From IMG/VR virus record IMGVR_UViG_3300033075_001437, positions 32,001 to 96,000 of that record: a DNA stretch of 64,000 bases; one strand, 5' to 3'. The translations under genes were made by a program, and so were the position numbers. The notes under the pieces were generated by a model. The model worked only from the letters and a program-made list of their open reading frames with translations. It had not been told where the DNA came from and did not search any database. Each line of letters opens with the position of its first letter. Position 1 is the first letter of the stretch. Source of the DNA: a virus. Its lineage: Duplodnaviria > Caudoviricetes. Positions 1-64,000 of this stretch are shown here, in pieces.

Positions 1-321
1 CTCATGCTTTATATTTTATCGTGTCATAATTAATTCAAGCATATTGAGATCACCGATAGTTTTAATGGGGAATTGATATCCGACAAGATACCATTTTGCA
101 TATCTACAATGTAATTCATGGCAGCCTTTTGTCCAATTGAATTTATTCTTTGCCCATCCATTCTTACCAAGCGTTTTATCATCTATAAGTGTTTGGTCAG
201 TAAAATCAAGTGCACTTTCCAATAACACTTTAAATGCTGATGATAACTCATGTGACATCCATTGTTTGTCACATCTACTAACAATTTTGACCGCTTCATT
301 TAAATCCATTGCCAACTCCAA

Positions 322-1587
322 TTAAATTTTAACGCCATTATCTTCAAGCCATAATGACAATTCTGTAAATTCTTCTTGCAGTATAGATATTTGTGTTTCA
401 ACTTCTTTCATCCGATTTAACTTAGAGATTAAATCGTCCAGCCTTTTCGGTTGGTCCGTCTTGACCTTCTTTGGTTCTTTCGGTTTCTGATCCGGTTTGC
501 ATTCTAAAAATTCGGTTTTAATCAACTTTGGGTTTTGAATGACTGGCGTAGTTGACAATTTAGAATAGACCAAATCTTTATCTAAGCCAAGTAATTCAAA
601 AACCTCATTAGGTTTAGAGTTAGGCCCAATAATCTCATCCCAACCTTTAGCTGTAATCCTATAATGCTTATGCTTACCTTTGATATCAACTTTTTCCAAC
701 CATCCACGTAAAACAAGAGGGGTAATAAATGAAAACAACGGGCCAATATATGATAATTTGAATTTATTTTTAATAAATTGTTCCCATAACGGGAGAAAAA
801 TAAACGTTGGAACAGATGAACAATAATATGATTCACCGACAGTCTTAGAATATGACTCAGAAAAAACCTGCAAAAATTCGAATAAATTTTGTTCTGAATC
901 GGCATATCCGTTCAAAGTGAATTTTCCTTTGCTGTTATAGCCAATTTCATCATTCGATTTAATAGACATATCAATAGCCTTTGTCCTGCTTAAAAAAATC
1001 TTCTTAGACTTGCCATGTTGCTCAATATCCAAAACCATCACTTTAACTTCATCGCCAACTTTACAATTTATAGGCTTGCCATAATCCCATTCGTTGATAT
1101 GACATAATCCTACAACAGATGGTAAAATATCGATCAAGCAAAAACTGCTTTGAACATCAACAACCGTACCTGGAAACACATCGCCAACACAAATTTTATT
1201 AATCGATTTGCTGATCGATACAAGGTTCTCATCTGTCTGATTTTGAATATTTAAATCATTATCAGATAACACTCTCTTTTGAGGTTTCAATGTTGCAAAA
1301 ACATCATTAATATCATAATTATTTGGAGGAGACAGATGTGATTCGAATGACCCATCACGATCTTTATATGATGTCCACAATTTAATAACTTTAATACCGC
1401 CAGGGTTAATTATAGATTTAGCTGAAAATTGCGACGAATTCAAAGGCTGTTTACATAATAATTTAACAGTCCAAATACCAGTAAAGCCTTTGTCACTTAA
1501 ATGTTCGTTAACAATATTTCTAGTATGTTCAACGTCTTTTTTGCTAGCACCAATATTATTAATAACAGAAATAGTTAAACCTAACAT
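322..1587 (-). CDS. S1 RNA-binding (OB-fold) domain protein
   Basis: Central VGDVFPGTVVDVQSSFCLIDILPSVVGLCHINEW...KVGDEVKVMVLDIE..KIFLSR matches the S1 domain pattern; flanks unrecognised. Confidence 0.75.
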   Translation of the reverse strand: MLGLTISVINNIGASKKDVEHTRNIVNEHLSDKGFTGIWTVKLLCKQPLNSSQFSAKSIINPGGIKVIKLWTSYKDRDGSFESHLSPPNNYDINDVFATLKPQKRVLSDNDLNIQNQTDENLVSISKSINKICVGDVFPGTVVDVQSSFCLIDILPSVVGLCHINEWDYGKPINCKVGDEVKVMVLDIEQHGKSKKIFLSRTKAIDMSIKSNDEIGYNSKGKFTLNGYADSEQNLFEFLQVFSESYSKTVGESYYCSSVPTFIFLPLWEQFIKNKFKLSYIGPLFSFITPLVLRGWLEKVDIKGKHKHYRITAKGWDEIIGPNSKPNEVFELLGLDKDLVYSKLSTTPVIQNPKLIKTEFLECKPDQKPKEPKKVKTDQPKRLDDLISKLNRMKEVETQISILQEEFTELSLWLEDNGVKI

Positions 1588-1628
1588 ATACTCTCCTTCA
1601 TAGAACTGACTGATATAAACGTTACAAT

Positions 1629-2072
1629 TTACCGCTTTCGCAAACCCTTGTTGGTAAAATCTCTAATACAATGGCCAACAAATTTAAGGCTTATGTTGTG
1701 CCGGTTAAAAAGCTTTTTAAGACGCCTTTGTTTAGCCGTAGCACTCTCTTTATCGTTATCATTAATATGAATGGCGTCATCACCAATTTTGCCAAGCAAG
1801 AATTTAAATTTCGCAGGCACTTTGCTATTATGAAATTCTAATTCCATCCTGACTATTTCTGGCGAAGATGCGCACAAAAGATGCTTTTTGGCAACTCCAC
1901 ATTGATCTGCTATTTGGCCCAAGCAACACATAAAACCTTCTACATTTAACATTTCAGTGTTGCCTCTGCCGATGCAATTTGCATTAGCGGCATACAACCC
2001 GCCAGCACGCCATTTGCTACGATCAATAATAAACGTTTTCTTGGCCGTTTTCTTGACCGCTTTCTTAATCAT
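1629..2072 (-). CDS. hypothetical phage protein
   Basis: 147-aa ORF with MCCLG motif, packed against neighbours. Confidence 0.6.
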   Translation of the reverse strand: MIKKAVKKTAKKTFIIDRSKWRAGGLYAANANCIGRGNTEMLNVEGFMCCLGQIADQCGVAKKHLLCASSPEIVRMELEFHNSKVPAKFKFLLGKIGDDAIHINDNDKESATAKQRRLKKLFNRHNISLKFVGHCIRDFTNKGLRKR

Positions 2073-2367
2073 TTGATTGCCCTTTTAATTTATAAACTGC
2101 ATTTCTACCAACACCTTCTTTTACAACAACACCACTTTTTGTTAACTGGCATAAGACAGCAATTACAGCATAATAATATCCTTCACTAATAATAATATCA
2201 TAATCTCTATTCTTAGCATTAGAGTGATGATGATATTTAGAATAAGCATATTCTGGTGTAATATGCTTCTTGCACACTAAAACTAATGTCAAAAGATCAA
2301 CAAAATCTGTCTCATTTAGATGCTCGATAATAGTTTTTCTAATAGCGCTTGATATAGTGTTTTTCAT
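2065..2367 (-). CDS. hypothetical protein, possible winged helix
   Basis: C-terminal LCQLTKSGVVVKEGVGRNAVYKL resembles a wHTH wing. Confidence 0.45.
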   Translation of the reverse strand: MKNTISSAIRKTIIEHLNETDFVDLLTLVLVCKKHITPEYAYSKYHHHSNAKNRDYDIIISEGYYYAVIAVLCQLTKSGVVVKEGVGRNAVYKLKGQSND

Positions 2368-2370
2368 ACG

Positions 2371-3303
2371 TCATTTCTTTTTACAAATCGATTCTAATTT
2401 AGTTATAGCTTTTTTAAGTTTAGCAATAACAGTTTTTGCTTCATCGAAAGATATAAACTGAGTATCATTAAATGACGAAATACTGTCAATCAACTTACAA
2501 ATCCCTTTGTCAGAATCAATTTCACTCAGTAATTTATTTCTGATAGGTTTAAACGCTGACCTTTTATCTTTCAGAGTTACAATATTACTACGAAACGCTT
2601 TAATATGCTCAATCTTACTATTTTTATCATGTTTTTTCTTAACTTCATCGACAATAGATTTTACTTGATCATATGTAAACCTGCCAACGGCAGCAGTCCT
2701 ACCAAGTTCTTCTACGATATCATTGTCTTCGATAGTATGCAATAAAACTAATACAGAATGATGCAGATTGATAGTATTAACTCCTTTACTTTCAAGGAAT
2801 TCTCTCACTTTAGTAGAGCTAACATAAGCTTGTACCATATCATATCTAAGATTCAATTTACGAGCAGCTTCACTAACCGTTAGATTATGATGATTATGAA
2901 GATAAACAGCCTGCTGTAAAAGTTCGTCTTTAGACAAAGACAAACCGTGGTCGGCATTATCTGTTCTTCTAATAAGTTCTTTAGTATCTCTGTCAGCATT
3001 TAATAGAACATAAGCATAAATCTCAGTATCAATTTCTAACGCTGCTGAAACACGATGATTGCCGGAAATAATTTCATGAGAAGATGTTATAATAGGAGGA
3101 ATAAATGGCTTCTTAGATACCATTCCTATAGATAACTTACTAACATGATCCATATCCAACTTCGATTTAAATCTCGAATTGGATAACGATGATTCTTTAA
3201 TTTTAAGACTAGCAATACTAACTATTCTATATTCATACTTAAGCCCTTTAATACTTTTCAATTGTTCTTCAAGGACATTGCTTCTAACCCAATTGATTTT
3301 CAT
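2371..3303 (-). CDS. ParB/Srx N-terminal domain protein with HTH
   Basis: PPIIT..EIISGNHRVSAA motif, then LTVSEAARKLNL HTH-like segment. Confidence 0.7.
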   Translation of the reverse strand: MKINWVRSNVLEEQLKSIKGLKYEYRIVSIASLKIKESSLSNSRFKSKLDMDHVSKLSIGMVSKKPFIPPIITSSHEIISGNHRVSAALEIDTEIYAYVLLNADRDTKELIRRTDNADHGLSLSKDELLQQAVYLHNHHNLTVSEAARKLNLRYDMVQAYVSSTKVREFLESKGVNTINLHHSVLVLLHTIEDNDIVEELGRTAAVGRFTYDQVKSIVDEVKKKHDKNSKIEHIKAFRSNIVTLKDKRSAFKPIRNKLLSEIDSDKGICKLIDSISSFNDTQFISFDEAKTVIAKLKKAITKLESICKKK

Positions 3304-3353
3304 AATTTCTCCGATCTGTAAATCGATCTAACAATGCTGTTGCAAATACATTG

Positions 3354-4262
3354 TTACAGCTGAACCAAAGAAGATAAGAGCAAAGACATTCTATTGATAT
3401 ATGTATGATTATTCATAACATATTCGTGTTGCAAATTTGCAACACGATTTCGTTCAGATTCATTATTTAAATAATATTCTATCAAATCTAGATATTCTTT
3501 ATGGTCATTTGCTACAATAGCGTCAGGTATCATCTTCTTAATAGACGGAGAATCATGCACAAACAATGTGCCGACACATGCTAATTTAAAAGCTCTTTCA
3601 GGAATGTCAAATCCGAACACATGTGTATGGTGTTCAGATATACATGGCCCTATTTTACCTAATTGCAAAAACTCATTAGAATCTTTATCTTCAAGTATAC
3701 CAGAAGAAATATCACCCCATTCACCCCAACCGTACAATTTATAATTTTTAAATTTCTGCAAGACAGGCAGTAAGAACTTGTCTATCGTTTTACCCTTATA
3801 AGCCCATTTACCACCTAAGTATATCAAATCATATTTTGGTTCTATGTTTAATTTTTTATATATGACAGAATCTGCTGCTGTTGGCATTGGAACCCATTTA
3901 AAACCAAATTTTTTCCAATCAGCCCAAAAATGTCTATCATGATCAGCACCATATCCAAATATCAAATCTGGTTTTAATTTTTCTATTTTTCTAATAGATT
4001 CAGGAGTTTCATTTACCCCTGTTTTAATATTGCAGTAAGGATTAACATGCATGGCAATCTTACAATTGCTTCTGTCAACTTTATCTAATGGCTGCATATG
4101 CCCAGAACTACCTATATATAGTTCTGGATTAAAACCTTGCCATTGTGGAATACTCCCATCCCACCTTTGAACAGTATGACCTAAATGATTTAAAGCATTA
4201 ACAAAACCATCAGTTATGAACCCAAAAGCACCTGATGGGCGATTTACGACCATTATTCTCAT
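3354..4262 (-). CDS. GT-B glycosyltransferase (CgeB-like)
   Basis: YDLIYLGG, PERAFKLACVG, YYLNNESERNRVA..NHTYINR pattern. Confidence 0.7.
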   Translation of the reverse strand: MRIMVVNRPSGAFGFITDGFVNALNHLGHTVQRWDGSIPQWQGFNPELYIGSSGHMQPLDKVDRSNCKIAMHVNPYCNIKTGVNETPESIRKIEKLKPDLIFGYGADHDRHFWADWKKFGFKWVPMPTAADSVIYKKLNIEPKYDLIYLGGKWAYKGKTIDKFLLPVLQKFKNYKLYGWGEWGDISSGILEDKDSNEFLQLGKIGPCISEHHTHVFGFDIPERAFKLACVGTLFVHDSPSIKKMIPDAIVANDHKEYLDLIEYYLNNESERNRVANLQHEYVMNNHTYINRMSLLLSSLVQL

Positions 4263-6091
4263 TTAATATACCTTTTATTTTTATCAACTAAAATTCTAAT
4301 TCTTTCAGACATTTCAATACCCTTCAACTTTTTCTCTAAAGCTGTATTTTCTGCATGATGCGACTGCCAATTATTGGCTCTAGGATGCCAAAGATGTGTA
4401 AATGTATGATACCTATTGCTTAACCAATTACCAGTGCTTATTCTAGAATAAAATTCGCAATCTTCATTGCCATACCCTTCAAAATCTTCATTAAACCCGC
4501 CAACCGCCCAATATTTTTTAACGGTCGAAGCTAACGACCCCCCTTCAAAATACCCAACAGCTCTTTCAAAATGCACATCATTATGTATATAGCCATTGTT
4601 ATTTATAAGATCTGTACTGTCACTATTGGCATAGATCACATTTTTACCAAGATGACATGAATCAAATTCTTGCAAAGTATAATATATATCATTTGTATAT
4701 AGATCGCATGCTAACATATCAGCGTCATGTAATATAACAATATCATGGCTAGCGTCGGCTACTCCGACATTGAAAGCTTTAGACTTATTAAATAATTCAC
4801 GTCTTGCTTTAGTAAAAATATGCTTAATATTTTGATCGCTAATATTAACTTTAGAATGACTGTCATACTCGCTTAAAATTATCTCAATATTTGGAAATTT
4901 TTGCGATTTTATATTGTTTAAAACTGTTGACAATGACTTGTTTCTACTAAGTTCCATGAATGGCACAACATATGATACACTAGGAACTTTTACATCAGAA
5001 TCAACATAGCTATTTAACCTTGAACCATCGAAAACTCGCTTAGCTTTATTTAGTAATTCAGTTTTATTTGATATTGAAGAATTATCATTATGAATCCTAA
5101 AATAATTAGATGACTCTTCAATATCATAAAACCCATCTGGCTGTATGTTTAACCTAGATCCCCTTGATGACCAATCTACGTGTTCCATACCATACAAGCC
5201 ATATCTTTGGTCAAAGTAACCACACTTTTGAAAATATGAATTTGTATATGCTAATATAGCACCATGTGGTTTTTCGTAAACAACATTTAAATTTATATTG
5301 TTTATTTGTGCTATTTCACCTTTATTTGTAGCATTATATATCCCTGGTTGCCTAAAAACCATATGCCCAAGTTTTGTTTTGCTCATTACTGTGCTATAAA
5401 AATATTCCCACCCATGCGATAAAACTTCGACATCATCATTTAACAATAAGCAATTATTAAATCTAGACAAGCATTTTAACAGTCTATTAGAATTTCCTGA
5501 GATGCCAAGCCTTTCATCATTTTTAATAATTACAAAATTATTTGGCATCTCAGATAGATATTGAACCATATCATCCTTATCACTACAATCATCGCTTATA
5601 AATATTGTCGTCTTATTCAAATCTGTGTATTTAATAATAGAATTTATTAACCTCTTAAGGGAATCAACTCTATTATATGACAATATTCCTACGCCGATAT
5701 TATTACTAATAGAATAGTTGGTATTCTTAAAATTATCTATTACTATCTTCTCTATATTAGCTGTTTTTCCTACTATCTGTTTTGGTTTTGGGTCTTCTTT
5801 TTGTGGTGATTTTATCGCTTTCCTATTTATAGCTATAGATTTTGTTTGTTTTACCTTTGGTATTTTAATAATATTATTATTTTCTGTAATTTGTTTATTC
5901 ACGTTTGTGTTTATAATATGTTTTATAATGTTTTTAGTTTTATCAGTTATTTCTCTGATATGCCCAGACCTACAATATTTTACAAATTCTTGAGGAAGCT
6001 CTATTTTGGCCCCAGGATTTATCTTTATTGTTCTACCATCATTACCAGTTAGGTAAACAATGTATTTATTTGGGTTTATGAATTCTGGCAT
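4259..6091 (-). CDS. double GT2/GT-A glycosyltransferase
   Basis: ILSYNR..DDCS..LLNDDV..YGMEHVDW; second domain FNKSKAFNVG..HDADM..GGFNEDFEGYGNEDCEF. Confidence 0.85.
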   Translation of the reverse strand: MPEFINPNKYIVYLTGNDGRTIKINPGAKIELPQEFVKYCRSGHIREITDKTKNIIKHIINTNVNKQITENNNIIKIPKVKQTKSIAINRKAIKSPQKEDPKPKQIVGKTANIEKIVIDNFKNTNYSISNNIGVGILSYNRVDSLKRLINSIIKYTDLNKTTIFISDDCSDKDDMVQYLSEMPNNFVIIKNDERLGISGNSNRLLKCLSRFNNCLLLNDDVEVLSHGWEYFYSTVMSKTKLGHMVFRQPGIYNATNKGEIAQINNINLNVVYEKPHGAILAYTNSYFQKCGYFDQRYGLYGMEHVDWSSRGSRLNIQPDGFYDIEESSNYFRIHNDNSSISNKTELLNKAKRVFDGSRLNSYVDSDVKVPSVSYVVPFMELSRNKSLSTVLNNIKSQKFPNIEIILSEYDSHSKVNISDQNIKHIFTKARRELFNKSKAFNVGVADASHDIVILHDADMLACDLYTNDIYYTLQEFDSCHLGKNVIYANSDSTDLINNNGYIHNDVHFERAVGYFEGGSLASTVKKYWAVGGFNEDFEGYGNEDCEFYSRISTGNWLSNRYHTFTHLWHPRANNWQSHHAENTALEKKLKGIEMSERIRILVDKNKRYIK

Positions 6092-6092
6092 T

Positions 6093-6644
6093 TTAAATTT
6101 TAAAATATAATGGCGAATTTGTTACACCATCTAATTTAAATGATGATGGTTTTAAGATAACGCCATTTATATATTCACTAAAATTTTTAAGTTTTTCGTC
6201 AGTGATTTGTTCTACAGATATAACTCTAAAATAATCAACACACTTTCCAAAAACATCCTTAATCATACCAGGACTACAAAATTTATTTTCTGATAATTTG
6301 ACATCTACTAAAATGAATTTGTTTTCTTCATTTATAGAAAAATAGAAAACAGCGTCAAATAATCTTATCGTAACTATAAGATCTAACAAAGCATTATATG
6401 TCTTTGACCTTAAAAAAGATTCTATAATTTTATATTGTTTGCTGTCTGATGGATCTAAACTATTACCATCAAAATCATAAAACTGGTGTTTTATCTCTTC
6501 TTCTATTGATATATGAACAGCTAACCCACTAGTATTGTATGGTTCTATGACATAATATATATTACCTATTATCAAATCTTCGTTTTTGCTCAAAAATGAC
6601 GGATATTTAAATGTACCATATGATCGTGTTTTTAACTGAGTCAT
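6093..6644 (-). CDS. hypothetical protein, possible degenerate RNA-ligase fold
   Basis: Order VIEPYNTS / ILVDV / NGVILKP / YFKI resembles ligase motifs I, IIIa, IV and V, without the motif I Lys. Confidence 0.35.
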   Translation of the reverse strand: MTQLKTRSYGTFKYPSFLSKNEDLIIGNIYYVIEPYNTSGLAVHISIEEEIKHQFYDFDGNSLDPSDSKQYKIIESFLRSKTYNALLDLIVTIRLFDAVFYFSINEENKFILVDVKLSENKFCSPGMIKDVFGKCVDYFRVISVEQITDEKLKNFSEYINGVILKPSSFKLDGVTNSPLYFKI

Positions 6645-6924
6645 GTTTTTGTATAGCCCAATTTCCTTGGTGAGAATTTCTGATTGTGTCTAATTTTATT
6701 TTATACGTTTCTCTTTTTTGTTCTTCATCAGTCATTGTAAACAATAAAAAAGGAACTCCAGAAAAAATGATATCGACAACTTTCTCATCATTATTGATTA
6801 TAAACCCGTGCCACGTTGAAAACCACCTACTCCATACAACATAATCGCCATATGTTGGATAATATTCAACCAACGGTTTATACTGACATAATGGCGGAGG
6901 TTCTACTACTGTTGCTATTGGCAT
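6607..6924 (-). CDS. hypothetical protein
   Basis: 105-aa ORF overlapping neighbours in an operon. Confidence 0.6.
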   Translation of the reverse strand: MPIATVVEPPPLCQYKPLVEYYPTYGDYVVWSRWFSTWHGFIINNDEKVVDIIFSGVPFLLFTMTDEEQKRETYKIKLDTIRNSHQGNWAIQKHDSVKNTIIWYI

Positions 6925-7334
6925 ATCAACTCATGTGTGTAAATGTTATACTTATAAATCTTGTTGTTTAAATTCCAACAAATTAATAACCCATCTCTAT
7001 ATCCGCCAAACCAACTTTCTATCAATTTATCAACCCATATACGTGATTTTATCGAATTAAGCATTTTTATGGGTTGAACAGTCTTGCCATTTATTTCAAC
7101 TGGCGAATAAGCAACATTTTCTGTTCTATTCTTAATTATATCAAGACCATCAATTATAATATCTCTAGGTGTTTTACTACTAATATTAGCTTCTACCAAA
7201 TGCCTATGACTGCCATTTTCATCGGATATATCAAAGATATTTGATATTTTATGGCTAATCGACCCTTTATTATTAGGACAAAAATCTTTGATAGTGTTTT
7301 TAATATCGTCAACATTATTAACCATTTTGTTCAT
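6915..7334 (-). CDS. hypothetical protein
   Basis: 139-aa ORF overlapping neighbours in an operon. Confidence 0.6.
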   Translation of the reverse strand: MNKMVNNVDDIKNTIKDFCPNNKGSISHKISNIFDISDENGSHRHLVEANISSKTPRDIIIDGLDIIKNRTENVAYSPVEINGKTVQPIKMLNSIKSRIWVDKLIESWFGGYRDGLLICWNLNNKIYKYNIYTHELICQ

Positions 7335-7815
7335 TGTTATTCCTAATTACGAGAGTCACATTATGATCAACACTATATACTCTGCCTTTTTCTATTATTT
7401 TATAAACTATATGCCAAAAATTAGACAAACCCATTATAACAAATACCAGTATAAAATTATGATCTGTTTTCATAAAGCATTGTATGAATAATAATGATAC
7501 CCAAAAACTCATACAAAATCCACATGTAAACAATTTGTGAACAGATTGAGATATATAGCAAAGTAAATTATATGAAAAATCGTTATTCAGCAAACGATAT
7601 AAACATAATGAGCAGCATTTAGAACAAAATGCTCTTTTAATAATTTTAATCGTTTTACTTTTAGATCGTCCCAATGACATATCTATTTGCATATCATATA
7701 ACCAACCTCTTATAGGATTTGTTATATATGAATCAACTATTACTTCTGTCACTCTTTCTACAGCCAACGTAATTAATACTATACTAAGCACTTCGTTTAT
7801 ATTGATATCTATCAT
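7318..7815 (-). CDS. membrane protein (DUF1360-like)
   Basis: Hydrophobic helices and LFTCGFCMSFWVS motif. Confidence 0.5.
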   Translation of the reverse strand: MIDININEVLSIVLITLAVERVTEVIVDSYITNPIRGWLYDMQIDMSLGRSKSKTIKIIKRAFCSKCCSLCLYRLLNNDFSYNLLCYISQSVHKLFTCGFCMSFWVSLLFIQCFMKTDHNFILVFVIMGLSNFWHIVYKIIEKGRVYSVDHNVTLVIRNNNEQNG

Positions 7816-8011
7816 CTAACCACTTTTCTACAAGTCGAGTTTGTGCATTGTGCGCGTTCTTTTCCAGCTATAATTACGCTCATAAGCGAATGGTTGCATT
7901 CTTTACATTTTTCTGTCGGTATAACAGATTGCTTTGATATAACACTAGATTTACTAAGTTTTATAACTAATGGGGCGGACGGTTTAATAGGACTACTAGA
8001 CTTTGTATAAG

Positions 8012-8644
8012 TTACTCTAATTGGCCCTGATGGTTGTCCTGTGCAGCACATTTTTCACCTACTAATATGTGATTTATATTTATATTTTTACTGAAATCTT
8101 CAAATGAACAAAAAATTACAGGATCAAGGTTTATTTCAACCATTTTTGGTTTTTTGCCATGTGATACATCACATGATATTGGATTTATATATTTATAATG
8201 GTCATATAATATATGTGGGAAATTTAATTCTATTTGTTTGTCTATAAAGAAATTGTAGCTAATCGCTGTCCAATCTGTATTAGCTTGCGGTCTAAAGAAA
8301 ACAGTTGGATATATGACACGTTTTTTAATTTTAGATAACAACGTTGCGTCATACGATGATTGGTGATAAAATTTCGTAAACAATGCTTTATTTGGTGTTT
8401 TAAATAAAGCGTTAATGCTAAAACCCATTTGGGTTTTAACCTCTATAGTGCAATTTATATCAAATCCTACTGGTATTACATCGCTTGTTGAATCGATATC
8501 TATCGTTTGTACGTCTCTTCCTTCTATTCTTCTTCTTCTAAATTGCATCCCGGACCATTCAGTTAGCAATTTAGCTATCTTTCTTTCGTATGCTTTTCCT
8601 CTTTGTACATTAGATTTCCCAATTTGGCTTGCAGTTTTTGCCAT
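8012..8644 (-). CDS. Holliday junction resolvase (Hjc-like PD-(D/E)XK)
   Basis: RGKAYERKIAKLL...SDVI...IEVK; lies in the recombination cluster. Confidence 0.7.
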   Translation of the reverse strand: MAKTASQIGKSNVQRGKAYERKIAKLLTEWSGMQFRRRRIEGRDVQTIDIDSTSDVIPVGFDINCTIEVKTQMGFSINALFKTPNKALFTKFYHQSSYDATLLSKIKKRVIYPTVFFRPQANTDWTAISYNFFIDKQIELNFPHILYDHYKYINPISCDVSHGKKPKMVEINLDPVIFCSFEDFSKNININHILVGEKCAAQDNHQGQLE

Positions 8645-8908
8645 TTTATTATGTATGATATGTGATAATCATTGTGTTATCAATATGATGCACAATGTAG
8701 TTATCACTAGCTTCAGCTAATATGTACTCTTTAATAGTGGGATAACCTGAAGAATTTGGAACATCATCTGTCGGCAATACTCTTACTTGAGAGCTAGATG
8801 TTAAAACGCTTTTTATTGATGTGGCACTGCTATTCTTATTTATAATAGAGCCATCTTTAGTGCTGACAGTTTGAATCGTCAAGTAAACAACATGTGCTTG
8901 TGCCATTT

Positions 8909-9736
8909 TTATCTCAAATTCTTAAAAGGGTATACTACATCATGATATATACTTAATACCGAATGCAAACAATTACTTCTAAGTTTATCTTTGATGATTT
9001 GGTCATCATATTTAGTTTTTGTAGCCATAATCCTATGTGCATATAACCTATTTTCATTAACTTTTGGACACATCGATAAATCTATCAATATAAAATTCAT
9101 ATCAAAAATTTTTCTTCCTTTAATATCAAAAAATTCTTGCATAGAATGTATATCGTTAGCCATAGCTGTGCCTTTAACAGGACCAATACCAAAGTAACCA
9201 TCTATAACATCTGTTTTATCACCAACCAATGCTTTCAAAACAGTAGGGCTATGTTTAGGTGGTTCAATATATTTCTTATCACTCGGATTGTATAATTTGC
9301 AATGCTTATAATAAAATGGCAATTGTATCATATCGCTATCAGTAGACACGACCGTTATTTCGTCTGGTGTCGTGTTCATAACTAAAGCGTATATTAAATC
9401 ATCCGCTTCCATTGTATCAATATAATATTGTCTTACATTCATATCGCTCAATATATCTGTTAGAACCGCTGATGTATGTTTTAAATCGTCTGTAATATCA
9501 ACAGTATACGCAGTATCTCTATCTTTATATGTAGGCAATATTTTCCTACGCCATACATTAGTTCTTGGCGCGTCCCAGCACACATGAACATGTGTTGGTC
9601 TTATAATATTCATAAATGTTGTTAATTGCTTTAAAAATATTTCTACATAATTTGATTTACCTGTTATTTTAGCAGAATATATGCATTTATACAATAAATT
9701 TCTAGAATCTACCGCCATGTGTACATTTGGTTGCAT
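8909..9736 (-). CDS. 5'-3' exonuclease / T4 RNase H-like flap endonuclease
   Basis: VDS..., WD, YKDR, EADD, STDSD, LVGDKTDVIDGYFGIGP. Confidence 0.9.
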   Translation of the reverse strand: MQPNVHMAVDSRNLLYKCIYSAKITGKSNYVEIFLKQLTTFMNIIRPTHVHVCWDAPRTNVWRRKILPTYKDRDTAYTVDITDDLKHTSAVLTDILSDMNVRQYYIDTMEADDLIYALVMNTTPDEITVVSTDSDMIQLPFYYKHCKLYNPSDKKYIEPPKHSPTVLKALVGDKTDVIDGYFGIGPVKGTAMANDIHSMQEFFDIKGRKIFDMNFILIDLSMCPKVNENRLYAHRIMATKTKYDDQIIKDKLRSNCLHSVLSIYHDVVYPFKNLR

Positions 9737-9743
9737 AAAACAA

Positions 9744-9771
9744 ACGCCGCATAATTATTATTATGCGGCGT
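9744..9771 (-). terminator. intrinsic terminator-like hairpin after ssb
   Basis: Perfect 12-bp stem acgccgcataat/attatgcggcgt with a 4-nt loop, followed on the minus strand by TTGTTTT. Confidence 0.75.
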
Positions 9772-9812
9772 CAATAGTGTTAAGATGAATGTTTTGAACT
9801 AAAATATTCTGA

Positions 9813-10742
9813 CTAGCTGTTGAAACCTTCCAACATTCTAGAGATTTCATCTATATCAGGGTCTGGCACTTTAGCTTTAGGCTTATCTGACGTTTCAGTT
9901 TTAGATTCAACCTTAACTTCAGATTTAACCTCGGCTTTCGCAGGAGCAGATGCCTTAGTTTCGTCCATGTTAAAACCAGAACCATCATCGCCATTTAAAA
10001 TAGACGAAGCTAACTTTGCAACAGCGTCTGGTTTTGGCACTGTAATCTTAGAAAAGATGTCAATTCTAGCTTCCAAAATTTTAACAATATCATCAGGTGT
10101 GCCAATTGGAACAGGCTTACCACCATTATGTATAAACTTTGAAGATTTATAGCTATTCGACTTACCTTGCTTTTCCGCTTCAAGCTGAAACATAAAAGCA
10201 GCGTTTTCGTCATAAAACACACCATATGCTTGCGGATCATCCGCAAGCCCACAATCTGTGCGCAGAATAGCAGCAATCCACTTATCACAACAGGTTTTAG
10301 ATCCCTTGTAATATTTAACAGTTCCACGTAGTTCTTCTGGATTAACTGAAATATTAGGAAAATAGATGTTAACAGTATAAAACGTCGTTGGCATCCACGC
10401 TTTAACTATAGCACGTCTCTTATCTTCATCTTTCTCAGTTTTCAACATGTCAAAACCAATTTGACATAATTCACACTTTTCATTATTCCATGTTCTAGGG
10501 CATGGGTGTGGTCGATTCTGTACCCAGTGATCACCGTGCTGAACATAAAAATTTTCCATCGATTGTTCAGCTATACCAGACTTTATTTTATCGCCTTTTT
10601 TAATTGGCGGCAGTACAAAAAATCGATATTTCAACGATTCATTGTTTTCTGCTTTTGCTGGTTTAAACTCGTCAGAGTCATTATACTTGCCACTAACTTG
10701 TTGTTTCAGTCTGTTTCGAATTGCATCTACATCGTAAGCCAT
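9813..10742 (-). CDS. single-stranded DNA-binding protein (T4 gp32-like)
   Basis: RFFVLPP, H..CP......CELC Zn ligands, YKSSKF, acidic C-terminal tail. Confidence 0.8.
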   Translation of the reverse strand: MAYDVDAIRNRLKQQVSGKYNDSDEFKPAKAENNESLKYRFFVLPPIKKGDKIKSGIAEQSMENFYVQHGDHWVQNRPHPCPRTWNNEKCELCQIGFDMLKTEKDEDKRRAIVKAWMPTTFYTVNIYFPNISVNPEELRGTVKYYKGSKTCCDKWIAAILRTDCGLADDPQAYGVFYDENAAFMFQLEAEKQGKSNSYKSSKFIHNGGKPVPIGTPDDIVKILEARIDIFSKITVPKPDAVAKLASSILNGDDGSGFNMDETKASAPAKAEVKSEVKVESKTETSDKPKAKVPDPDIDEISRMLEGFNS

Positions 10743-10750
10743 TTTTGCAC

Positions 10751-11275
10751 CTATGTTGTTTTATCGTTTTCTTGCCTTTTAAAGCCAGCTAGTGATCTTG
10801 CTAAATCAGCTTTAATTCTGATTGCTTCGACCATATGATACAGCTTACCAGCTACCATTTGGTATTTGTTAAAAGCTAAATCATTTTTAACCAATTGTTG
10901 ATCTGCCTCAACAATATTCTTAACTTGATCGACAGATAATTTTACATTTTTGTTCGCAGCCTCCTCTTGGACAATTTTAGTAGCTTCACCACGTCTAATT
11001 TTAAGCTGTCTTTCGGCAGCAGTAACCATGAATTTAACTTCAGAATAAACCGCAGCCCAAAAAGCATATTGAGCTGGTATACTCTCCATTTGCGTTTCTA
11101 ATATTTCATAATCAAGATCAAGATCAGGCAACATACTAACATCTATAGATTGGCTTTTGCCGTTTTCATCTTTAGATGGTAATGTAATATTAAATTTAAA
11201 TAATGTTGAACCAGCTAATTCTGGCGGAATATTTTCGTCAACCCAAGAAGGTCGATTTTTATCACTATCACTCAT
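10751..11275 (-). CDS. UvsY-like recombination mediator
   Basis: Long helical protein between ssb and UvsW; size and context fit. Confidence 0.5.
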   Translation of the reverse strand: MSDSDKNRPSWVDENIPPELAGSTLFKFNITLPSKDENGKSQSIDVSMLPDLDLDYEILETQMESIPAQYAFWAAVYSEVKFMVTAAERQLKIRRGEATKIVQEEAANKNVKLSVDQVKNIVEADQQLVKNDLAFNKYQMVAGKLYHMVEAIRIKADLARSLAGFKRQENDKTT

Positions 11276-12474
11276 ATTTTTATTACATCAGTCAGATTTG
11301 CAACTATTTCAGCTTTGTTTACTTTATGTACTTCACAAAGCTCCCACTCTCTCCATTTTTCACCAATACTTACTTTTAACGGGAAAAAAACATCAAATTT
11401 ATCAAAAGGCTTAGACATAATGCTGACTACATTATTGATAATATATCTAATCAAAGTAATATCTTTAGGAACAGATAATATTATAGAGTCATGGATATCG
11501 CCTATAATATATTCCGGAAATAATTTAAAAACTTTATAAATCACATTGTGCATAGCGTGTGCTACAGACCCTTGCATGGATGCATTAAAAATAGATAATT
11601 TAGAATCAGATCTATACACTTTGCCAAGTATTGATTTAAAATAGTTATTAGAAGCTATAAAATCATTAGAATTATTGACCCATTTGTATAAATCACTATA
11701 AACATCAATTATTGGCTCATATTCAACAGACATCGAATTAATAGACATCAATAAAAATTTCTTGCATTCATCTCTCATAATGTTTCCGTCGCTATTACTA
11801 TTTATAATATCGGCTAAATATTGATATGGATCTGACACTTCAAACGATTTATGCAGATTACTATCATTTGATAATATAGATGCTATACGAATATCGGCAC
11901 ATATCCAATCAAAATGCAATAGTAACCCGTTCTCTGTTTTAACATTTGATATTTTAGCTTTATCAGTAAAACCTTGAATATTAAAACCACAAGATTTAGA
12001 CCTACCAGTGAATGTTTCTAACGACCAATTAGGATAAACTAAATCATAATTGTACATTAAGCCATTTTTATTTAAATAATTATAAGCAAATGAAGCATTA
12101 GCTTTTAATTTGTTATATTCAGTTAATTCAACATTATCGAGTTTATCAAGAAATAAGTTTATAACTTTTATGTAATCGTCAAAAGACCCGTATTGTTTAT
12201 CTAATCTTAGACTAATATCATAAAAATTTCCTTCGGCATCAACAATGTCAAACGCATTTATAAATTTTATAATATCATTGCATATAATATCTATCTTGCC
12301 AAAAAACTTTGATACTAACTCCTTAATAGAATTAAAATCATTTATAACATCAATAAGTTTTCTATTGTTACCTTTACGATATAAATCTTTAAATATTCTT
12401 TTACCATTTACAGATATACCTATAACTGCTACACTTTCATTTTCATATACAACAAAAATAGACGCTCTTAACAT
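11272..12474 (-). CDS. minimal family A DNA polymerase-like protein
   Basis: TFTGRS..FNIQ, motif A FDWICADIR, motif B RDECKK, NASMQGSVA, motif C IHDSII; no exonuclease domains. Confidence 0.75.
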   Translation of the reverse strand: MLRASIFVVYENESVAVIGISVNGKRIFKDLYRKGNNRKLIDVINDFNSIKELVSKFFGKIDIICNDIIKFINAFDIVDAEGNFYDISLRLDKQYGSFDDYIKVINLFLDKLDNVELTEYNKLKANASFAYNYLNKNGLMYNYDLVYPNWSLETFTGRSKSCGFNIQGFTDKAKISNVKTENGLLLHFDWICADIRIASILSNDSNLHKSFEVSDPYQYLADIINSNSDGNIMRDECKKFLLMSINSMSVEYEPIIDVYSDLYKWVNNSNDFIASNNYFKSILGKVYRSDSKLSIFNASMQGSVAHAMHNVIYKVFKLFPEYIIGDIHDSIILSVPKDITLIRYIINNVVSIMSKPFDKFDVFFPLKVSIGEKWREWELCEVHKVNKAEIVANLTDVIKI

Positions 12475-12514
12475 ATATTACGATACATAAAACAATGACA
12501 ATTTAAAATTAACA

Positions 12515-14113
12515 TTATAAATATTGTTTCGGAATCCTAAACCTCTTATCTATTAATTCATTGCCACTCATGTGGCCGTTTGGAAACATTATCGTAGTTT
12601 GATAATTCAAATCAACCATGAATTGTAGTCTTTTTCTGGAATGTTCATATAAATATTTATTACATCTATAATAAAAATCAAATACCCTGCTCATGCCTGA
12701 TTCATTAACACGTAATGCACGTCCGACCTTTTGCAAAAATTCCGATCTTAATTTACCGCCAGTTGTTATTATCAAATTGTCACAGCCGCCCTTTAAATCC
12801 AACCCTCTATTTATTATTTTTCCACCTATTAAAACGTCTAATTCTTTTCTTTCAAAAGCTCTTAAAGCTAAATCTCTATTCTTTTTAGATGTTTTGCCAT
12901 GTATAAAATCGCATCTGATATTATTTTCAGCAAGAATTTTGTTTAGTGATTCTCCAAGATTGTCTCTATCAACTATTATCAAAGAATTGTTATTTGTTTT
13001 AACGAAACTCGAACACATATTTTTAATAAGCGTATGAAAATTATTGTTATTAACTATCCAATCATTTATTGCTATATCATATGCAGAACAATCTTTAATA
13101 GACCCGCTCATGCCAAAAGCTATCATGATATAATGGCACGGTATAATTCTGCCAAGATTTTGAACAGTCTCAAGATTTTCTTGAAAGACTATAGAACCAA
13201 GATGTTCTTGAACAGTTAAAGCTTCAACTGGCTTATCTTCATCTATCGGAGTAGCTGAAAAACCAAAACGCTTACGCCCAGTAAACCACTTCTTAAAAAT
13301 ATCCTTCCAAACACCGCTGACAGATCTATCACATTCATCGGCAATTATCATTTCAGCATTTAAAATATATTCACGTAATTTCTTAGCATTTAACAATCTA
13401 GTTTTATATGCTTTAATCTTAGTCCTATATTTATTCTCAGCTTTAATAAATTCTTCTTCATTCTTAAATTCGCTCAATTTCGGAGCAGATGGTAATTTGT
13501 TTGGCAGCATTAATGATTGCGCCGAACCGACAACTATAAGTTGACCGTTAGGACGCTTGCCAGCATAAAACACACCAACATCATCGACAACATCACGTAG
13601 TTCAAGCCTTGCCTTTATTTGATCCACTATAACTTTCATATCAGCTAATATAACTGTAGGGCATTTTATTGCCTTGCATAAACCAGATATGATTTCTGTC
13701 TTGCCACTTCCAGTAGGCAATTGATAAATGCCACAATCAATAGAAAGACTTTTTTTAATAGCATTTATCTGATATTCTTCCAACTTAATACCTGGGAGAT
13801 AATCAGAAGTTATTTCACTTTGGTCAGCAATTTTATGCTCAAATTGTTGCCTCTCATCAATCACAACAAGAGGTAAATTAAATTTTTCGCACACCTGCCT
13901 CAAATATGCAAGCAATGGTCTAGCTATTCTTTTTCTCAATCTGTTATATTTTCGATGTATACCATCCCATTTAACTTGCATTGGGTCAATATATTTATTA
14001 TCTTTAGAAACGCTAAAATTATTCCAAATTATATCTTCTTCGTATGTAGTTATATTGTTTAAATAAATCCAAACATTATCTCTAATTATAGCATCCATTT
14101 TTTCTTTCAACAA
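12515..14113 (-). CDS. uvsW: SF2 DNA helicase (UvsW-like)
   Basis: LPTGSGKT, ADECD, FSATP, RGLD, QKVGRALR. Confidence 0.85.
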   Translation of the reverse strand: MLKEKMDAIIRDNVWIYLNNITTYEEDIIWNNFSVSKDNKYIDPMQVKWDGIHRKYNRLRKRIARPLLAYLRQVCEKFNLPLVVIDERQQFEHKIADQSEITSDYLPGIKLEEYQINAIKKSLSIDCGIYQLPTGSGKTEIISGLCKAIKCPTVILADMKVIVDQIKARLELRDVVDDVGVFYAGKRPNGQLIVVGSAQSLMLPNKLPSAPKLSEFKNEEEFIKAENKYRTKIKAYKTRLLNAKKLREYILNAEMIIADECDRSVSGVWKDIFKKWFTGRKRFGFSATPIDEDKPVEALTVQEHLGSIVFQENLETVQNLGRIIPCHYIMIAFGMSGSIKDCSAYDIAINDWIVNNNNFHTLIKNMCSSFVKTNNNSLIIVDRDNLGESLNKILAENNIRCDFIHGKTSKKNRDLALRAFERKELDVLIGGKIINRGLDLKGGCDNLIITTGGKLRSEFLQKVGRALRVNESGMSRVFDFYYRCNKYLYEHSRKRLQFMVDLNYQTTIMFPNGHMSGNELIDKRFRIPKQYL

Positions 14114-15087
14114 TTACTTATCACTAAATTAACAAATCCATCTAAATTATTGTAATACCAAAATTCCTTACCAGCAGTTCTTATAATACGTGACGATATC
14201 GCTTCGCTGTTAACAACTTCAAACCATTTGATATCTTTCTTACAATAATTAGAATTACAATAATTAGATAAACCAGAACTAACACTTATAAACATATCAC
14301 ATTTATTAAACAAACACGCACACTCTCGTAAAGATAAATCTCCTACAAATACTACCTTATTGCCATACCTCTCACTCAACGTCTTAATTTCACCAGTAAA
14401 TTCTCTCTTACTTATAAAGATAGTAGAATTTTCCTTATGCGACAAGAATCTCTCAACAAAAACCATAGTCCAATTACAATCCCATTGTGATTGCCCGCTC
14501 TCACCGTGAACCTCCATAAGAACTTTATAACTATTCTTATTTGGCAAACTATTATAATAATTGTCAATCTTGTCTATTTCACATTGATATGGATTAAGCA
14601 CTAATTCTAAAGGCAATTCATATGGTATATCGTGATCTTCTAAACCTCTTATCCATGAGCACATAAAACTAGTGCCAAGTTCACCATGTTTAATACTAGT
14701 CCAACTATCAGGGCAAAACATTGGATGTTTTGATATCACAAACTTATCTTTTAACTTTTCCAATAATAAAAGTGTCAAATTTAACGCTTCATTTTTACTA
14801 CTTGATTGATATTCTACCAATTTGTCTATATATGGATTGTTATAAAACGCTGAAGCATATAAAGTAGATGTATGAACAACAATATTATTATTTTCATACT
14901 TATTTCTTATAGGTTTAAGCATTAATGTAGATATCATATTGTCACCATAACAACCAGTTTGTATAATATTTATATCACACAATGGTTTTTTATCGGCGAC
15001 TGTAGTTTTAGCTACTATCAAGTTGCTATTCCTAGCTCTAAGTATTTTAGGCATCTTTTTAACTAAAAGTTTTTTGTAATTCGTCAT
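14107..15087 (-). CDS. GT9-like (heptosyltransferase-fold) glycosyltransferase
   Basis: GCYGDNMIST...NNPYID...LSLRECACL..CDMFISVSSGLS. Confidence 0.7.
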   Translation of the reverse strand: MTNYKKLLVKKMPKILRARNSNLIVAKTTVADKKPLCDINIIQTGCYGDNMISTLMLKPIRNKYENNNIVVHTSTLYASAFYNNPYIDKLVEYQSSSKNEALNLTLLLLEKLKDKFVISKHPMFCPDSWTSIKHGELGTSFMCSWIRGLEDHDIPYELPLELVLNPYQCEIDKIDNYYNSLPNKNSYKVLMEVHGESGQSQWDCNWTMVFVERFLSHKENSTIFISKREFTGEIKTLSERYGNKVVFVGDLSLRECACLFNKCDMFISVSSGLSNYCNSNYCKKDIKWFEVVNSEAISSRIIRTAGKEFWYYNNLDGFVNLVISNC

Positions 15088-15850
15088 TATTGTGAACCCA
15101 AACTAAATTGTTGTGCCACTTCAATGCATTTATTCTATATTCATACTTATAATAAGTATCGACCCACATGGCTATTATCATTCTTGGTTGATACTCATGC
15201 CGTAACGCTAATGATGCACAAAAGAAACCAGAGCCGACAGAATAAAATTTATCAGCTAACCTCATCAACATTATAACTTCACGTCTAGTATATTTTGATA
15301 AATCAACAGTTCCATTAGGAGCTTTACTATGACTTAACCACAATATCCTATGCGTATTTTTATAATTATTTATAATAGATTCTATGTGTTCACTTTTAGT
15401 CCAACTTTGCAATGAGTTATAAACAGATTCTATAGCTATCGTAGGAGCATCGTTAAAATCTCTATATACATCTAATTCATTTTTAGATGGTATAAATATA
15501 GGGCGCTGATCAAAATCGTTTAAACCTAATTCTCTACCAACATATAATGGTGTATCTATTAGCGAATGATCAGCATATTTGTCGTTATATTCAACAAACT
15601 TTATATTTTGTGTTATTTGATGGTAAACATCATATCCAAGTTGCGTAGCTTTTGTAGATCCATCATTTAAATTGTCTATAATTACAATCTTGTTTATAAA
15701 TTCTATATTTTGTAATGCATCAGCATACTGCTTTCTAATAGCTACGTCAACTTTAATTCCATAATGTGAACTTATAGATTTTATTAATGGCAAATTAAAT
15801 AATATATCGCCAAATGAATGCGCTGATTCTACCAATATTTTTTTAGGCAT
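15059..15850 (-). CDS. GT9-like glycosyltransferase
   Basis: SFGDILFNLPLIK...ADKFYSVGSG; paralog-like to the adjacent gene. Confidence 0.65.
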   Translation of the reverse strand: MPKKILVESAHSFGDILFNLPLIKSISSHYGIKVDVAIRKQYADALQNIEFINKIVIIDNLNDGSTKATQLGYDVYHQITQNIKFVEYNDKYADHSLIDTPLYVGRELGLNDFDQRPIFIPSKNELDVYRDFNDAPTIAIESVYNSLQSWTKSEHIESIINNYKNTHRILWLSHSKAPNGTVDLSKYTRREVIMLMRLADKFYSVGSGFFCASLALRHEYQPRMIIAMWVDTYYKYEYRINALKWHNNLVWVHNNDELQKTFS

Positions 15851-16541
15851 TTTTATATTGGTTCACTAAAGTATGATATAAGTTCCATTCATGTTCGTTT
15901 ATCGATTTGTTCCACAAATTTTCACCATTTCTCCACAGATAACAAGCTAAATATTCTCTAACCCACACAAATTTAGCTTGACCTTTATAGTAACATCTGG
16001 CCCACCATTCAGCATCTCCAAGTGCTTTAAAATCTTTATTAAAATATCCGTATTTTGTATGTAATTGGCTCTTCCATAATGGAAAATGGCCGACACCAGA
16101 CTTATCTAAATCACCACAATAATGTCCTGGGCTGCCTGTTCTGTCTGTTTCTTTCAATTCAGACCACTTTTGATTTTCTAAAGCAGTGACTAACCAGCTA
16201 GGATATGCAAAGTCACTATTATTCAGCTCTATAGTGGATATTAATTTCTCATAACAATTATTAGAAACAATATCATCGGTGTTCGCATTTGTCAGATATT
16301 TTGAATTCGATTCTTTAATAGCTATATTCCAAGCTTCATAAACCGACACACGATTGTCTAATTTTATATATTTAACATTATATCTCTTCGGTATGATATC
16401 ATCGTCAACGTCTGGGCTGTCAGCATTTACACATATTATATCCATATCACCTATAATTGACGATTGAAATAGATTGTGTAATCTATTATCTAACCATCTG
16501 CCAGAATTATATAACGAAATGATTGCTGTTAACGATTTCAT
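15843..16541 (-). CDS. GT2 glycosyltransferase
   Basis: IISLYNS..VYEAWNIAIK..YLTNANTDD..GDAEWW. Confidence 0.85.
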   Translation of the reverse strand: MKSLTAIISLYNSGRWLDNRLHNLFQSSIIGDMDIICVNADSPDVDDDIIPKRYNVKYIKLDNRVSVYEAWNIAIKESNSKYLTNANTDDIVSNNCYEKLISTIELNNSDFAYPSWLVTALENQKWSELKETDRTGSPGHYCGDLDKSGVGHFPLWKSQLHTKYGYFNKDFKALGDAEWWARCYYKGQAKFVWVREYLACYLWRNGENLWNKSINEHEWNLYHTLVNQYKNA

Positions 16542-17454
16542 CTAGATACCATTTAATTGTTTGTCTTAAACCATCTCTCAAATTTGTCTTAGCTCTGAAA
16601 CCAAAATTGCTAAAAGACTTTGATACATCTAAGCATCGTTTTGGTTGACCGTCTGGTTTTGCACTATCATATAACACAGTCGTATTATAATCAATTTCTT
16701 CTAAAATTATTTCAAGCAAGTTTTTAATAGATATTTCATTTCCAGACCCTAAGTTTACAGGTTCTGAAGAATTATAATTACATAAAGCTAAATATAACCC
16801 TTCGGCAGCATCTTTAGCGTATAAAAATTCACGTGTCGCTGATCCTGTTCCCCAACATTCGACAGCTTCATTCATCTGTTTCGCTTTAATGCACTTTTTA
16901 ATCAAAGCTGGAATGACATGTGAAGTGTTTAAATCAAAATTATCATGCTTACCATACAGGTTAACTGGCAATATAAATATCGCATTAATATTATATTGTT
17001 TTCTATACGCTAACGTTCCAAAATATGAGTTTAATTTCGCAACCCCATAACTGGCATTAGATTCTTCTGGAAAACCATAATGCATTAAGTATTCTTCCTT
17101 GAATGGCGTTGGGCAAGAATGTGCGTATGAACACACTGTGCCAAGCATGAGTAATTTTTTCAATCCTGTTTTAACAGCAGCGTCTAATACGCAAGTCGAT
17201 ATTCTAGTTGTAGCTGACCATAAATCTGCTGGATTTGTTTTATTTAAACCTATTCCACCACATTGTGCAGCTAAATTTATGACAGCATCTATGTTATTGT
17301 TTTGTATCCATTTTACTAATTCTTTTGTATTTTGGGCATCAACGCCTGTGCGTCTGCTGCCAACTACATATTCGATATTATTTTCTTTAAAATATTCCGA
17401 TATATTTGTGCCTAAGAAACCAGTGCCGCCTAAAATGCCTATTTTATTGTACAT
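16507..17454 (-). CDS. fcl: GDP-L-fucose synthase
   Basis: GGTGFLG, LAAQCGGIGLN, YGVAK, PVNLYG..DNFD..SHVIPAL, WGTGSATREFLY, KPDGQPKR. Confidence 0.92.
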   Translation of the reverse strand: MYNKIGILGGTGFLGTNISEYFKENNIEYVVGSRRTGVDAQNTKELVKWIQNNNIDAVINLAAQCGGIGLNKTNPADLWSATTRISTCVLDAAVKTGLKKLLMLGTVCSYAHSCPTPFKEEYLMHYGFPEESNASYGVAKLNSYFGTLAYRKQYNINAIFILPVNLYGKHDNFDLNTSHVIPALIKKCIKAKQMNEAVECWGTGSATREFLYAKDAAEGLYLALCNYNSSEPVNLGSGNEISIKNLLEIILEEIDYNTTVLYDSAKPDGQPKRCLDVSKSFSNFGFRAKTNLRDGLRQTIKWYLDEIVNSNHFVI

Positions 17455-17464
17455 GCATTATGTA

Positions 17465-17731
17465 CTACTCACCAAGCTTTTTCAAAGCTTCATCCCGTTC
17501 TCTTCGCGTAGCCTCTAAATCAAATTGCAAATTTAACACTATCAACCTAATGTCTTCAATAGACATAGACACATATTGAGTGTAACCTAAAAATGCCATA
17601 TTATAATCATTTATAACATTGCAAACTATCTTGCACAATTTAAAAGCTTTGTCTTCGCATATATCAAGATCTTGACATGTTTTCAACAGTTCTAAAATTA
17701 TTTCATCGCACTTTTTGTTTAGATCATGCAT
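17465..17731 (-). CDS. small coiled-coil protein (FDLEATRRERD family)
   Basis: C-terminal IRL...LQFDLEATRRERD, recalled as a Planctomycetes-conserved motif. Confidence 0.55.
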   Translation of the reverse strand: MHDLNKKCDEIILELLKTCQDLDICEDKAFKLCKIVCNVINDYNMAFLGYTQYVSMSIEDIRLIVLNLQFDLEATRRERDEALKKLGE

Positions 17732-17744
17732 TAGATATGGCCAA

Positions 17745-18125
17745 CTACTTATTGTTTATCATATCTAAAACTTGAGGGCCAACTACATCCCAATTGACAT
17801 ATGGCCGCCCGCCCATCCTTGGGTTTTCACATATTGGGCAACCAAATGCAGCGTCATCTATATATAGATGAGCGTAACATTTCGGCGAAGTAGTCCATGT
17901 TGATTGTGAAGGATTATTATTATGACCGTCAAATTCAACACCATGTTTTTTACAAAACTCTATAGCATCGACTAAATAATCGCCATCGCGCATTGTCCAA
18001 AGAAAAAGCGAAGCACCAGCTTGCTTAAAGGCTTTTAACCATTCGAAAGCACCTGGAACTGGCTTGCCGATTTCTGGATAACAATGGTCAGCTATCGTTC
18101 CGTCAAAGTCTACAGCTATTAACAT
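17745..18125 (-). CDS. HAD-superfamily hydrolase
   Basis: IAVDFDGTI, WTMR, K.YAHLYIDD. Confidence 0.8.
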   Translation of the reverse strand: MLIAVDFDGTIADHCYPEIGKPVPGAFEWLKAFKQAGASLFLWTMRDGDYLVDAIEFCKKHGVEFDGHNNNPSQSTWTTSPKCYAHLYIDDAAFGCPICENPRMGGRPYVNWDVVGPQVLDMINNK

Positions 18126-18143
18126 TTTTTACTCTCTAAATAA

Positions 18144-18215
18144 AGCCGACAATAGGACTTGACCTATAACCGGCTAATTACAAATTAGCTGCTCTACCAA
18201 TTGAGCTATGTTGGT
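18144..18215 (-). tRNA. tRNA-Thr(UGU), degenerate / probable pseudo-tRNA
   Basis: D-arm TAGCTCAATTGGTAGAGC, anticodon arm GCTAA-TTTGTAA-TTAGC; T-loop one base short, two A-C mismatches in the acceptor stem. Confidence 0.8.
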
Positions 18216-18221
18216 GTAATA

Positions 18222-18974
18222 CTATTGTTTTTCAAATCCGTCTTTTACTATTTTTTTACGTTCGACATCTAGGTCTTTAACAGAATACCATATCTTAGCC
18301 CTCTTAAAACCATCGATAACTGTATCAGCGATAAATTCATCAACATATAAACTAACTTGCTTTTTGCCAAGCAGACCATTATATGTGTTGAAACACAACT
18401 TTCTAGGGCAATCGCCAACAAATAACAAAATATGTGCTTTAACATCCGTATTTGGATGGTCAAACTTGATATTGCTTTTAGTATAAAGCTCGCAATTCGG
18501 CAAGACTTTTAATGACTCAAAATCTACTGCTATTCTATTTTGTGTGTCGTTTTTCACTGGTGCTTCCTTAATTTTTTCAGCTTTAATTACTGGCTTTTTA
18601 GCATCAATCGAAGCCGGTTTATTTCCAATCCAATATAATTCGTATGAATTACCGCAATTCGGACAAACAACGCTGTCAGGTCTGGTTATAGCAATAACGT
18701 TCTTACAATTAGAACATATAGCTTTAAAACCATTCGTCGATTCTATAGCGACTATTTTACCTCCAACATCGCTTGGCAATACACGCCTTTGATTTACCTT
18801 TTGGTGTTTATTCGTCCTAATATTATTTACCAAGACATGCCCTAAACGATCAGATTTAGTAAATCTTGAATCAGACACTATAGTATATGAATCATCTGAA
18901 ATCGTACCATTCGGATTTATAACCTTGTATATAAGATTAGAGTCAAATTCTAACCTGCCACCTAAATTAGCCAT
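18222..18974 (-). CDS. hypothetical protein with Zn ribbon
   Basis: CSNC...CPNCG. Confidence 0.65.
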   Translation of the reverse strand: MANLGGRLEFDSNLIYKVINPNGTISDDSYTIVSDSRFTKSDRLGHVLVNNIRTNKHQKVNQRRVLPSDVGGKIVAIESTNGFKAICSNCKNVIAITRPDSVVCPNCGNSYELYWIGNKPASIDAKKPVIKAEKIKEAPVKNDTQNRIAVDFESLKVLPNCELYTKSNIKFDHPNTDVKAHILLFVGDCPRKLCFNTYNGLLGKKQVSLYVDEFIADTVIDGFKRAKIWYSVKDLDVERKKIVKDGFEKQ

Positions 18975-19083
18975 GGAAAAACCCTCAGATAAAACACAAG
19001 ATATATCAAAATCTGTTACATGCGAAGATACAGAAGTTAAAAACGAAAAATACGTTGAATCAGATATCTATAAACCGTTCGAA

Positions 19084-19428
19084 TTAACTATTGACATATT
19101 CGCTGATACTATACCTAAAATCGCAAATATCACTTAAATCACTAGTTATAGGATATGCATCTATAACATAATTTTCAATAGTTTTATCTTCCAATAAAAT
19201 AGCTTTAAAAACGCTTTTTAAATCCTCAGGCTTCTTACAAACTTGAGAAACAATAGCTGTTGCTTCATTGTTATTTTGTAACTCAATTTTTCTAATATCA
19301 GCTAAAAATGTGGCTGCCTTACTAAAATTAGTAAAAATAGGTATAACAAATTCATTTCCAATCTTAATAGAAAAAATAGATTTAGAATAACCATAAGTTA
19401 AGATAGCAACTGGAAATCTAGTAATCAT
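19084..19428 (-). CDS. hypothetical protein
   Basis: 114-aa ORF coupled to nucS; IPIFT motif weakly SseB-like. Confidence 0.5.
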   Translation of the reverse strand: MITRFPVAILTYGYSKSIFSIKIGNEFVIPIFTNFSKAATFLADIRKIELQNNNEATAIVSQVCKKPEDLKSVFKAILLEDKTIENYVIDAYPITSDLSDICDFRYSISEYVNS

Positions 19429-20057
19429 AATTCACCATTGTCAAAATTGTCAAAACCAATTTTCCAAAAACCAATACCCATACTATTGGCATACTTTTCA
19501 GCTTTAGCACCAATATCAGGCGCTGCTAAAATACCTACAACATCGCATATCTTCGAATACTCATCAACATATCTCTTAACTTGACTAACATGAGGTGTAC
19601 TAACTTTTGTCCGTTTAACTTCAATAATATATGTGTTAATATTAGTAAAAACCAAAATATCAACCTTACCTACACCAACATCTACTTCAGTGCACACATC
19701 GATTATATCATATTTAATATAGCTAGTTATATTCCTAACAATTTTATTGACAAGATCACGCTCAGTATTGATTATTACAGGTGATTCATTACCCAACAAT
19801 ACATCATTGATCCAATATAATTCATTATAATTAATACATAACTCCTCATTGTTTTTAGCAGCTTTAATATGTTTATCATTATGCATAATATTAGCACCAG
19901 CAGATAAATAATTAATAGGAGGTGTTAATAAACCATTATGCACCGCTATAGAATTATCATCCTTAATGAAAATAATAAGATTAGTGTTATCTATAAAGCT
20001 ATTAGCTCTACCATCATATTTAACAGAACAATTTGCATAGATCACTTTAGCCATCAA
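19425..20057 (-). CDS. nucS: NucS/EndoMS-like endonuclease
   Basis: ANCSVKYDGRA..IKDDNSIAVH..PINY N-terminal domain; VDIL..IIEVKR..QVKRY; GILAAP. Confidence 0.8.
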   Translation of the reverse strand: MMAKVIYANCSVKYDGRANSFIDNTNLIIFIKDDNSIAVHNGLLTPPINYLSAGANIMHNDKHIKAAKNNEELCINYNELYWINDVLLGNESPVIINTERDLVNKIVRNITSYIKYDIIDVCTEVDVGVGKVDILVFTNINTYIIEVKRTKVSTPHVSQVKRYVDEYSKICDVVGILAAPDIGAKAEKYANSMGIGFWKIGFDNFDNGEL

Positions 20058-23000
20058 CTAATTACCAGATCTGCGACTCGGTAAAATATTGCTACTGCCT
20101 TTTAAATAATTAGTAGCTTTATTCAAATTAACACCTTTCTGTAATAGCACGACGCTATCGCCATTTTTCATTAAATAATTATAATCTATCTCAGTTAGAA
20201 CACCAGTAGTGTAATCTCTAAGAAATGGTGTGTAAAATTCAATATTAACACTTTTATATCTTGCAGCACTTTTAACAGTAGTGTTATTGTTCTTAGGATC
20301 AAACAAATCACGCTTCACATTTAAAACTTTAGAAACATTAGCACTGTCAGACAATGGAACTTTTGGAAGTATGACAGGAGTTTCACCATCTAATTTGTCA
20401 TAAACATTATAATTATAAGGACCGCCATCAACATGGCCCAAATTATTACATATTAAATTGCTATAATCAACTGTAAATTCTACATCAACACTAAATTCTA
20501 AATAGAAAGGATTTACACCAGTTAATGTGAAATTACCATATAAATCAGGTATTTCATATAGCCTACTTCTGATATAATCAGCTGGCGAATTGTATGGTAT
20601 ACTCTTAATATACGTATTATTGTTAAAGTTAATAATAATATCATAACTACCAGATGTAGCATTAATAACAGTATATTTAAATTTTCTATTATAAATATCA
20701 CTTTGATTGCTAGACGATTTACAATTGTTTATAACATTTCGATATCTCTTAAATCCATTAGACCGATAAACAGAACCGTCTATAACTTGAATTTCATCGC
20801 AATCATAATTTGAAGATAAGATAGCTGACAAAATATTGGTAGCGCCAGTTGTAGCATTGATTAATGTAGACGACATATAAAGCCGTTTGTTAATATAATC
20901 AACACTTATAAATGACGACGAAGAATAACACGAAGAATTAGTTAAAACATAATCATTATGAACATTATATGGGTAACTGCTAATATTAGGCTTTAAACCT
21001 TGCTTTAATAATTCTACAGCATTAGAACCATCTGTATTAATTCTTAATAACATATTTAACTTGGGAGCCGCTGAGATGTCGATAGGGCTTTGAGTATATT
21101 GATTAATTACAGCAGACTCGTATGTATTAGGGTATGGGGCACTAGTGCAAAAAATAATGCCATCATGCTTATCAATATCTATAGCTAGTAACCTTGAGGA
21201 TGACTTATACAAAATTGTCTCATCTAATGTGTCCATATTTATTTTTATAACATATGAGGATATATTATCAATTTGATCCTCTAATAGTGATTGAGATATA
21301 GCATATATGCAATTGTCAAATTCATTATAAACAAACGATGACGGAGATTGTCTTATAGAAGTATCTCCTAATTTAGAATATGTATTGTCATTCATATTTA
21401 ATCGATATAAACCATATGATAAAACACCAAGACCTACATCGATTAAAGAAGCGAGAAAAAATATTCTATTATTCAGATTGTCAATTGTAAAATTTGAAAT
21501 ATAATTAAAATCACTATTACTTGACAATACTTTCGATGAACTACTATTAGATAGAGATATCTCATATAGTTCAGATGGGCTATTAACTATGTCGCTAATA
21601 TTATTGATGTCAGGCAAATACGGGCTTTTTAGAACGTATAGTTTATTAGTATTAACATTAATGTTCAAAACATCATACATATGGTTATTAACAGCATGAT
21701 CTTCAAACATTGTTTTTTCAACTAAATTAGCAACAGAATTCTTATGTATAATCTTATAATCATCCTCAGCAAAATCCATTTCGCTTATGCTGTTGTATGT
21801 TATTGCAGTATTCGCTGCCGTAAATGTTAAGACGCCATCTATAAAACCTGTATTGCCAGAAACAAATGTGTAATATAAACTATCAGCTTGAACACCGCCA
21901 TCGACAGTTATCTCAGCAGGTACTCCAAAATTCTCGACAACCACTGAAGCAGAACACGTTTCTTTATTAACAGCATTGCCTGATAATGAAACGTTTAAAC
22001 CAATACTACCAGACAAAATGTTGGTTATATTGTCACCATCATTAGACGAACATTTGTCCAAACCACTAATAGGCGTGCTTAATAAAAATTTAGTCTCTAA
22101 CCATCTTGCCATATTTGGCGTTCGTCCATATCTGTCATCATATACTTCTGACAGATCTATATCAGCTTTTAGACTTTTAGATATATTATTAACACCATTG
22201 TATCTTTCGTAATCTAACGTAACATTTATATAATCAGCTGAATCGCCATCACATAAATGATCTTCATAATCGCCTTCATATCTCATACCCAAGATCAATG
22301 AAATACTCTCTACTATAACATCTTCGGCGATATTACCTAAATTATTATAATAATACTCAAGATATTGTTTACTAGGTGATCTCATTAAGACCCACGCTTC
22401 AATTTCACCATTTGTTTGAGAATTCGCAGTATTAAGTGTCACTTGATCGTCATATGATGGAAAATCTATTGCCAATTCATCGTTAATTGCATTAACGCTT
22501 TTAGAAACATTCGGCGAGCATATTACATAAGAATGTTGATACTTGTTATTATTAAAATCAAAACCATCTCCATTCTGCAAATTTTGATATAAAACAAACG
22601 AACCACCATTCTCAAAAGTTCTTTTAAGATTATGGTTTAAAGCGTTATACTTGAATATAACGTCACGATTATCCTGCTTTCTGTAAGCATATGTGGCTGA
22701 AATGTCTGTTTCAGAAGATGAAATCGGATGTGCAGTACCGCCTACAATCCAATTGCTACACGTACCACCAGTATGTCTTAAACCTTTAGGAACTTGATCT
22801 ATATTAACATATTCGAATGCATATTTTGATCTAACTTCACTTTTAACTCTAAGTCTATATCTAAGCATTGCGCCTACTATTTTAATCTTTCTATCAGGAA
22901 CACCATTGAATTTCATTTTAATAGAAGGATTTATAATGCTATTGCATAAATCATACTTTATCAAATTATTGTCACTTTCGCAACATTCTATTTTAGAAAT

Positions 23001-26000
23001 AACTAAAGCTGCATTTTCACTAATCTCTATCCTTATCTTTATAATCCCATCAGAATCTGTTCTAGTGTTTATAGATATCGACCCATTTGATGAATAATTG
23101 CCTATGATATTATCATTTATTTTAACTGCAAAATAAAGATCAGTTAATTTTCTAAAAATATCTATTTTAGATAATTCGGCTACATAGATTATAATTTTTA
23201 CATCAGAATCAGGTTTAAGTCCTGTAAAATAACTTTCAGCATATAAAAATTTGTCACATAATAATGGAGAAATAAGTGGTGCGCACCTTGAACTAGATTG
23301 CAGTATTAACCCATTTGGTGTCCCAAGACCACCACTTTCTAAAGCGATAAACTTATCAAAACTAAAATTATTTATATGCGAATTATCACAGCTATAAGTA
23401 TTCGATATTGAGCATAGTGTCATGCTAGAAATATCAAATGTAAAATCGATTGGGTCAGACAATTCGATTTTCAATTCGATCATAATATCAAACGATTTAA
23501 GTTTATTGCCAAATTCGTCTAACCTATCACTTTCTATAAATGGATAATTAATATCATCAAATTTAAATCTTACAGGAACTTTAGAGCCACTAGTTATGTT
23601 GCTGAAGCTTTTAAACAATGACCAATCATAATTGCCATTGCTAACTTTATTTGGAATATAAATATTAACAGTAAATGATACATGATCACTTTTTGTATAA
23701 AACATAGACAGATAATATTCGAAATTATTTATAACCCATGCTTTTCTATATAAAGTGACGTTCGAATTGCCAGTTATAACTCTGTCTTCACTATCAAAAT
23801 ATAATGCGACATCGCCAACAGAAAATTGCGATGCCGCTATAAAGCTACCAACATATATCGCATAACTCACACTAGCTGAAACATCATTATTTAGTAAGGC
23901 TATCGAATGAATAAGATACTCCCACCCATTTTGCCTAGTATATGATTTATATGTATATGTGGTATTATTGTACGATAAATGGCTCAAAGATGAATCAACA
24001 TCTGCATAATCAGCATTATATGGTATACCAACGCTCGAACCAAATAAACCATTAGCATCAGAAGAAACTAACCTTAAAGTAAATGTCCCATAATTAGGAT
24101 TTTTATTAACTGTAACTTTTTGAAGACCACTATAACTACCGCCAAGCTGCACAACACCATCTTTTGCATACATATATGCAGCATAATCAAAATAATCAGT
24201 GCTAGATGAATAATTATCTAAATCTTGTTGATCGCTTATGCTTAATGGCACTGAATTATCATATATGACATTGATCGACCTATTAGTCCATTTACTTATC
24301 TTTAAGTATTTATTAGTTCCACATATACTAATAGGACATAATTTATATCCAAGCCTATTCAATGTCAATGATGTGTCTTGGTTCGCAAACCTACCTCTTG
24401 TTTCGATTTCAAAATAATTATAATCTTTAAATGACATATATCTAACATTGCCTGTCCCTAAACTATTCATAATCCATAGTCTTAAAGTTATCTCGCTATC
24501 AATATTTGTTTCTAAAACATCTGGTGAATAACTTATGAGCAATCTACTATAATCATATACAATATTAGAATAATCGACAGCATTATAATCCATACCTACA
24601 TGAACAAAATAATAAGGCGCATCACTTACTGTATACTTAAATGTCGAATTTATTATAGATACAGTATGGTCATTGTCGTCTAAAAATTCTATGATAAATG
24701 ATTGATACGATAATAAATGGATTTTGAAATTATTAATAAGAGATGGGTCTATATTATTTATAGCTTCTTTAAAATATAATGAATCAAAAGCAAAATATCT
24801 AGTGTTAACAACAGCTGTTGTCGTAAAATTGTCTATTTTTATTTCAATATCACCTGAATCAGCATGCTCATGATTTATAAGCCATGCGCATTTATAGCTA
24901 CCGCCTAGCTGTTTTAAACCTATAGAATTATAATTGTTAACAGTATTTATAGCTGATATATCTCCATTAACAGTGCCTTCGTCCCAACCATGGTGTTCAA
25001 TTCTTACCCAATATGGTCTTGGTGTTTGCTGTTCTATAAATGGAGAATCGTATAATATTTCATTCAACTTCATCCTCATATCTTGTTCAGCATATATCCC
25101 TGTGAATTCTATTTCGAAATACTCATAACCATCATGTGTATATCTATTTGCTATGGTGTTTCCAGAGCCTAAAACATCATCAAGAGCTGTTTGCAAATCA
25201 ATTGTAGTCCAACCAGAATTTAAAACCATAAATTCTGTGATATTATCATATGGAGAACTAACATAATTGCTTGAAAATGGCTTATCTCTATCCAATGTCA
25301 TAGCTAGCCTTAATGTTGGTTCTTCTATTATATAATTTATATCTTTTTGGGGTATTCTAGCATTTCTTTTTGGGTTATTATATGTTGTCCATATAAATTT
25401 ACTATTATATGTCCCGCCATTATTTAATTTTTCTACTGTTATTTTGCTATTTTTTATATCTCCTATTCTGCCGACATCGTCATAGTTCAAAACGTATCCA
25501 AATTTAGTATTTCTATTACCATGTCTTATTATTGTCTTAACTGTAACATCATTCGCAGATGTTGTACTGTCAGTATTAGTATACCTTGGAAATAAATTAG
25601 GTTTAACAAGGCTCCAATCTCTATCAGCTGTTGTTAGTTGTAATGATCCGATACTTTCATTATCGCTATATAATAATTCATAACCATGTTCAGAATTAGA
25701 ACAAATCACTCTAGTTTGAGTTAACTTTACATCATCTATTGTTATTAATTTGTCAGTATGATAATTATATGGGTTATTTGTGACATTGCCAAGATTTGAC
25801 AATGTTATTTTTAACGTGCCATTAGATGTTAAATATTCTGTAACTGTATCATTAAATTCTAAAGGGTTCGCAATTTGATCAGTTATGCCATAATCAGTGC
25901 TTATCTTATAAATTTTATCTATAATAGACGGATTAGATGCACTTGATATGTTTAATCTTATTCTGCCTATATTATTACCTGTAAAATTATTATAATTTAG

Positions 26001-26528
26001 AACTTTGAAAGTAAATTTTAATTCATATCCAGGCTCTGTTGAGACAGTTGTAGATAAATCTCCATTGACATATATATCAACATTTTTATTAGTTTCATTA
26101 TGTTTTATACCAGGGCCATAATATACCTCATCTAAATACTCTTTATTTATTATATTATATGTCCAATTTTGAAGATTTTCAAATTCACCATTTATAAGAT
26201 TATCAGTTAAAACTGTTTGTTTTATTATTCTTTCTGGTGTTATAGAATCAACAGCTATATTTAACTTTTCATTTGTAAATTTTTGAGACTGTATGCTAGT
26301 TGTATCAACCGTATTTTTAGATTTAAATTTTGGATATTCAGAGTAAATTTTATTATGAGCAACTTCATAAACAGAATTTTCTACTGGTCTTCCTTGATCG
26401 CATTCAAGACCACCATTACCGTCTTGTCTGCAAGTCGCTTTGATTGTTTTTGTAGTTTCTTCATCTATCACAATGAGTTCTACAAATGAAGTCTCTGAGA
26501 CGTTTTGATTTATTTTTCCAATTTCCAT
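20058..26528 (-). CDS. very large probable virion (tail/fibre) protein
   Basis: 2156 aa, N/S/T/Y-rich and beta-rich; repeated GTFTL..IPYNA-type modules and a propeller-like region (IDNLNNRIFF, IDKHDGIIF, VDYINKRLY). Confidence 0.6.
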   Translation of the reverse strand: MEIGKINQNVSETSFVELIVIDEETTKTIKATCRQDGNGGLECDQGRPVENSVYEVAHNKIYSEYPKFKSKNTVDTTSIQSQKFTNEKLNIAVDSITPERIIKQTVLTDNLINGEFENLQNWTYNIINKEYLDEVYYGPGIKHNETNKNVDIYVNGDLSTTVSTEPGYELKFTFKVLNYNNFTGNNIGRIRLNISSASNPSIIDKIYKISTDYGITDQIANPLEFNDTVTEYLTSNGTLKITLSNLGNVTNNPYNYHTDKLITIDDVKLTQTRVICSNSEHGYELLYSDNESIGSLQLTTADRDWSLVKPNLFPRYTNTDSTTSANDVTVKTIIRHGNRNTKFGYVLNYDDVGRIGDIKNSKITVEKLNNGGTYNSKFIWTTYNNPKRNARIPQKDINYIIEEPTLRLAMTLDRDKPFSSNYVSSPYDNITEFMVLNSGWTTIDLQTALDDVLGSGNTIANRYTHDGYEYFEIEFTGIYAEQDMRMKLNEILYDSPFIEQQTPRPYWVRIEHHGWDEGTVNGDISAINTVNNYNSIGLKQLGGSYKCAWLINHEHADSGDIEIKIDNFTTTAVVNTRYFAFDSLYFKEAINNIDPSLINNFKIHLLSYQSFIIEFLDDNDHTVSIINSTFKYTVSDAPYYFVHVGMDYNAVDYSNIVYDYSRLLISYSPDVLETNIDSEITLRLWIMNSLGTGNVRYMSFKDYNYFEIETRGRFANQDTSLTLNRLGYKLCPISICGTNKYLKISKWTNRSINVIYDNSVPLSISDQQDLDNYSSSTDYFDYAAYMYAKDGVVQLGGSYSGLQKVTVNKNPNYGTFTLRLVSSDANGLFGSSVGIPYNADYADVDSSLSHLSYNNTTYTYKSYTRQNGWEYLIHSIALLNNDVSASVSYAIYVGSFIAASQFSVGDVALYFDSEDRVITGNSNVTLYRKAWVINNFEYYLSMFYTKSDHVSFTVNIYIPNKVSNGNYDWSLFKSFSNITSGSKVPVRFKFDDINYPFIESDRLDEFGNKLKSFDIMIELKIELSDPIDFTFDISSMTLCSISNTYSCDNSHINNFSFDKFIALESGGLGTPNGLILQSSSRCAPLISPLLCDKFLYAESYFTGLKPDSDVKIIIYVAELSKIDIFRKLTDLYFAVKINDNIIGNYSSNGSISINTRTDSDGIIKIRIEISENAALVISKIECCESDNNLIKYDLCNSIINPSIKMKFNGVPDRKIKIVGAMLRYRLRVKSEVRSKYAFEYVNIDQVPKGLRHTGGTCSNWIVGGTAHPISSSETDISATYAYRKQDNRDVIFKYNALNHNLKRTFENGGSFVLYQNLQNGDGFDFNNNKYQHSYVICSPNVSKSVNAINDELAIDFPSYDDQVTLNTANSQTNGEIEAWVLMRSPSKQYLEYYYNNLGNIAEDVIVESISLILGMRYEGDYEDHLCDGDSADYINVTLDYERYNGVNNISKSLKADIDLSEVYDDRYGRTPNMARWLETKFLLSTPISGLDKCSSNDGDNITNILSGSIGLNVSLSGNAVNKETCSASVVVENFGVPAEITVDGGVQADSLYYTFVSGNTGFIDGVLTFTAANTAITYNSISEMDFAEDDYKIIHKNSVANLVEKTMFEDHAVNNHMYDVLNINVNTNKLYVLKSPYLPDINNISDIVNSPSELYEISLSNSSSSKVLSSNSDFNYISNFTIDNLNNRIFFLASLIDVGLGVLSYGLYRLNMNDNTYSKLGDTSIRQSPSSFVYNEFDNCIYAISQSLLEDQIDNISSYVIKINMDTLDETILYKSSSRLLAIDIDKHDGIIFCTSAPYPNTYESAVINQYTQSPIDISAAPKLNMLLRINTDGSNAVELLKQGLKPNISSYPYNVHNDYVLTNSSCYSSSSFISVDYINKRLYMSSTLINATTGATNILSAILSSNYDCDEIQVIDGSVYRSNGFKRYRNVINNCKSSSNQSDIYNRKFKYTVINATSGSYDIIINFNNNTYIKSIPYNSPADYIRSRLYEIPDLYGNFTLTGVNPFYLEFSVDVEFTVDYSNLICNNLGHVDGGPYNYNVYDKLDGETPVILPKVPLSDSANVSKVLNVKRDLFDPKNNNTTVKSAARYKSVNIEFYTPFLRDYTTGVLTEIDYNYLMKNGDSVVLLQKGVNLNKATNYLKGSSNILPSRRSGN

Positions 26529-26557
26529 TTATTTCACCTTTTTCTCATTTATATTTA

Positions 26558-26909
26558 TATGGCTAAAACTTTTGAAAAGTCAAAACAAATGAAAACTGAA
26601 AATGATAATTTCAAACAATATAGTAAATACGATTATAAAGGTTTACAAAAAGAAATAGAAGCTGATATAATAAGACATAAAGACAAGTTTGATTTTAAAG
26701 AAATATTGAGTTCAATATTATCAAGATATTCTGATACAATATTGAACAATAGTTTGCATCATCAAACATTCTTGATATCTAAAATAGCAGAATCACATGA
26801 GGAACTTGACAACTCTCTAAAAAATGAAGCAAGATCGCTATCAAAAGTAAGTTCATTATCAGCAGAAATAAAAAAATTATCAAATAAATTGGACAAAAAT
26901 GATAAATGA
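26558..26909 (+). CDS. hypothetical protein (start approximate)
   Basis: Plus-strand helical ORF; likely start at MAKTFEK. Confidence 0.5.
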
Positions 26910-27162
26910 TAAAGATGTATTAATATCAATAATAATTGACAATATTAAAAAATCAACATCTCTATTAATTGAAAAACAAGGAAGAGATACTATAAAAATT
27001 TATGCGAAAACACATTATATAGATATTCACGTCTGTTCTATAAGATTATTTGAAACTTATCTTGGCATATTGCGTGTTTATAAACACAATGTGACTAATA
27101 TAGATTATAGTGATTTAGATATGGACGAATTAATGCTCCATATTAAAAAGTTTGAAGAATAA
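26899..27162 (+). CDS. small paralog-family protein
   Basis: Ends NIDYSDLDMDELM, like the ORFs at 40675, 40887 and 41572. Confidence 0.6.
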   Translation: MINDKDVLISIIIDNIKKSTSLLIEKQGRDTIKIYAKTHYIDIHVCSIRLFETYLGILRVYKHNVTNIDYSDLDMDELMLHIKKFEE

Positions 27163-27163
27163 A

Positions 27164-27391
27164 TCACCCTCCTGGTGAAACTGTAGCACGAACAGCGGCA
27201 TCTTTCGATTCCAATAACTTGCGTAAAGCCACAGTCCGCTCAGGCCCAGGTTCGATCAACGCACATAATGACACAGCTAATTCGTAAAACTTAGAAGAAA
27301 CCACTTTCAAATGATCAGGCAAATGTTCGAAAGCGAACCATTTCAACATTCTGTCTTCAACAACAACCGTTCCCATTTCATCGGATTCCAT
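27164..27391 (-). CDS. conserved small helical phage protein
   Basis: WFAFEHLPDHL..GPERTVALRKLLESKDAAVRA. Confidence 0.7.
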   Translation of the reverse strand: MESDEMGTVVVEDRMLKWFAFEHLPDHLKVVSSKFYELAVSLCALIEPGPERTVALRKLLESKDAAVRATVSPGG

Positions 27392-27538
27392 TGAACATCG
27401 GCTTTCGATAGGGTCACTTGCTATTACAACACCAGATTACCCTAATGGGCTATTCGCTAATTCGGTTAAAAGGTTAGTATGAACAATCGTAGCAGAACTA
27501 ATCTTATCGCAGCTACTAGACGGTTTCTTTTTTCATAA

Positions 27539-27925
27539 TTATGTAAAATGTTTTTTAGTATCTGGGCCTTTTTTATTTAATTTATCTTTTAAATAGTCAA
27601 CTTCACCAGGCTGTCTATATTGTGCGTATGGGTCTTCTTTAGTTAAATGATATTTGGACATATCTCTCTTGCAACCAGCGATGTCAAGATATCCATTTCC
27701 TGCGACATAACCTATAATTTCAAGACCGTGCATATACTTATAAGTATCATTAGAGCCGCATCTAGGGCATTTAGTTGTATTTAATAACTCATCCTCAGTG
27801 GGATGCATTTGATGTTTTGTTTCAAACACAGCGTCAATCATCATGAGATCTGAAAGCTCTTCAACAGCATGTTCAGATCTTAATTTGTTTTCGCAAACCT
27901 TACAAGCATAATTATACAGTGGCAT
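27539..27925 (-). CDS. FmdB-like zinc ribbon protein
   Basis: MPLYNYACKVC...CPRCGS. Confidence 0.75.
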   Translation of the reverse strand: MPLYNYACKVCENKLRSEHAVEELSDLMMIDAVFETKHQMHPTEDELLNTTKCPRCGSNDTYKYMHGLEIIGYVAGNGYLDIAGCKRDMSKYHLTKEDPYAQYRQPGEVDYLKDKLNKKGPDTKKHFT

Positions 27926-28331
27926 CTTCTATGATCACATATTTTACAGGGGTAGTTTTCAAAATCAATGATCGCTCTGACATAATAATTACTCTTTGAT
28001 CTTTATATACACCACTGTCAGTGTTAATCATATGGACAACTTGCCTATCATTAAACACGACAGTGTCTCCAACTTTAATATCAGATTTACATAATGAACT
28101 AACACCTACAACGATACCTTCATTTTTATATCCTTGATCATTAGATAACAATATACTACCAGCTGCCATTTTAAATTGAATAACAGCTATATAATCATTA
28201 TAACAAACTAAAGGCTTTATCGATATGATATCATTCTTGGTATAACTCTTATTCTCGACCAAAACAGTCTTTACGGTGCTGTTTTCATCCAATGCCTTTT
28301 CTTCTGCCAACAACGTTGCGCTTTTCATTTC
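27912..28331 (-). CDS. groES: co-chaperonin GroES-like
   Basis: KPLVCYNDYIAV..AAGSILL..EGIVVGV..IKVGDTVVF..IIMSERSLI; start probably MKSAT. Confidence 0.7.
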   Translation of the reverse strand, partial: EMKSATLLAEEKALDENSTVKTVLVENKSYTKNDIISIKPLVCYNDYIAVIQFKMAAGSILLSNDQGYKNEGIVVGVSSLCKSDIKVGDTVVFNDRQVVHMINTDSGVYKDQRVIIMSERSLILKTTPVKYVIIEDATV

Positions 28332-28341
28332 ATTCTTTCTA

Positions 28342-29664
28342 TTAGAGTTTTTCTTTAACCAACATTTTATCGTACTCAATCGTGCATTCTACAGTTTGAT
28401 TTTTAGGCCCATTTCTGTTTTTTGCAACGAACATTCTTAATTGTGCAGGTTTTTGTCTTGCTTCTGCGTCAGATTGATTTAAACTTATAACATAATCAAG
28501 AGGAAACTGCTTGCCGAAGCTCTCAGCAGCTTTTGTCATGTCAATGCTCTCACTGCCAGTAGAAGCGCCAGCTCTATTTGTTTGAGTGGCAGTAAAAATA
28601 AGAACATTCTCGTTTTTAGCCAACCCACGAACCTCAGTAGCTACGTGCTTTTGTCTCGTATAATCGTCAGAATTATAAGCGTCATGCCTGCTAACCATCA
28701 AATCCAAATAATCAAGTATTATGACATCAGGTTTCCAACCTTCCATGCGTTTTGTATTATCTATCAAGGAATATATATGGTTAACACTGCATTCATCTGG
28801 AGGGTATTCATATATCAATAATCTTTTATTATAAGTTGCTTTCATATTTTCCATGATTCTTTCAATATGTTCTTTATGATCGCTAACCGCATTGACTGGA
28901 ACAGCAGTTGTTATACCTAAACATCTTAGAGCAGTTTTAACAGTGTCTAATTCGAAAGTGACCAGCAGAACATTTTGGCCTATAGAACCCTCAGCACCCA
29001 TGCCTTTCAAAGATGCTATTGCATTATTACATAATAACATCGACTTTCCAGAGTTCGTTGGTGCTAGCCAGCAAACTACTTCTTTTGGTGATGGGCCTCC
29101 ATTGTTTAATATTTTGTCTAATTTAGGAAAACCAGTTGTTCTATGTTCAACAGACGATGGTTCTAACAAAAATTTGTAGTTCTCTAAGAACCAAAACCCT
29201 TTAGATCCAACATCTGCTATTCTATTGGCAGTATTTACTACTTCTTCAAGTTTACTGTAATCGCCACGATGATATGCTTCTATTGACTCTTCGCTATATA
29301 ATAAACCGAATGCTTTTATTTTGGCCCATTTCAATAGAGAATCTTTTACTATAGGCACTTCTCTTGGGTTCGATTTTTTATTAACTATATCTAATATGAT
29401 TTTATAGTCGCTGCTTGTGTCTAATTCAGATGTAATTTTATCTAATAATATATCCCTAGTAGGTATTACACTATAGCTTTCATAACAATTTAATATATGC
29501 GCTATAATATATCTACATTCATTTCTTGTAAACATCTCTGGCTTCATGAATCGGCCAACAGATGTAAAAAATTCTGGATGATCTATTGCTAATGATATTA
29601 TCGCTTCTTCTTCAAATTCGCTAAATTCTGATTTTTCTTTTATTAATTTATCGAATGTTCCCAT
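28342..29664 (-). CDS. dnaB: replicative DNA helicase (DnaB/gp41)
   Basis: TGFPKLD, APTNSGKS, TFEL, ILDYLD, ATQTNR, KNRNG. Confidence 0.92.
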   Translation of the reverse strand: MGTFDKLIKEKSEFSEFEEEAIISLAIDHPEFFTSVGRFMKPEMFTRNECRYIIAHILNCYESYSVIPTRDILLDKITSELDTSSDYKIILDIVNKKSNPREVPIVKDSLLKWAKIKAFGLLYSEESIEAYHRGDYSKLEEVVNTANRIADVGSKGFWFLENYKFLLEPSSVEHRTTGFPKLDKILNNGGPSPKEVVCWLAPTNSGKSMLLCNNAIASLKGMGAEGSIGQNVLLVTFELDTVKTALRCLGITTAVPVNAVSDHKEHIERIMENMKATYNKRLLIYEYPPDECSVNHIYSLIDNTKRMEGWKPDVIILDYLDLMVSRHDAYNSDDYTRQKHVATEVRGLAKNENVLIFTATQTNRAGASTGSESIDMTKAAESFGKQFPLDYVISLNQSDAEARQKPAQLRMFVAKNRNGPKNQTVECTIEYDKMLVKEKL

Positions 29665-29963
29665 TATTCATCACATATAGTTTCGTTGTGTTGTTTTAAT
29701 TTATCATACATTCGTTTAGCGTAAGCTTCAGCTAGTATTGTTGCGTCGCAATAACTAACAAATTCGTCTTCTGAATAATATAATGTCGATTTGTTAACAG
29801 TTGAAACTCTATTAATAGAAGTATCTCTACTAAATGTCGTAGTGTACAACCATGTTGTGTTGTATATATGAATACCATTTACTCTTACAGCTTCTAAATG
29901 GCCAATCGCAGCCGATTCTCTCAGATAAACCAAACTGCCGATTGAAAATTTAGGCTGATTCAT
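29664..29963 (-). CDS. hypothetical protein
   Basis: PKFSIGSLVY N-terminus (SH3/KOW-like). Confidence 0.55.
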   Translation of the reverse strand: MNQPKFSIGSLVYLRESAAIGHLEAVRVNGIHIYNTTWLYTTTFSRDTSINRVSTVNKSTLYYSEDEFVSYCDATILAEAYAKRMYDKLKQHNETICDE

Positions 29964-29967
29964 ATGA

Positions 29968-31116
29968 TCATTCTTCGATTGGGAAGTCTTCTAAAGAATC
30001 GTCATCAATTTCTTCTAGAATATCTTCTTGATCTATCATAGTATTTTTGACAGATATTTGTGAATATACTAATTTCTTTATTTCATCGAAAGTTTCTTTA
30101 TTTTGATTTAGAAATTTAGAAGCATTGCTTTCACCATTACCTAAAATAACATCATTATATCTATAATGACTACCATTTCTAGTAACCAATTTAAAATCAA
30201 CAGCTGTCTTTAATAAAGCAGAAGCTTCATCTATACCATATCTTCCATCTTGACCAACATATATAGTATATAACGCATTAGTAAATGGAGGTGCAACTTT
30301 ATTCTTGATAAAGCTTAATTTAGGAGTAAAACCGACAACTGTGTCACCATCTTTAAGCTGTGAACCTTTTGTTATTTTACATCTAACTGAAGAATAAAAT
30401 CTCAACGCTCTGCCGCCCGGCGTTGTTTCATTGTCACCAAACATCACTCCGATTTTTTCTCTAACTTGATTGACGAATAAAACAGTAGTGTCGCATGTGC
30501 TACATTTACCCTTCAAAGCATTCAATCCCTTGCTCATAAGCCTAGCTTGGTCACCTATAGTATTATCTGATATATCACCTTCAAGTTGTTTTTTAGGTAT
30601 TAAAGCAGCGACAGAATCCACAACAACCATATCTATAAGCTTAGATTGAACCAATGTTTTAATGATATCGAAAGCCTGATCACCATTATCAGGTTGTGAA
30701 ATAATCAATTTATTGATATCAACCCCAATCTTCGAAGCCCATTCTATATCAAGAGCATGCTCTGCATCTATAAATGCAACCACTCCGTATCGTTTCTTAT
30801 CTTCAAAATAATGTTTTTGGCAGGCTTTAATTAATTGCAGACACGTAGTTGTCTTACCACTACTTTCTGCGCCAAATATTTCAATTATTCTTCCTCTTGG
30901 TATTCCTCCGCATCCTATCGCTATGTCTATTGTTGGTATTCCTGTCGGTATAGATTTAATATTTAACACAGTATTATTCCTGCCTAAAATTATAGTCCCA
31001 TCTCCAAAATTTTGATCAACCATTTTTAACAATTCTTCTATATTATTAACCTGCGGTTGCTTTTTAACTTTAACAGAATCTTCTTGACCATCTTCAGTTT
31101 TCTTATTCTTTGCCAT
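29968..31116 (-). CDS. recA: RecA recombinase
   Basis: GAESSGKTT, FIDAEHALD, VDSVAAL, QARLMS, NQVREKIGVMFG, GGRALRFYSS, KNKVAPP; start MAKNK after GGAGG. Confidence 0.97.
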   Translation of the reverse strand: MAKNKKTEDGQEDSVKVKKQPQVNNIEELLKMVDQNFGDGTIILGRNNTVLNIKSIPTGIPTIDIAIGCGGIPRGRIIEIFGAESSGKTTTCLQLIKACQKHYFEDKKRYGVVAFIDAEHALDIEWASKIGVDINKLIISQPDNGDQAFDIIKTLVQSKLIDMVVVDSVAALIPKKQLEGDISDNTIGDQARLMSKGLNALKGKCSTCDTTVLFVNQVREKIGVMFGDNETTPGGRALRFYSSVRCKITKGSQLKDGDTVVGFTPKLSFIKNKVAPPFTNALYTIYVGQDGRYGIDEASALLKTAVDFKLVTRNGSHYRYNDVILGNGESNASKFLNQNKETFDEIKKLVYSQISVKNTMIDQEDILEEIDDDSLEDFPIEE

Positions 31117-31380
31117 CTCTAAACCTCCTAAAATCATTTAAAAAATCGATGTTATAACCTAAAACTTTAAAAACGTCTTTTGCCGGAATTTTAATTACAA
31201 CATTGTTTTTGCATAGCATTAACTCGTCATCGATTGCTGATGATACTATCCATGGCCCATCTGGTTTAACTTCATAATCAGGCGGTGCTGACAAATACGA
31301 AACATTCTTGGTAGTTAAAATTATAACCTGATCTAAAATTCCAATTCTATTAGTCATCAAAATTAAAATGGAGTAAAATT

Positions 31381-31899
31381 ATGTTAGACACAAATGAAAA
31401 AACATTGGTCGAAGCTATCAAATCAATGCTAAATTCAGATGATGAAATAGGTTTAGCATTCCATAAAGATGATGAAGAAAACAGATCTGAAAGAGGTTAT
31501 GAATATCTACATAACAACATCGATCAACTAGTAGAATTAAAAACAGCAGAATTAACACATGCAACAAGTATTATGGCTGGGTTCAGAAAAGTACATGATT
31601 ATAAATACATTGATGACCCAACATTTAAAACAGCATTAAAAAAAGAAATGACAGCAATGGCTGTCCCAGCAGATGAAAGAGCTAAAATAGAAACTATTAT
31701 AGACAAAGTCATAGATGAAGTAAAAAACGAACAAAAAGAATGGTCAGAAAAAGATAGCGGTTTTAACCCGCACTTAGATGAAATAATAGATATGAGCAAA
31801 CCAGAACAACCTATAGAATGCGAAATTATTGATAGCGATTTAAATGATGAAAATGTAGAATTTGAACTTGGAGATGCATCGCCAGGGCATATGAACTAA
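31381..31899 (+). CDS. hypothetical acidic protein
   Basis: 172-aa plus-strand ORF preceded by GGAG. Confidence 0.65.
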   Translation: MLDTNEKTLVEAIKSMLNSDDEIGLAFHKDDEENRSERGYEYLHNNIDQLVELKTAELTHATSIMAGFRKVHDYKYIDDPTFKTALKKEMTAMAVPADERAKIETIIDKVIDEVKNEQKEWSEKDSGFNPHLDEIIDMSKPEQPIECEIIDSDLNDENVEFELGDASPGHMN

Positions 31900-32441
31900 A
31901 TTTTTGACACTATAGAAGCTAATGCTGAATTAATCTCTACAGTGGTGTTATTACATTCGACATACTTCTTAATTTGTTCTAATTCTATCTTTTTGAGCTT
32001 TATCTTATTAATTTTACGATTTAATTCATGCAATTTATTATTTATATAATCCATAAGACCAACCTTGTTAACATATGTGTCATATTCATATGAACGCTCA
32101 TTATCAGGCCCCCAAGAATTGCATATTTTTGTAGAACATGCTCGGTTATCATCGTCGTCAACTATATCATGAATAATATTGTCAGACTCATATTTCTTAA
32201 TATGTTCAACATCAAGACCAACCATAAAATCTTCAGTATAACTTGCATAAAAACTGCAATTATCACCATGCACATATAAACCGTCGCATGTAAATCTAAT
32301 ATAACCAAATTTATAATTATTAGTAAGTCTTATACAATTATCCTTAACCAAACACTTAATATTATTTTCAGATAAAAACCCCGCAACAGCATGAATAATA
32401 TCTTTCCAAATTTCAGATTGCGCCATTACTTGGTCATGCAT
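31896..32441 (-). CDS. hypothetical protein
   Basis: 181-aa ORF. Confidence 0.55.
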   Translation of the reverse strand: MHDQVMAQSEIWKDIIHAVAGFLSENNIKCLVKDNCIRLTNNYKFGYIRFTCDGLYVHGDNCSFYASYTEDFMVGLDVEHIKKYESDNIIHDIVDDDDNRACSTKICNSWGPDNERSYEYDTYVNKVGLMDYINNKLHELNRKINKIKLKKIELEQIKKYVECNNTTVEINSALASIVSKI

Positions 32442-32444
32442 ATA

Positions 32445-33194
32445 TTAACCTATAACTATAGATCCAGAACCGTGACACTTAGCACAAACTGATTCAATAC
32501 CTTTAGAAACAACAAAGCATGATCCATCGCACATTGGGCATTTGCGTAAAGAATCGTCATAACCATTTCTAAAATCTGGCATTTGGTCGTTTTTAGATTT
32601 ATCAGCCATATTTTTAAATCTATTTTGCAAAGTAGTATCATTCTCGCGTTTTGATATAGATATTCTCGTAGTACCAGTAGAATCTACTCTTTTAGTAGGT
32701 ATCACTATATTCATACCAGACCTACCTTCCACATTTACAAGTTTAACCTTGCCAGAAGTGTCTATCTTATCAGTCAACTGCGATTTGCTCAATCCGCCGT
32801 TAGCTCCTCTGTAAGCAGCAGCATCGCCAGAAGCATTGATTTTAATATTGTTTTTAGCATTGTCATAAATTTCAGATGAAACCATATCATCGTCTATTGT
32901 GACTTCTGGTTCTGGTTGTCTTTGTGGCTGTCTTATATCATCTTGTTTAGTTGGTTTAGAAACAATCGTTAAATTGTTAGACTCGCTAATATTAAGACCA
33001 TATGCTTTAGCCATTTCGAGAATCTTATCAATTTCAACCTTTTTAGCTAAGTATGCTTCTCTAACAGTTTTAACTGTGGCATCTTCAGCATGATCGTCAC
33101 AAACCATGACTGTAACCTTACTATTATCATCTAGTGTTACAGTCATAGATGTATTTAAATTTTCGCTACATGTACAGAAAACGCACTTATTCAT
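32445..33194 (-). CDS. Zn-finger protein with DnaJ-like C-terminal Cys repeat
   Basis: CVFC..CDDH at the N-terminus; CPMCDGSC..CAKCHGSG at the C-terminus; GGAGG before MNKC. Confidence 0.65.
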   Translation of the reverse strand: MNKCVFCTCSENLNTSMTVTLDDNSKVTVMVCDDHAEDATVKTVREAYLAKKVEIDKILEMAKAYGLNISESNNLTIVSKPTKQDDIRQPQRQPEPEVTIDDDMVSSEIYDNAKNNIKINASGDAAAYRGANGGLSKSQLTDKIDTSGKVKLVNVEGRSGMNIVIPTKRVDSTGTTRISISKRENDTTLQNRFKNMADKSKNDQMPDFRNGYDDSLRKCPMCDGSCFVVSKGIESVCAKCHGSGSIVIG

Positions 33195-33206
33195 CGGAAC
33201 CTCCAA

Positions 33207-33602
33207 ATGACAGACAGAATATTTGTTATCGACATTGATTTAGATGATAAAGTTGAAAAAATCATATCTAATGAAATACATGATTTATCATTAGAATCTA
33301 AAGATAAATTAAATTCAGCAATAGCAATGGCAGAATCCTTGCAAAAACTTAAGAATGATAAAGAAAAAACAAAAACAGAAAAAGAAGAATTTGTTAAGTC
33401 GATAACAGAAGAACTTATAAACGCCGGTGCGACAGGGATGCCATGCCAAACAATATATGACAAAGCTAAAACGGTTGATATAACATCGTCAGTGATAAGC
33501 ACTAAAATAAAACTTTCACTGATCGAAAACCATGAAGATAAATACGAATTATGCAAAGAAACAATAAATAAAGAAAAAATATTTGTGATCAAGTCAAAAT
33601 GA
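33207..33602 (+). CDS. hypothetical protein
   Basis: 131-aa plus-strand ORF filling a gap. Confidence 0.55.
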   Translation: MTDRIFVIDIDLDDKVEKIISNEIHDLSLESKDKLNSAIAMAESLQKLKNDKEKTKTEKEEFVKSITEELINAGATGMPCQTIYDKAKTVDITSSVISTKIKLSLIENHEDKYELCKETINKEKIFVIKSK

Positions 33603-34217
33603 TTATTTTGCATTTTCTAAAACATCTATAAAAACATTTAATTTATTTAAGTATACATTAAACATTGTGTCATCAAATTCGGGTAAAGAAAATACTTTAT
33701 ATTCTCTTCCTTTAACAATTTTACCAATTGAAGAATTATAATCGCATTCACAAAAATGATTAAAAACAATTTTACCTACTGTAGCAATTAACACTGGCTT
33801 AACAATATTTAATTCTATTTGAATCAATGGGTTACATAATTTGATATCTTCTTTAGTTATATCGTCAGTATAACACTTCAATAAAGAAGTTTTATAATAT
33901 CTATAATCTGATGCAACACCTTTGCATAAATCATTCCAATCCGGTTTTGATTTGACAATCATATATTTAGACAATCTCATATTGCTAAACGCATGCGGAT
34001 CTCTAATTTCATTTCCTATTATAATTGGCCTTGTCCCATTTTGGCACATAGAGCATGCCATACAAGTTTTTGAAACTTGTCTAAGCATTCGCAATTTACG
34101 ATCATCATCTGTTTCATTCTTTGGTGTATCAAACAAAGAAATCTTTTCCAATTTTGGAATTTCAGTAGGTTGGTAATTAAACCACTCAAAATCTAATAAT
34201 TCTTGTATATTTGACAT
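33603..34217 (-). CDS. family-4 uracil-DNA glycosylase-like protein, degenerate
   Basis: CMACSMC, TSLLKC, C.PLIQIELNIVKP..IATVGK; GEAPG and HP motifs absent. Confidence 0.65.
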   Translation of the reverse strand: MSNIQELLDFEWFNYQPTEIPKLEKISLFDTPKNETDDDRKLRMLRQVSKTCMACSMCQNGTRPIIIGNEIRDPHAFSNMRLSKYMIVKSKPDWNDLCKGVASDYRYYKTSLLKCYTDDITKEDIKLCNPLIQIELNIVKPVLIATVGKIVFNHFCECDYNSSIGKIVKGREYKVFSLPEFDDTMFNVYLNKLNVFIDVLENAK

Positions 34218-34218
34218 A

Positions 34219-35166
34219 TTATAATTTTATGGTTCTCATTATTTTACCATCTATTGAATATCTAAAAGCATGCAAAATAGCCGAACCAACATCTATTGAC
34301 ATGTTACTTGAGCTAGTGGCTCCTATGTTTGTTATACCTATTTTATCATAATTAATCTGAGGAGCACCTATTGGCCATGCGTCTTTTATGTATGTCCCAT
34401 CTAAAATATCAAACTTCTTAATGAAAGGCATTAATATAACGCCAGGATTATCTATCTCGCCGACGAAATAAAACAAATACCTTTTAGGTGCTATACACGA
34501 AACCTTAAAAAATGGTATAGCAGCGTCGGCAACCATTACCTGATTAGCACCTTCAAAATCTAATTCTTCTGTTGCTAAATGGACATAACTAACATCTACC
34601 GATTTATATATTTTATTAATTCCCAGCAATTTTGACAAATATGTAGCTGGGATAGTGGAAACTATATTATCATAATCAAACCTTTTGTTATTAGCTGTGA
34701 AATACCTTTCAGACATATTTATTACTTTTGGTAAACCATCGCTCCAGCTTTTTAAATCTTCACGATATTCATTAACTAAAGATTCATATATCTTATTTAA
34801 CCTTGCATTATAAATAGCAAACGTCATTTTAGTAGATATCTGTCTATCAACACTATCATCATATTGGCCGAACACTTTATTGTGCCACTGTTTAGCTAGG
34901 TCCTCATTATACTCACTTATAAGTTGCCCATTTATAGACCACGATTTTTTATAAAAAAGAATATTATTGCTAGAAAGCGGTTTATCAGCTTCATTTAAGT
35001 TTTTGACAAATTCATCTAATCTTTCATCTCTTATTATAAAATTATCTGATAACGCTGGGTTATAACTAAAGTACCTGCTATTTCCAAATGGTACTATTTT
35101 CCATTTATCGCCAAGTATTTTACGGGTTAATAAAGCTATAATACCAGATCCGAATATATAATTCAT
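34219..35166 (-). CDS. FAD-dependent oxidoreductase-like (Glf/HemY fold), degenerate
   Basis: YIFGSGIIAL Rossmann-like start, YDNIVSTIP, IGA near the C-terminus. Confidence 0.5.
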   Translation of the reverse strand: MNYIFGSGIIALLTRKILGDKWKIVPFGNSRYFSYNPALSDNFIIRDERLDEFVKNLNEADKPLSSNNILFYKKSWSINGQLISEYNEDLAKQWHNKVFGQYDDSVDRQISTKMTFAIYNARLNKIYESLVNEYREDLKSWSDGLPKVINMSERYFTANNKRFDYDNIVSTIPATYLSKLLGINKIYKSVDVSYVHLATEELDFEGANQVMVADAAIPFFKVSCIAPKRYLFYFVGEIDNPGVILMPFIKKFDILDGTYIKDAWPIGAPQINYDKIGITNIGATSSSNMSIDVGSAILHAFRYSIDGKIMRTIKL

Positions 35167-35873
35167 AATTCTTCAATTTTTATGTTAGTGTTCTTTTTAC
35201 TTTCTTTAATATTTACAACATTTATTATAAAATCGTCTAGGTCATTCTCAAAATCATCTAGATTTTCGATCTTATCATTATTAATATTAGAATTTGGAAA
35301 TTTAATTGGAACAAATGGGTCTTTGAAAGCAAAACATTCGCAACTAATATTTAAAACTTCAAATGGATAACTTTGAAAGTCAACATTAACTTCTAACAAT
35401 TTACCGCATTTATTGCATGTCGCTAATATAGAAGTTGGAACTATCAACCTTCCTAACGAGTCATAACAACCACTTATAATAGATGCTGAAAAGTTAGCTG
35501 GTCTTGCTAATATTTCCTCGTCATTTAATTTAATCTTTATTAAATCGTATGGATTATAATTTATTTTGTTTTTCATGTTCTTTTGAATGTAGATATAGCC
35601 CAATCGGCTATTAAATCTCGGAGAAACTGCTCGTCTGTCCAACTCATAAGACTACAGGCACTTGCAAGATTTAGCTTATCAATTGCTCTTCTAACCTTAT
35701 CTGGTATAAACAATGCTTCAATAAGGTTATTCTTTATTTCGCTTATTTCACAAGATTCCAAAACATTATTACAAAAAGAACATCCATTTGGTTCGATTGT
35801 AGACCCACATAGTTTACAATTAGCCGCATTCATTTTTAATTTCTAAAAAAGCGTTTAAAATAGTAAATACGAT

Positions 35874-36083
35874 ATGATAAATTTAAATGAAGTGACAAAT
35901 AGAATAAAAGCCGCTGGAAGAAAAAACGTCCGTCTAATAGTAATGGATGGGCAAGATATAGCAACTGGCGACTATAAAATTGAAGTGTTCGATGGTCAAT
36001 GGATAACTATCGCAGAAGGTGTTAAGAAAAACATCGCTGAATCAATGATAACCCAAGCACTAAACAAAATAATTCTCGGTTAG
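35874..36083 (+). CDS. hypothetical protein
   Basis: 69-aa plus-strand ORF. Confidence 0.55.
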   Translation: MINLNEVTNRIKAAGRKNVRLIVMDGQDIATGDYKIEVFDGQWITIAEGVKKNIAESMITQALNKIILG

Positions 36084-36086
36084 ACA

Positions 36087-36389
36087 ATGATAAAATCAGC
36101 ATTAGATTTATCAAAATATAATATTGGCGATAAGGTATACTACATAGCAAACGAATCTAAACTGATACAATCACGTATAACCATGAAAGTATCATCTCCA
36201 AAGTTAATAATAAAATCGTCGATTATAGCAAATAAAACAAGAATAGAAGGAAGATATTATTACGATATAAATGAAGACCTTTGGATAGACCAAAAAGACA
36301 TATTTGAAACAATACAAGGTGCTAAACACCATGTAGAAAAAGTGCTAAAAACAATATTAAAGAATATCAAACAACAGTTGAATTACTAA
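36087..36389 (+). CDS. hypothetical protein
   Basis: KYNIGDKVYY motif. Confidence 0.55.
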   Translation: MIKSALDLSKYNIGDKVYYIANESKLIQSRITMKVSSPKLIIKSSIIANKTRIEGRYYYDINEDLWIDQKDIFETIQGAKHHVEKVLKTILKNIKQQLNY

Positions 36390-36861
36390 GCAAAGCTTTG
36401 AACTCAATATATTTAGTTTTAAGCCTATCAAATTCTAAATCACAGATATTTATACTTAAGTAATTAGTATCAGACAACACATTTGGTATATTAACAAAAG
36501 AATTAGACCCGCACTCACATAATTTATTGTTATACTGTTTATCGCATCGCTTACAAACTACCTTAAGACCTTCCGAAGACACGTTAACTTTAGCTATAGA
36601 AACAGAAAAATAATTTGACACAATAGGCTTCCCAGTTATCTCACATATCAATTTACCACTGCTATTCTTATTATTATTTAATATAGAAACAAGCATATTT
36701 TCAACACATTTGCTACATACATCCAATGAAAATATCTTATCCGATTGCGTATTAAATTTAAAATCAACTTCTTTAAAATCAAAAGAATAGTATATAAAAT
36801 TATCTCTATAAACAGAACCACATTGGTCGCATGATATAGCAATAGCATTTTTAATTTGCAT
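36367..36861 (-). CDS. Cys-rich hypothetical protein
   Basis: Multiple CxxC pairs. Confidence 0.6.
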   Translation of the reverse strand: MQIKNAIAISCDQCGSVYRDNFIYYSFDFKEVDFKFNTQSDKIFSLDVCSKCVENMLVSILNNNKNSSGKLICEITGKPIVSNYFSVSIAKVNVSSEGLKVVCKRCDKQYNNKLCECGSNSFVNIPNVLSDTNYLSINICDLEFDRLKTKYIEFKALLSNSTVV

Positions 36862-36864
36862 GTT

Positions 36865-38460
36865 TTACCTTCTCTTTGGAACTCTTATAATTACTTCATT
36901 TCTTAATAAACTAAAAGAATTTCTCTTTTCATCATATTTAACCATCATTCTAACACAATTTCCAACAGCTAGAGCTGTGCTTATCTTTAAATTAGAATTC
37001 ATTTCTTTTTCCCATATAAAGACAGTAGCCGATTCAACACCATCAAAAACATTAAGCCTCATATATGAAGTTTCAGATTTAGTTTTAGCAGATGTTATCT
37101 CTGTTATAATGACCTCAATATCAGCTGCTTTCTCATGTTCACATATTTCTATAGCACTTCTAATAGATAGACTATTGTGTTGATAAACATCCATAGGTGA
37201 ATGAATATAGTAACCTAAAAACTCTTTCTCAAAATTTAATAATTCTTCTAAAGTATAATCTTCTTCCTCCTCAAAAACCCGCATTAGTTTATCAAAACTT
37301 TCATCTGGTTCAGGTTTAAAATTCGCTAATTTGTTTGGTATCTTATTCCTTTTAGGATAAATTGATTTATATTCTGCTATTAATTCTTTAGATTTCTGCG
37401 ATATTTTATCATCTGTCCAGCCATCAAGCAACAAAAGCTTTTTCTTTACTTCTTTAGCATGTTCATAAGAAGTATATTTATATTGATAATAATTCCAAAG
37501 AGCCTTTGAATGGCCATGTTTCGGGATATGCTTAAAAGCACCTAGCTTTATAAATCTTTCTAGAACCTTTTTATCCTTTTTATCATCAGCGACAAATTCA
37601 TCTAAAGTTTTATAATCTCCCTTACCAGCAAATTTTTGTGCAGCTACCTCACCTATGCCTTTAACACCAATTAACCCCTGGTTAATAACACTGCCTGTAA
37701 CAGTATATTTATTTGTAAGATTATTGATATTAACAATTCCTAAATCTAGCTTATCATCGTTTTTATAACGGCCCAATTTTGTTATATCTGTTGGAACCCA
37801 CCCCTCATTGCGTGCTGTTTGAATATATCTTTCTAATTTATCTGGATGGCATGAACTCATAACAGCCGCCCAATACTCTGGTGCAAAATGAGCCTTTAAC
37901 CATAATGTTCTATACGCAACTAAACAATATGAAACAGAATGTGAAGCGTTAAAAGCATATCTAGCAAATCCTGACATCATATCCCACCATCTTAAAGCTT
38001 CACTTTCTCCAATGGTTTTAGTAGCACCTTCAATCCACTTACTTTTAACAGCTTTGAGTTGTTCTCCCCATTTCTTAGCAACAGCTTTCCTTGCATTTTG
38101 CGCCTCCGTAGAAGAAAACCCTCCAAACGATTGCCACATAGCAGCAAGTTGCTCTTGATAAACAAGATAACCATATGTCTTGTTTAATATTTTAAGCATT
38201 CTATCATTCAATTTAGTCTTCCATATCTGATTCTTATCATCTCTATTAGCTATAATTTCAGGTATAAAATCGATAGGACCAGGATGCCCACAAGCATTCA
38301 ATATCATTAAATCGTAAAAATTATTAACACCATGCTTTAGAATAGAATTATGGACAACCAACCCGTCTATTACAAAATTACCTTCTGATAAACCATTTGC
38401 AAAATTATGTATATCATATGTCTTTGCTTTGTGATGCTTTTTTATGCTTTTGATCTTCAT
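36865..38460 (-). CDS. dnaE: DnaE piece 5: split-intein C-half (38 aa) plus fingers/HhH/OB
   Basis: MKIKSIK..TYDI..GNFVIDGLVVHN|S, then GHPGP, YGYLVYQEQ, ARKAVAKK, FARYAFNASHSVSY, WLKAHF, VKGIGE, EKEFLGYY. Confidence 0.92.
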   Translation of the reverse strand: MKIKSIKKHHKAKTYDIHNFANGLSEGNFVIDGLVVHNSILKHGVNNFYDLMILNACGHPGPIDFIPEIIANRDDKNQIWKTKLNDRMLKILNKTYGYLVYQEQLAAMWQSFGGFSSTEAQNARKAVAKKWGEQLKAVKSKWIEGATKTIGESEALRWWDMMSGFARYAFNASHSVSYCLVAYRTLWLKAHFAPEYWAAVMSSCHPDKLERYIQTARNEGWVPTDITKLGRYKNDDKLDLGIVNINNLTNKYTVTGSVINQGLIGVKGIGEVAAQKFAGKGDYKTLDEFVADDKKDKKVLERFIKLGAFKHIPKHGHSKALWNYYQYKYTSYEHAKEVKKKLLLLDGWTDDKISQKSKELIAEYKSIYPKRNKIPNKLANFKPEPDESFDKLMRVFEEEEDYTLEELLNFEKEFLGYYIHSPMDVYQHNSLSIRSAIEICEHEKAADIEVIITEITSAKTKSETSYMRLNVFDGVESATVFIWEKEMNSNLKISTALAVGNCVRMMVKYDEKRNSFSLLRNEVIIRVPKRR

Positions 38461-38462
38461 AC

Positions 38463-38783
38463 TTACGATAATACGTCATAAGGAGTTTTCGACATATCAA
38501 GTATATTATTAACTACAAACTCAACATCAAAATTTTCATCTATATTAAAAATTATAGCATGTCTAAGCGGTGGTTTAATAGATACTTCTTTATTAGTCAC
38601 CACAACTGTGCAACGATATAAATAATCGCAATAAATCATAATACGACGAGGAATCAACGGATTTCCTTTCACATTTATATTCACATTCTCAGCCATAAGC
38701 CTACGTATTATATTGCCCAATATGCATGAAGAAATATCATCTCCTAACCATGGAGGAAGATGGCCATTACGCTCAAACTTCAT
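38463..38783 (-). CDS. small paralog-family protein
   Basis: FNIDENFDVEFVV, resembles the adjacent ORF. Confidence 0.55.
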   Translation of the reverse strand: MKFERNGHLPPWLGDDISSCILGNIIRRLMAENVNINVKGNPLIPRRIMIYCDYLYRCTVVVTNKEVSIKPPLRHAIIFNIDENFDVEFVVNNILDMSKTPYDVLS

Positions 38784-39039
38784 TATAATACACCATTATA
38801 TATTGCACAATTAACGAAACATCAAAATTATCATCTATATCAAAACAAACATCAAAATTGTCACTTGGCAATATAAAAGATTTTGACAAATATATCGCTT
38901 GGCGATCAATTTTAAGAACACATTTGAATCTTTGATAATAATAGATAGAAACACGATATTTTAAAAAATGTCTAATTATACTAATACCATCAAAGCTCAC
39001 AATTTCTTGCACTACAGTATCTAATATATCGTCGATCAT
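38773..39039 (-). CDS. small paralog-family protein
   Basis: MIDDILDTVV...FDIDDNFDVSLIV. Confidence 0.55.
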   Translation of the reverse strand: MIDDILDTVVQEIVSFDGISIIRHFLKYRVSIYYYQRFKCVLKIDRQAIYLSKSFILPSDNFDVCFDIDDNFDVSLIVQYIMVYYNEV

Positions 39040-39506
39040 GCAAATGTCTTATAAATCTTAGAATCTTTAACTTCTGGAAACATTTCAGCAGCAAAAGCAA
39101 GATACTCACTAGCTTGACAATGCTGTGAAAGTTCATCCCATAAAAGGCCATAAGCAGGGCGTTGCGAGTTTGCAGGACAACCTTCGCGTTTCTCATACTC
39201 GCAAATAGCTGCTATTATTTTACGACAGCCCTCACAAAACTGGATATCAAAGCTTTCTCCATAATCATGATCACACTCCGCATCTAAATCATAACAAATT
39301 TCACATGTTTCACGTTCACGCATAAACACTTTAGTTCTTGGCTCATTCTCTTCAATAATTGACCCACACTCACCGCATGTGCATTTATCGCCGTTAGACA
39401 ATAAATCTTCTTTAATAATTTCTGCAAACCAATCTGGATCATAATCAAAGCACATATCTATATCCTTAAGCGGGTTTTCTTCCAGGTTCAGAATTCCAAT
39501 TGGCAA
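39036..39506 (-). CDS. Cys-rich hypothetical protein
   Basis: CGECG, CEIC, CEGC. Confidence 0.6.
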   Translation of the reverse strand: MPIGILNLEENPLKDIDMCFDYDPDWFAEIIKEDLLSNGDKCTCGECGSIIEENEPRTKVFMRERETCEICYDLDAECDHDYGESFDIQFCEGCRKIIAAICEYEKREGCPANSQRPAYGLLWDELSQHCQASEYLAFAAEMFPEVKDSKIYKTFA

Positions 39507-40026
39507 ACTTTATAAATTCTTTCCTCTTATTAATAACAACAATGTTTGAATCTTTATAATGGAATTGTATAGTATCTAACCAACCAACCCTGTCTAACGT
39601 CAATAGCAACTCTGACAACATATGATGAACAGTTGGAACAGTGCCAGTATCGCCTAAACTATCATGAAATAACATTTTATCGCAACTAGTTAAGAATTTG
39701 GCCCATTTCAATCTATGGTCGCCTAAACCATCTATAAACAATACATCACATGTTGGTATTGTATCTGGAACTTCATATATCATTTTAAGATCTGGTTTGC
39801 ATGATTTATCTATAAGGTCTAACCTACCTTTAGTTTTATCAAACCATTTCTGATCTGTCTCATATGATGTAAACTCTTTAGCTATCTGAGATATTAGTAA
39901 TGTTGAACCACCCATACCAAACTCAACAACTGATTTACCTAAGCACAACTCATATAATACAACTACATCAGATCTACTAATATCACCCTGGATTTCAACT
40001 GTTTGTGGATTGAACATATAACTCAT
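39466..40026 (-). CDS. class I SAM-dependent methyltransferase-like
   Basis: VVEFGMGGST, SYETDQKW, DVLFIDG, FHDS. Confidence 0.7.
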   Translation of the reverse strand: MSYMFNPQTVEIQGDISRSDVVVLYELCLGKSVVEFGMGGSTLLISQIAKEFTSYETDQKWFDKTKGRLDLIDKSCKPDLKMIYEVPDTIPTCDVLFIDGLGDHRLKWAKFLTSCDKMLFHDSLGDTGTVPTVHHMLSELLLTLDRVGWLDTIQFHYKDSNIVVINKRKEFIKFANWNSEPGRKPA

Positions 40027-40651
40027 GTTTTCTCATGTTACAATGTTTTATCATTTCATCTTTATCATTATGATCAGGATTTTGTTCTAACCATAGTGAT
40101 AAATACGCATCATACCAATTCCAAATTTCAACACCATCACGCCAAATACTTTTGCAAGAAAAAACTGATGCATAATTTGTCTCTTCAGGTAAATCAGTTT
40201 TAGTTCTAAATGAAAATTCGCTACAATTATCAGAATACAATTCTGTAATAGCATATCTTTTCCATTTAGTTAAATATTGAATCCCACTAAATGTATATGT
40301 TTTAGTCTCATCACAAAGCCATTCATCGCCGACTTCGATCAACGATTTCAATCTATAATTAATCAAATCGCTAAAATCAGCTTCAATTAATGCTTCTTGC
40401 CAAAGTTTATACTCTTCATTTATGTCGTCTTCTGACAATTGCAACCTACTAGCAGCATCTCTTATTTTACCAATAAATTCCGAATCTCCTCTTTTTATAA
40501 TATTACAAAAATCTTTAAAATCAATACAACGCCAAAATGTGTCAATATACACTTTGCGGGCGATTACAAAATTCAATCCAATACTATTGGCTAATTCACG
40601 CCATTGCTGATTTTTTATAATTGAAATTTTAATATATGGTTCAGTTTTCAT
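39995..40651 (-). CDS. hypothetical protein
   Basis: 218-aa ORF. Confidence 0.55.
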   Translation of the reverse strand: MKTEPYIKISIIKNQQWRELANSIGLNFVIARKVYIDTFWRCIDFKDFCNIIKRGDSEFIGKIRDAASRLQLSEDDINEEYKLWQEALIEADFSDLINYRLKSLIEVGDEWLCDETKTYTFSGIQYLTKWKRYAITELYSDNCSEFSFRTKTDLPEETNYASVFSCKSIWRDGVEIWNWYDAYLSLWLEQNPDHNDKDEMIKHCNMRKHELYVQSTNS

Positions 40652-40674
40652 GTAAATCTGTTACCAAAGCATAT

Positions 40675-40899
40675 TTAAAAATAAACTAAACAATCATATA
40701 TCATTTTATCTACATCAAGATCGCAATAATTAATTTTCAATACACCATTGTCATTTAAAATAGATAAATAATCATCGCGTATTTGTATTATACAAATATT
40801 AAACCCACATTTATATACATATATATTTAATCCTGAAATTATGATTTCACATTTATTTAATTTAAATCCAAACGATATAATATTTATTAAATCTTCCAT
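40675..40899 (-). CDS. small paralog-family protein
   Basis: MEDLINII...INYCDLDVDKMI. Confidence 0.6.
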   Translation of the reverse strand: MEDLINIISFGFKLNKCEIIISGLNIYVYKCGFNICIIQIRDDYLSILNDNGVLKINYCDLDVDKMIYDCLVYF

Positions 40900-41132
40900 G
40901 TCATTACATCTAATATCAAACTGTCAATGTCAAGATCACTATAATTAATATAAGTAGTATGACTCTTTGTAGTCAATGCTAAAAAATTATTGTGTACACT
41001 TATAACTCCAACGGAATAAAAATCATCTTTAAACACATATATATCATTTCCGCCAGATACACGCACTTTGCAGCCATTTCTATCTAATCTTGATAAAATT
41101 AAATCAGTTATTTCATCGACAATTGGTATCAT
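40887..41132 (-). CDS. small paralog-family protein
   Basis: DEITDLILSRL...INYSDLDIDSLI. Confidence 0.6.
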   Translation of the reverse strand: MIPIVDEITDLILSRLDRNGCKVRVSGGNDIYVFKDDFYSVGVISVHNNFLALTTKSHTTYINYSDLDIDSLILDVMTWKI

Positions 41133-41581
41133 TGAAAAACCTTATGATGAAAACTCATAGCGTATGCGGCAGAATCTGTATCTTCATAAGTATTATATAA
41201 AATAGAAAAAGCCTTGAAACCAACAGCTTTAAAAAATAATTGTGCGCCTAAGTTAGTTTCTACAACATTTAAATATATATTATCACGGTTTCCAGTTAAT
41301 AATTTATCAACTAATTTTTTAATTAGCTTAGCGCCAAACCCACGCCTTCTAAAATCAGGATGTATAGCCAAATTTTTTAAATAATATTCAGACTTACGTA
41401 ATTTATAAACCATATAACCTATGACAATATTATCACACTCGATAACCATACCAAGTGTTTTACGTTGTCTTAAAAAATAAATGAAATCCTGTTCTGTCCA
41501 TGGATTTTCAAAACTCGCTTTTTCTATTTTTAAGACATCTGGTAGATCAGAACGAGCTATCCATCTAATTGTCATAGCCAC
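41129..41581 (-). CDS. rimI: RimI-like GNAT N-acetyltransferase
   Basis: IRW..DL..VL.IE..SF..PW, NLAIHPDFRRRGFG, V.ETNLGAQLFF..GF. Confidence 0.85.
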   Translation of the reverse strand: MAMTIRWIARSDLPDVLKIEKASFENPWTEQDFIYFLRQRKTLGMVIECDNIVIGYMVYKLRKSEYYLKNLAIHPDFRRRGFGAKLIKKLVDKLLTGNRDNIYLNVVETNLGAQLFFKAVGFKAFSILYNTYEDTDSAAYAMSFHHKVFQ

Positions 41582-41829
41582 CGCCTGACGACAAAATCGA
41601 CAAATCTATCGATATCAAACTCACAATAATCTAAACGTTCAGGATAATTTGGCCATGTATTATTGCTATTTATATAAATATAATACCCGTCTTTGCTAAA
41701 TAAAACAGTACAAACATGTTTATTTTTAACATGGATAGCACAACTTGAATGAAGAGATTTAGCTGATATGTTCGGCATCGAACTGAGAGTTTGAGCCACA
41801 ATATCAGCTAAATCTATTGTTATCCCCAT
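41572..41829 (-). CDS. small paralog-family protein
   Basis: IDLADIVAQTL...LDYCEFDIDRFV. Confidence 0.55.
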   Translation of the reverse strand: MGITIDLADIVAQTLSSMPNISAKSLHSSCAIHVKNKHVCTVLFSKDGYYIYINSNNTWPNYPERLDYCEFDIDRFVDFVVRRWL

Positions 41830-41841
41830 TTTATATAATCG

Positions 41842-41871
41842 TTAACGGTAAATTATAACTGTTACCGTTAA
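41842..41871 (-). terminator. inverted repeat, terminator-like
   Basis: ttaacggtaa / ttaccgttaa 10-bp stem in an intergenic gap. Confidence 0.45.
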
Positions 41872-41889
41872 TGACCGCATATCCCAGTA

Positions 41890-42303
41890 TCATTTGTCAA
41901 GTTCAGCAAGTTGCTTTTCTAATTCTTCCATAGACGCCGCTGTTAATTGTTGATCCTTTTTAGCAGCAATCGCATCCAACAGCTTCTTTCGCTCTGCTGC
42001 ACGAACATTGCGTGCTACAACAGCTCGATTCTCTTCTTGTTTTGTCTTAATAACATCTTTGACAATATCAAGAGCAACAGTCAATGCTGTTTTCAAAGGA
42101 TCTGATGAAGTGTCTTCAACAAACGACTCAACATCCATGCTTTTCAATTTCTCATTGATAGCGACCGCCACAGAATTAAGATCAAACCCAGATTGATTTT
42201 TAAGTTGCAATTGAAACAATTGCTCAACAGTAAGATCGCCTCTTGTAGACGGAAACCGCAAACCATTCTTAGCCGCAAACTTATAAATATCACTCACAAC
42301 CAT
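41890..42303 (-). CDS. conserved phage protein, partner of the adjacent 660-aa gene
   Basis: LRFPSTRGDLTVEQLFQL...coiled coil; GGAG upstream. Confidence 0.7.
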   Translation of the reverse strand: MVVSDIYKFAAKNGLRFPSTRGDLTVEQLFQLQLKNQSGFDLNSVAVAINEKLKSMDVESFVEDTSSDPLKTALTVALDIVKDVIKTKQEENRAVVARNVRAAERKKLLDAIAAKKDQQLTAASMEELEKQLAELDK

Positions 42304-42337
42304 TCTCCTTAAAAATAAAACACGCTAAACAACATTC

Positions 42338-44320
42338 TTAAAACAATAACGTATATGGCCGCTTGCCATCAACCACAACAGTAACAGAATCTCCACGTGC
42401 CGCTGTAAACCCAACACCAGATATCTGATCATCAACCGATTGGCATTTCGTTTTAGCGCCCAATACCTCAAAAACTTTACGATGTTTTTCGAGATCATGA
42501 CGTAAAAATTCGTTGTAAACGCCACGAACTGAATTTGGATTTTTGCAGCCCTTAAGAGCAAAAATCAAGTGCTTAGCACCAACTTTATTATCACCCCAAT
42601 AATTTGGACTATTCATTATAGCAGTGACGGGTATCAATGTCTCAGTCTTTACCCCCCATTTTTCCTGCGACACTGAACCGCCTATAAGCTTAGTCTTAAT
42701 ATTGGTTAGCATTTTATTCTTTATAACCAATTCAAAACACTCAACATCACTTGAAACTGCTTTGTTATAACTATATTGGTGAATTTGCCCGCCAAACTCA
42801 ACCTCAATTGCAAACCCAACATCAATCGTCTCACGACGATTAAACTGATTAACCCAAATAGCATATGTGCCATCGATAAGTTTATTAAATGCTAAATTCT
42901 CTACCGGATTTCGACATTGCCCTGAACCAGCGTTCATATCAACATCAAGAATGCCAAATTTATCGCCATAATATATATGTTTAGAATCCGGCGTTTCAGC
43001 ATGTAAATCTAAATCGTCGAAATTAAACCAACTTAGACTGACACGTAGTAAAGCATTGATGTTACCACCAGCAGCTTTAACACGCTCCTTCACGCTATCA
43101 GTAACATCACCGTCATAACTCCAAGCGAAATTATTATCCCAACGAAATAATCTCTCTGGACCATCAGCTCCAGTAAGGCAAATAAAGTTAGATTGATGCT
43201 TATTCTCGACAAACACTTCCACAGACTTGGCTGTAGGAAGAACAGAAGCTACAAAATCGTCGGCTGATAATTTTGTAGCTTTAGATAGATTAAATGGCTG
43301 ACGATTTATACTATCTTCAAGCAAAGCAGCAACGCCATCCTTCATTTTACCTCTTTCATTATTATCGACAAATAAGACATCATTTACCGATACATCTGAT
43401 AGTTTAGCATATCGACGAGCAATTGCACCATGTAGCCCAAGATCAGTTAATGTTTGAACCGCCGATTCTACCATTTTTTGTGTAATAATTGCTGTTGGCC
43501 GTTTATAATTCATAGGCGCAACTTTAGATTCAAAAGACTTTACAGCAACTTCAATGTCTTTACCTTCTGCCATATCAGTCAATAAAGTACCGATAACAGT
43601 GTTGCGAAATCTGGCAGATCGGTCATTAAGATTCTCCCATATAAACAAATTCTTATTAACAGCTTGCTTAAATCTTTGCAGTAATGATACAAATCCTTGT
43701 ACTGCTGGTTTATGCTCTTCACCACGATATAATCCATTTGAATTTATAAGATCAAGCACTGCTTCAAGGTCTGCTTCTTTAATTTCAGTAAGACCGCGAT
43801 TGCATACTTGAAAGATAGCGTCTTGCTCGCTGCGTTTGGTTTCTGGATCAGCTGTACGATGCTTAGCTGCAACTACTCCATAGAAGTGATCGTATCGCGC
43901 ATTTGTCTTTGAATCATAGTTATACTCTTGGCCAAATTTTAATTCTTTAGTGCGAAACACAGTTTTAATAGTTGCAGATTGAACTAAAGCGTCCAAAGCA
44001 TCAGCGACTTGTTTATAAGGATAAGGCAAATTTAAACCGCCCCAAACAGTAATAATCTTACCGTCTTTGATGTTTACAAGATGGCCTAACCGACGAATAA
44101 ATTGTTTGCAGCATTGACAATCGTGTGTAGTGCGTGTTCTAAATATAGGATTAGTATCTTCTGGAAACGAAGCTATATATTTATCATAGATTGTGTCACT
44201 AACGTCTGTTACATATAGCTCATTTTTTGACATTTCATTAAAACGAGCATGAACTGCCGCAGAAAATTGCGAAAAATCAGTGCACACAATAGGCTTTTGT
44301 TGAGTCGCAGCCATAATCAT
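42338..44320 (-). CDS. conserved phage protein with YfaP/DUF2135-like domain
   Basis: HDCQCCKQFI, YRGEEH, NYKRP, SLSWFNFDDLDLH..LDVDMNAG..PVEN. Confidence 0.7.
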   Translation of the reverse strand: MIMAATQQKPIVCTDFSQFSAAVHARFNEMSKNELYVTDVSDTIYDKYIASFPEDTNPIFRTRTTHDCQCCKQFIRRLGHLVNIKDGKIITVWGGLNLPYPYKQVADALDALVQSATIKTVFRTKELKFGQEYNYDSKTNARYDHFYGVVAAKHRTADPETKRSEQDAIFQVCNRGLTEIKEADLEAVLDLINSNGLYRGEEHKPAVQGFVSLLQRFKQAVNKNLFIWENLNDRSARFRNTVIGTLLTDMAEGKDIEVAVKSFESKVAPMNYKRPTAIITQKMVESAVQTLTDLGLHGAIARRYAKLSDVSVNDVLFVDNNERGKMKDGVAALLEDSINRQPFNLSKATKLSADDFVASVLPTAKSVEVFVENKHQSNFICLTGADGPERLFRWDNNFAWSYDGDVTDSVKERVKAAGGNINALLRVSLSWFNFDDLDLHAETPDSKHIYYGDKFGILDVDMNAGSGQCRNPVENLAFNKLIDGTYAIWVNQFNRRETIDVGFAIEVEFGGQIHQYSYNKAVSSDVECFELVIKNKMLTNIKTKLIGGSVSQEKWGVKTETLIPVTAIMNSPNYWGDNKVGAKHLIFALKGCKNPNSVRGVYNEFLRHDLEKHRKVFEVLGAKTKCQSVDDQISGVGFTAARGDSVTVVVDGKRPYTLLF

Positions 44321-44397
44321 TCTCCTTCGAATTCAGTTAATAATAGACAATTTCGTATCAATAACAAATACGTCGCACGATTTCAAAAAGTTTATCT

Positions 44398-46047
44398 TTA
44401 CGACCACTTTTTAATATATCTAAAGTTGCCAGCATCCCAAATTCTTCTATAGCCATTGTTAAACATATTGACCGATTCAGTCTCGTTTTGGTCAAAAACA
44501 TCTAAAACATTTGGCAATTTATGCTTTTGAAACTTATGCCTAGAATAAACCTTTTGTTTTTTAAAATACATATAATTAGGACTAGTAATACCATCTAAAA
44601 CAAACCCAACCTTTTCATATGAATTTCCGTTAAAGTACCTTCTATTCGCATATGAAATCATAGATTTAGGCTTATATTTATCAACAAAATAATCCATCAA
44701 TTTAGATAATCCGCCAACAACAACAGTGTTTAAACGATTGCAATACCTCATCATCTCATATTGATACTTGTTATGCTTAGATATTGTTAATAACGCCACT
44801 AGCTCACCATCATAAGACAAACCAAATGAATATGGCGCACTTCTATATCCTTGTATATGATTGTTATTTAAAAAGCTTACTACCTGTGTAACAGATGGTG
44901 TTATAATATAGCATTTTCTAGCATAAATCCTGTTGGCTTTCCTAAAACAACTTGAAAGTATAGATTTAACAATGTCTCTTTTATCGTTCCATTCATGCTC
45001 GAAAATCTGTAACAATCTGATATTGTTGTTATGACATAAATCATGTTTATAAGAACACATGTTGATTTGATCTAATGTTTCTTTTTCACAATATGAATGC
45101 CAATAATCACCATGACACTCTATGCCGACATTTCCTGCTAAAAAATCTATTTCCTTAACTAAAGACCTATCATACAATTTAATTTCATCATCAGCTATAG
45201 TTAAAAGAAAATCATAAACAGATTTTTCAAATAAATTCATTTTACATTTTTTACATTTAGCCCCAACTATGTGAGATTTTGGGCAAACTGTAAAAACGCC
45301 ATGTTCTGGACAAATAACATCAACCGTATGCTCGCATCCAGTGTATGATTCTTTAATATAAGAATACTTACCACCATATATTTCATTTGCTTTTAAAACA
45401 AAATTGTCAAACTTATAAGCACTTTCCGCCGCACATTTTGAACATCCTTTACCAGCTAAATGCGCATATCTAGATTGTATAAATTCGCCGTGTTTGTCGC
45501 ATATTACTTTAACAATCGTTTTTTTGTGATTTATCGAATTACTATACCCACCAATGTCAACATATTGATATTTATTATCGTGTATAGTATTAGCTTGTTT
45601 TACGAAATCGTCAAAACCTGTTTTTAAATTATTGTTTCTAGCAATTACAGCACATTTTGGGCAGCCAGACTTATTAGAGATATGATTAGCTGGTATCGTG
45701 TTAAATTCACCATGCTCTTTGCATATAACGATCACTTTTTTACGCATACCATTATATATTGTCTTGTCATAATTATATTTATAACTATGCACGATATTAG
45801 CTTCGTTTATAAAATCAGATAGTGTTTTTAACTGTTCCCTCGACCTGCAAGCATTCTTTTCACAACCGCATTTATTGCAACCTTGTTTTCTTACGCCTGC
45901 GTGTAATGATGGCAATTGCCAAAACGAACCATGTTTTAGGCAAATTATTTCTACTTTTGTTTTACTATCTATATAATTCGACTTGCTATAGTCATATTTA
46001 TCGTTATGTTTTAATATTGCTTTCTTTATAAACTCTTGTGTGTTCAT
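44398..46047 (-). mobile_element. free-standing homing endonuclease (Hef-like: Zn repeats + Vsr-type nuclease + GNAT-like C-terminus)
   Basis: Four FI.KA..H..KY.Y....Y..V.IIC..HG.F..H....GC.KC repeats, EIDF..GIECHGDYWHS, IYARK..VVGGLSKL..SYANRR; overlaps the end of DnaE piece 4. Confidence 0.8.
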
Positions 46048-46540
46048 AGTCTTTTATTTCTATTATTTCGTCATGTTCTGTTAAATCACAAACTTGAACA
46101 TATCCTCTTGGTGTCAACACTCGATGTTCTTCTGTCAGATACAGTTGTTGTCCATTTTCTAAAGTTATTTCTATCAGTTCTTTTTCGCCTGAACAAATAA
46201 CATTATATTCTGATGTGTAATCTATTTTGTTATCATTGTTTAGATATTGGATTTTATGCTTATTAGGATCTAAATGTTGTATTTCAATATAACCATTATC
46301 TGTCATTATCTTTGAATCGAACCGACAGCATTTAGCAGTATTTGTATCGAATTGAAATATACCATCTGTCTTTTGTTGATTCGCTAGATTTAATGCGTGT
46401 TTGTCATTTAACGATATGTAATGCTTATTTCCGTCATTATCAATAAAATAACCTGCTCTATCTAATTCTGGGTCTATATCGTCCCATCCTGATATGTCAT
46501 TTATTTCTTCTATGCTTTCAATATCTTCGAAGTTTATCAT
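46004..46540 (-). CDS. dnaE: DnaE piece 4: 70-aa N-terminal segment plus split-intein N-half (108 aa)
   Basis: LND..AL..TDGIFQFDTNTAK|CCRFDSKIMT..LTEEHRVLTPRGYVQVCDL (intein blocks A and B). Confidence 0.9.
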   Translation of the reverse strand: MINFEDIESIEEINDISGWDDIDPELDRAGYFIDNDGNKHYISLNDKHALNLANQQKTDGIFQFDTNTAKCCRFDSKIMTDNGYIEIQHLDPNKHKIQYLNNDNKIDYTSEYNVICSGEKELIEITLENGQQLYLTEEHRVLTPRGYVQVCDLTEHDEIIEIKDYEHTRVYKESNIKT

Positions 46541-46674
46541 TGTTTTATAATACGTTTTAAAATTTAGTATATAACATTGTTGTTACGTATAATGGCAGAT
46601 GTTTTTGCTGTTTCCTATCTCGGTATACGTTTAATAAAAAGATGAAGATTAACAGCGACAGTCTTTTTAACAAC

Positions 46675-46709
46675 ACAGGGAGCTACAAAATCAAATTGTA
46701 GTTCCCTGT
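46675..46709. terminator. hairpin, terminator-like, downstream of the SPFH gene
   Basis: acagggagctacaa / ttgtagttccctgt 14-bp stem with one G-U. Confidence 0.55.
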
Positions 46710-46725
46710 TTATTTTCAATACTTA

Positions 46726-48048
46726 TTATTTCTTATTCTCAGGCCGTGTAATAGTAGGGACAGGAACTTGAAGCAAAAAATCAGGCGAGCTATTCCCATT
46801 GCCACCCATATAATAACTTGGAAAATGGCCATCCCATGTTTTAAGTTTATCTTTCTCCAACTCTAATCGTTTGAGAAATGTATAAAGCTCAACATCTAAT
46901 TTAGCTTTTTCAAGTTCATAAGCTTTAGCGTCGGCTACAAGCTTAATCATTTCAGCTTCTGTCTCTTTCTCCAGCTTAATAGCTTGAGCTTTGCCATCAG
47001 CTTCAAGTCTAACTTTCTTATTAACTTCTTCTTGTGCAGCAGTTTCTGCCCTAGCGATTGCTACTTTCTGATCTGCATTAAAAACTTCAACTAATTTATC
47101 CATGATTGTCTTATCTTTATATACAAACCCTCCAGAAATACCTAGATTTGTGATAGTTATGCCACGGCCTTCAAAAAATTCTGTAACTTCATCAACAACT
47201 TTCTTCAAGTGTGGTGTAGCCGCAGTTCTTAATTTCTCCATTTTTTGATCAGTCACTTCTAAACCAAACGTAGTCTGAATTTTAGCTCTGATTTCAGTAT
47301 CCATAGCCATCTTTAAAGAACCAGCCGGATAATTATGTAAAAATTTGACAGCAGCGTCTCTATTAGCAATGCGAGCAGTGCATGTCCAACCAGTTGAAAA
47401 CTCAACTTGGTCAGCAGTCATAACCCAAATAGCCTCATTTTTATTACTAGTTCCAGAATTCTCATCAGCTGTCCATTCGCGAGTTACAGGTGATGTGTCA
47501 ACACGTATAAGCAAAGCAGCATCGCGCCATTCTCCGCGCCAAAACACAGTTTCATAATCAAGCGGAACCCATTGTTGCGGGATTTTAACTTGCTGAGTAT
47601 AGACAAGATTGGCTTTAAGGTATTCCTCAGAATTAGTTGAAGACTGATCTAAAGGATTAGCACCAGCCTTTAATGGCAATAAAAAAGCTTCCTCTGTGTT
47701 GCTGATAATCTCCAATTTAACAGGTTCAAAAGGTTTATAACACCCACTCCCAAATAGTATAAATAACACTGGAGTAAACCTACATGATTTAACGCATAAA
47801 TTGAAAAAACTCTTTATACTGTCAAAAAACAAAACAAAACCTAAAACAATCACACAACTAGGAACGGCCCATCTAGTTAAATCTATCATTTGTTTGTCAT
47901 GCTGAATAGAACTATCGCCGCTAGGATTATCTAACTGATGCACTTGGGTCTTCAATTGTTGCTCTACTATAACATCATCAGCCCATTTAACATATGTCAT
48001 AGATGCGATAATAACCAACATAAATACAACTACTCTAATCGCGAACAT
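46726..48048 (-). CDS. SPFH/band-7-like membrane protein
   Basis: N-terminal TMs plus GSGC lipobox-like site, GITITNLG, AE-rich coiled coil, WDGHFP tail; GGAG upstream. Confidence 0.7.
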   Translation of the reverse strand: MFAIRVVVFMLVIIASMTYVKWADDVIVEQQLKTQVHQLDNPSGDSSIQHDKQMIDLTRWAVPSCVIVLGFVLFFDSIKSFFNLCVKSCRFTPVLFILFGSGCYKPFEPVKLEIISNTEEAFLLPLKAGANPLDQSSTNSEEYLKANLVYTQQVKIPQQWVPLDYETVFWRGEWRDAALLIRVDTSPVTREWTADENSGTSNKNEAIWVMTADQVEFSTGWTCTARIANRDAAVKFLHNYPAGSLKMAMDTEIRAKIQTTFGLEVTDQKMEKLRTAATPHLKKVVDEVTEFFEGRGITITNLGISGGFVYKDKTIMDKLVEVFNADQKVAIARAETAAQEEVNKKVRLEADGKAQAIKLEKETEAEMIKLVADAKAYELEKAKLDVELYTFLKRLELEKDKLKTWDGHFPSYYMGGNGNSSPDFLLQVPVPTITRPENKK

Positions 48049-48095
48049 AAAACTCTCCTAGGTTAAACATACAAAAGATTTAAAATACAATAAGC

Positions 48096-49335
48096 TTACA
48101 AATCGAAACTATTTTTGTATCCTTCACGAAAATGGCTAACAGAGAAAATAATCGGTTCTGCTTCAGGCCATCTTTTGCCAAGAACATCACACGCATAATA
48201 ATAGGCCCACTGAGGGCTTCGTAGAAGCACAGGTTCACCTTCAGGCCATCTTTTGCCAAGAACATCACACGCATAAAGATAAGTATATTCAGGACTAGTT
48301 AATATTTTAGGCTCCGCCGCTGGCCAACCATTTTTAACTTCGGAAGGTTTAAAAGTATATTTAATATAATTAAGTATAGCCTTATTATCCTGCAAAATAA
48401 CACTCTCGCCTCTAGGCCATCTGTGGTGTAAACAATATTGTGCATACATAGAAGCCCAAGATGGTTTCTTCAACATAATATGCTCAGCTTCACGCCATCT
48501 CCCTCTAACAACATCAACAGCATACTTAAAAGCAGTATGATCGTCTTGTAAAATAAACGGTTCAGCTTCTGGCCAACGATCCTTTATAAATTTTTTAGCA
48601 TAATGATACAAATCGATAGGATTAGAATCTAAACCCGGTTTAGGAACTAAATCTATGATCGTTTTATTATCAATAGCACGATCATTTACATCCATAACTT
48701 GGTCATAATCTGGCGTAAATTGCACAAATGGTTTACCATCTTTATAAATAACACCGATCCAACCATATTGTTCGATGTAATATTCTGCTTGACAGTCTGG
48801 ATAGCTCCTCCTGGTACACCACTTAGTCCCCTCACCGATATCCTTAAGAGACTCAACATCTGTTACCTTATAAGTCTTATAATTGTTAACAGTATCTTGT
48901 ACAAATCCGTCCCAACTCCATTCTGCGTTAGCATCCCAATTTGGATCTAAATAATTGTTTACAACATTATTATTTGTATCAGTTTGATTAATCAGCTCTA
49001 CGCCAGGCAATTTAGATGGATTTAAATTATTCCCACCCTGCCTCTTGCTAATGCTCCCAACAACTGGTTCTAAAACTGTTTCAAGTTCATGCAATGAATT
49101 GTACTTTAATATGTCTTTTATTGCTAGGTTGCGTTGATATTTCTGAAAATTATTCAGTGTTTCTTTTATTCTATAATTGTCTTCTGGAAGTCTAATATCA
49201 TTTTTATTTAACAATTTTAATATAAATAGTTTGTATTTTCTTCCTGTTGGGTCTGCATCGGTTAATAATTTATTTAACTCATCTATTGATATATTGAGTT
49301 TTTCTGCTGTTTGTTGTAGTATCTGGTTATTTTCT
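48096..49335 (-). CDS. repeat protein with GTKWCT domain
   Basis: ADPTG.KY, GTKWCT, about six 26-aa Y.YA..V...RWPEAEP.I repeats; ATG of MKLTLITE at 49335. Confidence 0.7.
48161..48276. repeat. exact 38-nt direct repeat, 78-nt period
   Basis: cttcaggccatcttttgccaagaacatcacacgcataa at 48161-48198 and 48239-48276. Confidence 0.9.
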
Positions 49336-49358
49336 GTTATTAATGTTAATTTCATGTT

Positions 49359-49610
49359 TTATATTTTACTGCCACTATAAAGTATCCTGCATATTATGTT
49401 GCCGACAAAAACGTCAGTATCTACAAATTCATCATAATTAGTAACTATAGGTATACAATCGCCTATAAAGCTCTTAATCTTATCATTATGGAAAATAATA
49501 TCTGCATATATGCCGCCATCTATAGTTATAAATCTACGACCACGTATGAAGGTTATATTGTTTATATTGTCAAGTCTGTTAGCAATAATATCTATCAAAT
49601 CATCGATCAT
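49359..49610 (-). CDS. small paralog-family protein
   Basis: MIDDLIDIIANRL...TNYDEFVDTDVFV. Confidence 0.55.
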   Translation of the reverse strand: MIDDLIDIIANRLDNINNITFIRGRRFITIDGGIYADIIFHNDKIKSFIGDCIPIVTNYDEFVDTDVFVGNIICRILYSGSKI

Positions 49611-49867
49611 AAAGCACAAAATAAAGCACAAAATAAATCATCTTTTAATTCGTGATTGGCCCTTGATATGGTTCGTTCGACAAATTTTCAGCAAACTCCT
49701 CAGCAGCGTCACGACTGTCGAACCACCGACACCATCCAGTTTTGGTATTGGTGGTTAACGAATGACGAACAATCCAGTCAGAACCTGATCCATATACAAT
49801 AACTTCAGATACCCCACAAAAAACCGTTGTATAATCATAACGATAAACATATATCATATTAATTGCC

Positions 49868-50386
49868 CTATTTTGAATTTTCAAACATTTGTTTTTTGAA
49901 ATCTTCAAGTTCCTTGTTTGATAGCGGACAATTTGGGCAAACCGCAACGTCCTTTGATGGTTTATCGCTAATGAATTTTGCCCCACAACCCAAGCATTGG
50001 ATACGAATGCCAGCAGCTTTCTCTAACCTTTCAAGCCTAGATAATATATCAAAAACTGGCTCGCCATAACTGCCAATTCCAATTTGTTCTGCTTCTATTA
50101 AATATGCTGGTATTTTACCATCTTTGAAATCATTTAAAAACCAACATAAATCGTGTAAAAAACCTGTACTTATTGAAGATAGAATAATATTATAGTTTTC
50201 ATCTCGTATTTTGCCACAATCGCCATCATATACTCCACTTATTTCGTTTTCTGGAATATTTTTAAATCGAATAAAAAACTGGCGATAACACGGCATAAGA
50301 CCACTGAGACTGCTATTGGTGTTTTTGACGTTTGTGGTTTCTATATTCATTCGTTTAACATACCGATTCTGATTTTCATATGTCAA
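49868..50386 (-). CDS. hypothetical protein with C-terminal Zn ribbon
   Basis: CLGCG...CPNC. Confidence 0.55.
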   Translation of the reverse strand: MTYENQNRYVKRMNIETTNVKNTNSSLSGLMPCYRQFFIRFKNIPENEISGVYDGDCGKIRDENYNIILSSISTGFLHDLCWFLNDFKDGKIPAYLIEAEQIGIGSYGEPVFDILSRLERLEKAAGIRIQCLGCGAKFISDKPSKDVAVCPNCPLSNKELEDFKKQMFENSK

Positions 50387-50436
50387 ATCCTTGGAAAACC
50401 TTACACTCTCAAAACTAAGAATTTAGTGGCTCCAAT

Positions 50437-50988
50437 TCATTGCCCTATCTTTTTCAAAACTTCCTTAGGTTTTACCACTTCTCTTAGTGTATATTGCCGA
50501 GCATAATAAGGAATCTGGGAAGCTATAATCCGAGAATACTCAGATCGAGAAACTGAATAAATCCATTCTTTATCTGAAAGAGCATTCGCTTCTTCAATCT
50601 CTTGGCGAAAACGCTGCACAAAACCATGAGATTCATAACCACGATGAATACGATCTAGGTTCTCAGGATCATTCTTATAAATTTCAACCACCCAGGCGGG
50701 ACACTTATGCGAGCGAATTAAGTGTGTACCAAGTAGAACATTCTCCCCTAAAATTGTAATAGATTTTCTGGCTTCATCATGTTCTTCACTGGTAAAATCT
50801 CCGGCTTCTAATTGCCACTGTTCTTTTGGGATTCTTTCATTAGCAAAGGGTATCAAAACTCTTTCCTGAGAGAATAATGGTATCACTAATAAGTTAAAAA
50901 GCATAATAAAAAAGAGATAAAACTGTATGTTACAACGATTCATTCGCATTAACTTTCTCCCTACAGTGCAATTCATTAAAAATATCAA
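50437..50988 (-). CDS. hypothetical protein with signal-peptide-like N-terminus
   Basis: FYLFFIMLFNLLVIPLFSQE; start uncertain. Confidence 0.5.
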   Translation of the reverse strand: MIFLMNCTVGRKLMRMNRCNIQFYLFFIMLFNLLVIPLFSQERVLIPFANERIPKEQWQLEAGDFTSEEHDEARKSITILGENVLLGTHLIRSHKCPAWVVEIYKNDPENLDRIHRGYESHGFVQRFRQEIEEANALSDKEWIYSVSRSEYSRIIASQIPYYARQYTLREVVKPKEVLKKIGQ

Positions 50989-52832
50989 TTAGACTTGTAT
51001 ACAAATCTAAAATTACCACAATCAAACAATAACCTAAAACCATTTAACAACATTATTTCTCTTTCAGACAAATCTTTATCGTAAAACAATATAGATTTTT
51101 TATCAAAAAGGCTTTTTAATTTATGCTTTTGAAATGTTTGCCTTGAATAAATCTTATTATTCTTAACATAACAATACCCTGGTCTAGTCACACCATCAAA
51201 TTTCATACCAAGTTTGTTATAAACACCGCCAGTCGCATACCTAGCATCGGCATATGTTATAACCTCATTCGGCTTAATCTTATTAATAAATTCTTTAAAC
51301 ATTTTAGACGCACCACCAACTATATTATAGCCAATTTTGGTTGCTAATCTGTCAATTTTAAACTTACCATTTCTACCTATAAACGACATAACTGAAAATA
51401 CATCATGTCCATCAGTTAAAGCGACACCAAAATTGCACGAACCAGATCCTTTTAAATGGTTCTCACTTAAAAATTTCCTGATAACTTTAGAGTCTGCAGT
51501 AATGACCTTCAATTTCCTAGCATAAATCGTTTCACTTAACATTAAAGCATTTTTGATCATACTTTTGACAATTTCGAATTTATTTTTAATTTCATAATCT
51601 GTAAACTGAAACAGTCTTAAATTATTATTCTCGCATAATTTAAGCTTATTAATATGTCTATTAGAATCAATATCTGATAAATTATCGTATGAATGCCAAT
51701 ATAAGCCATTTACCTCTATACCAATTTTATGTTTATCGATATATGTGTCTATCTCATATGGGTTAATAATGCTCCTGTCGTTTACAATATAATCTATATT
51801 TAATTGGTCTAACAAATTATTTATAGCAACATGAGCATTTGAAACATTGCATGATTTGCAACCGTGGCCTAAAAAATGATATCTTGGTATCTGATAGAAT
51901 TCACCATGCGATGGGCAGATTATTTTAACTTTAGTTTCAACATTTTCATAATCTACAAACGAATAATCGTATTTATCGCCGTGAATAGTTTTAGATTTTA
52001 GTATAAATTCTTCAAAGCTCAACTTATAATTATCTTTATATCTATCTATGGCACACTCCTTACATGCTTTTCCTTTTGAAATGTTGCACCACCTACCTGA
52101 TTTCAAACCATGTTTCTTACATTCATATGTTAACACACCTTTTTCATACTTTAAATATTTAAAACTATCGCCAAACAATATTTCAAATTGTTTTTTTCTA
52201 GAGATTTCTTCTACATTTCTTCTATCGTTTAATGTGCGTTCTTTAATTATAGGTTTAAATTTTTCATTTTTACAACCTTGACATCCAACAAGGCCGCGTA
52301 GATGCCTGCGAAAATGAACAGAAAATTTACCATGTTTTGAACAAACAACATCAATATTACTATCCCTATTGTTGTAGACGGCATTGCTATAATTATAATT
52401 TGGATACATGTTATTTAAAGTTGATTGAAAATGCTCTGGTATTTTACCACCATTACATATAGGACATTGCCATTTATTTAATATAAGATTAGCTGTAGAT
52501 ACAAATTTGCCATGTTTAGAACATACAAAAGTAAATTTAAGATTCTCAAGAAAGCTTTTTGGTTCAATTAAATCATGTTCTGGATACAGCCGTTTAAATT
52601 CTTTTTTAAAACTATCAAATTTATTAGCCATATCAACTTTAATAGTTTGGATACTACATAGTTTACATTCGCTTTTATTCTTAACATGAGATTGTGGCGT
52701 TTGCCAAAACGAACCATGTTTTGGACAAATTATTTCTACTTTTGAACAATTGTTAACATATGTGACTTTAGAATAATCATATTTATCGCCATGTATTAGC
52801 TTGGCATTTACTATAAATTGCTCTGTATTCAT
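50985..52832 (-). mobile_element. free-standing homing endonuclease (Hef-like), paralog of 44398..46047
   Basis: IHGDKYDYS..IICPKHG.F repeats, EIDTY..IGIEVNGLYWHS, IYARK..IVGGASKM..TYADAR; directly downstream of DnaE piece 3. Confidence 0.8.
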
Positions 52833-52868
52833 ACACTTATTTTTGCACTTATAATCGATATTTCGGGT

Positions 52869-54020
52869 CTAGAACTTCTTCAAAACATCTTGAACATCAA
52901 CTTCTTGTCCATTGTATAATATCTTATCGCCATGATTAAGTAAAAGTATCTCCCCATTCTTTAATTTGACAGCATACTTTTTAACAATTGGACCAAACGA
53001 TATACCTCTATTTTCTTTTATCAATCTGCAAGCACTGTATATATATTCTAATGTCTTCAAACCCAATATATCGAGCTTGCAATAGCCAAGCTTGCTTAAG
53101 TGTGTGTTGCGCCCTTCTGGCCACATTGTTGACCATGGATTTTTATTGCTACTTCTGGTTAAAGGAACATTGCCGAACAGTGGTTTATTAGCTATAACTA
53201 TAGCCCCAGCATGAACACCAGCGTTCCTAACCTTGCCGATCATTTTAATAGCATATTCAAATAAATCTGGATGATTATCCTTGAATGCTTGCAATTGCTG
53301 ATACTCAAATAAAGCCCTTCCTATCGTTATATTGTCATATTCATCAGATCCACATCTAGGGCATTTTAATTCAGCATGTACAAATTTGCATTCTTTCTCT
53401 TCTTCACTATCAACTTCTTTATACTTCCCTTTGCAAGTTGACTGCCCAAACTCTCTTAAATCATCAACATCTTCAGGTAAAGTTGTTGTTAACGCATGAA
53501 TTTCAGATTGATGTACCTTACCAATCGCTCTAGCAACATCCAATAATGCTGATTTGAATTTATATGTCTGCCAAGTTCCGACATTGCAAACATTGCCGTA
53601 CTCATCATTAATATCAATATTAAATCTTGTAGCCGCATATTTTTTAATATCATCACGTGCTTCTGGTAAACAATCTATATCTATGTCAGGCATGTCCATA
53701 TCTTTAGTAAAATCAGATGGTAAGTTGCCATATTGATCTAAAAATTTATGAACCTGCGTATATGATGCATTATTCAACAATGGTTCTGTTCTTGTAGCTA
53801 TTGGGTCTATATCAACCATACCAAGAAGCCACGGCAGAACCAACATACTTGGATTACTAGAAAACTTCCTGTTTTCTATATATAAATTAATCCAATATGT
53901 TTCATATCCTTGTTTTTCTATTTCTGAGAATTCGAATTTAAGTCTATCTATATAAACTTGATCTTTATTTTTACTATTTAAATTATTTAAAGCTATTTCT
54001 TTTAATTCTTCCCAAATCAT
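52869..54020 (-). CDS. dnaE: DnaE piece 3: catalytic palm/thumb
   Basis: MPDIDIDC, SALLDVAR, GVHAGAIVI, KLDILGLKTL; Zn-finger insertion (C..CPRC). Confidence 0.92.
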   Translation of the reverse strand: MIWEELKEIALNNLNSKNKDQVYIDRLKFEFSEIEKQGYETYWINLYIENRKFSSNPSMLVLPWLLGMVDIDPIATRTEPLLNNASYTQVHKFLDQYGNLPSDFTKDMDMPDIDIDCLPEARDDIKKYAATRFNIDINDEYGNVCNVGTWQTYKFKSALLDVARAIGKVHQSEIHALTTTLPEDVDDLREFGQSTCKGKYKEVDSEEEKECKFVHAELKCPRCGSDEYDNITIGRALFEYQQLQAFKDNHPDLFEYAIKMIGKVRNAGVHAGAIVIANKPLFGNVPLTRSSNKNPWSTMWPEGRNTHLSKLGYCKLDILGLKTLEYIYSACRLIKENRGISFGPIVKKYAVKLKNGEILLLNHGDKILYNGQEVDVQDVLKKF

Positions 54021-54430
54021 TTGCCGCCTGCACCTGGATGTATAGCGTTCATATGGTTAGTCAGCCCAAATTGTTTTTTAAACTTTTTATTACATATTGG
54101 GCAAGTAATGTCTTTAGTTGATTCTTCTATTAGCGACTGTGCCGGTTCTTGATCCAATACTGGCGCAGTTTGAATTTGCGGCACTTGCGGCGTAATTTTA
54201 TCTTGTTTTACCGGTTTACTTTGATGATTTATATAATTTTCTTTCAATTTCCAAGGCTGCATAGCGTATGTAAAGCCATCTTTCTCATATGTATCAGCTT
54301 GATAAACAAGAGCTTTTTTAGATTTGGCAATATCTGTTGCGACATCATTCTTCAAAACTGTAGCTAAAACCTTAGCAGGTGGGTGTACGACAATATACGC
54401 TACTTTATTCATTACAAGTACCACTGTCAA
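54017..54430 (-). CDS. C2H2 zinc-finger protein
   Basis: CPICNKKFKKQFGLTNHMNAIH. Confidence 0.7.
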   Translation of the reverse strand: MTVVLVMNKVAYIVVHPPAKVLATVLKNDVATDIAKSKKALVYQADTYEKDGFTYAMQPWKLKENYINHQSKPVKQDKITPQVPQIQTAPVLDQEPAQSLIEESTKDITCPICNKKFKKQFGLTNHMNAIHPGAGGK

Positions 54431-54839
54431 AAGTGTCTTTGCCTAGTATGACTTTATCGCAAATACTTTCTAAGAACGTTTGTTTATATTGGTTAATATA
54501 AACATGATCAAACTTCATAAGTAATAAACGAATATTCCGTAATAACAACTTATTCTTATTAGATTCATACTTCCAAGTATTACCATCTTTAATAAAAAAA
54601 TTTATTACATCAGCGTTGCAATATAAATACAAAGTATTACAATAAACATTATTATAATTATATGAGGTCAAAGCAGATAGAATCGATTGCAATTTTACAA
54701 ATTCAGCAGTTTTATTATATAGCTGATAAGCATAATATCTATGATAATTGCAATATACAGATTTAATAGCTACAGTTGATACAGTGTTATCTACCTTTTC
54801 ATAACAATATAATTTACAATTTATTGCCATGGACGTCAC
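54405..54839 (-). CDS. RNase HI-like fold, degenerate
   Basis: NKTAEF..L..AL and YCNADVINF..WKY..LL..IR.LL.KFDHVYI follow the RNase HI pattern without the catalytic Asp residues. Confidence 0.4.
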   Translation of the reverse strand: MTSMAINCKLYCYEKVDNTVSTVAIKSVYCNYHRYYAYQLYNKTAEFVKLQSILSALTSYNYNNVYCNTLYLYCNADVINFFIKDGNTWKYESNKNKLLLRNIRLLLMKFDHVYINQYKQTFLESICDKVILGKDTFDSGTCNE

Positions 54840-55236
54840 ATATTGTAGGATATTCTGATTTTGTAGCTGCCGCTAATGCGTTTAATAATTTAGATATTAT
54901 TCTTAATAAATTATATTTCGCCTGTATCTTATCTATTTTCCTTAATTTAATTATAGCTATCAATAATTCGTCATTTAAATTCATGATTTCTTCGGTAAGA
55001 CCTTTCGCCGCATTAATAGATGCTACATGTTTCGACACATGATTTGCAACTGATTCGATAATTGCATATGATAAGCCTATTAATTCTCTCGTCGGATCAT
55101 TATTAATAATCAATGAATCTATAATATCTATAGATTTAATAAGATATGCGGCCAATTCCGAAGTTGGGCCATTATATATTAGCAAGTATATTCTAATTGA
55201 ATGTTTAAATTCTGAATTTGCATCTATTTTATTCAT
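54814..55236 (-). CDS. hypothetical helical protein
   Basis: 140-aa ORF coupled to DnaE piece 2. Confidence 0.55.
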   Translation of the reverse strand: MNKIDANSEFKHSIRIYLLIYNGPTSELAAYLIKSIDIIDSLIINNDPTRELIGLSYAIIESVANHVSKHVASINAAKGLTEEIMNLNDELLIAIIKLRKIDKIQAKYNLLRIISKLLNALAAATKSEYPTICDVHGNKL

Positions 55237-55556
55237 TATTTTTCCGGCATTGTCACTTTTAAAAGGTATCCGCCACGGCTGCTTGACAAGAATCTGTCAA
55301 AACTCAAATCCCATTTCATTGGGTCATAATTTGAAATTCCTAATAAATAACATACTAAACTTCCGCCAGCCGAATTAGAACTGAACACTCCATTTAATTG
55401 ATATGTGTTAGTGGCGCTAACTTGTAAATCATATACTTTACCGGTGTATTTCTTCTTTGTTATCTTGTTTATTCTTATTCTCTTTATAGTATTTTTTGTA
55501 ACCAATTTCTGCAATTCTTTTATGTTTTTGATCTGTGAAGGTAATAGTTGATTCAT
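55236..55556 (-). CDS. dnaE: DnaE piece 2: split-intein C-half plus 45-aa extein
   Basis: KKYTGKVYDLQV..YQLNGVFSSN|SAGGSLVCYLLGISNYDPMKWDLSFDRFL. Confidence 0.9.
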   Translation of the reverse strand: MNQLLPSQIKNIKELQKLVTKNTIKRIRINKITKKKYTGKVYDLQVSATNTYQLNGVFSSNSAGGSLVCYLLGISNYDPMKWDLSFDRFLSSSRGGYLLKVTMPEK

Positions 55557-55921
55557 TGAAAATAACCCTAATTTGCCGCCACATGTGACTTCCGCCTGTT
55601 CCTCTTAAAATACCTTCGGAAAGCAATCTCTCCGTTGTATATAATACATAATTATCAGCAACGCCAGTTTCTATGATATATCTTTCAGCGGCTGCCTGTT
55701 TTTCGCCAACTTTGTTTTGGTAAAATCCTTTTATTTCTATTATCGATTTAACATTTTTATCATCTATGACACAGAAATCTGGATGATAAAAATGTTTATC
55801 ATATGCTATACTAAAATCGCACCTTCTGATGGTTTTATAATTGTTTCTAACGTGCCAAATATATATGTTGAATATTTCCGCACTTATTGCAATTATATGT
55901 TATTTTGGTTTTTTTCGACAT
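55438..55921 (-). pseudogene. eroded PD-(D/E)XK (TnsA-N-like) homing endonuclease
   Basis: ATG at 55921 (MSKKTKITYNCNKCG..) stops at 55847; shifted frame 55899-55438 reads CDFSIAYDKHFYHPDFCVI..IIEIKGFY with no ATG upstream of these motifs. Confidence 0.75.
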
Positions 55922-57497
55922 TAGCGATTAAATCCGAGATACCACCGATGATTTCATCAGTATCTTTGATTTCATATGCTTTCAGTAAACATACAATATT
56001 ATCTCTTATGACATATAGCTTATGGTCAGAAGTTAATTCCAAAACGCATCCGTCAACTTCAATAACAAACAACTCTTCAGATACATCATAAATGAATTTA
56101 TTTTCAACTACTTGTTTATCACCGAATCCGTCAATTATCTCATCGCCTATAGATATGTCAGATATTTTTTGGCAACTGTTAACGGACACATTAACTAAAG
56201 CGTCTGGTGTAGTGCAGCCACGGGGGGCAAATGGGAAGCCCCTATTTTTGCCATAATCTATTAAATCTTTAGTTATTAAAAAATAACTAGCAAAACCTTT
56301 TTCAATAAATCTGCTTAATTCTAATTTAGCCTGATCTAAATAAGTTACCTCTTTGCCATCAACAACAAATTTCCTATCACACTTATCTAAACCAAGCTCC
56401 TTCAATCTATTCTTAACAATTGTTATAAGCTTCTTATCAGCATCTTCAATACTCGGTATCTTAGGCGATAAATCGAATTTAACATTGTCGCACTTGTCAG
56501 CTATTTCAATAGAGTTATCACATGCCTCATGAAACCTTCTATCATCTATACCATCAGAATATGTATTATTCTTGAATCTTGTCCATAATTCAGCACGTGT
56601 TTTAAAATATTGTTCATCGCTATTAACATGAAACAAATCTGGCGAATCAACAGTTGTTTCTTGATCTATTGCCATCATGATTTTTTGGATCATTGAATCT
56701 TCTCTTTTCATATAATGACAATCATTAGTTATAACTGGTTTAATTTTAAATTTATCAGCTATCATATTTAATATTTTAAAAACTCTGTCATCGCCATCAA
56801 CCCCAGGCATTTGAAGTTCAATATAATAATCATCGCCGAATATTTGTTTATATGATTTTATAATATTCACAGCGGAATTAAGACATTCACTGTCTGTGCG
56901 TTCCTTTAAAATATTGCCTTCTCTGTCCTTTATTTGCTTAGTTCTTAACTCGTGTGATACTGGGCCATTTAAACAACCAGATAAAACTATTAATCCTTCT
57001 TTATATTTAAACAATTTTTCAGTCCAAGACCTGTTATATTTTGCTCTACCCATTCCAAATAAACCATCTTTATAAGCTTCTGTAGTTAACTTTATGAGGT
57101 TTTCAACTCCTTGTCTGTTTTTACATAAGACAGTAAGATGTCTATTTCTAGTTATTTTAAAATAATCTTCAATATTTTGTTTTTTCCATTCTTCAGATCT
57201 CCATTTTATCCCTTTAGATTCTAACTCTTGTCTTATCGGCTCATGGTCATTCAGATAAATTTCGCTACCAGCGATATATTTAAGACCGCTTTTCTTGCAC
57301 TCAAAAAAACCATCAGGCACTGATGCCATGTGGCCATGTTCAGTTAGAGCCAATGCACGGTAGCCTCTTTTCTTGCTTTCAGAGGCATATTGCTGGACAT
57401 AAGCAACACCGTCTAACATTGAAGCAATACTGTGATTGTGTAAATGTATTATCTCTGAATCACCAACATAATCCTCGCAAGTATAAATCTTATTCAT
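55893..57497 (-). CDS. dnaE: DnaE piece 1: PHP domain + palm start + split-intein N-half (107 aa)
   Basis: HLHNHS..LDG, ALTEHG, GSE, SGCLNG, TNDCHY, GFASYFLI, PRG|CTTPDA..LTSDHKL. Confidence 0.93.
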   Translation of the reverse strand: MNKIYTCEDYVGDSEIIHLHNHSIASMLDGVAYVQQYASESKKRGYRALALTEHGHMASVPDGFFECKKSGLKYIAGSEIYLNDHEPIRQELESKGIKWRSEEWKKQNIEDYFKITRNRHLTVLCKNRQGVENLIKLTTEAYKDGLFGMGRAKYNRSWTEKLFKYKEGLIVLSGCLNGPVSHELRTKQIKDREGNILKERTDSECLNSAVNIIKSYKQIFGDDYYIELQMPGVDGDDRVFKILNMIADKFKIKPVITNDCHYMKREDSMIQKIMMAIDQETTVDSPDLFHVNSDEQYFKTRAELWTRFKNNTYSDGIDDRRFHEACDNSIEIADKCDNVKFDLSPKIPSIEDADKKLITIVKNRLKELGLDKCDRKFVVDGKEVTYLDQAKLELSRFIEKGFASYFLITKDLIDYGKNRGFPFAPRGCTTPDALVNVSVNSCQKISDISIGDEIIDGFGDKQVVENKFIYDVSEELFVIEVDGCVLELTSDHKLYVIRDNIVCLLKAYEIKDTDEIIGGISDLIANVEKNQNNI

Positions 57498-58221
57498 GAT
57501 AACATTCAAATCATTAGGATCATTAGGTAGACTAGGAAATCAAATTTTCCAATACGCTATGATCAAAAATTTAGCTACAACAAATAAATATGAATACGGA
57601 ATACCAAAAAATTGTGATCTAAGGAATTGTTTTAAAATAGATTGTAAAGAAAGCGATAATATTCATACAGATTATAAATATGAAGAAGAATTCAAAAATT
57701 TCTCGACATACGACAAAAACATATTCAATATCAAAGACAATACTGACATTAGCGGATACTTTCAATCATATAAATATATAGAAAGTGATTTTAAATTAGA
57801 ATTTAAACAAGATTATTTTTTTCAATATAACAAAGATTCCGTTGGTGTTCACATTAGAAGAACTGATTATGTCGATAATAAGTTTAATAAAGAACAACCA
57901 ATAGAATATTATAATAAAGCAATGGATTTATTCGGTAATAATTATAATTTTTATATAATATCAGATGATATAAACTGGTGCAAACAAAACTTTAAAGGCG
58001 ACAATATTTTATTTTCAAATAATATATCAAGCTATGAAGATTTATACTGTTACTCCAAATGCGACAATCAAATAATTTCAGCTAGCTCATTTAGTTGGTG
58101 GGGAGCATGGTTTAATGCTAAAGCAGATAAAACAATAATATATCCATATTATTGGCTACACGACAACTTCATGAATATGGTTAAAGACTTAATCCCACCA
58201 ACTTGGCTACCAATTAAATAA
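57496..58221 (+). CDS. alpha-1,2-fucosyltransferase (GT11)
   Basis: GRLGNQIFQYA, GYFQS, HIRRTDY, SDDINWCK, SSFSWWGAW. Confidence 0.9.
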   Translation: MITFKSLGSLGRLGNQIFQYAMIKNLATTNKYEYGIPKNCDLRNCFKIDCKESDNIHTDYKYEEEFKNFSTYDKNIFNIKDNTDISGYFQSYKYIESDFKLEFKQDYFFQYNKDSVGVHIRRTDYVDNKFNKEQPIEYYNKAMDLFGNNYNFYIISDDINWCKQNFKGDNILFSNNISSYEDLYCYSKCDNQIISASSFSWWGAWFNAKADKTIIYPYYWLHDNFMNMVKDLIPPTWLPIK

Positions 58222-58524
58222 CCTACATAGCCAACAAGAGCAATTAACTTTTACCTGTTTTTCTATTATCCTGTCAACAATCTTTTCGACTGGTACTTCA
58301 ACAATCTTAACAACTTCTTTTTCAACCTCAACGATTTTCTCAACTGGCACTTCCACTTTGACAACTTCATTGACACCGCTATAAACAGCTTTATAAATAG
58401 CGTCAAGATCTCTTAATGCTCTTTCAACAAACTTATGCTTTAAAACAAATTTCTTATTGTCATAAGCTTTTAAATCGTCTGCAAATTTTGCAATTAATTG
58501 CAATTGATCAGATTTGGTGCTCAT
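58207..58524 (-). CDS. protein with EKIVEVP-type repeats
   Basis: VEVPVEKIVEVEKEVVKIVEVPVEKIV. Confidence 0.65.
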   Translation of the reverse strand: MSTKSDQLQLIAKFADDLKAYDNKKFVLKHKFVERALRDLDAIYKAVYSGVNEVVKVEVPVEKIVEVEKEVVKIVEVPVEKIVDRIIEKQVKVNCSCWLCRLFNW

Positions 58525-58537
58525 AATACCCTCGTTG

Positions 58538-58939
58538 TTATCTTATATTTGCTATTGGCATTTTAATAAAATTGCCATGCTCATTTGTATACCATATATC
58601 ATTAATATTTAAATCTAAAAGCAACTTGCAACATACATCACATGGTTTAGAAATCCCAAAAGAACCATCTTTAAATATTCTAACATTGGCCAACTTTATT
58701 TTATCAAGTCTTATATCTCTTCTATACAAATTATTAATGGCATGCAGCTCAGCGTGTATGCAATGATATCTATGTCCATAAATCTTCGCAATAGGATGTG
58801 ACTTCCTAGCATTGTTCCAGCCAAAACTTATTATTTTATTCTTATAGATTATAAAACTAAAATGCAAAGTCCTACAATTAGACAATGAAAAATCATTTAC
58901 ACACTTTTTAAAAATGCGATTCTGAAGCTTACTATTCAT
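58538..58939 (-). CDS. zinc-dependent (deoxy)cytidylate deaminase-fold protein
   Basis: GWN, HAE, SKPCDVC. Confidence 0.8.
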   Translation of the reverse strand: MNSKLQNRIFKKCVNDFSLSNCRTLHFSFIIYKNKIISFGWNNARKSHPIAKIYGHRYHCIHAELHAINNLYRRDIRLDKIKLANVRIFKDGSFGISKPCDVCCKLLLDLNINDIWYTNEHGNFIKMPIANIR

Positions 58940-58953
58940 AATGATATATACAA

Positions 58954-59736
58954 ATGAGCAATAAAATCATTCAAATAAACAAGTTTGCAAAATTGCATAA
59001 CGGCAAAACAATAATATTCTCAAAAACAGATTTTCTAGAAGAAACATTTGAAAAAATACGAAAAATAAAAAACAATGTCATACTAATAACAGGAAACAGT
59101 GATTACGAAATAACAGATAATACACTAAAAACATCACCAAAGAACATCAAAAAATGGTACGCACAAAATGCAAATACAAATAAAATAAATTGTATACCAA
59201 TAGGCATAGAAAACCATGAAAATTGCATATTAGAAGGACATGGCATGGGCCATGCCCATGCCAAAATAAAAATAGAACTATTAAACAAAAATTATGAAAT
59301 ACAGCCGACAAAAGAAATATATGCAAACTTCGCGACAAATACAAACCATACAAGAAACAAGATTATAAATATATGTAAACATTTAAATAATGTCACTGAC
59401 CATACATCTAACAGCCACATAGATAACATAAACAGAAATTATGAAATATATATAAACAATATATTAGACCACAAAATGGTTATAAGTCCAAACGGCAATG
59501 GCATAGACTGCCATAGGACATGGGAGACATTATATCTAAATAGAGTGCCAATAGTTGAAGAAAACGCAGTAACAATCCACTTCAAAAGCTTACCGATAAT
59601 ATATTTAAAAAACTGGGAGCAGTTAAATGATACACAATATATCAATGATCAATATAACAAAGTGATAAGAAACACTAAAGAAATGCTAGATATAAATTAT
59701 TGGACTAATGAAATATTAAGTCAAAATATGAACTAA
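58954..59736 (+). CDS. exostosin/GT47-like glycosyltransferase
   Basis: WYAQN, IPIGIEN, ISPNGNGIDCHRTWETLYL..PIV. Confidence 0.75.
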   Translation: MSNKIIQINKFAKLHNGKTIIFSKTDFLEETFEKIRKIKNNVILITGNSDYEITDNTLKTSPKNIKKWYAQNANTNKINCIPIGIENHENCILEGHGMGHAHAKIKIELLNKNYEIQPTKEIYANFATNTNHTRNKIINICKHLNNVTDHTSNSHIDNINRNYEIYINNILDHKMVISPNGNGIDCHRTWETLYLNRVPIVEENAVTIHFKSLPIIYLKNWEQLNDTQYINDQYNKVIRNTKEMLDINYWTNEILSQNMN

Positions 59737-60399
59737 AAAATCTACTAATTTGTCACAATCATCCTCATTATACCAATTAGCAATTGTGTCATCAGCACTA
59801 TGGCATTTCACCCACCTATCACAATATCCATAACCATCTAATTGTTTAATATCATTGTCAGACACCATAGTAACACAAGCACTTTTGGTAATATTATTGT
59901 TATACCTTTGAAGCATATCTAATGCAGAGGCACAATTATATGGCATATTATAAACGGGAATCTTAAATAAATCAAAATTGTTATATTTTGACATAATTAA
60001 CCGATTACCAGATGCAGTTAATTCTAAATCTATTAAATAATCAGTAAACGGTATATAATTAATACCACATTTATATATATCGCATGTTTCTTCAGCATCT
60101 ATAAAAGCTAATGAAACATTATATTTTAATTCTTTGAATTTCAACTTTTGATACAATTTTATAAGATTAATAACGCTCGCAGAATTGTCTAAACAATTCT
60201 CATAATTGTTAAACACAACATCATAGTGCGCACTAATTGTTATAGATATATCATTGCCAGCTGACAACATTGAATATATATTCACATATTGCGTGTTCTT
60301 TATATTATATGGTATATTAAATGAATTTATAACCTTGTCGCTGATAAATTCCCTCTTATCAGCGGCATTATTCAATTTACAATATTCATTAATCAGCAT
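59716..60399 (-). CDS. M28-family peptidase-like
   Basis: ISAHYD, DNSASV, DAEE, CHSADD. Confidence 0.75.
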   Translation of the reverse strand: MLINEYCKLNNAADKREFISDKVINSFNIPYNIKNTQYVNIYSMLSAGNDISITISAHYDVVFNNYENCLDNSASVINLIKLYQKLKFKELKYNVSLAFIDAEETCDIYKCGINYIPFTDYLIDLELTASGNRLIMSKYNNFDLFKIPVYNMPYNCASALDMLQRYNNNITKSACVTMVSDNDIKQLDGYGYCDRWVKCHSADDTIANWYNEDDCDKLVDFLVHILT

Positions 60400-60630
60400 A
60401 ACAAACTTGATCTAAACGCGGACCTGTTCCAACCATGTTACTGGTATAGATGTATCATCCTCGATCATCTTTATAAAATCTAACACTTTTGCTGGCAAAT
60501 TGTCATAATTGTTACAACCAAAACATTCCCAATCAATATAATTAGCAAAATTAAATGCTAGTTTTGTAACCCCATTTATAATACAAGCTTCTTTCATCTG
60601 ACGTTTACTATATGTGAAAACTCTACGCAA
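60389..60630 (-). pseudogene. purZ: orphan 3' end of a second purZ allele
   Basis: LRRVFTYSK..NFANYIDW..LP.KVLDFI..PVT, then a 1-nt frameshift to VGTGPRLDQVC. Confidence 0.85.
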
Positions 60631-60913
60631 TATGCTTAAACGGCTATGGGACGAACAATCTGGCATATGTCCAATAACTGGTTGGAGTATGGAAAAAAGA
60701 AAAACAGGTTCTGGTTTAACAGCTAGAACAGTCACCGTCGATAGAGTCGACCAAACCATTGGGTATATCGAAAATAACATACGATTAGTATGCTTCGCTG
60801 CAAATAATGCAAGATATGTTTGGAGTGATTATGATCTTGTATTATTTTGTAAGGCTGTTATTAAAACTAACGGAAACACACATGATTGTTGCGAGGACCA
60901 GTCCCAACAATAG
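60614..60913 (+). mobile_element. HNH endonuclease, probably N-truncated
   Basis: LWDEQSGICPITG..VDRVD..GY..NNIRLVC..AN.AR. Confidence 0.75.
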
Positions 60914-62018
60914 TGACTGGAACACTAGTTATATCTTCTAACATACTAATAAAATCAAGCACTTTTCGTGGTAATTTATCCCATTCATTTGTTTTGTAAC
61001 ATGACCAGTCAATATAATTAGCAAAATTTAACACTATTTTAGTAGCTCCATTAATAGCTGCAGCTTCAATTATTTGTTGCTTAGAAAAAGTAAAGACTCT
61101 ACGTAATCGTTTAGTAACTGTTGTCAACTCGCCTTTCATAACATCTTCTGGCGCGCCAGCATTTTTTGCTATATCAGACCATGATGTTTCTTCATGGTCT
61201 GAATAGCAACCGCCAGAATAACCTGTAATTTCGTCATTTTCTGTAATATTGCCTACACGTATTGGTGCTGGCCTTATAACAAGATATACATCCCCGACAT
61301 ATGCTGGAGGGATACCCATATCAGCGGCGTTTTGTAGTGAAGTCGTACTACGACTCGTACAAAACGGATAGTGTGACCCATGATTAATACAAAGACTAAA
61401 CCCTTGAGATCCTTCATGTAAAATAGTATATGTGTTATCCATGATTGACATTAATAACCTAGGCATTGATAATTGGTTATTTTCGATATCAAAAGCTTTT
61501 GCCAACTCATCTAAATTGCATAAATTTGGTACGATGTCCCTAGCCAATTGTAAACCGGCTTTACGCATTATTTTATCAGACATAAAAGCTCCACACCCCT
61601 GCATAGTGCTAGCTATATGCTTAGTACCGATATCCAGTTGTGACTCAATATCTTTATGACGCTGCAGGATTATACCAGCTCTTGGATGAACAAAAGATTT
61701 TTTAACATTACATTCTTTTAATTCTTCAAGCAATCTTTCAACAAAAAATGACGCTGTCGGGCCAATTACCACAAAAGGATTATATTCGCCATCTCTCCAA
61801 GCATTTAAAACCGCTGGTGTTGGCAATACTTTGCCAATAAATGATCTATCTGATAATCCCTCACTATCAATACTTGTATGTCCAGCATTAGCTTGATTAG
61901 TTGTTGAAACAATCTCTGGTCGATAACGATCAGCCAGGGCTGTTGAAATAAGTCCTTTACCACATGAACCCCATTGCCCATCAACAACAACATTGAACTT
62001 ACCGCGTTGCATTGTCAA
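60867..62018 (-). CDS. purZ: PurZ-type adenylosuccinate-synthetase homolog
   Basis: GQWGSCGKG (Ser where PurA has Asp), NAGHT, EGSQG, YPFCTSR, PIRVG, TTVTKR.RRV, LNFANY in place of PurA TKLD, TGP. Confidence 0.8.
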   Translation of the reverse strand: MTMQRGKFNVVVDGQWGSCGKGLISTALADRYRPEIVSTTNQANAGHTSIDSEGLSDRSFIGKVLPTPAVLNAWRDGEYNPFVVIGPTASFFVERLLEELKECNVKKSFVHPRAGIILQRHKDIESQLDIGTKHIASTMQGCGAFMSDKIMRKAGLQLARDIVPNLCNLDELAKAFDIENNQLSMPRLLMSIMDNTYTILHEGSQGFSLCINHGSHYPFCTSRSTTSLQNAADMGIPPAYVGDVYLVIRPAPIRVGNITENDEITGYSGGCYSDHEETSWSDIAKNAGAPEDVMKGELTTVTKRLRRVFTFSKQQIIEAAAINGATKIVLNFANYIDWSCYKTNEWDKLPRKVLDFISMLEDITSVPVTIVGTGPRNNHVCFR

Positions 62019-62031
62019 TCTCTCTTTCTTA

Positions 62032-62322
62032 TTAAGTCAAATCGTCAAAAAGCATTCTTAAATTAGCGTCTGAAATATCATCCGGTATTATATTAGACAC
62101 AAGTATTTCTTCGACTGAACCGTCGCATTTATAAATTGTGAATAAATTCCTAGATGATAATTCTTCTTTAAATTCCCTAACTATTCTAACAGCCCTAAGT
62201 TCTTCAAGCTTTTCATTAATGGTTGATGATAACAAATTTTCCTGATTAGCAAGCCACTTATCGCTCTTAACCAACAAATTAGGAAATTCTTTCATCGAAT
62301 TCATTAGTGATATAAAAGCCAT
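62032..62322 (-). CDS. hypothetical protein
   Basis: 96-aa ORF in the purZ operon. Confidence 0.55.
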   Translation of the reverse strand: MAFISLMNSMKEFPNLLVKSDKWLANQENLLSSTINEKLEELRAVRIVREFKEELSSRNLFTIYKCDGSVEEILVSNIIPDDISDANLRMLFDDLT

Positions 62323-62327
62323 GGTGT

Positions 62328-62957
62328 TTATTTTTCTGAAAGTAAGTTAAACTCATTTATTATTGTCTTAGCTTGATGTAAATTAACAGCATATCTATCA
62401 GCTTTTGTCTCAATAATTGATTTAACATCATTAATATTACCAGAAACTTTAATTTTAAATGTTCCAGCGTTCGAATTAAAAAAATCATTATACTTATTAT
62501 TTTTAATTTTATTATCGATACAATTTCTAATAAAATTAGGTGTATAAACACCAGAAAATAAACTTCTCATAGAAGAAAAATCATTCGTAAGAACAACATA
62601 TCTAATTTCATATAATTTATCAATCTTATTAATAATAAATTCTGACATATTTATAAGATCAATATTTGTAGTAGCATTATTGATAGCTATTTCATAACCG
62701 TCACTATCCATACCATCAACAGGAACACCTCTAAATTTATTTAAGCAATGATTATTACCATTTGGCCAATCAATCTGTGTTATGATCTTGTATTTGCCTT
62801 GTTGTTTGCCACGTAATATTATAGCTTGGTTTATAAGATTAGGATGTACAACCAAAGCTGGTATATTATACTTAACAGCTAAAGCAGAAGCATCTTTTAA
62901 TTCATTAACCTGAGAAATATCTATTTCAAGCTTACTAACAGGCGAACCGTTTAACAT
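62328..62957 (-). CDS. DeoC-like TIM barrel, degenerate
   Basis: ALVVHP, ITQIDWPNG....K, YEIAIN, FIRN (DeoC FVKT), KIKVSGNI (KASGGI). Confidence 0.55.
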   Translation of the reverse strand: MLNGSPVSKLEIDISQVNELKDASALAVKYNIPALVVHPNLINQAIILRGKQQGKYKIITQIDWPNGNNHCLNKFRGVPVDGMDSDGYEIAINNATTNIDLINMSEFIINKIDKLYEIRYVVLTNDFSSMRSLFSGVYTPNFIRNCIDNKIKNNKYNDFFNSNAGTFKIKVSGNINDVKSIIETKADRYAVNLHQAKTIINEFNLLSEK

Positions 62958-63358
62958 TTAAAACCTTTCTTAAAATTAATTATAAATTTGTAAACAGCAT
63001 CAAGATTGTCGAATTTACGAACACAATCTAACTGATAAAAAGTCTTAAATTCGATATTTTCGTCTGTCAAAAAAACAATTTCTGGCGAACCACGTAAAAT
63101 ACGTGACGCCAACGCAGCACCAAGTTCCACATGCGCACCAAGTTTAGCAGGAGCGACTAACAACAACAAGTCGCAATCTATAGCACCAAGTAATTCATTT
63201 AACGCAACATTTTTAATCTCGTCAATATTAGTATCATCTTTTGTAAAATGAAAACTAGTCCAATCATACGATATCTCAATACCAAAACTTTTTAATTTAT
63301 CATATATCTTTCTAACATTGTCAGCATTGCTAAGAGTAGAAGCGACATAAACTTTCAT
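62951..63358 (-). CDS. nucleoside 2-deoxyribosyltransferase / dNMP N-glycosidase family
   Basis: KVYVAS, YDWT, CDLLL, GAHVELGAA. Confidence 0.75.
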   Translation of the reverse strand: MKVYVASTLSNADNVRKIYDKLKSFGIEISYDWTSFHFTKDDTNIDEIKNVALNELLGAIDCDLLLLVAPAKLGAHVELGAALASRILRGSPEIVFLTDENIEFKTFYQLDCVRKFDNLDAVYKFIINFKKGFKC

Positions 63359-63361
63359 GTT

Positions 63362-64000
63362 TTAACCTTTCAATGATGACAATAAATGACTAACAGCTTC
63401 ATTTTCATTCAAATTATGAAATTTATTTACAAATGGCCATTTATTCCTACTAGAACAAAATACAAACTTATTTAACGTGTCATTATCCAAATTTTCGCTA
63501 GCATATAAATAATGCGCAGCTTCATTAGCGAACCTTTTCTTTCTGTCATCAGATTTAATATCAGGATTTTGACCATAAAAATATAACTTATTATTATCTT
63601 CATCAACATTCATATCAACACCAAATATATAGACCTTATCATAATTCATCCAAACAGCAAATTGCATTGACGCATAAACTGTAGAATTACCAATATGTAA
63701 ACCTTTTAACAAATCAAAGCTAAAACCTTTACCACCTATACTCTTAACTTGTAATGAATTCGCTTTTTGTCTTTTAACCCCAGTGCCATTGATTATAGTA
63801 CCATTGTAACTTTCCCATAAATCTTGATGTCTTCTAAATTGAGATGGGTCGTAAAAACTCCAATATTTAGTAGGCCAAAGTTTATGGTACGGTTTATTTA
63901 TAGACATAACATCTATTCTATCATCATTTAACAATTCAATATTTTTAACATCTAATACTGATGGTCCATTAGCAACAATAGCCAACACTTTACCAACACC
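63362..64000 (-). CDS. MAF/DUF115-like glycosyltransferase-fold protein (5' end beyond window)
   Basis: IVANGPS, SIN, STVYASMQFAVWM..VYIFGVDM; frame open to the window edge. Confidence 0.7.
   Translation of the reverse strand, partial: GVGKVLAIVANGPSVLDVKNIELLNDDRIDVMSINKPYHKLWPTKYWSFYDPSQFRRHQDLWESYNGTIINGTGVKRQKANSLQVKSIGGKGFSFDLLKGLHIGNSTVYASMQFAVWMNYDKVYIFGVDMNVDEDNNKLYFYGQNPDIKSDDRKKRFANEAAHYLYASENLDNDTLNKFVFCSSRNKWPFVNKFHNLNENEAVSHLLSSLKG

Follow-up and report, generated by a model that had tools for sequence, protein, structure and literature searches.

A jumbo-phage DnaE polymerase encoded by five genes, with two predicted split inteins, an ancestral gene split and a putative HINT remnant

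A five-gene dnaE locus

One complete DnaE is encoded in an uncultured jumbo phage by five collinear minus-strand ORFs, P1 to P5, spread over 20.6 kb, and its most likely product, judging from sequence, is an enzyme of three chains (472, 383 and 563 aa) that would assemble non-covalently. The window analyzed is a 64,000-nt stretch of IMG/VR record IMGVR_UViG_3300033075_001437; the whole record is 107 kb long and is a genome fragment with a completeness of about 30%. On the minus strand each of the five ORFs is open, the order of their Pfam domains follows that of DnaE, and comparison with solved DnaE chains matched P1 18-439 to M. tuberculosis DnaE1 2-384, P3 251-341 to Taq 556-642 and P5 46-323 to E. 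coli alpha 626-900. On the two unbroken genes of a relative, L006, the exteins tiled without gaps: N residues 3-468 were covered by P1 9-431 and P2 62-104, and C residues 4-910 by P3 1-343, P4 16-70 and P5 39-527. All catalytic Asp residues (PDIDID, KLDILGL) are located in P3, and joining P1 to P2 at the splice site restores the GS motif. These alignments bear out the original prediction that five minus-strand pieces cover DnaE in order, and neither gaps nor stops were found in the reassembled extein. From P1 to P5, the gaps hold 0, 3, 7 and 12 interrupting ORFs (22 in total) plus one endonuclease pseudogene; therefore, the earlier count of about 20 unrelated genes was correct. The prediction of three kinds of junction also held; we identify these as split inteins, an old intein-free split and an apparently dead HINT insert.

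The layout comes from a single IMG/VR contig and might be an artefact of metagenomic assembly. We regard this as extremely improbable, given that an independent ENA assembly (L025) contains the same P4 gene with its overlapping endonuclease gene at 85% protein identity, that six other independent assemblies carry stand-alone tailed P3 genes, and that order, strand and both flanks of the dnaE region are collinear and syntenic with relatives (including gene 36367-36861, downstream of P5). Our overall reading, which we hold to be likely, is that an ancestral pair of N and C genes was cut three more times by selfish elements in this phage genome, that two of the cuts would be repaired by trans-splicing, and that P3 would be clasped by a dead HINT remnant. 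The features, all on the minus strand, are as follows, with the basis of each assignment in brackets where one applies.

56217..57497, minus: P1 extein, PHP and first palm part, ending ...FAPRG before the GS-motif Ser (Pfam, PDB, L006)
55896..56216, minus: IntN of intein c, 107 aa, Cys1 (CTTPD), block B T-S-D-H (insert relative to relatives)
55501..55866, minus: endonuclease pseudogene in the P1|P2 gap, 5'-truncated, HPDF...EIKG motif kept (tblastn)
55374..55556, minus: IntC of intein c, 61 aa, ending ...VFSSN before Ser+1 (Pfam, L015)
55239..55373, minus: P2 extein, 45 aa, SAGGSLV...FDRFL...VTMP, end of the N chain (Pfam, relatives)
54017..55236, minus: three small ORFs in the N|C gap, 140, 144 and 137 aa (synteny, Pfam)
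53694..54020, minus: P3 residues 1-109, N', degenerate duplicate of the palm start (Pfam, hhalign, AF2)
52992..53693, minus: P3 residues 110-343, catalytic palm, then thumb carrying a Cys/His insert (PDB DnaE matches)
52872..52991, minus: P3 tail, residues 344-383, one helix besides four beta strands, N-side of the putative remnant (profile, model)
50985..52832, minus: homing-endonuclease gene, free-standing, 615 aa, separated from the end of P3 by 36 nt (phrog)
46726..50988, minus: six cargo ORFs from the endonuclease gene to P4, 183, 172, 113, 90, 419 and 440 aa
46496..46540, minus: P4 head, residues 1-15, net charge -6, fifth strand of the putative remnant (relatives, model)
46331..46495, minus: P4 extein, residues 16-70, where the fingers begin, up to GIFQFDTNTAK (L006 alignment)
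46007..46330, minus: IntN of intein d, 108 aa, Cys1 (CCRFD), block B T-E-E-H (Pfam)
44398..46047, minus: homing-endonuclease gene, free-standing, 549 aa, sharing 44 nt with the end of P4 (phrog)
38463..44320, minus: eleven cargo ORFs from the endonuclease gene to P5, among them those for a GNAT acetyltransferase and a phrog_1735 protein of 660 aa
38347..38460, minus: IntC of intein d, 38 aa, ending ...LVVHN before Ser+1 (translation)
36868..38346, minus: P5 extein, 493 aa, remaining fingers part followed by HhH and C-terminal domain (Pfam, PDB, L006)

Split inteins and an ancestral split

P1 matched the Pfam PHP domain (E 2.9e-35) and the start of DNA_pol3_alpha, and its extein is 60% identical to residues 3-425 of the unbroken L006 N gene; the longest ORF begins at TTG 57509, but ATG 57497 fits the start in relatives better. 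P2 matched DNA_pol3_alpha positions 20-98, and its extein is contiguous with that of P1 in intein-free relatives. Relative to such alleles, intein c is a precise insert, its IntN being missing from the N genes of L006, L007, L012 and others. This IntN is homologous to the split IntN of L015 and gave weak matches to intein/Hint models and to one solved intein chain, while the IntC matched Pfam Intein_splicing positions 110-155 (E 4.8e-5) and is 74% identical to the L015 IntC gene, which is also found in L020; both relatives thus carry inteins at site c. Cys1, TxxH, the terminal Asn and Ser+1 are all present, and the residue before the terminal Asn is Ser instead of His, a non-canonical state conserved in three lineages. 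By its residues, the P1|P2 junction (PRG|SAGG) is a canonical split intein that looks intact. The pseudogene in its gap overlaps the start of P2 in another frame. In L015 the same intein halves flank a 337-aa ORF, to whose C-terminal part the pseudogene aligned in tblastn (122 aa at 53% identity, E 2e-45); it has lost the N-terminal ~197 aa, and stops precede it.

The second split intein, intein d, separates P4 from P5. P4 matched the start of the fingers and the N-part of an intein in Pfam, and its extein aligned to L006 C residues 361-415 with 73% identity. The IntN matched Intein_splicing positions 4-96 (E 9.6e-5), with weak matches to the solved DnaB, gp41-1, NrdJ-1 and DnaE inteins, and the same IntN occupies site d in six other alleles (P0016, P0036, P0039, P0043, P0047 and P0050); in unbroken C genes ...LAK is joined directly to SIL... 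with no insert. P5 matched DNA_pol3_finger (E 9e-23) and HHH_6, its extein being 48% identical to L006 C residues 416-910. Intein d also has its Cys1, TxxH, terminal Asn and Ser+1, so that P4|P5 (NTAK|SILK) reads as a canonical, intact-looking split intein as well. As originally proposed, these residues predict two trans-splicing reactions and three chains, P1-2, P3 and P4-5.

The dnaE genes might instead be decaying, with replication left to a 400-aa PolA-like (family-A-like) polymerase gene at 11272-12474 in the window or to a gene in the 70% of the genome that the record does not cover. Because the record is only about 30% complete, a second dnaE elsewhere in the phage is possible, and the P1|P2 endonuclease has itself decayed. 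Nevertheless, we consider decay improbable: the five open ORFs have every catalytic and intein residue in place, P4 has a dN/dS of 0.07 against L025 (at dS about 1.07; 0.056 for the P4 extein and 0.08 for the IntN of intein d), the same architectures are retained in many lineages, and in a complete 408-kb relative the only DNA_pol3_alpha matches are its N and C genes.

P2|P3, which the original prediction counted among the fractures, is not a new break. It is the base state of a large clade of uncultured jumbo phages: 12 of the 12 viral-contig relatives had the N|C gap and, inside it, homologous small genes, and the two-gene layout fits at least 120 C-gene-sized homologues among the matches listed. 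In this clade, an N gene of ~470 aa normally encodes PHP and the beginning of the palm, including the nucleotide-binding GS motif, and a C gene of ~900 aa, ~1.2-1.9 kb away with conserved genes between, encodes a degenerate copy of the palm start followed by the three catalytic Asp, thumb, fingers, HhH and C-terminal domain. In relatives, the same gap contains homologues of 54814-55236 and 54017-54430; the 137-aa ORF matched zf-C2H2 (E 3e-5) and overlaps the start of P3.

The degenerate copy, N', is a duplicated segment of ~100 residues that has neither the GS motif nor the arginine of FERFL. P3 alone matched positions 9-260 of the DNA_pol3_alpha model (E 4e-26), and hhalign of N-gene tails against C-gene heads gave E 7e-4 over 72 columns. 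In the AF2 model, N' has a pLDDT of 93-98 and is placed where the functional copy of the N chain should also sit; residues 1..342 of the model aligned to Taq PolIII alpha 304..643 (Z 12.9, rmsd 13.6, 240 aligned) and also to E. coli 287..557. Beyond N', the P3 core has two of its catalytic Asp in PDIDID and the third within KLDILGL, and D112, D114, D116 and D317 are invariant columns among 60 homologues.

The P3|P4 cassette

The predicted P3|P4 break is real but does not appear to be a plain cut: it probably lies inside a non-splicing remnant of the HINT fold, interrupted at the point where an endonuclease usually sits. The break falls exactly at FG|GWDD, the palm/fingers boundary (about E. 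coli residue 560/561), and the insert there is ~55 residues long (~40 of P3 tail and 15 of P4 head), both parts being missing from unbroken C genes. The tail is kept in six other P3-like proteins (P0009, P0023, P0027, P0037, P0040 and P0048) and the head in three other P4-like proteins (P0006, P0007 and L018). At least seven other alleles carry the cassette, and one of them, P0008, is unsplit, with tail, linker and head in one chain. AF2 folded the P0008 stretch into four strands, a helix and a fifth strand (pLDDT 91-95). When this model was compared with 48,161 PDB representatives, the top eight matches were all inteins, as were all four of the only chains to reach Z 5 or more, with MchDnaB-1 intein residues 45..119 matching best (Z 5.9, rmsd 2.5, 52 aligned). 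The P3 tail model alone aligned to Npu DnaE intein 52..90 (Z 4.6, rmsd 2.4, 39 aligned), and in the profile comparison the tail landed on the same intein stretch, around block B (P 2e-4, a score that 0 of 300 shuffles reached). Part of this profile signal is a generic beta-hairpin pattern, because the reversed-sequence control scored 19.7 against the observed 24.5. Together the models suggest that the insert is the middle of a HINT (intein) fold, catalytically dead, as tail and head have neither the first and last blocks nor a splicing nucleophile.

On the P3-core tree, alleles with the tail/head pair are scattered, which speaks for a mobile cassette, and an AU test rejected a single clade (p 9e-8). 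Net charge ranged from -4 to -6 in the heads and from +2 to +4 in the first tail strand. The modeled fragment probably clamps P3 to the fingers chain and does nothing more. Alternatively, tail and head could be inert relics of an earlier insertion, with only the native interface holding P3 to the fingers chain, as in other endonuclease-split phage enzymes. The break does coincide with a natural boundary between domains, an insert is absent there from most alleles, and the HINT-like Z-scores (4.2-5.9) and the profile signal are modest, nor does a HINT origin imply binding. We think it unlikely, however, that the pieces are inert, since they are conserved across alleles whose cores are only 44-50% identical, all 5 nucleotide differences between the P4 head and that of L025 are synonymous with no amino-acid change, the unsplit version folds confidently as a single mini-domain, and the charges are complementary in every pair examined.

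An essential enzyme gene split by insertion of a homing endonuclease has a counterpart in nrdA of Aeromonas phage Aeh1, which Friedrich and colleagues in 2007 reportedly found split by mobE without an intein, its products assembling non-covalently into an active enzyme. We know of no intein-derived tail/head pair described for nrdA, whereas the cut here lies inside a putative HINT remnant that recurs in several lineages.

Gene order across the cassette (IntN-like, endonuclease, IntC-like, as in fractured genes) and its HINT-like structure would also suit a working minimal intein of unknown kind that ligates P3 to P4. This is very improbable: the first tail position has no conserved Cys, Ser or Thr, no terminal Asn ends the head and no conserved +1 nucleophile follows it, the block-B TxxH is lost, and the HINT fold is short of about 45 residues at its N-terminus and about 20 at its C-terminus.

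The endonuclease gene next to P3 matched phrog_559 'HNH endonuclease' (E 2.7e-110) and phrog_3339 'homing endonuclease' (E 7e-73), with weak DUF723 repeats, and its homologues adjoin P3-like genes on their downstream side in L020-L023. Its paralogue next to P4 matched the same families (phrog_559, E 2e-119; phrog_3339, E 7e-78); the 107-kb record has only these two copies. Homologues of the six cargo ORFs were not found within 10 kb of dnaE in 12 relatives, and the 440-aa ORF was not found in the records of five relatives, one of them the complete 408-kb genome. Similarly, relatives had no homologues of the eleven cargo ORFs (phrog_1735, E 1e-224; GNAT, E 2e-16) near dnaE, and the records of five relatives contained no counterpart of the 660-aa ORF.

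Three-chain model and known systems

Under the reading we prefer, the first cut would have placed a split intein between G and S of the GS motif, its endonuclease now being the truncated pseudogene; the second, a split intein after FQFDTNTAK, with the intact endonuclease gene directly next and then the eleven cargo genes; and the third, at the palm/fingers boundary, the P3 tail, endonuclease gene, six cargo genes and P4 head. Trans-splicing of P1 and P2 would yield an N chain of 472 aa, the length of the unbroken L006 N gene, and that of P4 and P5 a fingers chain of 563 aa, with P3 (383 aa) remaining separate. The basic P3 tail and acidic P4 head would complement each other and dock P3 on the fingers chain in addition to the native palm/fingers contact, and the N chain would dock on P3, as required in every two-gene relative; we infer that the assembly would be the active polymerase. 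Split inteins associate first through oppositely charged strands (PMC2677866; PMC11766414), and splicing-dead split inteins serve as engineered affinity pairs, with assembly modeled as 'capture and collapse' (PMC11766414). What is kept in tail and head matches the central region, made up of the latter half of IntN and the beginning of IntC, but would form a natural truncated remnant of about 55 residues whose binding is putative, and in comparison to Npu the charges are reversed, the C-side piece being acidic (PMC11766414).

In their work on fractured genes of environmental phages, Dassa, London, Stoddard, Schueler-Furman and Pietrokovski (2009) listed three DnaE loci at three different sites, and also Vsr-like endonucleases (PMC2677866). 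Fractured genes of that kind are DNA-metabolism genes interrupted by a split intein, with a free-standing homing-endonuclease gene between the halves, which P1|P2 and P4|P5 fit; in contrast, one gene pair here combines two such fractures with a non-splicing putative HINT remnant and an older intein-free split, one endonuclease is a pseudogene, and two gaps hold eleven and six unrelated cargo genes (PMC2677866). The cyanobacterial Ssp/Npu DnaE is likewise a replicative DnaE in pieces rejoined by trans-splicing, but its FNK|SH site is intact in this phage, as had been noted (FNASH, in P5), and the inteins lie at PRG|SAGG and NTAK|SILK (PMC2677866). The relatives L011, L014, L015, L018 and P0007 do carry a split intein at FNK|SH, starting CLS...

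A cut of the same kind as the ancestral N|C split is known from the split 'minimal' PolIII alpha of group 2.2 jumbo phages, in which an NTP-binding N-terminal and a Mg/DNA-binding C-terminal protein are thought to reconstitute one enzyme (Iyer, Anantharaman, Krishnan, Burroughs and Aravind, 2021; PMC7824862). Unlike these, the enzyme here is full-size, with PHP, thumb, fingers and HhH, its ancestral gene pair is separated by about 1.2-1.9 kb in which conserved genes lie, and the C gene retains a degenerate copy of the NTP-binding segment (PMC7824862). As the original prediction held, we found no published five-part DnaE, nor any publication on a dead-intein joint in DnaE or on a DnaE of four genes, but three relatives (L015, L018 and L020) have DnaE in at least four pieces. 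Five parts are an extreme of a common theme and not a new principle; each junction type of this locus is also present in other metagenomic phages.

The five-piece DnaE and its source

The five minus-strand ORFs predicted to encode one DnaE (P1 to P5) were all open upon translation (538, 106, 383, 178, and 531 aa, respectively; P1 is 534 aa from the ATG at 57497), and their Pfam matches from P1 to P5 followed the order of the models, confirming that the pieces are collinear along the polymerase.

Pieces of DnaE in the window
55893-57497 (-), P1: Pfam PHP (E 2.9e-35) and the start of DNA_pol3_alpha
55236-55556 (-), P2: the following stretch of DNA_pol3_alpha
52869-54020 (-), P3: the remainder of DNA_pol3_alpha
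46004-46540 (-), P4: the start of the Pfam finger domain
36865-38460 (-), P5: DNA_pol3_finger (E 9e-23) and HHH_6 (E 1.9e-6)

When reassembled, the exteins tiled the unbroken genes of a relative (locus L006) end to end with 0 gaps, and matches to solved DnaE chains agreed; a check for a second dnaE found no other DNA_pol3_alpha or finger match in the 107-kb record. The N-terminal PHP domain is represented by P1, which aligns with M. tuberculosis DnaE1 from residue 2, and the GS motif is restored at the P1/P2 junction, where PRG/SAGGS (slashes mark junctions) aligns with GPGRGSAAGS. All three catalytic aspartates lie in P3, whose PDIDID and KLDILGL align with Taq D463/D465/D618; fingers and HhH are found in P5 (residues 46-323 correspond to E. 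coli alpha 626-900), and the FNASH site in P5 is intact. Judged by these alignments, the assembled pieces would make a family C polymerase with PHP, a palm with three Asp and the GS motif, fingers, and HhH. We also observed that in the thumb region of P3 (residues ~196-224; window 53300-53450, minus strand) C196, C211, H215, C220, and C223 are nearly invariant in 60 homologues, which looks like a clade-specific zinc-ribbon insert. Elsewhere, the phage may encode a second, family-A-like polymerase, since a 400-aa ORF (window 11272-12474, minus strand) gave a borderline DNA_pol_A match (E 1.6e-8; 34.4 bits with a cut-off of 34.3).

The IMG/VR record (106,866 bases, of which the window is 32001-96000) is rated about 30% complete by CheckV, the GC content of the window is about 31%, and nearly all genes lie on the minus strand; completeness, composition, and gene layout mark the window as part of the genome of an uncultured jumbo phage. 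Megablast of 9.7 kb gave 0 matches among GenBank phages, and tblastn with P3 matched DnaE genes alone in cultured phages, at 30% identity or less, so that no cultured phage in GenBank appears to be close. A search for related loci with P5 as query confirmed no relative.

Two-gene relatives and the duplicated palm segment

Searching viral contigs with P3 yielded 12 loci on 11 contigs (43-55% identity), and ORF maps revealed that most of them (L006-L009, L012/13, L016/17) encode DnaE as two genes: an N gene of 466-482 aa, which corresponds to the P1 and P2 exteins in one stretch, and a C gene of 901-920 aa, in which P3 and the exteins of P4 and P5 are contiguous. The two genes lie 1.3-1.9 kb apart in those loci with three small genes in the gap, two of which have homologues in the window, ORFs 54814-55236 and 54017-54430; the gene 3' of P5 (36367-36861) is also syntenic with the relatives. 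The L006 record (408 kb, rated 100% complete) has the N and C genes as its only DNA_pol3_alpha matches, and a protein database listed 120 further homologues of C-gene size. The survey of related genomes recovered unbroken alleles, in two-gene form, as well as other split alleles; since most relatives share the N/C layout with conserved gap genes, P2/P3, originally counted as one of the fractures, is instead the ancestral state of a large clade. The small genes in the N/C gap (54017-55236, minus strand) hold a conserved position across the clade, the last of them, a C2H2 zinc finger, overlapping the P3 start codon, and they could be polymerase accessory proteins; Atlas and PHROG searches returned no function for them. 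Close to one end of the contig that carries L008, and apart from the two-gene DnaE there, is a third DNA_pol3_alpha match that is much stronger (G003:C1:1919-2560; E 4e-48); either a second gene resembling dnaE or a chimeric end of the contig may explain it.

P3 alone covers positions 9-260 of Pfam DNA_pol3_alpha, and the end of P1 together with P2 covers positions 14-98. Profile comparison of N-gene tails with C-gene heads aligned 72 columns (E 7e-4). The AF2 model of P3 (mean pLDDT 90; 93-98 for residues 1-105) matched, through its residues 1..342, residues 304..643 of Taq PolIII alpha (Z 12.9, rmsd 13.6, 240 aligned) and also E. coli 287..557. From the Pfam, profile, and AF2 overlaps, both genes contain a segment corresponding to about E. 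coli residues 290-400, both copies ending in ...MP immediately N-terminal to the DxD strand. PRGSAGGS and FDRFL persist in the N copy. The C copy instead shows ...SNP(N/S)... where the GS motif would be and lacks the FERFL arginine, and yet it is well conserved despite these losses. Most simply, part of the gene was duplicated in tandem and the two copies then decayed in complementary ways. The ancestral split separates the nucleotide-binding motif of the Pol-beta-like catalytic core from its metal-binding strand while retaining a degenerate duplicate, and resembles gene fission caught midway through such duplication and decay. For the minimal PolIII alpha of other jumbo phages, a cut at the site of the N/C split here, between the NTP-binding and Mg/DNA-binding parts, has been reported (PMC7824862).

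Split inteins and homing endonucleases

The two predicted split-intein junctions were borne out: intein c (FAPRG/SAGGS, between P1 and P2) and intein d (FQFDTNTAK/SILK, between P4 and P5) are both precise inserts, absent from intein-free alleles. At site c, P1 ends in a 107-aa IntN with Cys1 (CTTPD...) and block B LTSDH, and P2 starts with a 61-aa IntC that ends in SSN before Ser+1. Intein c thus has the class 1 residues Cys1, TxxH, terminal Asn, and Ser+1, with Ser-Asn in place of His-Asn at its end in the window, L015, and L020, two relatives that carry it in the same split form. Inteins lacking the penultimate His exist. At site d, P4 ends in a 108-aa IntN (Cys1 in CCRFD..., block B LTEEH) and P5 starts with a 38-aa IntC that ends in VVHN before Ser+1, giving the class 1 set of Cys1, TxxH, His-Asn, and Ser+1; relatives run from ...LAK directly into SIL.... 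Six other metagenomic proteins consist of P3, the P4 extein, and an IntN at site d. Similarity of both inteins to Pfam intein models and to the solved gp41-1, DnaB, NrdJ-1, and DnaE inteins was weak but consistent; Pfam at E up to 10 gave nothing on the 38-aa IntC.

Comparison of P4 with its counterpart on an independent ENA contig, L025 (85% protein identity), gave a dS of about 1.07 and a dN/dS of 0.07, with 0.08 for the IntN of intein d. Based on their motifs and on purifying selection on this IntN, inteins c and d probably trans-splice. An unlikely rival reading is that the locus is decaying: a truncated endonuclease pseudogene lies in the P1/P2 gap, but the purifying selection on P4 speaks against it. 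A further unlikely rival, mis-assembly of the contig, is opposed by L025, where the same P4 gene is found, and by the stand-alone P3-like genes of other assemblies. The locus shows how far selfish elements can take an essential gene apart while purifying selection on it persists.

No fewer than five other sites in the clade carry inteins (a, b, e, f, g), the cyanobacterial FNK/SH site among them, making dnaE an intein hot spot in these phages.

Further dnaE intein sites in relatives (L010, L011, L014, L015, L018, L024)
YIPG/CEIY and LAND/CHY: full-length, LAGLIDADG-type
TYGxx/xYQEQL: further site
RYAFNK/SH: split, with a CLS.. start like the cyanobacterial DnaE intein and a DUF723 endonuclease
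HPGPMQ/C: split, in the homologous protein P0008

The two split inteins of the window occupy new DnaE sites, one of them inside the GS motif, and enlarge the natural set available for characterization. Other genes of the phage probably carry inteins too, as weak intein-model matches fell in ORFs of 813 and 1830 aa before the window start (record G000:C1:16578-16838 and 24305-26308). The octamer ACGTATTA occurs 8-16 nt upstream of the P4 and P5 starts, which open the genes for the two halves of intein d (window 46548-46555 and 38469-38476, minus strand), and upstream of P4 in L025 (L025:24-31); the window as a whole shows no enrichment of it (5 matches; 2.9 expected), and a sigma-70 promoter scan stayed at background level.

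Endonuclease ORFs in the dnaE breaks
44398-46047: 549 aa, overlaps the P4 end; PHROG homing/HNH families (phrog_559, phrog_3339), E < 1e-70
50985-52832: 615 aa, 36 nt after P3; PHROG homing/HNH families (phrog_559, phrog_3339), E < 1e-70

Both proteins, the only two such copies in the record, have DUF723-type repeats, weak PF05265 matches, and a ...GIE.xGxYWHS motif in translation; a sequence search gave no solved relative of the 549-aa protein. With these features and their location in host-gene breaks, they are classed as Vsr-like/DUF723 homing endonucleases with putative cleavage activity, and relatives carry homologues inside their own dnaE breaks. In the 336-nt P1/P2 gap lie the last ~122 codons of another endonuclease, a decayed homing gene whose first ~197 codons are gone; in L015 the same two intein halves flank a 337-aa ORF to which it is 53% identical (E 2e-45). 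Dassa et al. 2009 (PMC2677866) described the fractured-gene layout, with three DnaE loci listed and Vsr-like endonucleases, and the arrangement here is the same: at P4/P5 an intact endonuclease overlaps the P4 end, though 11 more genes follow, and at P1/P2 the endonuclease is a truncated pseudogene.

The P3/P4 junction

The third break lies at the palm/fingers boundary, where the sequence in relatives is ...NRGISFG-(2-20 residues)-GWDDIDP.... P3 of the window runs ~40 residues past FG before it stops (the tail, residues 344-383), and P4 opens with 15 extra residues before ISGWDDIDP (the head). A homologous tail ends six more P3-like proteins that stand alone (383-404 aa; identity 44-50%), and a homologous head opens three other P4-like proteins, with M1, D6, I7, S9, I10, and D15 invariant. 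A DUF723 endonuclease directly follows P3 in L020-L023; in L018 the P3- and P4-type genes are 24 nt apart with no endonuclease, and in P0008 tail, 8-residue linker, and head form one continuous insert in an otherwise unbroken stretch. The extra residues are not junk peculiar to this contig.

The AF2 model of the P0008 stretch (pLDDT 91-95) has four strands, a short helix, and a fifth strand equivalent to the head. When its residues 48-104 were compared with 48,161 PDB representatives, inteins made up the top eight, and the only four chains with Z >= 5 were all inteins. The best match was MchDnaB-1 45..119 (Z 5.9, rmsd 2.5, 52 aligned); also among the top matches were PI-PfuI (78..429, a range that takes in its endonuclease domain), Prp8, DnaX, gp41-1, Cat, Npu, and NrdJ-1. 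The tail in the P3 model resembled Npu DnaE intein 52..90 (Z 4.6, rmsd 2.4), and overall the models matched intein residues ~45-119 with Z 4.2-5.9, which would cover no more than the middle of a HINT fold. Foldseek against the PDB gave no match for the mini-domain model at E <= 0.001, and Pfam at E up to 10 gave nothing on the isolated P3 tail. Profile comparison of the tails with 15 split IntNs hit the block-B region (P 2e-4) with a score of 24.5, which 0 of 300 column shuffles reached (mean 9.0 ± 2.0), part of the signal being generic since a reversed control scored 19.7. An earlier assignment of the tail to intein block A (first hhalign, P 0.0025, 21 columns) was dropped when the larger profile and both structure searches placed it at block B.

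None of the splicing residues (position 1 nucleophile, TxxH, terminal Asn, +1 nucleophile) is conserved among seven tails and four heads, and for this reason we did not file tail and head as an intein. Because of this loss and the structure and profile matches, we read the insert as the putative middle of a HINT fold, broken at the position of the intein endonuclease and incapable of splicing. A non-canonical splicing element was considered as an unlikely rival, for which the same intein matches would speak and to which the lost residues are opposed. Among 120 longer C-gene homologues, none had an insert of more than 50 residues at FG/GWDD, and no active intein ancestor was found there.

Charges are opposite on the two sides, -4 to -6 for the acidic head and +2 to +4 for the basic first strand of the tail. 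Split inteins first associate by charged-strand pairing (PMC2677866, PMC11766414), and the tail probably binds the head. An inert tail and head, with no part in holding the chains, is a less likely rival, against which the head differs from that of L025 by 5 nucleotides, all synonymous. The predicted complex of P3 296-383 with P4 1-70 scored 0.17, below the mark of 0.32, a score that favors neither reading.

Most likely, trans-splicing would give a 472-aa N chain, the length of the L006 N gene, and a 563-aa fingers chain, and P3 (383 aa) would remain free. The N chain and P3 would pair as in every two-gene relative, and P3 and the fingers chain would be held by the HINT remnant and their native interface. 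Five genes and three chains for the catalytic subunit of a replicative polymerase would be the most fragmented natural example found so far; fractured DnaE (PMC2677866) and split PolIII alpha (PMC7824862) are the precedents, and a literature search returned no published five-gene DnaE and no natural split-HINT clasp that does not splice. In the remnant we would have a naturally occurring intein cut down to a non-covalent clasp, a case relevant to how inteins evolve, to what becomes of elements once the homing cycle is over, and to possible small orthogonal protein-pairing tags.

In a tree of the P3 core from 48 alleles, the eight alleles bearing the cassette (tail, endonuclease gene, and head) were scattered, the starred branches forcing at least three changes, and an AU test rejected their monophyly (lnL difference 273, p 9e-8). 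Scattered cassettes with homologous tails imply either that the cassette spread horizontally by homing or that it was precisely lost several times, and a homing element would be expected to do both. We tentatively propose, as a possibility rather than the expected outcome, that the cassette is a distinct selfish element, an intein derivative without splicing that homes into related dnaE alleles and is tolerated as its HINT fragments come back together and keep the cut polymerase assembled. If true, an essential enzyme can stay fractured for good with no ligation of its chains, and a minimal heterodimerizing tag (~40 + 15 residues) has already arisen naturally from an intein.

The P3/P4 gap contains 7 ORFs and the P4/P5 gap 12; besides the two endonucleases, a GNAT acetyltransferase, phrog_1735, phrog_2018, and a lipoprotein-like ORF were recognized, the rest being unmatched. 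No cargo ORF had a homologue near dnaE in relatives, and those at 42338-44320 and 46726-48048 were absent from the records of five relatives; the cargo looks like material acquired inside the breaks. The 660-aa ORF at 42338-44320 (minus strand) matches phrog_1735 (unknown function; E 1e-224) in the window's most GC-rich 2 kb (0.38, compared with ~0.31), and this region is probably acquired DNA, given its absence from the five relatives. A hairpin with a 14-bp stem at window 46675-46709, between a 440-aa cargo ORF and P4, is likely a terminator separating P4 from the upstream cargo.

Near the polymerase genes, a 383-aa adenylosuccinate-synthetase-family protein (window 60867-62018, minus strand; Pfam E 1.4e-31) is short like PurZ and has a dCMP/cytidine deaminase-family ORF (58538-58939, minus strand) close by, P1 lying about 3.4 kb downstream. 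A glycosyltransferase family 11 (fucosyltransferase-like) gene (window 57496-58221, plus strand) is divergent from P1, and the start regions of the two overlap.

Follow-up and report, generated by a model that had tools for sequence, protein, structure and literature searches.

The closest described relatives of the locus reported here are the fractured genes of Dassa et al. (2009; PMC2677866), which pair a split intein with a free-standing homing endonuclease and which include three DnaE loci and gp41-1. An intein-less subclass is also cited there, comprising an SbcD-like locus, Aeh1 nrdA with an HNH endonuclease, and phage 25 gp43 with a GIY-YIG endonuclease; in these genes the endonuclease insertion breaks the reading frame and leaves short extra peptides, and the pieces of the enzyme should function without a covalent link. 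A further point of reference is the second C2 unit of the Hint fold in Npu DnaE and gp41-1, in which a charge zipper pairs the first IntC strand with a strand late in the IntN (10.1101/546465; PMC11766414). The IntC of gp41-1 is acidic (10.1101/546465; PMC11766414), and charge-swapped split-intein variants that give orthogonality have been documented (10.1101/546465).

We analyzed a window of 64,000 nucleotides of phage DNA (Caudoviricetes; positions 32,001 to 96,000 of IMG/VR record IMGVR_UViG_3300033075_001437). Its DnaE locus resembles the fractured genes of PMC2677866 in several ways: a gene for a phage replication enzyme is in two, the halves are separated by a free-standing gene for a Vsr-like endonuclease, the break is bordered by intein-type sequence, and later stages, in which the endonuclease is gone and the halves are uncoupled, occur here as well. 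It differs in that the flanks amount to about 37 and 17 Hint residues and lack any catalytic residue, making trans-splicing impossible, and in that the site is a variable loop rather than a conserved motif with a +1 nucleophile. Because there is no functional split intein at the break, we place the locus in the intein-less subclass. Unlike the peptides of that subclass, however, those found here are conserved in eight or more lineages, carry complementary charges, and can be traced back to half of a Hint domain; the available part of PMC2677866 proposes no such origin or role for the SbcD-like peptides. As in the capture step of Npu DnaE and gp41-1, the retained parts correspond to the second C2 unit and their strands are oppositely charged, but in natural split inteins the zipper starts the folding of a complete catalytic Hint domain, whereas in this locus assembly would stop at the zipper. 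The two pieces, P3 and P4, are probably held together rather than joined.

A replicative polymerase in five reading frames

All parts of the locus lie on the minus strand. This DnaE family has two genes, one of them encoding PHP-N separately, and the PHP-N gene is itself cut by a true split intein into P1 (PHP and IntN) and P2 (IntC and a short extein), together spanning 55236-57509; a separate upstream PHP gene also occurs in relatives L026, L029, L034 and L035. The gap between P1 and P2 holds only a 153-codon stop-free frame (55438-55899), which possibly carries a PD-(D/E)xK-like motif. The core gene begins with P3 (52869-54020, 383 aa), whose body, residues 1-343 (52992-54020), is the first DnaE core piece, palm and thumb, with a match to Pfam DNA_pol3_alpha (PF07733, E 4e-26, residues 4-320). 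Unsplit relatives of about 907-921 aa match this body collinearly over their first 343 residues. Likeness to the relatives ends at residue 343/344, leaving 40 codons (52872-52991) and a TAG stop; this tail (52869-52991 with the stop) is, by profile match, what remains of an IntN's block-B half, devoid of catalytic residues. The coordinates, the sequences and the 40-residue tail are as given in a preliminary description of this DNA.

A free-standing homing endonuclease gene (50985-52832, 615 aa) begins 36 nt past the P3 stop. Its product contains DUF723 repeats (Pfam DUF723) and a Vsr-like/EDxHD nuclease core, and matches the homing endonuclease families phrog_559 (E 1e-110) and phrog_3339 (E 1e-73). 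Residues 337-426 match PDB 3r3p, a “mobile intron protein” (E 0.0045), which we take to be the structure of I-Bth0305I. By these similarities the product is assigned to the Vsr-like/EDxHD homing endonucleases, the I-Bth0305I family (PMC3239194). A paralogous homing endonuclease gene (44398-46047, 549 aa) lies behind the true IntN of P4, so that the element's endonuclease is of the same family as the partner of the true split inteins. The preliminary description was right that an endonuclease adjoins P3, but had placed one at both true split inteins; an intact one lies only at the P4 IntN. Beyond the 615-aa gene, six cargo ORFs of 183, 172, 113, 90, 419 and 440 aa (46726-50988), of whose products only the 440-aa one has a PHROG match (phrog_200), widen the gap between P3 and P4 in this phage only: in relative L034 the endonuclease alone separates tail and head, giving the same fractured-gene layout as in the window.

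P4 (46004-46540) opens with a head of 17 acidic residues with a net charge of -6 (46490-46540), the putative counterpart of a first IntC strand. From G18 onward (GWDDIDP...) it is native DnaE sequence kept in the unsplit relatives; residues 18-70 (46331-46489) form the start of the fingers domain, with a weak match to Pfam DNA_pol3_finger at residues 40-70, and bring the extein to 70 aa. The true IntN of the P4/P5 split intein follows (46004-46330 including the stop), with Cys71 at 46328-46330, a TEEH block B and a match to Pfam Intein_splicing at residues 81-162; its class, FDT..AK|CC, is present in 10 relatives. P5 (36865-38460) carries the matching IntC (38347-38460, ending VVHN|S, first strand +5), then the fingers, HhH and OB domains. 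The core DnaE gene is fractured between P3 and P4: two ORFs encode this conserved enzyme, and a free-standing homing endonuclease gene separates them. The layout as a whole shows a replicative Pol III alpha made from five ORFs that yield three chains by two chemistries.

Tails and heads across relatives

About 40 unsplit relatives have only a four-residue loop between FG and GWDDIDP (FG..GWDDIDP); at this point the window carries the tail, 6.3 kb of inserted DNA and then the head. A homologous tail occurs in seven other metagenomic DnaE genes and is absent from the unsplit relatives. The eight tails share a common pattern and are 40-45 aa long in seven cases, although the enzyme bodies are only 43-55% identical. 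Heads homologous to that of P4 are found in L027, L034 and L035 and, in cis, in P0002, and in none of the unsplit relatives; the five share a strand of alternating hydrophobic and acidic residues. The preliminary description had proposed looking for the segment in cis in unsplit homologs: most lack it, and one, P0002, has it.

These genes form a series of stages. The site is empty in the unsplit relatives; the same endonuclease gene follows the tail in the window and in L029-L032, L034 and L036 (tail, endonuclease, head); in L035 the endonuclease between tail and head has a large internal deletion; in L027 only 24 nt separate tail and head; and in P0002/L026 the two are fused in-frame as a cis form of 60 aa. 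Tail-bearing genes are dispersed in the tree of enzyme bodies: the tailed P0031, for example, pairs with the tailless P0032 (support 97), and the hypothesis that they form one clade is rejected by an AU test (p 3.7e-6, 7 changes). Presence and absence of the element do not follow the host-gene tree, which marks it as mobile and spread over several lineages, a point missing from the preliminary description, and is indirect evidence for homing through site-specific cleavage of the empty allele.

Charge follows the same pattern throughout the family. The first tail strand carries +3 to +6 in all eight tails (+4 in the window), and the heads carry -1 to -6, with four of the five at -3 or lower. 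The polarity of the true inteins of the window is opposite (-3/-4 and +5/+7), the head of P4 at -6 contrasting with +5 and +7 for the first strands of the two true IntCs, as the preliminary description had claimed in setting an acidic head against basic IntCs.

Relation of the tail and head to the Hint fold

A hand alignment of the tail with the P4 IntN gives 9 identities in 31 positions, with NHGD in place of the block-B TxxH and no block-A Cys, counts that we repeated and that agree with those first reported. The likeness extends beyond chance. A profile of the eight tails aligned by hhalign against a profile of 38 IntN sequences scored 31.3 (P 2e-6), a score reached by none of 200 column shuffles (mean 9.3, SD 2.0, maximum 17.6). 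The match is collinear over 34-37 columns, placing tail positions 3-39 on IntN positions 50-86, the block-B part. It is confined to two IntN classes, FDT|CC and GHPG|C (P about 1e-6 each); hhalign gave no such match with the YAFNK|C class (0.014) or with the P1 IntN; all four local classes have the same fold and hairpin style, yet only two match the tail. Through the local IntN profiles the tail can be assigned to the Hint superfamily, with apparently only about 37 residues of an IntN surviving and the equivalent of residues 1-49 gone.

Structure prediction points the same way. We modeled the natural cis insert of P0002 with template-free AlphaFold2, a method that may favor folds already learned, and obtained five strands and a short helix (pLDDT 79), with the head part forming strand 49-55. 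When the model was compared by VIA-align with 48,161 PDB chains, inteins took ranks 1-9, with low Z scores of 5.3-3.9, about 55-59 aligned residues and an rmsd of 2.7-3.8 Å; about 22 of the 50 matches listed were Hint entries. Model residues 1-59 fall on gp41-1 residues 40-104 and the overall intein span is about 40-115, an overlap that comprises the late IntN and the first IntC strand. In Foldseek the highest-probability rows were also inteins (6bs8: probability 0.96, TMq 0.55, rmsd 1.8 Å), with E values all 0.35 or worse and hence not significant. The predicted model is Hint-like, and similarity to Hint domains, which the preliminary description had left to profile and structure searches, was found by hhalign against the local IntN sequences and by VIA-align on the AlphaFold model. 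Its proposal that the start of P4 is a first IntC strand stands in part: the cis model has a strand here, but the hhalign match stops short of the head, for which there is no sequence support of an IntC origin.

The element can also be set beside the true split inteins that this DnaE family carries (FDT..AK|CC, GHPGPMQ|C and YAFNK|C). It shares an endonuclease family with them, and the first two classes align with it at IntN 50-86; it differs in the missing IntN 1-49, the lost TxxH, a head without blocks F and G, and another insertion site. The tail follows directly on FG(P), no Cys or Ser stands at the junction in any of the eight tails, and the position of the block-B His is E, T or G in tails other than that of the window. 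The head, which has 17 residues and is not a longer IntC, ends in Ser followed by the Gly (+1) of the native GWDDIDP, with neither blocks F and G nor a terminal Asn. Tail and head together have 57 aa, compared with about 125-150 aa for a complete Hint fold. Splicing is excluded, since tail and head lack Cys1, TxxH, blocks F and G, the Asn and the entire first half of the domain. The profile match, the cis model and the absence of every catalytic element support the earlier proposal of a former split intein that lost its chemistry.

Alternative explanations and consequences

We propose that a mobile element fractured the core DnaE gene of a large phage at a variable loop between palm and fingers. 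The element consists of the tail-coding end, the Vsr-like (EDxHD) homing endonuclease gene and the head-coding end. Tail and head would descend from the second pseudo-symmetric Hint unit (late IntN and first IntC strand), with the split-intein family found at two further sites in this DnaE gene as the source; because they keep neither the first half of the fold nor any catalytic residue, no peptide bond is made. Instead the tail's basic first strand and the acidic strand of the head would zip as an antiparallel beta pair, completing a small five-stranded domain through the same contact that starts natural split-intein assembly, and would keep P3 non-covalently against the trans-spliced P4-P5 chain. 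The polarity opposite to that of both true split inteins in the same cell should prevent cross-pairing. We give this explanation, a gene fractured by a mobile element with a Hint-derived non-covalent clasp, a probability of about 0.6. The data show the anatomy, the homology, the predicted fold, the mobility and the charge pattern; that the tail and head bind each other, and that the polymerase needs them to, we infer; their retention as an association module would fit the charge polarity, their persistence after endonuclease loss, and selection on the head.

The tail and head could instead be Hint-derived but decaying coding flanks, brought in with the endonuclease and supplying a stop, a start and perhaps expression signals, while P3 and P4 meet only through the native palm-fingers interface. 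Tails change in amino-acid sequence 3-5 times as much as the body within 90% clusters, and between L030 and L036 the tail has 0 synonymous and 4 non-synonymous changes compared with 57 and 5 in the body (Fisher p 1.7e-4). In PMC2677866, moreover, other endonuclease-split phage genes work without inteins, so that palm and fingers might likewise associate by their native interface alone, and the SbcD-like locus has a 25-aa tail and a 9-aa head with no assigned function. Decay does not, however, account readily for tails that keep their length and strand pattern on such divergent bodies, for tails and heads that outlast the endonuclease and persist in cis, or for a polarity that is uniform in the tails and marked in most heads. 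The head, with 6 synonymous and 0 non-synonymous differences between the window and L033 against 17 and 9 in the adjacent native extein, appears to be under purifying selection. We therefore consider functionless ends unlikely, though they are the alternative that deserves most weight.

A source outside the Hint superfamily is improbable. Tail and head would then form a small beta domain of a generic kind (a Tudor/SH3-like fold or a repeated hairpin), arising de novo or from elsewhere and resembling IntN by convergence. The tail profile searched against PDB sequences returned Tudor and Sm domains on top and no inteins, the best match being the lamin-B receptor Tudor domain (E 0.0076, just 18 residues); Pfam, Hint families included, gave no match to the tail; P0216, a secreted repeat protein (DUF6799), matches the tail profile, its best single repeat at 16 bits; and the Foldseek E values are poor. 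The tail motif, a KDG hairpin followed by GE.IET, does seem partly generic. Against convergence stand the collinearity of the hhalign match, its restriction to two of four IntN classes alike in fold and hairpin style, the endonuclease family common to the element and the true split inteins, and the intein ranks in VIA-align, a search independent of Foldseek, with no Tudor, SH3 or Sm entry among the 50 matches listed. Healing of the break by unrecognized protein splicing, an intron, translational bypass or read-through of the P3 TAG is least probable of all. The P3 TAG and the endonuclease ATG do share a frame, 12 sense codons apart, but gene coordinates put the endonuclease of L029 and of L030 in a different frame; Rfam intron models have no match in 36000-58000; the 6.3-kb insert has at least six ORFs; TAG is not recoded, since it terminates 8 of 51 long ORFs; and the missing catalytic residues, the Gly at +1 and the absent half of the fold speak against splicing.

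The Hint-derived clasp would have consequences for intein biology. Split inteins are usually viewed as either splicing or lost. The locus described here, together with its relatives, suggests a third fate: the association half alone survives and travels with the endonuclease. We regard it as an even question whether the docking lobe has been freed from the catalytic lobe and, accompanied by a homing endonuclease of its own, now spreads as a self-mobile module for non-covalent heterodimerization, leaving a polymerase that works in pieces, its charges swapped for orthogonality to two active split inteins. Were this the case, the Hint capture unit would fold on its own, and a decaying intein could become domesticated as a clasp instead of being lost. 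The family would offer a natural test of capture and collapse, and of autonomous folding and binding by the second C2 unit, with every stage at hand: empty site, invaded, endonuclease decayed, endonuclease lost, and fused in cis. For engineering, the pair of 40 and 17 residues would be a compact heterodimerization tag, charge-orthogonal to the co-resident inteins, with several diverged natural variants to draw on.

A polymerase in five pieces and its secondary break

The source record of the window is 106.9 kb long and estimated to be ~30% complete (IMG/VR; the window is bases 32001-96000), and the minus strand carries every relevant gene of the DnaE locus in the window. This family-C polymerase is spread over five ORFs. 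P1 (55893-57509) encodes the PHP domain and the beginning of the alpha domain, followed by the N-terminal half of a split intein (IntN); P2 (55236-55556) encodes the C-terminal half (IntC) and, after it, a short extein; P3 (52869-54020) ends in a 40-residue tail; P4 (46004-46540) encodes 70 residues of extein, opening with a 17-residue acidic head, and then an IntN from Cys71; and P5 (36865-38460) encodes a 38-residue IntC ending VVHN|S, followed by the fingers, HhH and OB domains. A gene for a 615-residue endonuclease begins 36 nt past P3, and that for a paralogous endonuclease of 549 residues overlaps the end of the P4 IntN, both also on the minus strand. The P3/P4 break falls between the Pfam domains DNA_pol3_alpha and DNA_pol3_finger.

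In 12 IMG/VR relatives (43-55% identical) P3, P4 and P5 are one ORF of ~907-921 residues that starts at the P3 start, so the P2/P3 division represents the family-wide two-gene arrangement and P3/P4 is a secondary break. The usual junction among ~55 relatives is FG, four variable residues and GWDDIDP; by this measure the additions in the window are exactly the 40 residues that follow FG(P) in P3 together with residues 1-17 of P4, whose native polymerase sequence begins at G18. The preliminary description had proposed checking whether unsplit homologs carry the segment in cis. Most, such as L015, have the 4-residue junction instead, but the relative protein P0002 does carry it, as a 60-residue insert of tail, short linker and head in frame. 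Residues 18-41 of P4 were considered as degenerate IntC blocks F and G and rejected, because in unsplit relatives these residues belong to the native DnaE sequence.

Nothing at the break appears able to rejoin the pieces. The tail lacks Cys1 along with any equivalent of the first ~49 residues of an IntN, its TxxH motif is substituted, and the head has neither block F/G nor a terminal Asn and is followed by Gly at the +1 position, in agreement with the dead chemistry originally described. A group I or II intron was rejected for want of an Rfam match in 36000-58000. One frame holds both the TAG stop of P3 and the start ATG of the endonuclease, with 12 sense codons between them (52833-52871), so read-through would yield a P3-endonuclease fusion; the shared frame is present in the relative contigs L032 and L034 but absent in L029 and L030, and is therefore probably chance. 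Recoding or read-through of TAG was rejected because the frame is not kept in relatives and all three stop codons are used. Without splicing residues or a matching intron model, and with TAG an ordinary stop, the P3 and P4 pieces stay separate.

Several further features mark this locus. The two genes natural to the family, PHP-N and core (window 54017-55236; L026:4268-5716), flank three small conserved ORFs, the last with a C2H2-like zinc finger. Positions 9-98 of Pfam DNA_pol3_alpha, covered by P1 and P2, are repeated at the P3 start, so this second junction lacks an intein and carries a duplicated segment. Cargo genes have lengthened both secondary breaks of the window phage (38461-46003 and 46541-50984), leaving about 7.5 kb between P4 IntN and P5 IntC and about 4.4 kb between P3 and P4 past the endonuclease, whereas relatives have the endonuclease alone, or nothing, between the split halves. 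In the enzyme-body tree the window P3 branch is very long (1.74 against a median of 0.47), so this polymerase is either fast-evolving or poorly sampled.

Relation of the tail and head to Hint domains

We compared a profile of the tail with 38 IntN sequences, taken from three sites at which this DnaE family has true split inteins. The tail profile matches IntN positions 50-86, the block-B region (hhalign score 31.3, P 2e-6), reproducing the alignment first made by hand; 200 column shuffles of the tail profile scored 9.3 on average and 17.6 at most, and pairwise tail alignments recovered the same positions. Two classes account for the match, FDT..AK|CC and GHPGPMQ|C (each with P about 1e-6); hhalign finds none to the YAFNK|C-class IntN or the P1 IntN, which have the same fold. 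This class specificity argues against mere hairpin resemblance. Other searches count against a Hint origin: the best PDB-sequence match of the tail profile is a Tudor hairpin (E 0.008), and among 5.8 billion proteins the profile found the known tails, the hairpin-repeat protein P0216 and nothing else. Outside the local family the expected Hint similarity failed to appear by profile search, with no intein among PDB sequences and no Hint family in Pfam matched. When tail plus head was aligned to joined IntN plus IntC, the hhalign alignment stopped before the head, which added no score.

Predicted structure extends the comparison to the head. AlphaFold2, run on the P0002 cis insert with the tails as sole alignment and no templates, gave a model of five strands and one short helix (pLDDT 79), the head forming strand 49-55. 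When this model was compared with 48,161 PDB representatives by VIA-align, inteins filled the top nine places (Z 5.3 to 3.9) and ~22 of the 50 rows listed were Hint entries, so that for the cis form the fold check proposed earlier came out in favor of Hint. By Foldseek the same check was divided: matches had E 0.35 or worse, but the rows of highest probability and lowest rmsd were inteins; a BFVD fold search likewise gave nothing significant, its top row by Foldseek probability (0.91) and TMq (0.53) being an intein. Model residues 1-59 correspond to gp41-1 40-104, NrdJ-1 57-128 and halophilic DnaE intein 49-115, a region that, as judged from the model, spans the late IntN and the opening strand of the IntC. 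Published work describes this region as the second C2-symmetric unit of Hint, with the charge zipper between a late IntN strand and that IntC strand (10.1101/546465; PMC11766414). We consider it probable (about 0.85) that the tail and head derive from a Hint domain by descent.

Distribution of the tail, head and endonuclease

A homologous tail ends seven other metagenomic P3-like proteins (383-404 residues). An endonuclease of ~610 residues, the same as that of the window, lies directly behind the tail in six contigs (L029, L030, L031, L032, L034 and L036), and in L034 the gene order is P3-tail, endonuclease, head-P4-P5. L035 (10471-10728) is a snapshot of homing-endonuclease decay, a large internal deletion having left the first ~40 and last ~15 codons behind the tail, with tail and head retained. 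In L027 24 nt separate the tail from the start of the head-bearing gene, and in L026, which encodes P0002, tail and head are fused, the cis insert lying at 6718-6924. Tail-bearing genes are scattered among empty ones in the enzyme-body tree, where a single tail-bearing clade is rejected (AU test, p 3.7e-6; at least seven changes). Taken with the empty sites, the invaded, decayed and lost forms trace the classic homing-element cycle, from invasion through decay to loss. Matches to PDB 3r3p (a mobile intron protein) and to PHROG homing-endonuclease families place the endonuclease in the Vsr-like family that Dassa et al. were the first to predict (PMC2677866). In a divergence comparison made to date the element, L030 and L036 showed uniform identity (89-99%) across tail, endonuclease and body.

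A profile search spanning all 404 positions of P0042, in effect a search with the enzyme body, returned only P0127, a truncated 126-residue relative from the P0031/P0032 clade. Its tail continues into a long acidic stretch without a stop, the contig ending short of the junction, and could represent another cis form or an extended one.

The DnaE family is unusually rich in inteins, with three split-intein sites, after FDT..AK, GHPGPM(A/Q) and YAFNK (relatives P0002-P0055), and large contiguous inteins in L018 and in the PHP domain and downstream piece of L026. In the window the 336-nt gap between P1 IntN and P2 IntC lies within a 153-codon stop-free frame (55438-55899, minus strand; no start codon required) with a possible PD-(D/E)xK-like motif, D..IIEIKG; going by this sequence, the frame may represent the eroded remains of an endonuclease whose family differs from that of the two large ones.

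Charge, selection and the proposed association of the pieces

Each of the eight tails has a first strand charged +3 to +6, and head charges run from -1 to -6, the reverse of the true inteins of the window, whose IntN strands carry -3 and -4 and IntC strands +5 and +7; the contrast noted earlier between an acidic P4 head and basic IntCs extends to the other heads. This polarity amounts to a compensated charge swap, like the one behind the orthogonality of gp41-1 and Npu DnaE (10.1101/546465). Among relatives the zipper-strand charge of GHPG-class IntN ranges from -4 to +4.

On whether these peptides help to hold P3 to P4 the evidence points both ways, and native palm/fingers contacts might suffice for the association. 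The head differs from that of an 87%-identical relative by six synonymous and no non-synonymous changes, against 17 and nine in the adjoining native extein, and tail and head are retained after decay or loss of the endonuclease, also in cis. The tail, on the other hand, changes 3-5 times as fast as the enzyme body, and between L030 and L036 it shows no synonymous and four non-synonymous differences (body, 57 and five). A complex prediction of P3 337-383 with P4 1-40, run without controls (score 0.30, mark 0.34), counts for neither side. On balance we lean slightly towards a genuine contribution of tail and head to P3-P4 association. Of the original proposal, a former split intein kept as an association module, the descent is supported by profile and predicted fold; the retained function is something we infer.

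The locus is a fractured gene as Dassa et al. (PMC2677866) use the term, but of the intein-less kind; their SbcD-like locus carries an unexplained tail of 25 residues and head of nine at its break. A literature search by title and abstract found no match for natural dead or vestigial split inteins as clasps among the 15 papers listed of 22. What is new here is the tracing of the break peptides to half a Hint domain, the recurrence of tail and head in many lineages with an endonuclease of their own, and their polarity, opposite to that of the active inteins residing in the same gene.

Follow-up and report, generated by a model that had tools for sequence, protein, structure and literature searches.

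Organization of the polymerase locus

The window analyzed here, a 64,000-nucleotide stretch (positions 32,001 to 96,000) of IMG/VR record IMGVR_UViG_3300033075_001437, comes from an uncultured giant phage and encodes a DnaE-type polymerase in pieces, P1 to P5, all of which lie on the minus strand. P1 and P2 constitute gene A, and P3 is gene B. The features from gene A to gene B are as follows.

55893-57509, minus strand: P1, first part of gene A (Pfam PF02811, E = 2.9e-35; PF07733, profile positions 14-68)
56226-56447, minus strand: first half of A_C, the canonical palm-start copy, within P1 (EDADKKL..VTYLDQAKLELSRFIEKGFASYFLI..PRG)
55236-55556, minus strand: P2, C-terminal split-intein half and second half of A_C (Pfam Intein_splicing, residues 16-61; PF07733 up to profile position 98)
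55239-55373, minus strand: extein part of P2 (SAGGSLV, the GS motif; FDRFL; SSSR arginines; then GGYLLKVTMPEK and stop)
54814-55236, minus strand: X1, small conserved gene
54405-54839, minus strand: X2, small conserved gene
54017-54430, minus strand: X3, small protein with a C-terminal C2H2 zinc finger (Pfam zf-C2H2, E = 3e-5)
53700-54020, minus strand: B_N, residues 1-107 of P3, second palm-start copy (hhalign, AF2, VIA, dN/dS)
52869-53699, minus strand: rest of P3, with catalytic palm (MPDIDID at residue 110, KLDILG at 315), thumb with a Cys/His insertion, and C-terminal tail

Gene A encodes a PHP domain and the first half of the palm

P1 contains the PHP domain and the palm start up to ..APRG (extein residues 1-431), followed by a 107-residue N-terminal split-intein half that begins CTTPD at position 56216. 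The complementary intein half occupies residues 1-61 of P2 and ends SSN, after which the extein reads SAGGSLVCYLLGISNYDPM..FDRFLSSSRGGYLLKVTMPEK and stops; P2 matches PF07733 at profile positions 20-98. The spliced P1-2 product thus comprises the PHP domain plus the first half of a DnaE palm. Its last residues are ..TMPEK, and the terminus ..FDRFLSSSRGGYLLKVTMPEK corresponds to the MP that precedes the catalytic DxD in single-chain DnaE. In many relatives A stops directly after the M of ..V.M, where single-chain DnaE goes on with PDIDID, and in some the tail still reads MPDP.

The assignment of gene A is supported by both sequence and structure comparisons. A_C matched bacterial DnaE palm starts by hhalign with E = 1.6e-32, and gene A matched Mycobacterium tuberculosis DnaE1 residues 6-417 (E = 3.5e-46, Z = 34.9). 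The gene A model superposes on Taq 5-458 and Escherichia coli alpha 1-396 with Z = 33-35, and also on PolC 334-966. Modeled alone, A has a confident fold to about residue 445; its last ~20 residues are of low confidence. Residues Arg-424, Gly-425, Ser-426, Gly-429, Ser-430, Arg-452, and Arg-458 (RGS..GS, the FDRFL arginine, and the next arginine) are invariant across 66 homologues, and the spliced A of the window has the full set. All nine PHP metal ligands are likewise intact, in agreement with the preliminary description, in which the ligands looked so; the series H, H, D, H, H, E, H, C, D, and H is complete and does not vary across the family. Mean identity is 78% for the palm piece of A and 68% for its PHP domain, compared with 75-80% for the catalytic core of B.

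P3 begins with a second copy of the palm start

P3 (52869-54020, minus strand) starts MIWEELKEIA..YIDRLKFEFSEIEKQG..SSNPSMLVLPWLLGMVDIDPI.. and reaches MPDIDIDC only at residue 110. Residues Asp-112, Asp-114, Asp-116, Lys-315, and Asp-317 are invariant. P3 was matched by phmmer to Taq 459-517 and 556-642, and an HMM of the B family matched Taq 460-947; B-type relatives additionally carry PF17657 and PF14579. On Pfam PF07733, P3 aligns to profile positions 9-260, so that positions roughly 9-98 are covered twice across P1/P2 and P3.

Several lines of evidence establish that B_N is a real homologue of the palm start, and hence a second copy of the segment that A also covers. A 70-sequence profile of the B N terminus aligned with 75 bacterial DnaE palm starts over 71 collinear columns with a probability of 94.7% and E = 5.8e-8; the absence of any such profile similarity had been named beforehand as the outcome that would tell against a copy. 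Residues 1-105 of the P3 model, which have pLDDT values >90, match PolC 827-966 with Z = 7.2-7.5 and a root mean square deviation of 2.5-2.6 Å over 83-84 residues. Residues 1-267 of the P3 model match E. coli alpha 287-508; taken with the range matched by the A model, this means that E. coli alpha ~287-396 is covered by both pieces. Only such local VIA ranges were used for P3, since its domains float relative to each other and the global Foldseek superposition is poor (root mean square deviation of 17-24 Å). The structural matches of B_N are specifically to C-family polymerases, at the segment immediately before DxD, and the order of its helices is collinear with that of A_C.

Pfam searches with the N-terminal fragment alone gave E = 0.019 for the window and 0.18 for one relative (L004), values too weak to be used by themselves, and no match for five other relatives. 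The B-family HMM left its first 110 profile positions unaligned to DnaE sequences of the PDB. Direct comparison of A_C with B_N by hhalign was marginal (E = 0.005-0.006). For this reason we make no claim that the two copies are each other's closest relatives, and a single in-place duplication is deduced from the layout of the genes and not from a tree.

In every relative B_N lacks both the GS loop, by a clean deletion of 11 residues, and the FERFL arginines. The preliminary description, which had seen that P1-2 ends before PDID and that P3 restarts with a copy of the palm segment carrying degenerate motifs, was correct in this anatomy. It had also called the copy eroded, and here the data point the other way: B_N is a conserved module. 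Its dN/dS is 0.056-0.063, indicative of purifying selection, and that of A_C is 0-0.012 (values are for loci L010, L014, and L015 only; dS was saturated for most locus pairs). Nine residues of B_N are invariant across 70 sequences and many more are nearly so, with conserved motifs Y..RL.FE..EI.KQG, F.SNPN.L.LPWLL, and DPI. Its mean identity of 48% is below that of the palm core. None of the split relatives examined lacks B_N, at identities reaching down to about 32%. In some relatives it is kept as a separate ORF. An HKFL sequence in B_N had been taken for a remnant of FERFL; this identification was rejected, HKFL being unconserved in the relatives, whose residues vary at that position.

When P3 was modeled alone with AF2, B_N and the thumb were confident and the palm sheet had pLDDT values <50. 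The low values of the palm sheet and of the last ~20 residues of A would fit two models that each lack a partner; those of the palm sheet may simply reflect the missing fingers, encoded by P4-5.

Genes between A and B

The gene neighborhood from A to B is tightly packed, with overlapping stop and start codons. The start of X1 overlaps the stop of P2 as TAATG, and the stop of X3 overlaps the start of P3 as ATGA. X1 has homologues at the same place in relatives and no match in Pfam, PHROGs, or the Atlas. X2 is the positional counterpart of an RNase H-fold protein of relatives; the counterpart in one of them (L005) matched RNase H clusters with a score of 0.93 in Atlas features and with TM values of 0.77-0.84 in structure. 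A counterpart of X2 is the sole intervening gene in the shortest A-B gaps among the relatives, and the RNase H-fold protein could be a further subunit. The zf-C2H2 match of X3 is also found in relatives.

Distribution of the split

DnaE was split in 12 of 12 loci and subsequently in all IMG/VR loci, about 50, whose identity to P3 is at least 32%. In all of these about 50 clade members the catalytic core is encoded by two separate ORFs, and the split is common to hundreds of metagenomic relatives. A further 14 loci at 20-26% identity encode single-chain enzymes in which A_C abuts the DxD strand and B_N is absent. No A-B fusion was found among proteins of >826 residues; the long A-like proteins carry inteins, and the next matches after them are bacterial DnaE proteins with at most 34% identity. 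The two genes are separable: one relative has them 10 kb apart, and in another they lie on opposite strands with 56 kb between them. A tblastn search of GenBank phages yielded no close relative from culture, with a best match of 28-30% identity.

Nature of the break

Split-intein junctions in the window occur at P1|P2 and P4|P5. Inteins favor functionally critical sites, and that of gene A interrupts the GS motif exactly at PRG|S, both in the window and in about six of its relatives. The break between P2 and P3 is of another kind. Neither Hint splicing blocks nor intein Pfam families were found at the C terminus of A or the N terminus of B, in agreement with the initial view of this break as intein-free; the Intein_splicing match of P2 belongs to the P1|P2 junction. 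An Rfam search of positions 52500-57700 detected no intron or other RNA family. The P2|P3 split also occurs in relatives that have no inteins and is therefore older than the intein invasions. The A/B split is ancient.

A proposed polymerase assembled from two chains

The two chains of the window probably build one active site. Subunit A, the predicted trans-splicing product of P1 and P2, would bring an intact PHP nuclease domain together with the nucleotide-binding half of the Pol-beta-like palm, that is, strand beta1, the GS loop, the following helix, and the FDRFL..R arginines. Subunit B, in which P3 would be continued by P4-5, would provide the metal-binding half (DxD and K.D), the thumb, the fingers, and the DNA-binding domains. 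With the halves of the palm divided in this way, the dNTP site would be assembled from both chains. B_N may then be regarded as a paralogous copy of the palm piece of A that lost the GS loop and arginines while remaining under purifying selection, most likely as a scaffold or docking module that keeps A on B. The layout resembles the fossil of a gene fission in which partial duplication was followed by complementary loss, putatively as one event at the base of a very large clade of uncultured large phages. We put the probability of this reading, an obligate two-subunit DnaE with a dNTP site drawn from both chains, docking through B_N, and fission by partial duplication, at roughly 0.6. A fuller version, to which we give slightly less than even odds, is that of a C-family polymerase of replicative type in which two proteins form a single active site in trans, the chains are held together by paralogous palm subdomains, one catalytic and one a GS-less mimic, and the partial duplication with complementary loss represents subfunctionalization inside one catalytic domain, fixed across hundreds of uncultured large phages and possibly with the RNase H-fold protein as a further subunit.

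A composite active site is the best-supported reading of the sequences of A and B, albeit only indirectly supported. The main competing explanation is that B suffices as a polymerase, binding dNTP without a GS loop, and that A acts separately, as a PHP subunit with 3'-5' exonuclease or pyrophosphatase function, its palm piece serving only to stabilize the PHP fold or to tether A to B. The intact metal ligands of A are consistent with this, as are the confident fold of A alone and the start of B, which coincides exactly with the canonical PHP/palm boundary and includes the full set of palm-start helices. We nevertheless consider it unlikely, because in all relatives the GS loop of B_N is deleted and conserved arginines are missing from it, and because the GS and Arg residues of A are invariant within a palm piece more conserved than the PHP domain, a degree of conservation that a mere tether would not need. 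Counting against the composite site, if B_N occupies the canonical place of the palm start, the access of the A copy to the active site is left unexplained, and the conserved motifs of A could alternatively have another nucleotide- or pyrophosphate-related role. A function of A as a PHP proofreader, which its nine ligands might allow, would be compatible with the composite site and not exclusive of it.

The remaining explanations are far less probable. That the likeness of the P3 N terminus to a palm start is a chance or convergent property of a helical leader, with no duplication, might be argued from the weak or absent single-sequence Pfam matches, the unaligned N terminus of the B-family HMM, and a Z-score of 7.5 that is middling for a helical piece; the profile-profile E-value, the restriction of structural matches to the C-family segment just before DxD, and the collinear helices make this very improbable. 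Marginally less credible still is that B_N is a decaying, functionless relic of the fission. Its catalytic motifs are lost and its mean identity is below that of the palm core, but its low dN/dS, its invariant residues, and its retention in all split relatives to about 32% identity, in some as an ORF of its own, are not those of a relic. Least probable of all is a mature single-chain enzyme, produced by joining A to B through an intron, RNA trans-splicing, ribosomal bypass, or cryptic protein splicing. The stop of A in many relatives at the very point where single-chain DnaE continues would suit such joining, which is contradicted by the lack of Rfam and Hint signals, the three conserved ORFs between the genes, the translation and selection of B_N, and the 56 kb between oppositely oriented genes in one relative.

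Significance and comparison with known systems

To our knowledge, the palm of every C-family replicase studied so far is on one chain. If the two-chain reading is true, a Pol-beta-like palm can be complemented in trans, with its dNTP-binding and metal-binding halves on different proteins, and the phages offer a natural system for communication between a PHP proofreader and a polymerase site as well as a rare, datable case in which a gene was split through duplication and complementary degeneration inside one domain. For the annotation of large phages, the ORFs of roughly 470 and 900 residues are neither fragments nor pseudogenes, to be neither merged nor discarded. New split inteins at defined sites are also plentiful in this clade.

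The single-chain bacterial DnaE/Pol III alpha enzymes (M. tuberculosis DnaE1, 5LEW/7PU7, and Thermus aquaticus, 2HPI/3E0D, with an active PHP proofreader; E. coli, 2HNH) share with the phage pair the domain order of PHP, Pol-beta-like palm (GS, DxD, K.D), thumb, fingers, HhH, and OB. The PHP domain and metal ligands of the C family are found in P1 (PF02811), whereas a palm with GS, DxD, and the third Asp (K.D) is provided only by A and B together. The phage version differs in its division into two genes, with the palm cut between its GS/Arg and DxD halves, in the extra GS-less copy of the first half in B, and in the two or three small genes between A and B; it shares only about 33% identity with cellular DnaE.

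Dassa et al. (2009, NAR 37:2560, PMC2677866) described fractured genes in which split inteins and free-standing homing endonucleases occur, including three environmental DnaE loci with split inteins. The P1|P2 and P4|P5 junctions are of this type. The P2|P3 break is not, having neither intein halves nor an endonuclease gene.

Literature searches found no description of a full-length DnaE split of the present kind, which does not prove that there is none. Among published cases, the split minimal Pol III alpha of group 2.2 jumbo phages comes closest; its nucleotidyltransferase domain consists of an N-terminal NTP-binding and a C-terminal Mg-/DNA-binding protein, each with its own gene, from which a single enzyme is predicted to be reconstituted (Iyer et al. 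2021, Viruses 13:63, PMC7824862). By its description it resembles the A/B pair in having separate NTP-binding and Mg-binding halves of the palm, with a boundary that is the same in kind. That version is minimal, without a PHP domain or other Pol III domains, and no duplicated segment was described for it. In contrast, the clade described here retains all DnaE domains, with the PHP domain in A and PF17657 and PF14579 in B-type relatives, and has a conserved pseudo-copy of the palm start at the beginning of B.

Gene Layout

The virus record containing the window is 106.9 kb long with ~31% G+C and an estimated completeness of about 30% (IMG/VR). Two genes in the window encode parts of a DnaE-type polymerase: A, the spliced product of P1 and P2, and B, which begins with P3 and is continued by P4-5. 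Their order on the minus strand is P1, P2, three small ORFs (X1, X2, and X3), P3, an endonuclease-like ORF, and, further downstream, P4 and P5.

55893-57509, minus: P1, PHP domain, then Pol III alpha palm start (PF02811, E 2.9e-35)
55236-55556, minus: P2, C-intein ending SSN, then SAGGSLV..FDRFLSSSRGGYLLKVTMPEK and the stop codon
54814-55236, minus: X1, small ORF
54405-54839, minus: X2, small ORF
54017-54430, minus: X3, small ORF with a C-terminal C2H2-type zinc finger (Pfam E 3e-5)
52869-54020, minus: P3, start of B

The five genes are tightly packed through stop/start codon overlaps (TAATG and ATGA). The X3 stop overlaps the P3 start as ATGA, and X3 is kept at the same position in many relatives. 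In P1 the extein runs to ..APRG, and a 107-aa N-intein comes after it. A terminates at the MP that in single-chain DnaE leads into the catalytic PDIDID strand. In P3, MPDIDID is first reached at residue 110, after the text WEEL..YIDRLKFEFSEIEKQG..SSNPSMLVLPWLLGMVDIDPI. P1 and P2 together match positions 14-98 of the Pfam profile PF07733, and P3 matches positions 9-260. The P3 text and this coverage confirm the preliminary description, according to which P1-2 stops just before PDID and P3 first repeats the region.

X2 (L005:8712-9176 in a relative) is the most constant gene between A and B and the sole gene in the shortest gaps. An RNase H fold is assigned to the L005 counterpart (Atlas features 0.93; structure TM 0.77-0.84). 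Relatives differ at the position of the first catalytic Asp, and so X2 may be a subunit that is RNase H-like but inactive. E. coli epsilon, a binding partner of the PHP domain, shares this fold.

Two large paralogous ORFs of 615 and 549 aa with repeated Cys-rich modules are located at 50985-52832 (minus) and 44398-46047 (minus). Their homologues adjoin DnaE breaks in relatives L009, L012, and L013, and they are probably free-standing homing endonucleases.

Homology of the Second Palm Start

Searched singly against Pfam, the N-terminal 107 residues of P3 matched PF07733 weakly, with an E value of 0.019 and over the first helices only, and most relatives gave no match. An HMM of the B family left its first 110 positions unaligned to the DnaE chains of the PDB. 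Profile-profile comparison aligned the B N terminus (70 sequences) with 75 bacterial DnaE palm starts over 71 collinear columns (probability 94.7%, E 5.8e-8), with a single 11-residue deletion in the B copy that removes the GPGRGSAAGSL loop. At the level of sequence profiles this settles the question of whether the B copy is homologous to the DnaE palm start, and the similarity that the preliminary description had proposed as a check is present. The C-terminal piece of A matched the same bacterial profile with an E value of 1.6e-32 and carries a clade-specific insertion, GGYMLNV, right before MP. Compared directly, the A and B copies are only marginally similar (E 0.005-0.006).

In the AF2 model of P3, residues 1-100 have pLDDT values >90. 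The N-terminal residues superpose on PolC 827-966 with a Z-score of 7.2-7.5 and an rmsd of 2.5-2.6 Å over 83-84 residues, and residues 1-267 correspond to E. coli alpha 287-508. For A, an intein-free homologue was modelled (locus L004; pLDDT 88.6), and it covers PolC 334-966 as well as E. coli alpha 1-396, with Z-scores of 30-35. By these superpositions of predicted models, the comparison with DnaE structures suggested earlier indicates that A and B both contain the counterpart of E. coli alpha ~287-396.

Conservation of the Two Copies

Residues R424, G425, S426, G429, S430, R452 (of FDRFL), and R458 of A are invariant in 66 sequences, as are all PHP metal ligands, and every one of these residues is present in the spliced A of the window; the PHP ligands of P1-2 are thus intact, as had been supposed. 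Nine residues of the B copy are invariant (R26, F29, E30, E33, K36, Q37, L60, P73, and P101; n = 70), and many others are nearly so; in these sequences the GS motif is absent and the FERFL-type arginines are not fixed. Mean pairwise identity is 78% for the A palm piece, 75-80% for the B catalytic palm, 68% for PHP, 53% for the thumb, and 48% for the B copy. The dN/dS ratios, taken from only the three locus pairs with unsaturated dS, are 0.056-0.063 for the B copy, 0.011-0.028 for the palm core, and 0-0.012 for the A palm piece. The invariant residues, identity, and dN/dS indicate that the B copy is a functional, translated module and no eroding relic, contrary to its initial description as eroded. 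The sequence of the A palm piece shows the evolutionary pattern of an active-site element.

Every A protein of the clade has a conserved insertion, RGG-[YFNKR]-[ML]-L-x-[VTAIL]-x-M, which separates the second arginine from the terminal MP (55250-55282, minus; P2 residues ~92-103). It has no counterpart in cellular DnaE and may form a strand pairing with B. The P3 thumb contains a Cys/His cluster (C196, C211, H215, C220, and C223; 53352-53435, minus; residues 196-223) that is invariant in 70 homologues and looks like a zinc-ribbon-like insertion not found in cellular DnaE.

Distribution and Origin of the Split

The split layout is not unique to the window. All 12 IMG/VR relatives with 43-55% identity to P3 have the order A, small genes, B. 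Half of them (6/12) lack any intein, so that A is a single ORF of 466-482 aa and B a single ORF of 901-920 aa. In a wider IMG/VR scan of 64 loci, the split and the B N-terminal copy were present at every locus at least 32% identical to P3, and the 14 loci at 20-26% identity encode ordinary single-chain DnaE, in which the counterpart of the A palm piece abuts the DxD strand and a B-type copy is absent. Of the 47 loci whose flank is complete, 45 have A upstream of B; the two remaining records have it 10 kb upstream (G001) and, on the opposite strand, ~56 kb from B (G002, the record of L042; A at C1:143808-145271, plus; B near 87-88 kb, minus), showing that adjacency is not required.

A metagenome protein database held 738 A-type proteins and 285 B-type proteins, none of the latter with a PHP domain. 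No fused A-B form was found there among proteins >826 aa, since the A-like proteins of that size bear inteins and the next best matches are bacterial DnaE at ≤34% identity. P3 was matched at E<1e-10 by 462 of 1.84 billion cluster representatives; most of the best 150 place the palm motifs as in a PHP-less B-type protein, with DxD ~85-110 residues from the N terminus where that part was matched. The split is both ancient and widespread.

A deeper branch encodes the B N-terminal copy by itself, in an ORF of 131-152 aa (L060:5574-5999, L062:6917-7375, and L063:4864-5259) with a ~50-aa tail resembling an N-intein without Cys1. The DxD-bearing ORF begins 150-1000 nt further on, and DnaE is thus in at least three pieces.

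The A tail of some relatives still reads ..DMPDPIS or ..SMPDPVN before the stop, while B has D.DMPDIDLDC, and so the duplicated stretch began at the PHP/palm boundary and reached MPD or beyond. The layout is consistent with a single event at the base of the clade, in which part of the gene was duplicated, or was present twice, and the copies then underwent complementary losses.

A Probable Two-chain Active Site

Metal binding in DnaE is by DxD and K.D, and the incoming dNTP is held at its triphosphate by the GS loop and by arginines of the FERFL and PER motifs (Lamers 2006; Bailey 2006; ternary complex 3E0D). Within the clade, the GS loop and triphosphate-binding arginines are found only in A, and DxD and K.D only in B. 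The most economical reading of these sequences is an A-B heterodimer in which A would provide B in trans with the palm half that binds the nucleotide, with the GS-less copy in B kept as a scaffold or docking surface. Such a composite site had been proposed in the preliminary description, and the invariance of the A motifs and their lack in the B copy support that part of it indirectly.

The model of P3 alone is confident except in the palm sheet (pLDDT <50 at 110-120, 141-147, 268-287, and 298-323), as would fit a two-chain site, although the absent fingers could also be the cause. The two-chain reading likewise fits the low model confidence of the last ~20 residues of A, the overlapping codons, and the repeated occurrence of inteins at exactly PRG/S of the A GS motif, in the window and about six relatives. 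The intein halves in the window (55374-56225, minus; site PRG/SAGG) include a C-half that ends SSN without a penultimate His; insertions at this site occur in L033, L035, L037, L039, L051, and L059, some contiguous and some split.

The main rival, that B is self-sufficient and A merely a PHP proofreader, is rather improbable given that the GS and Arg residues of A are invariant and the loop is deleted in B. Joining of A and B at the RNA or protein level is also unlikely: no intron family was found in 52500-57700, the P2/P3 break lacks Hint motifs, the genes are separated by conserved ORFs, and in one relative A is not linked to B.

Comparison with Known Systems

The enzyme has all the motifs of a C-family polymerase but not in one polypeptide. 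The P1/P2 and P4/P5 junctions are of the split-intein "fractured gene" type (Dassa et al. 2009, PMC2677866), whereas the P2/P3 break is not. A full-text literature search found no description of a full-length split with a pseudo-copy, which is also unmentioned in two surveys of C-family polymerases. Among published proposals, the split minimal Pol III alpha of group 2.2 jumbo phages, whose separate NTP-binding and Mg-/DNA-binding halves are predicted to reconstitute the enzyme, comes closest (Iyer et al. 2021, PMC7824862); that version, however, lacks PHP and other domains, and a duplicated piece is not described there. The A-B split allows a direct test of whether a polymerase active site can be assembled in trans.
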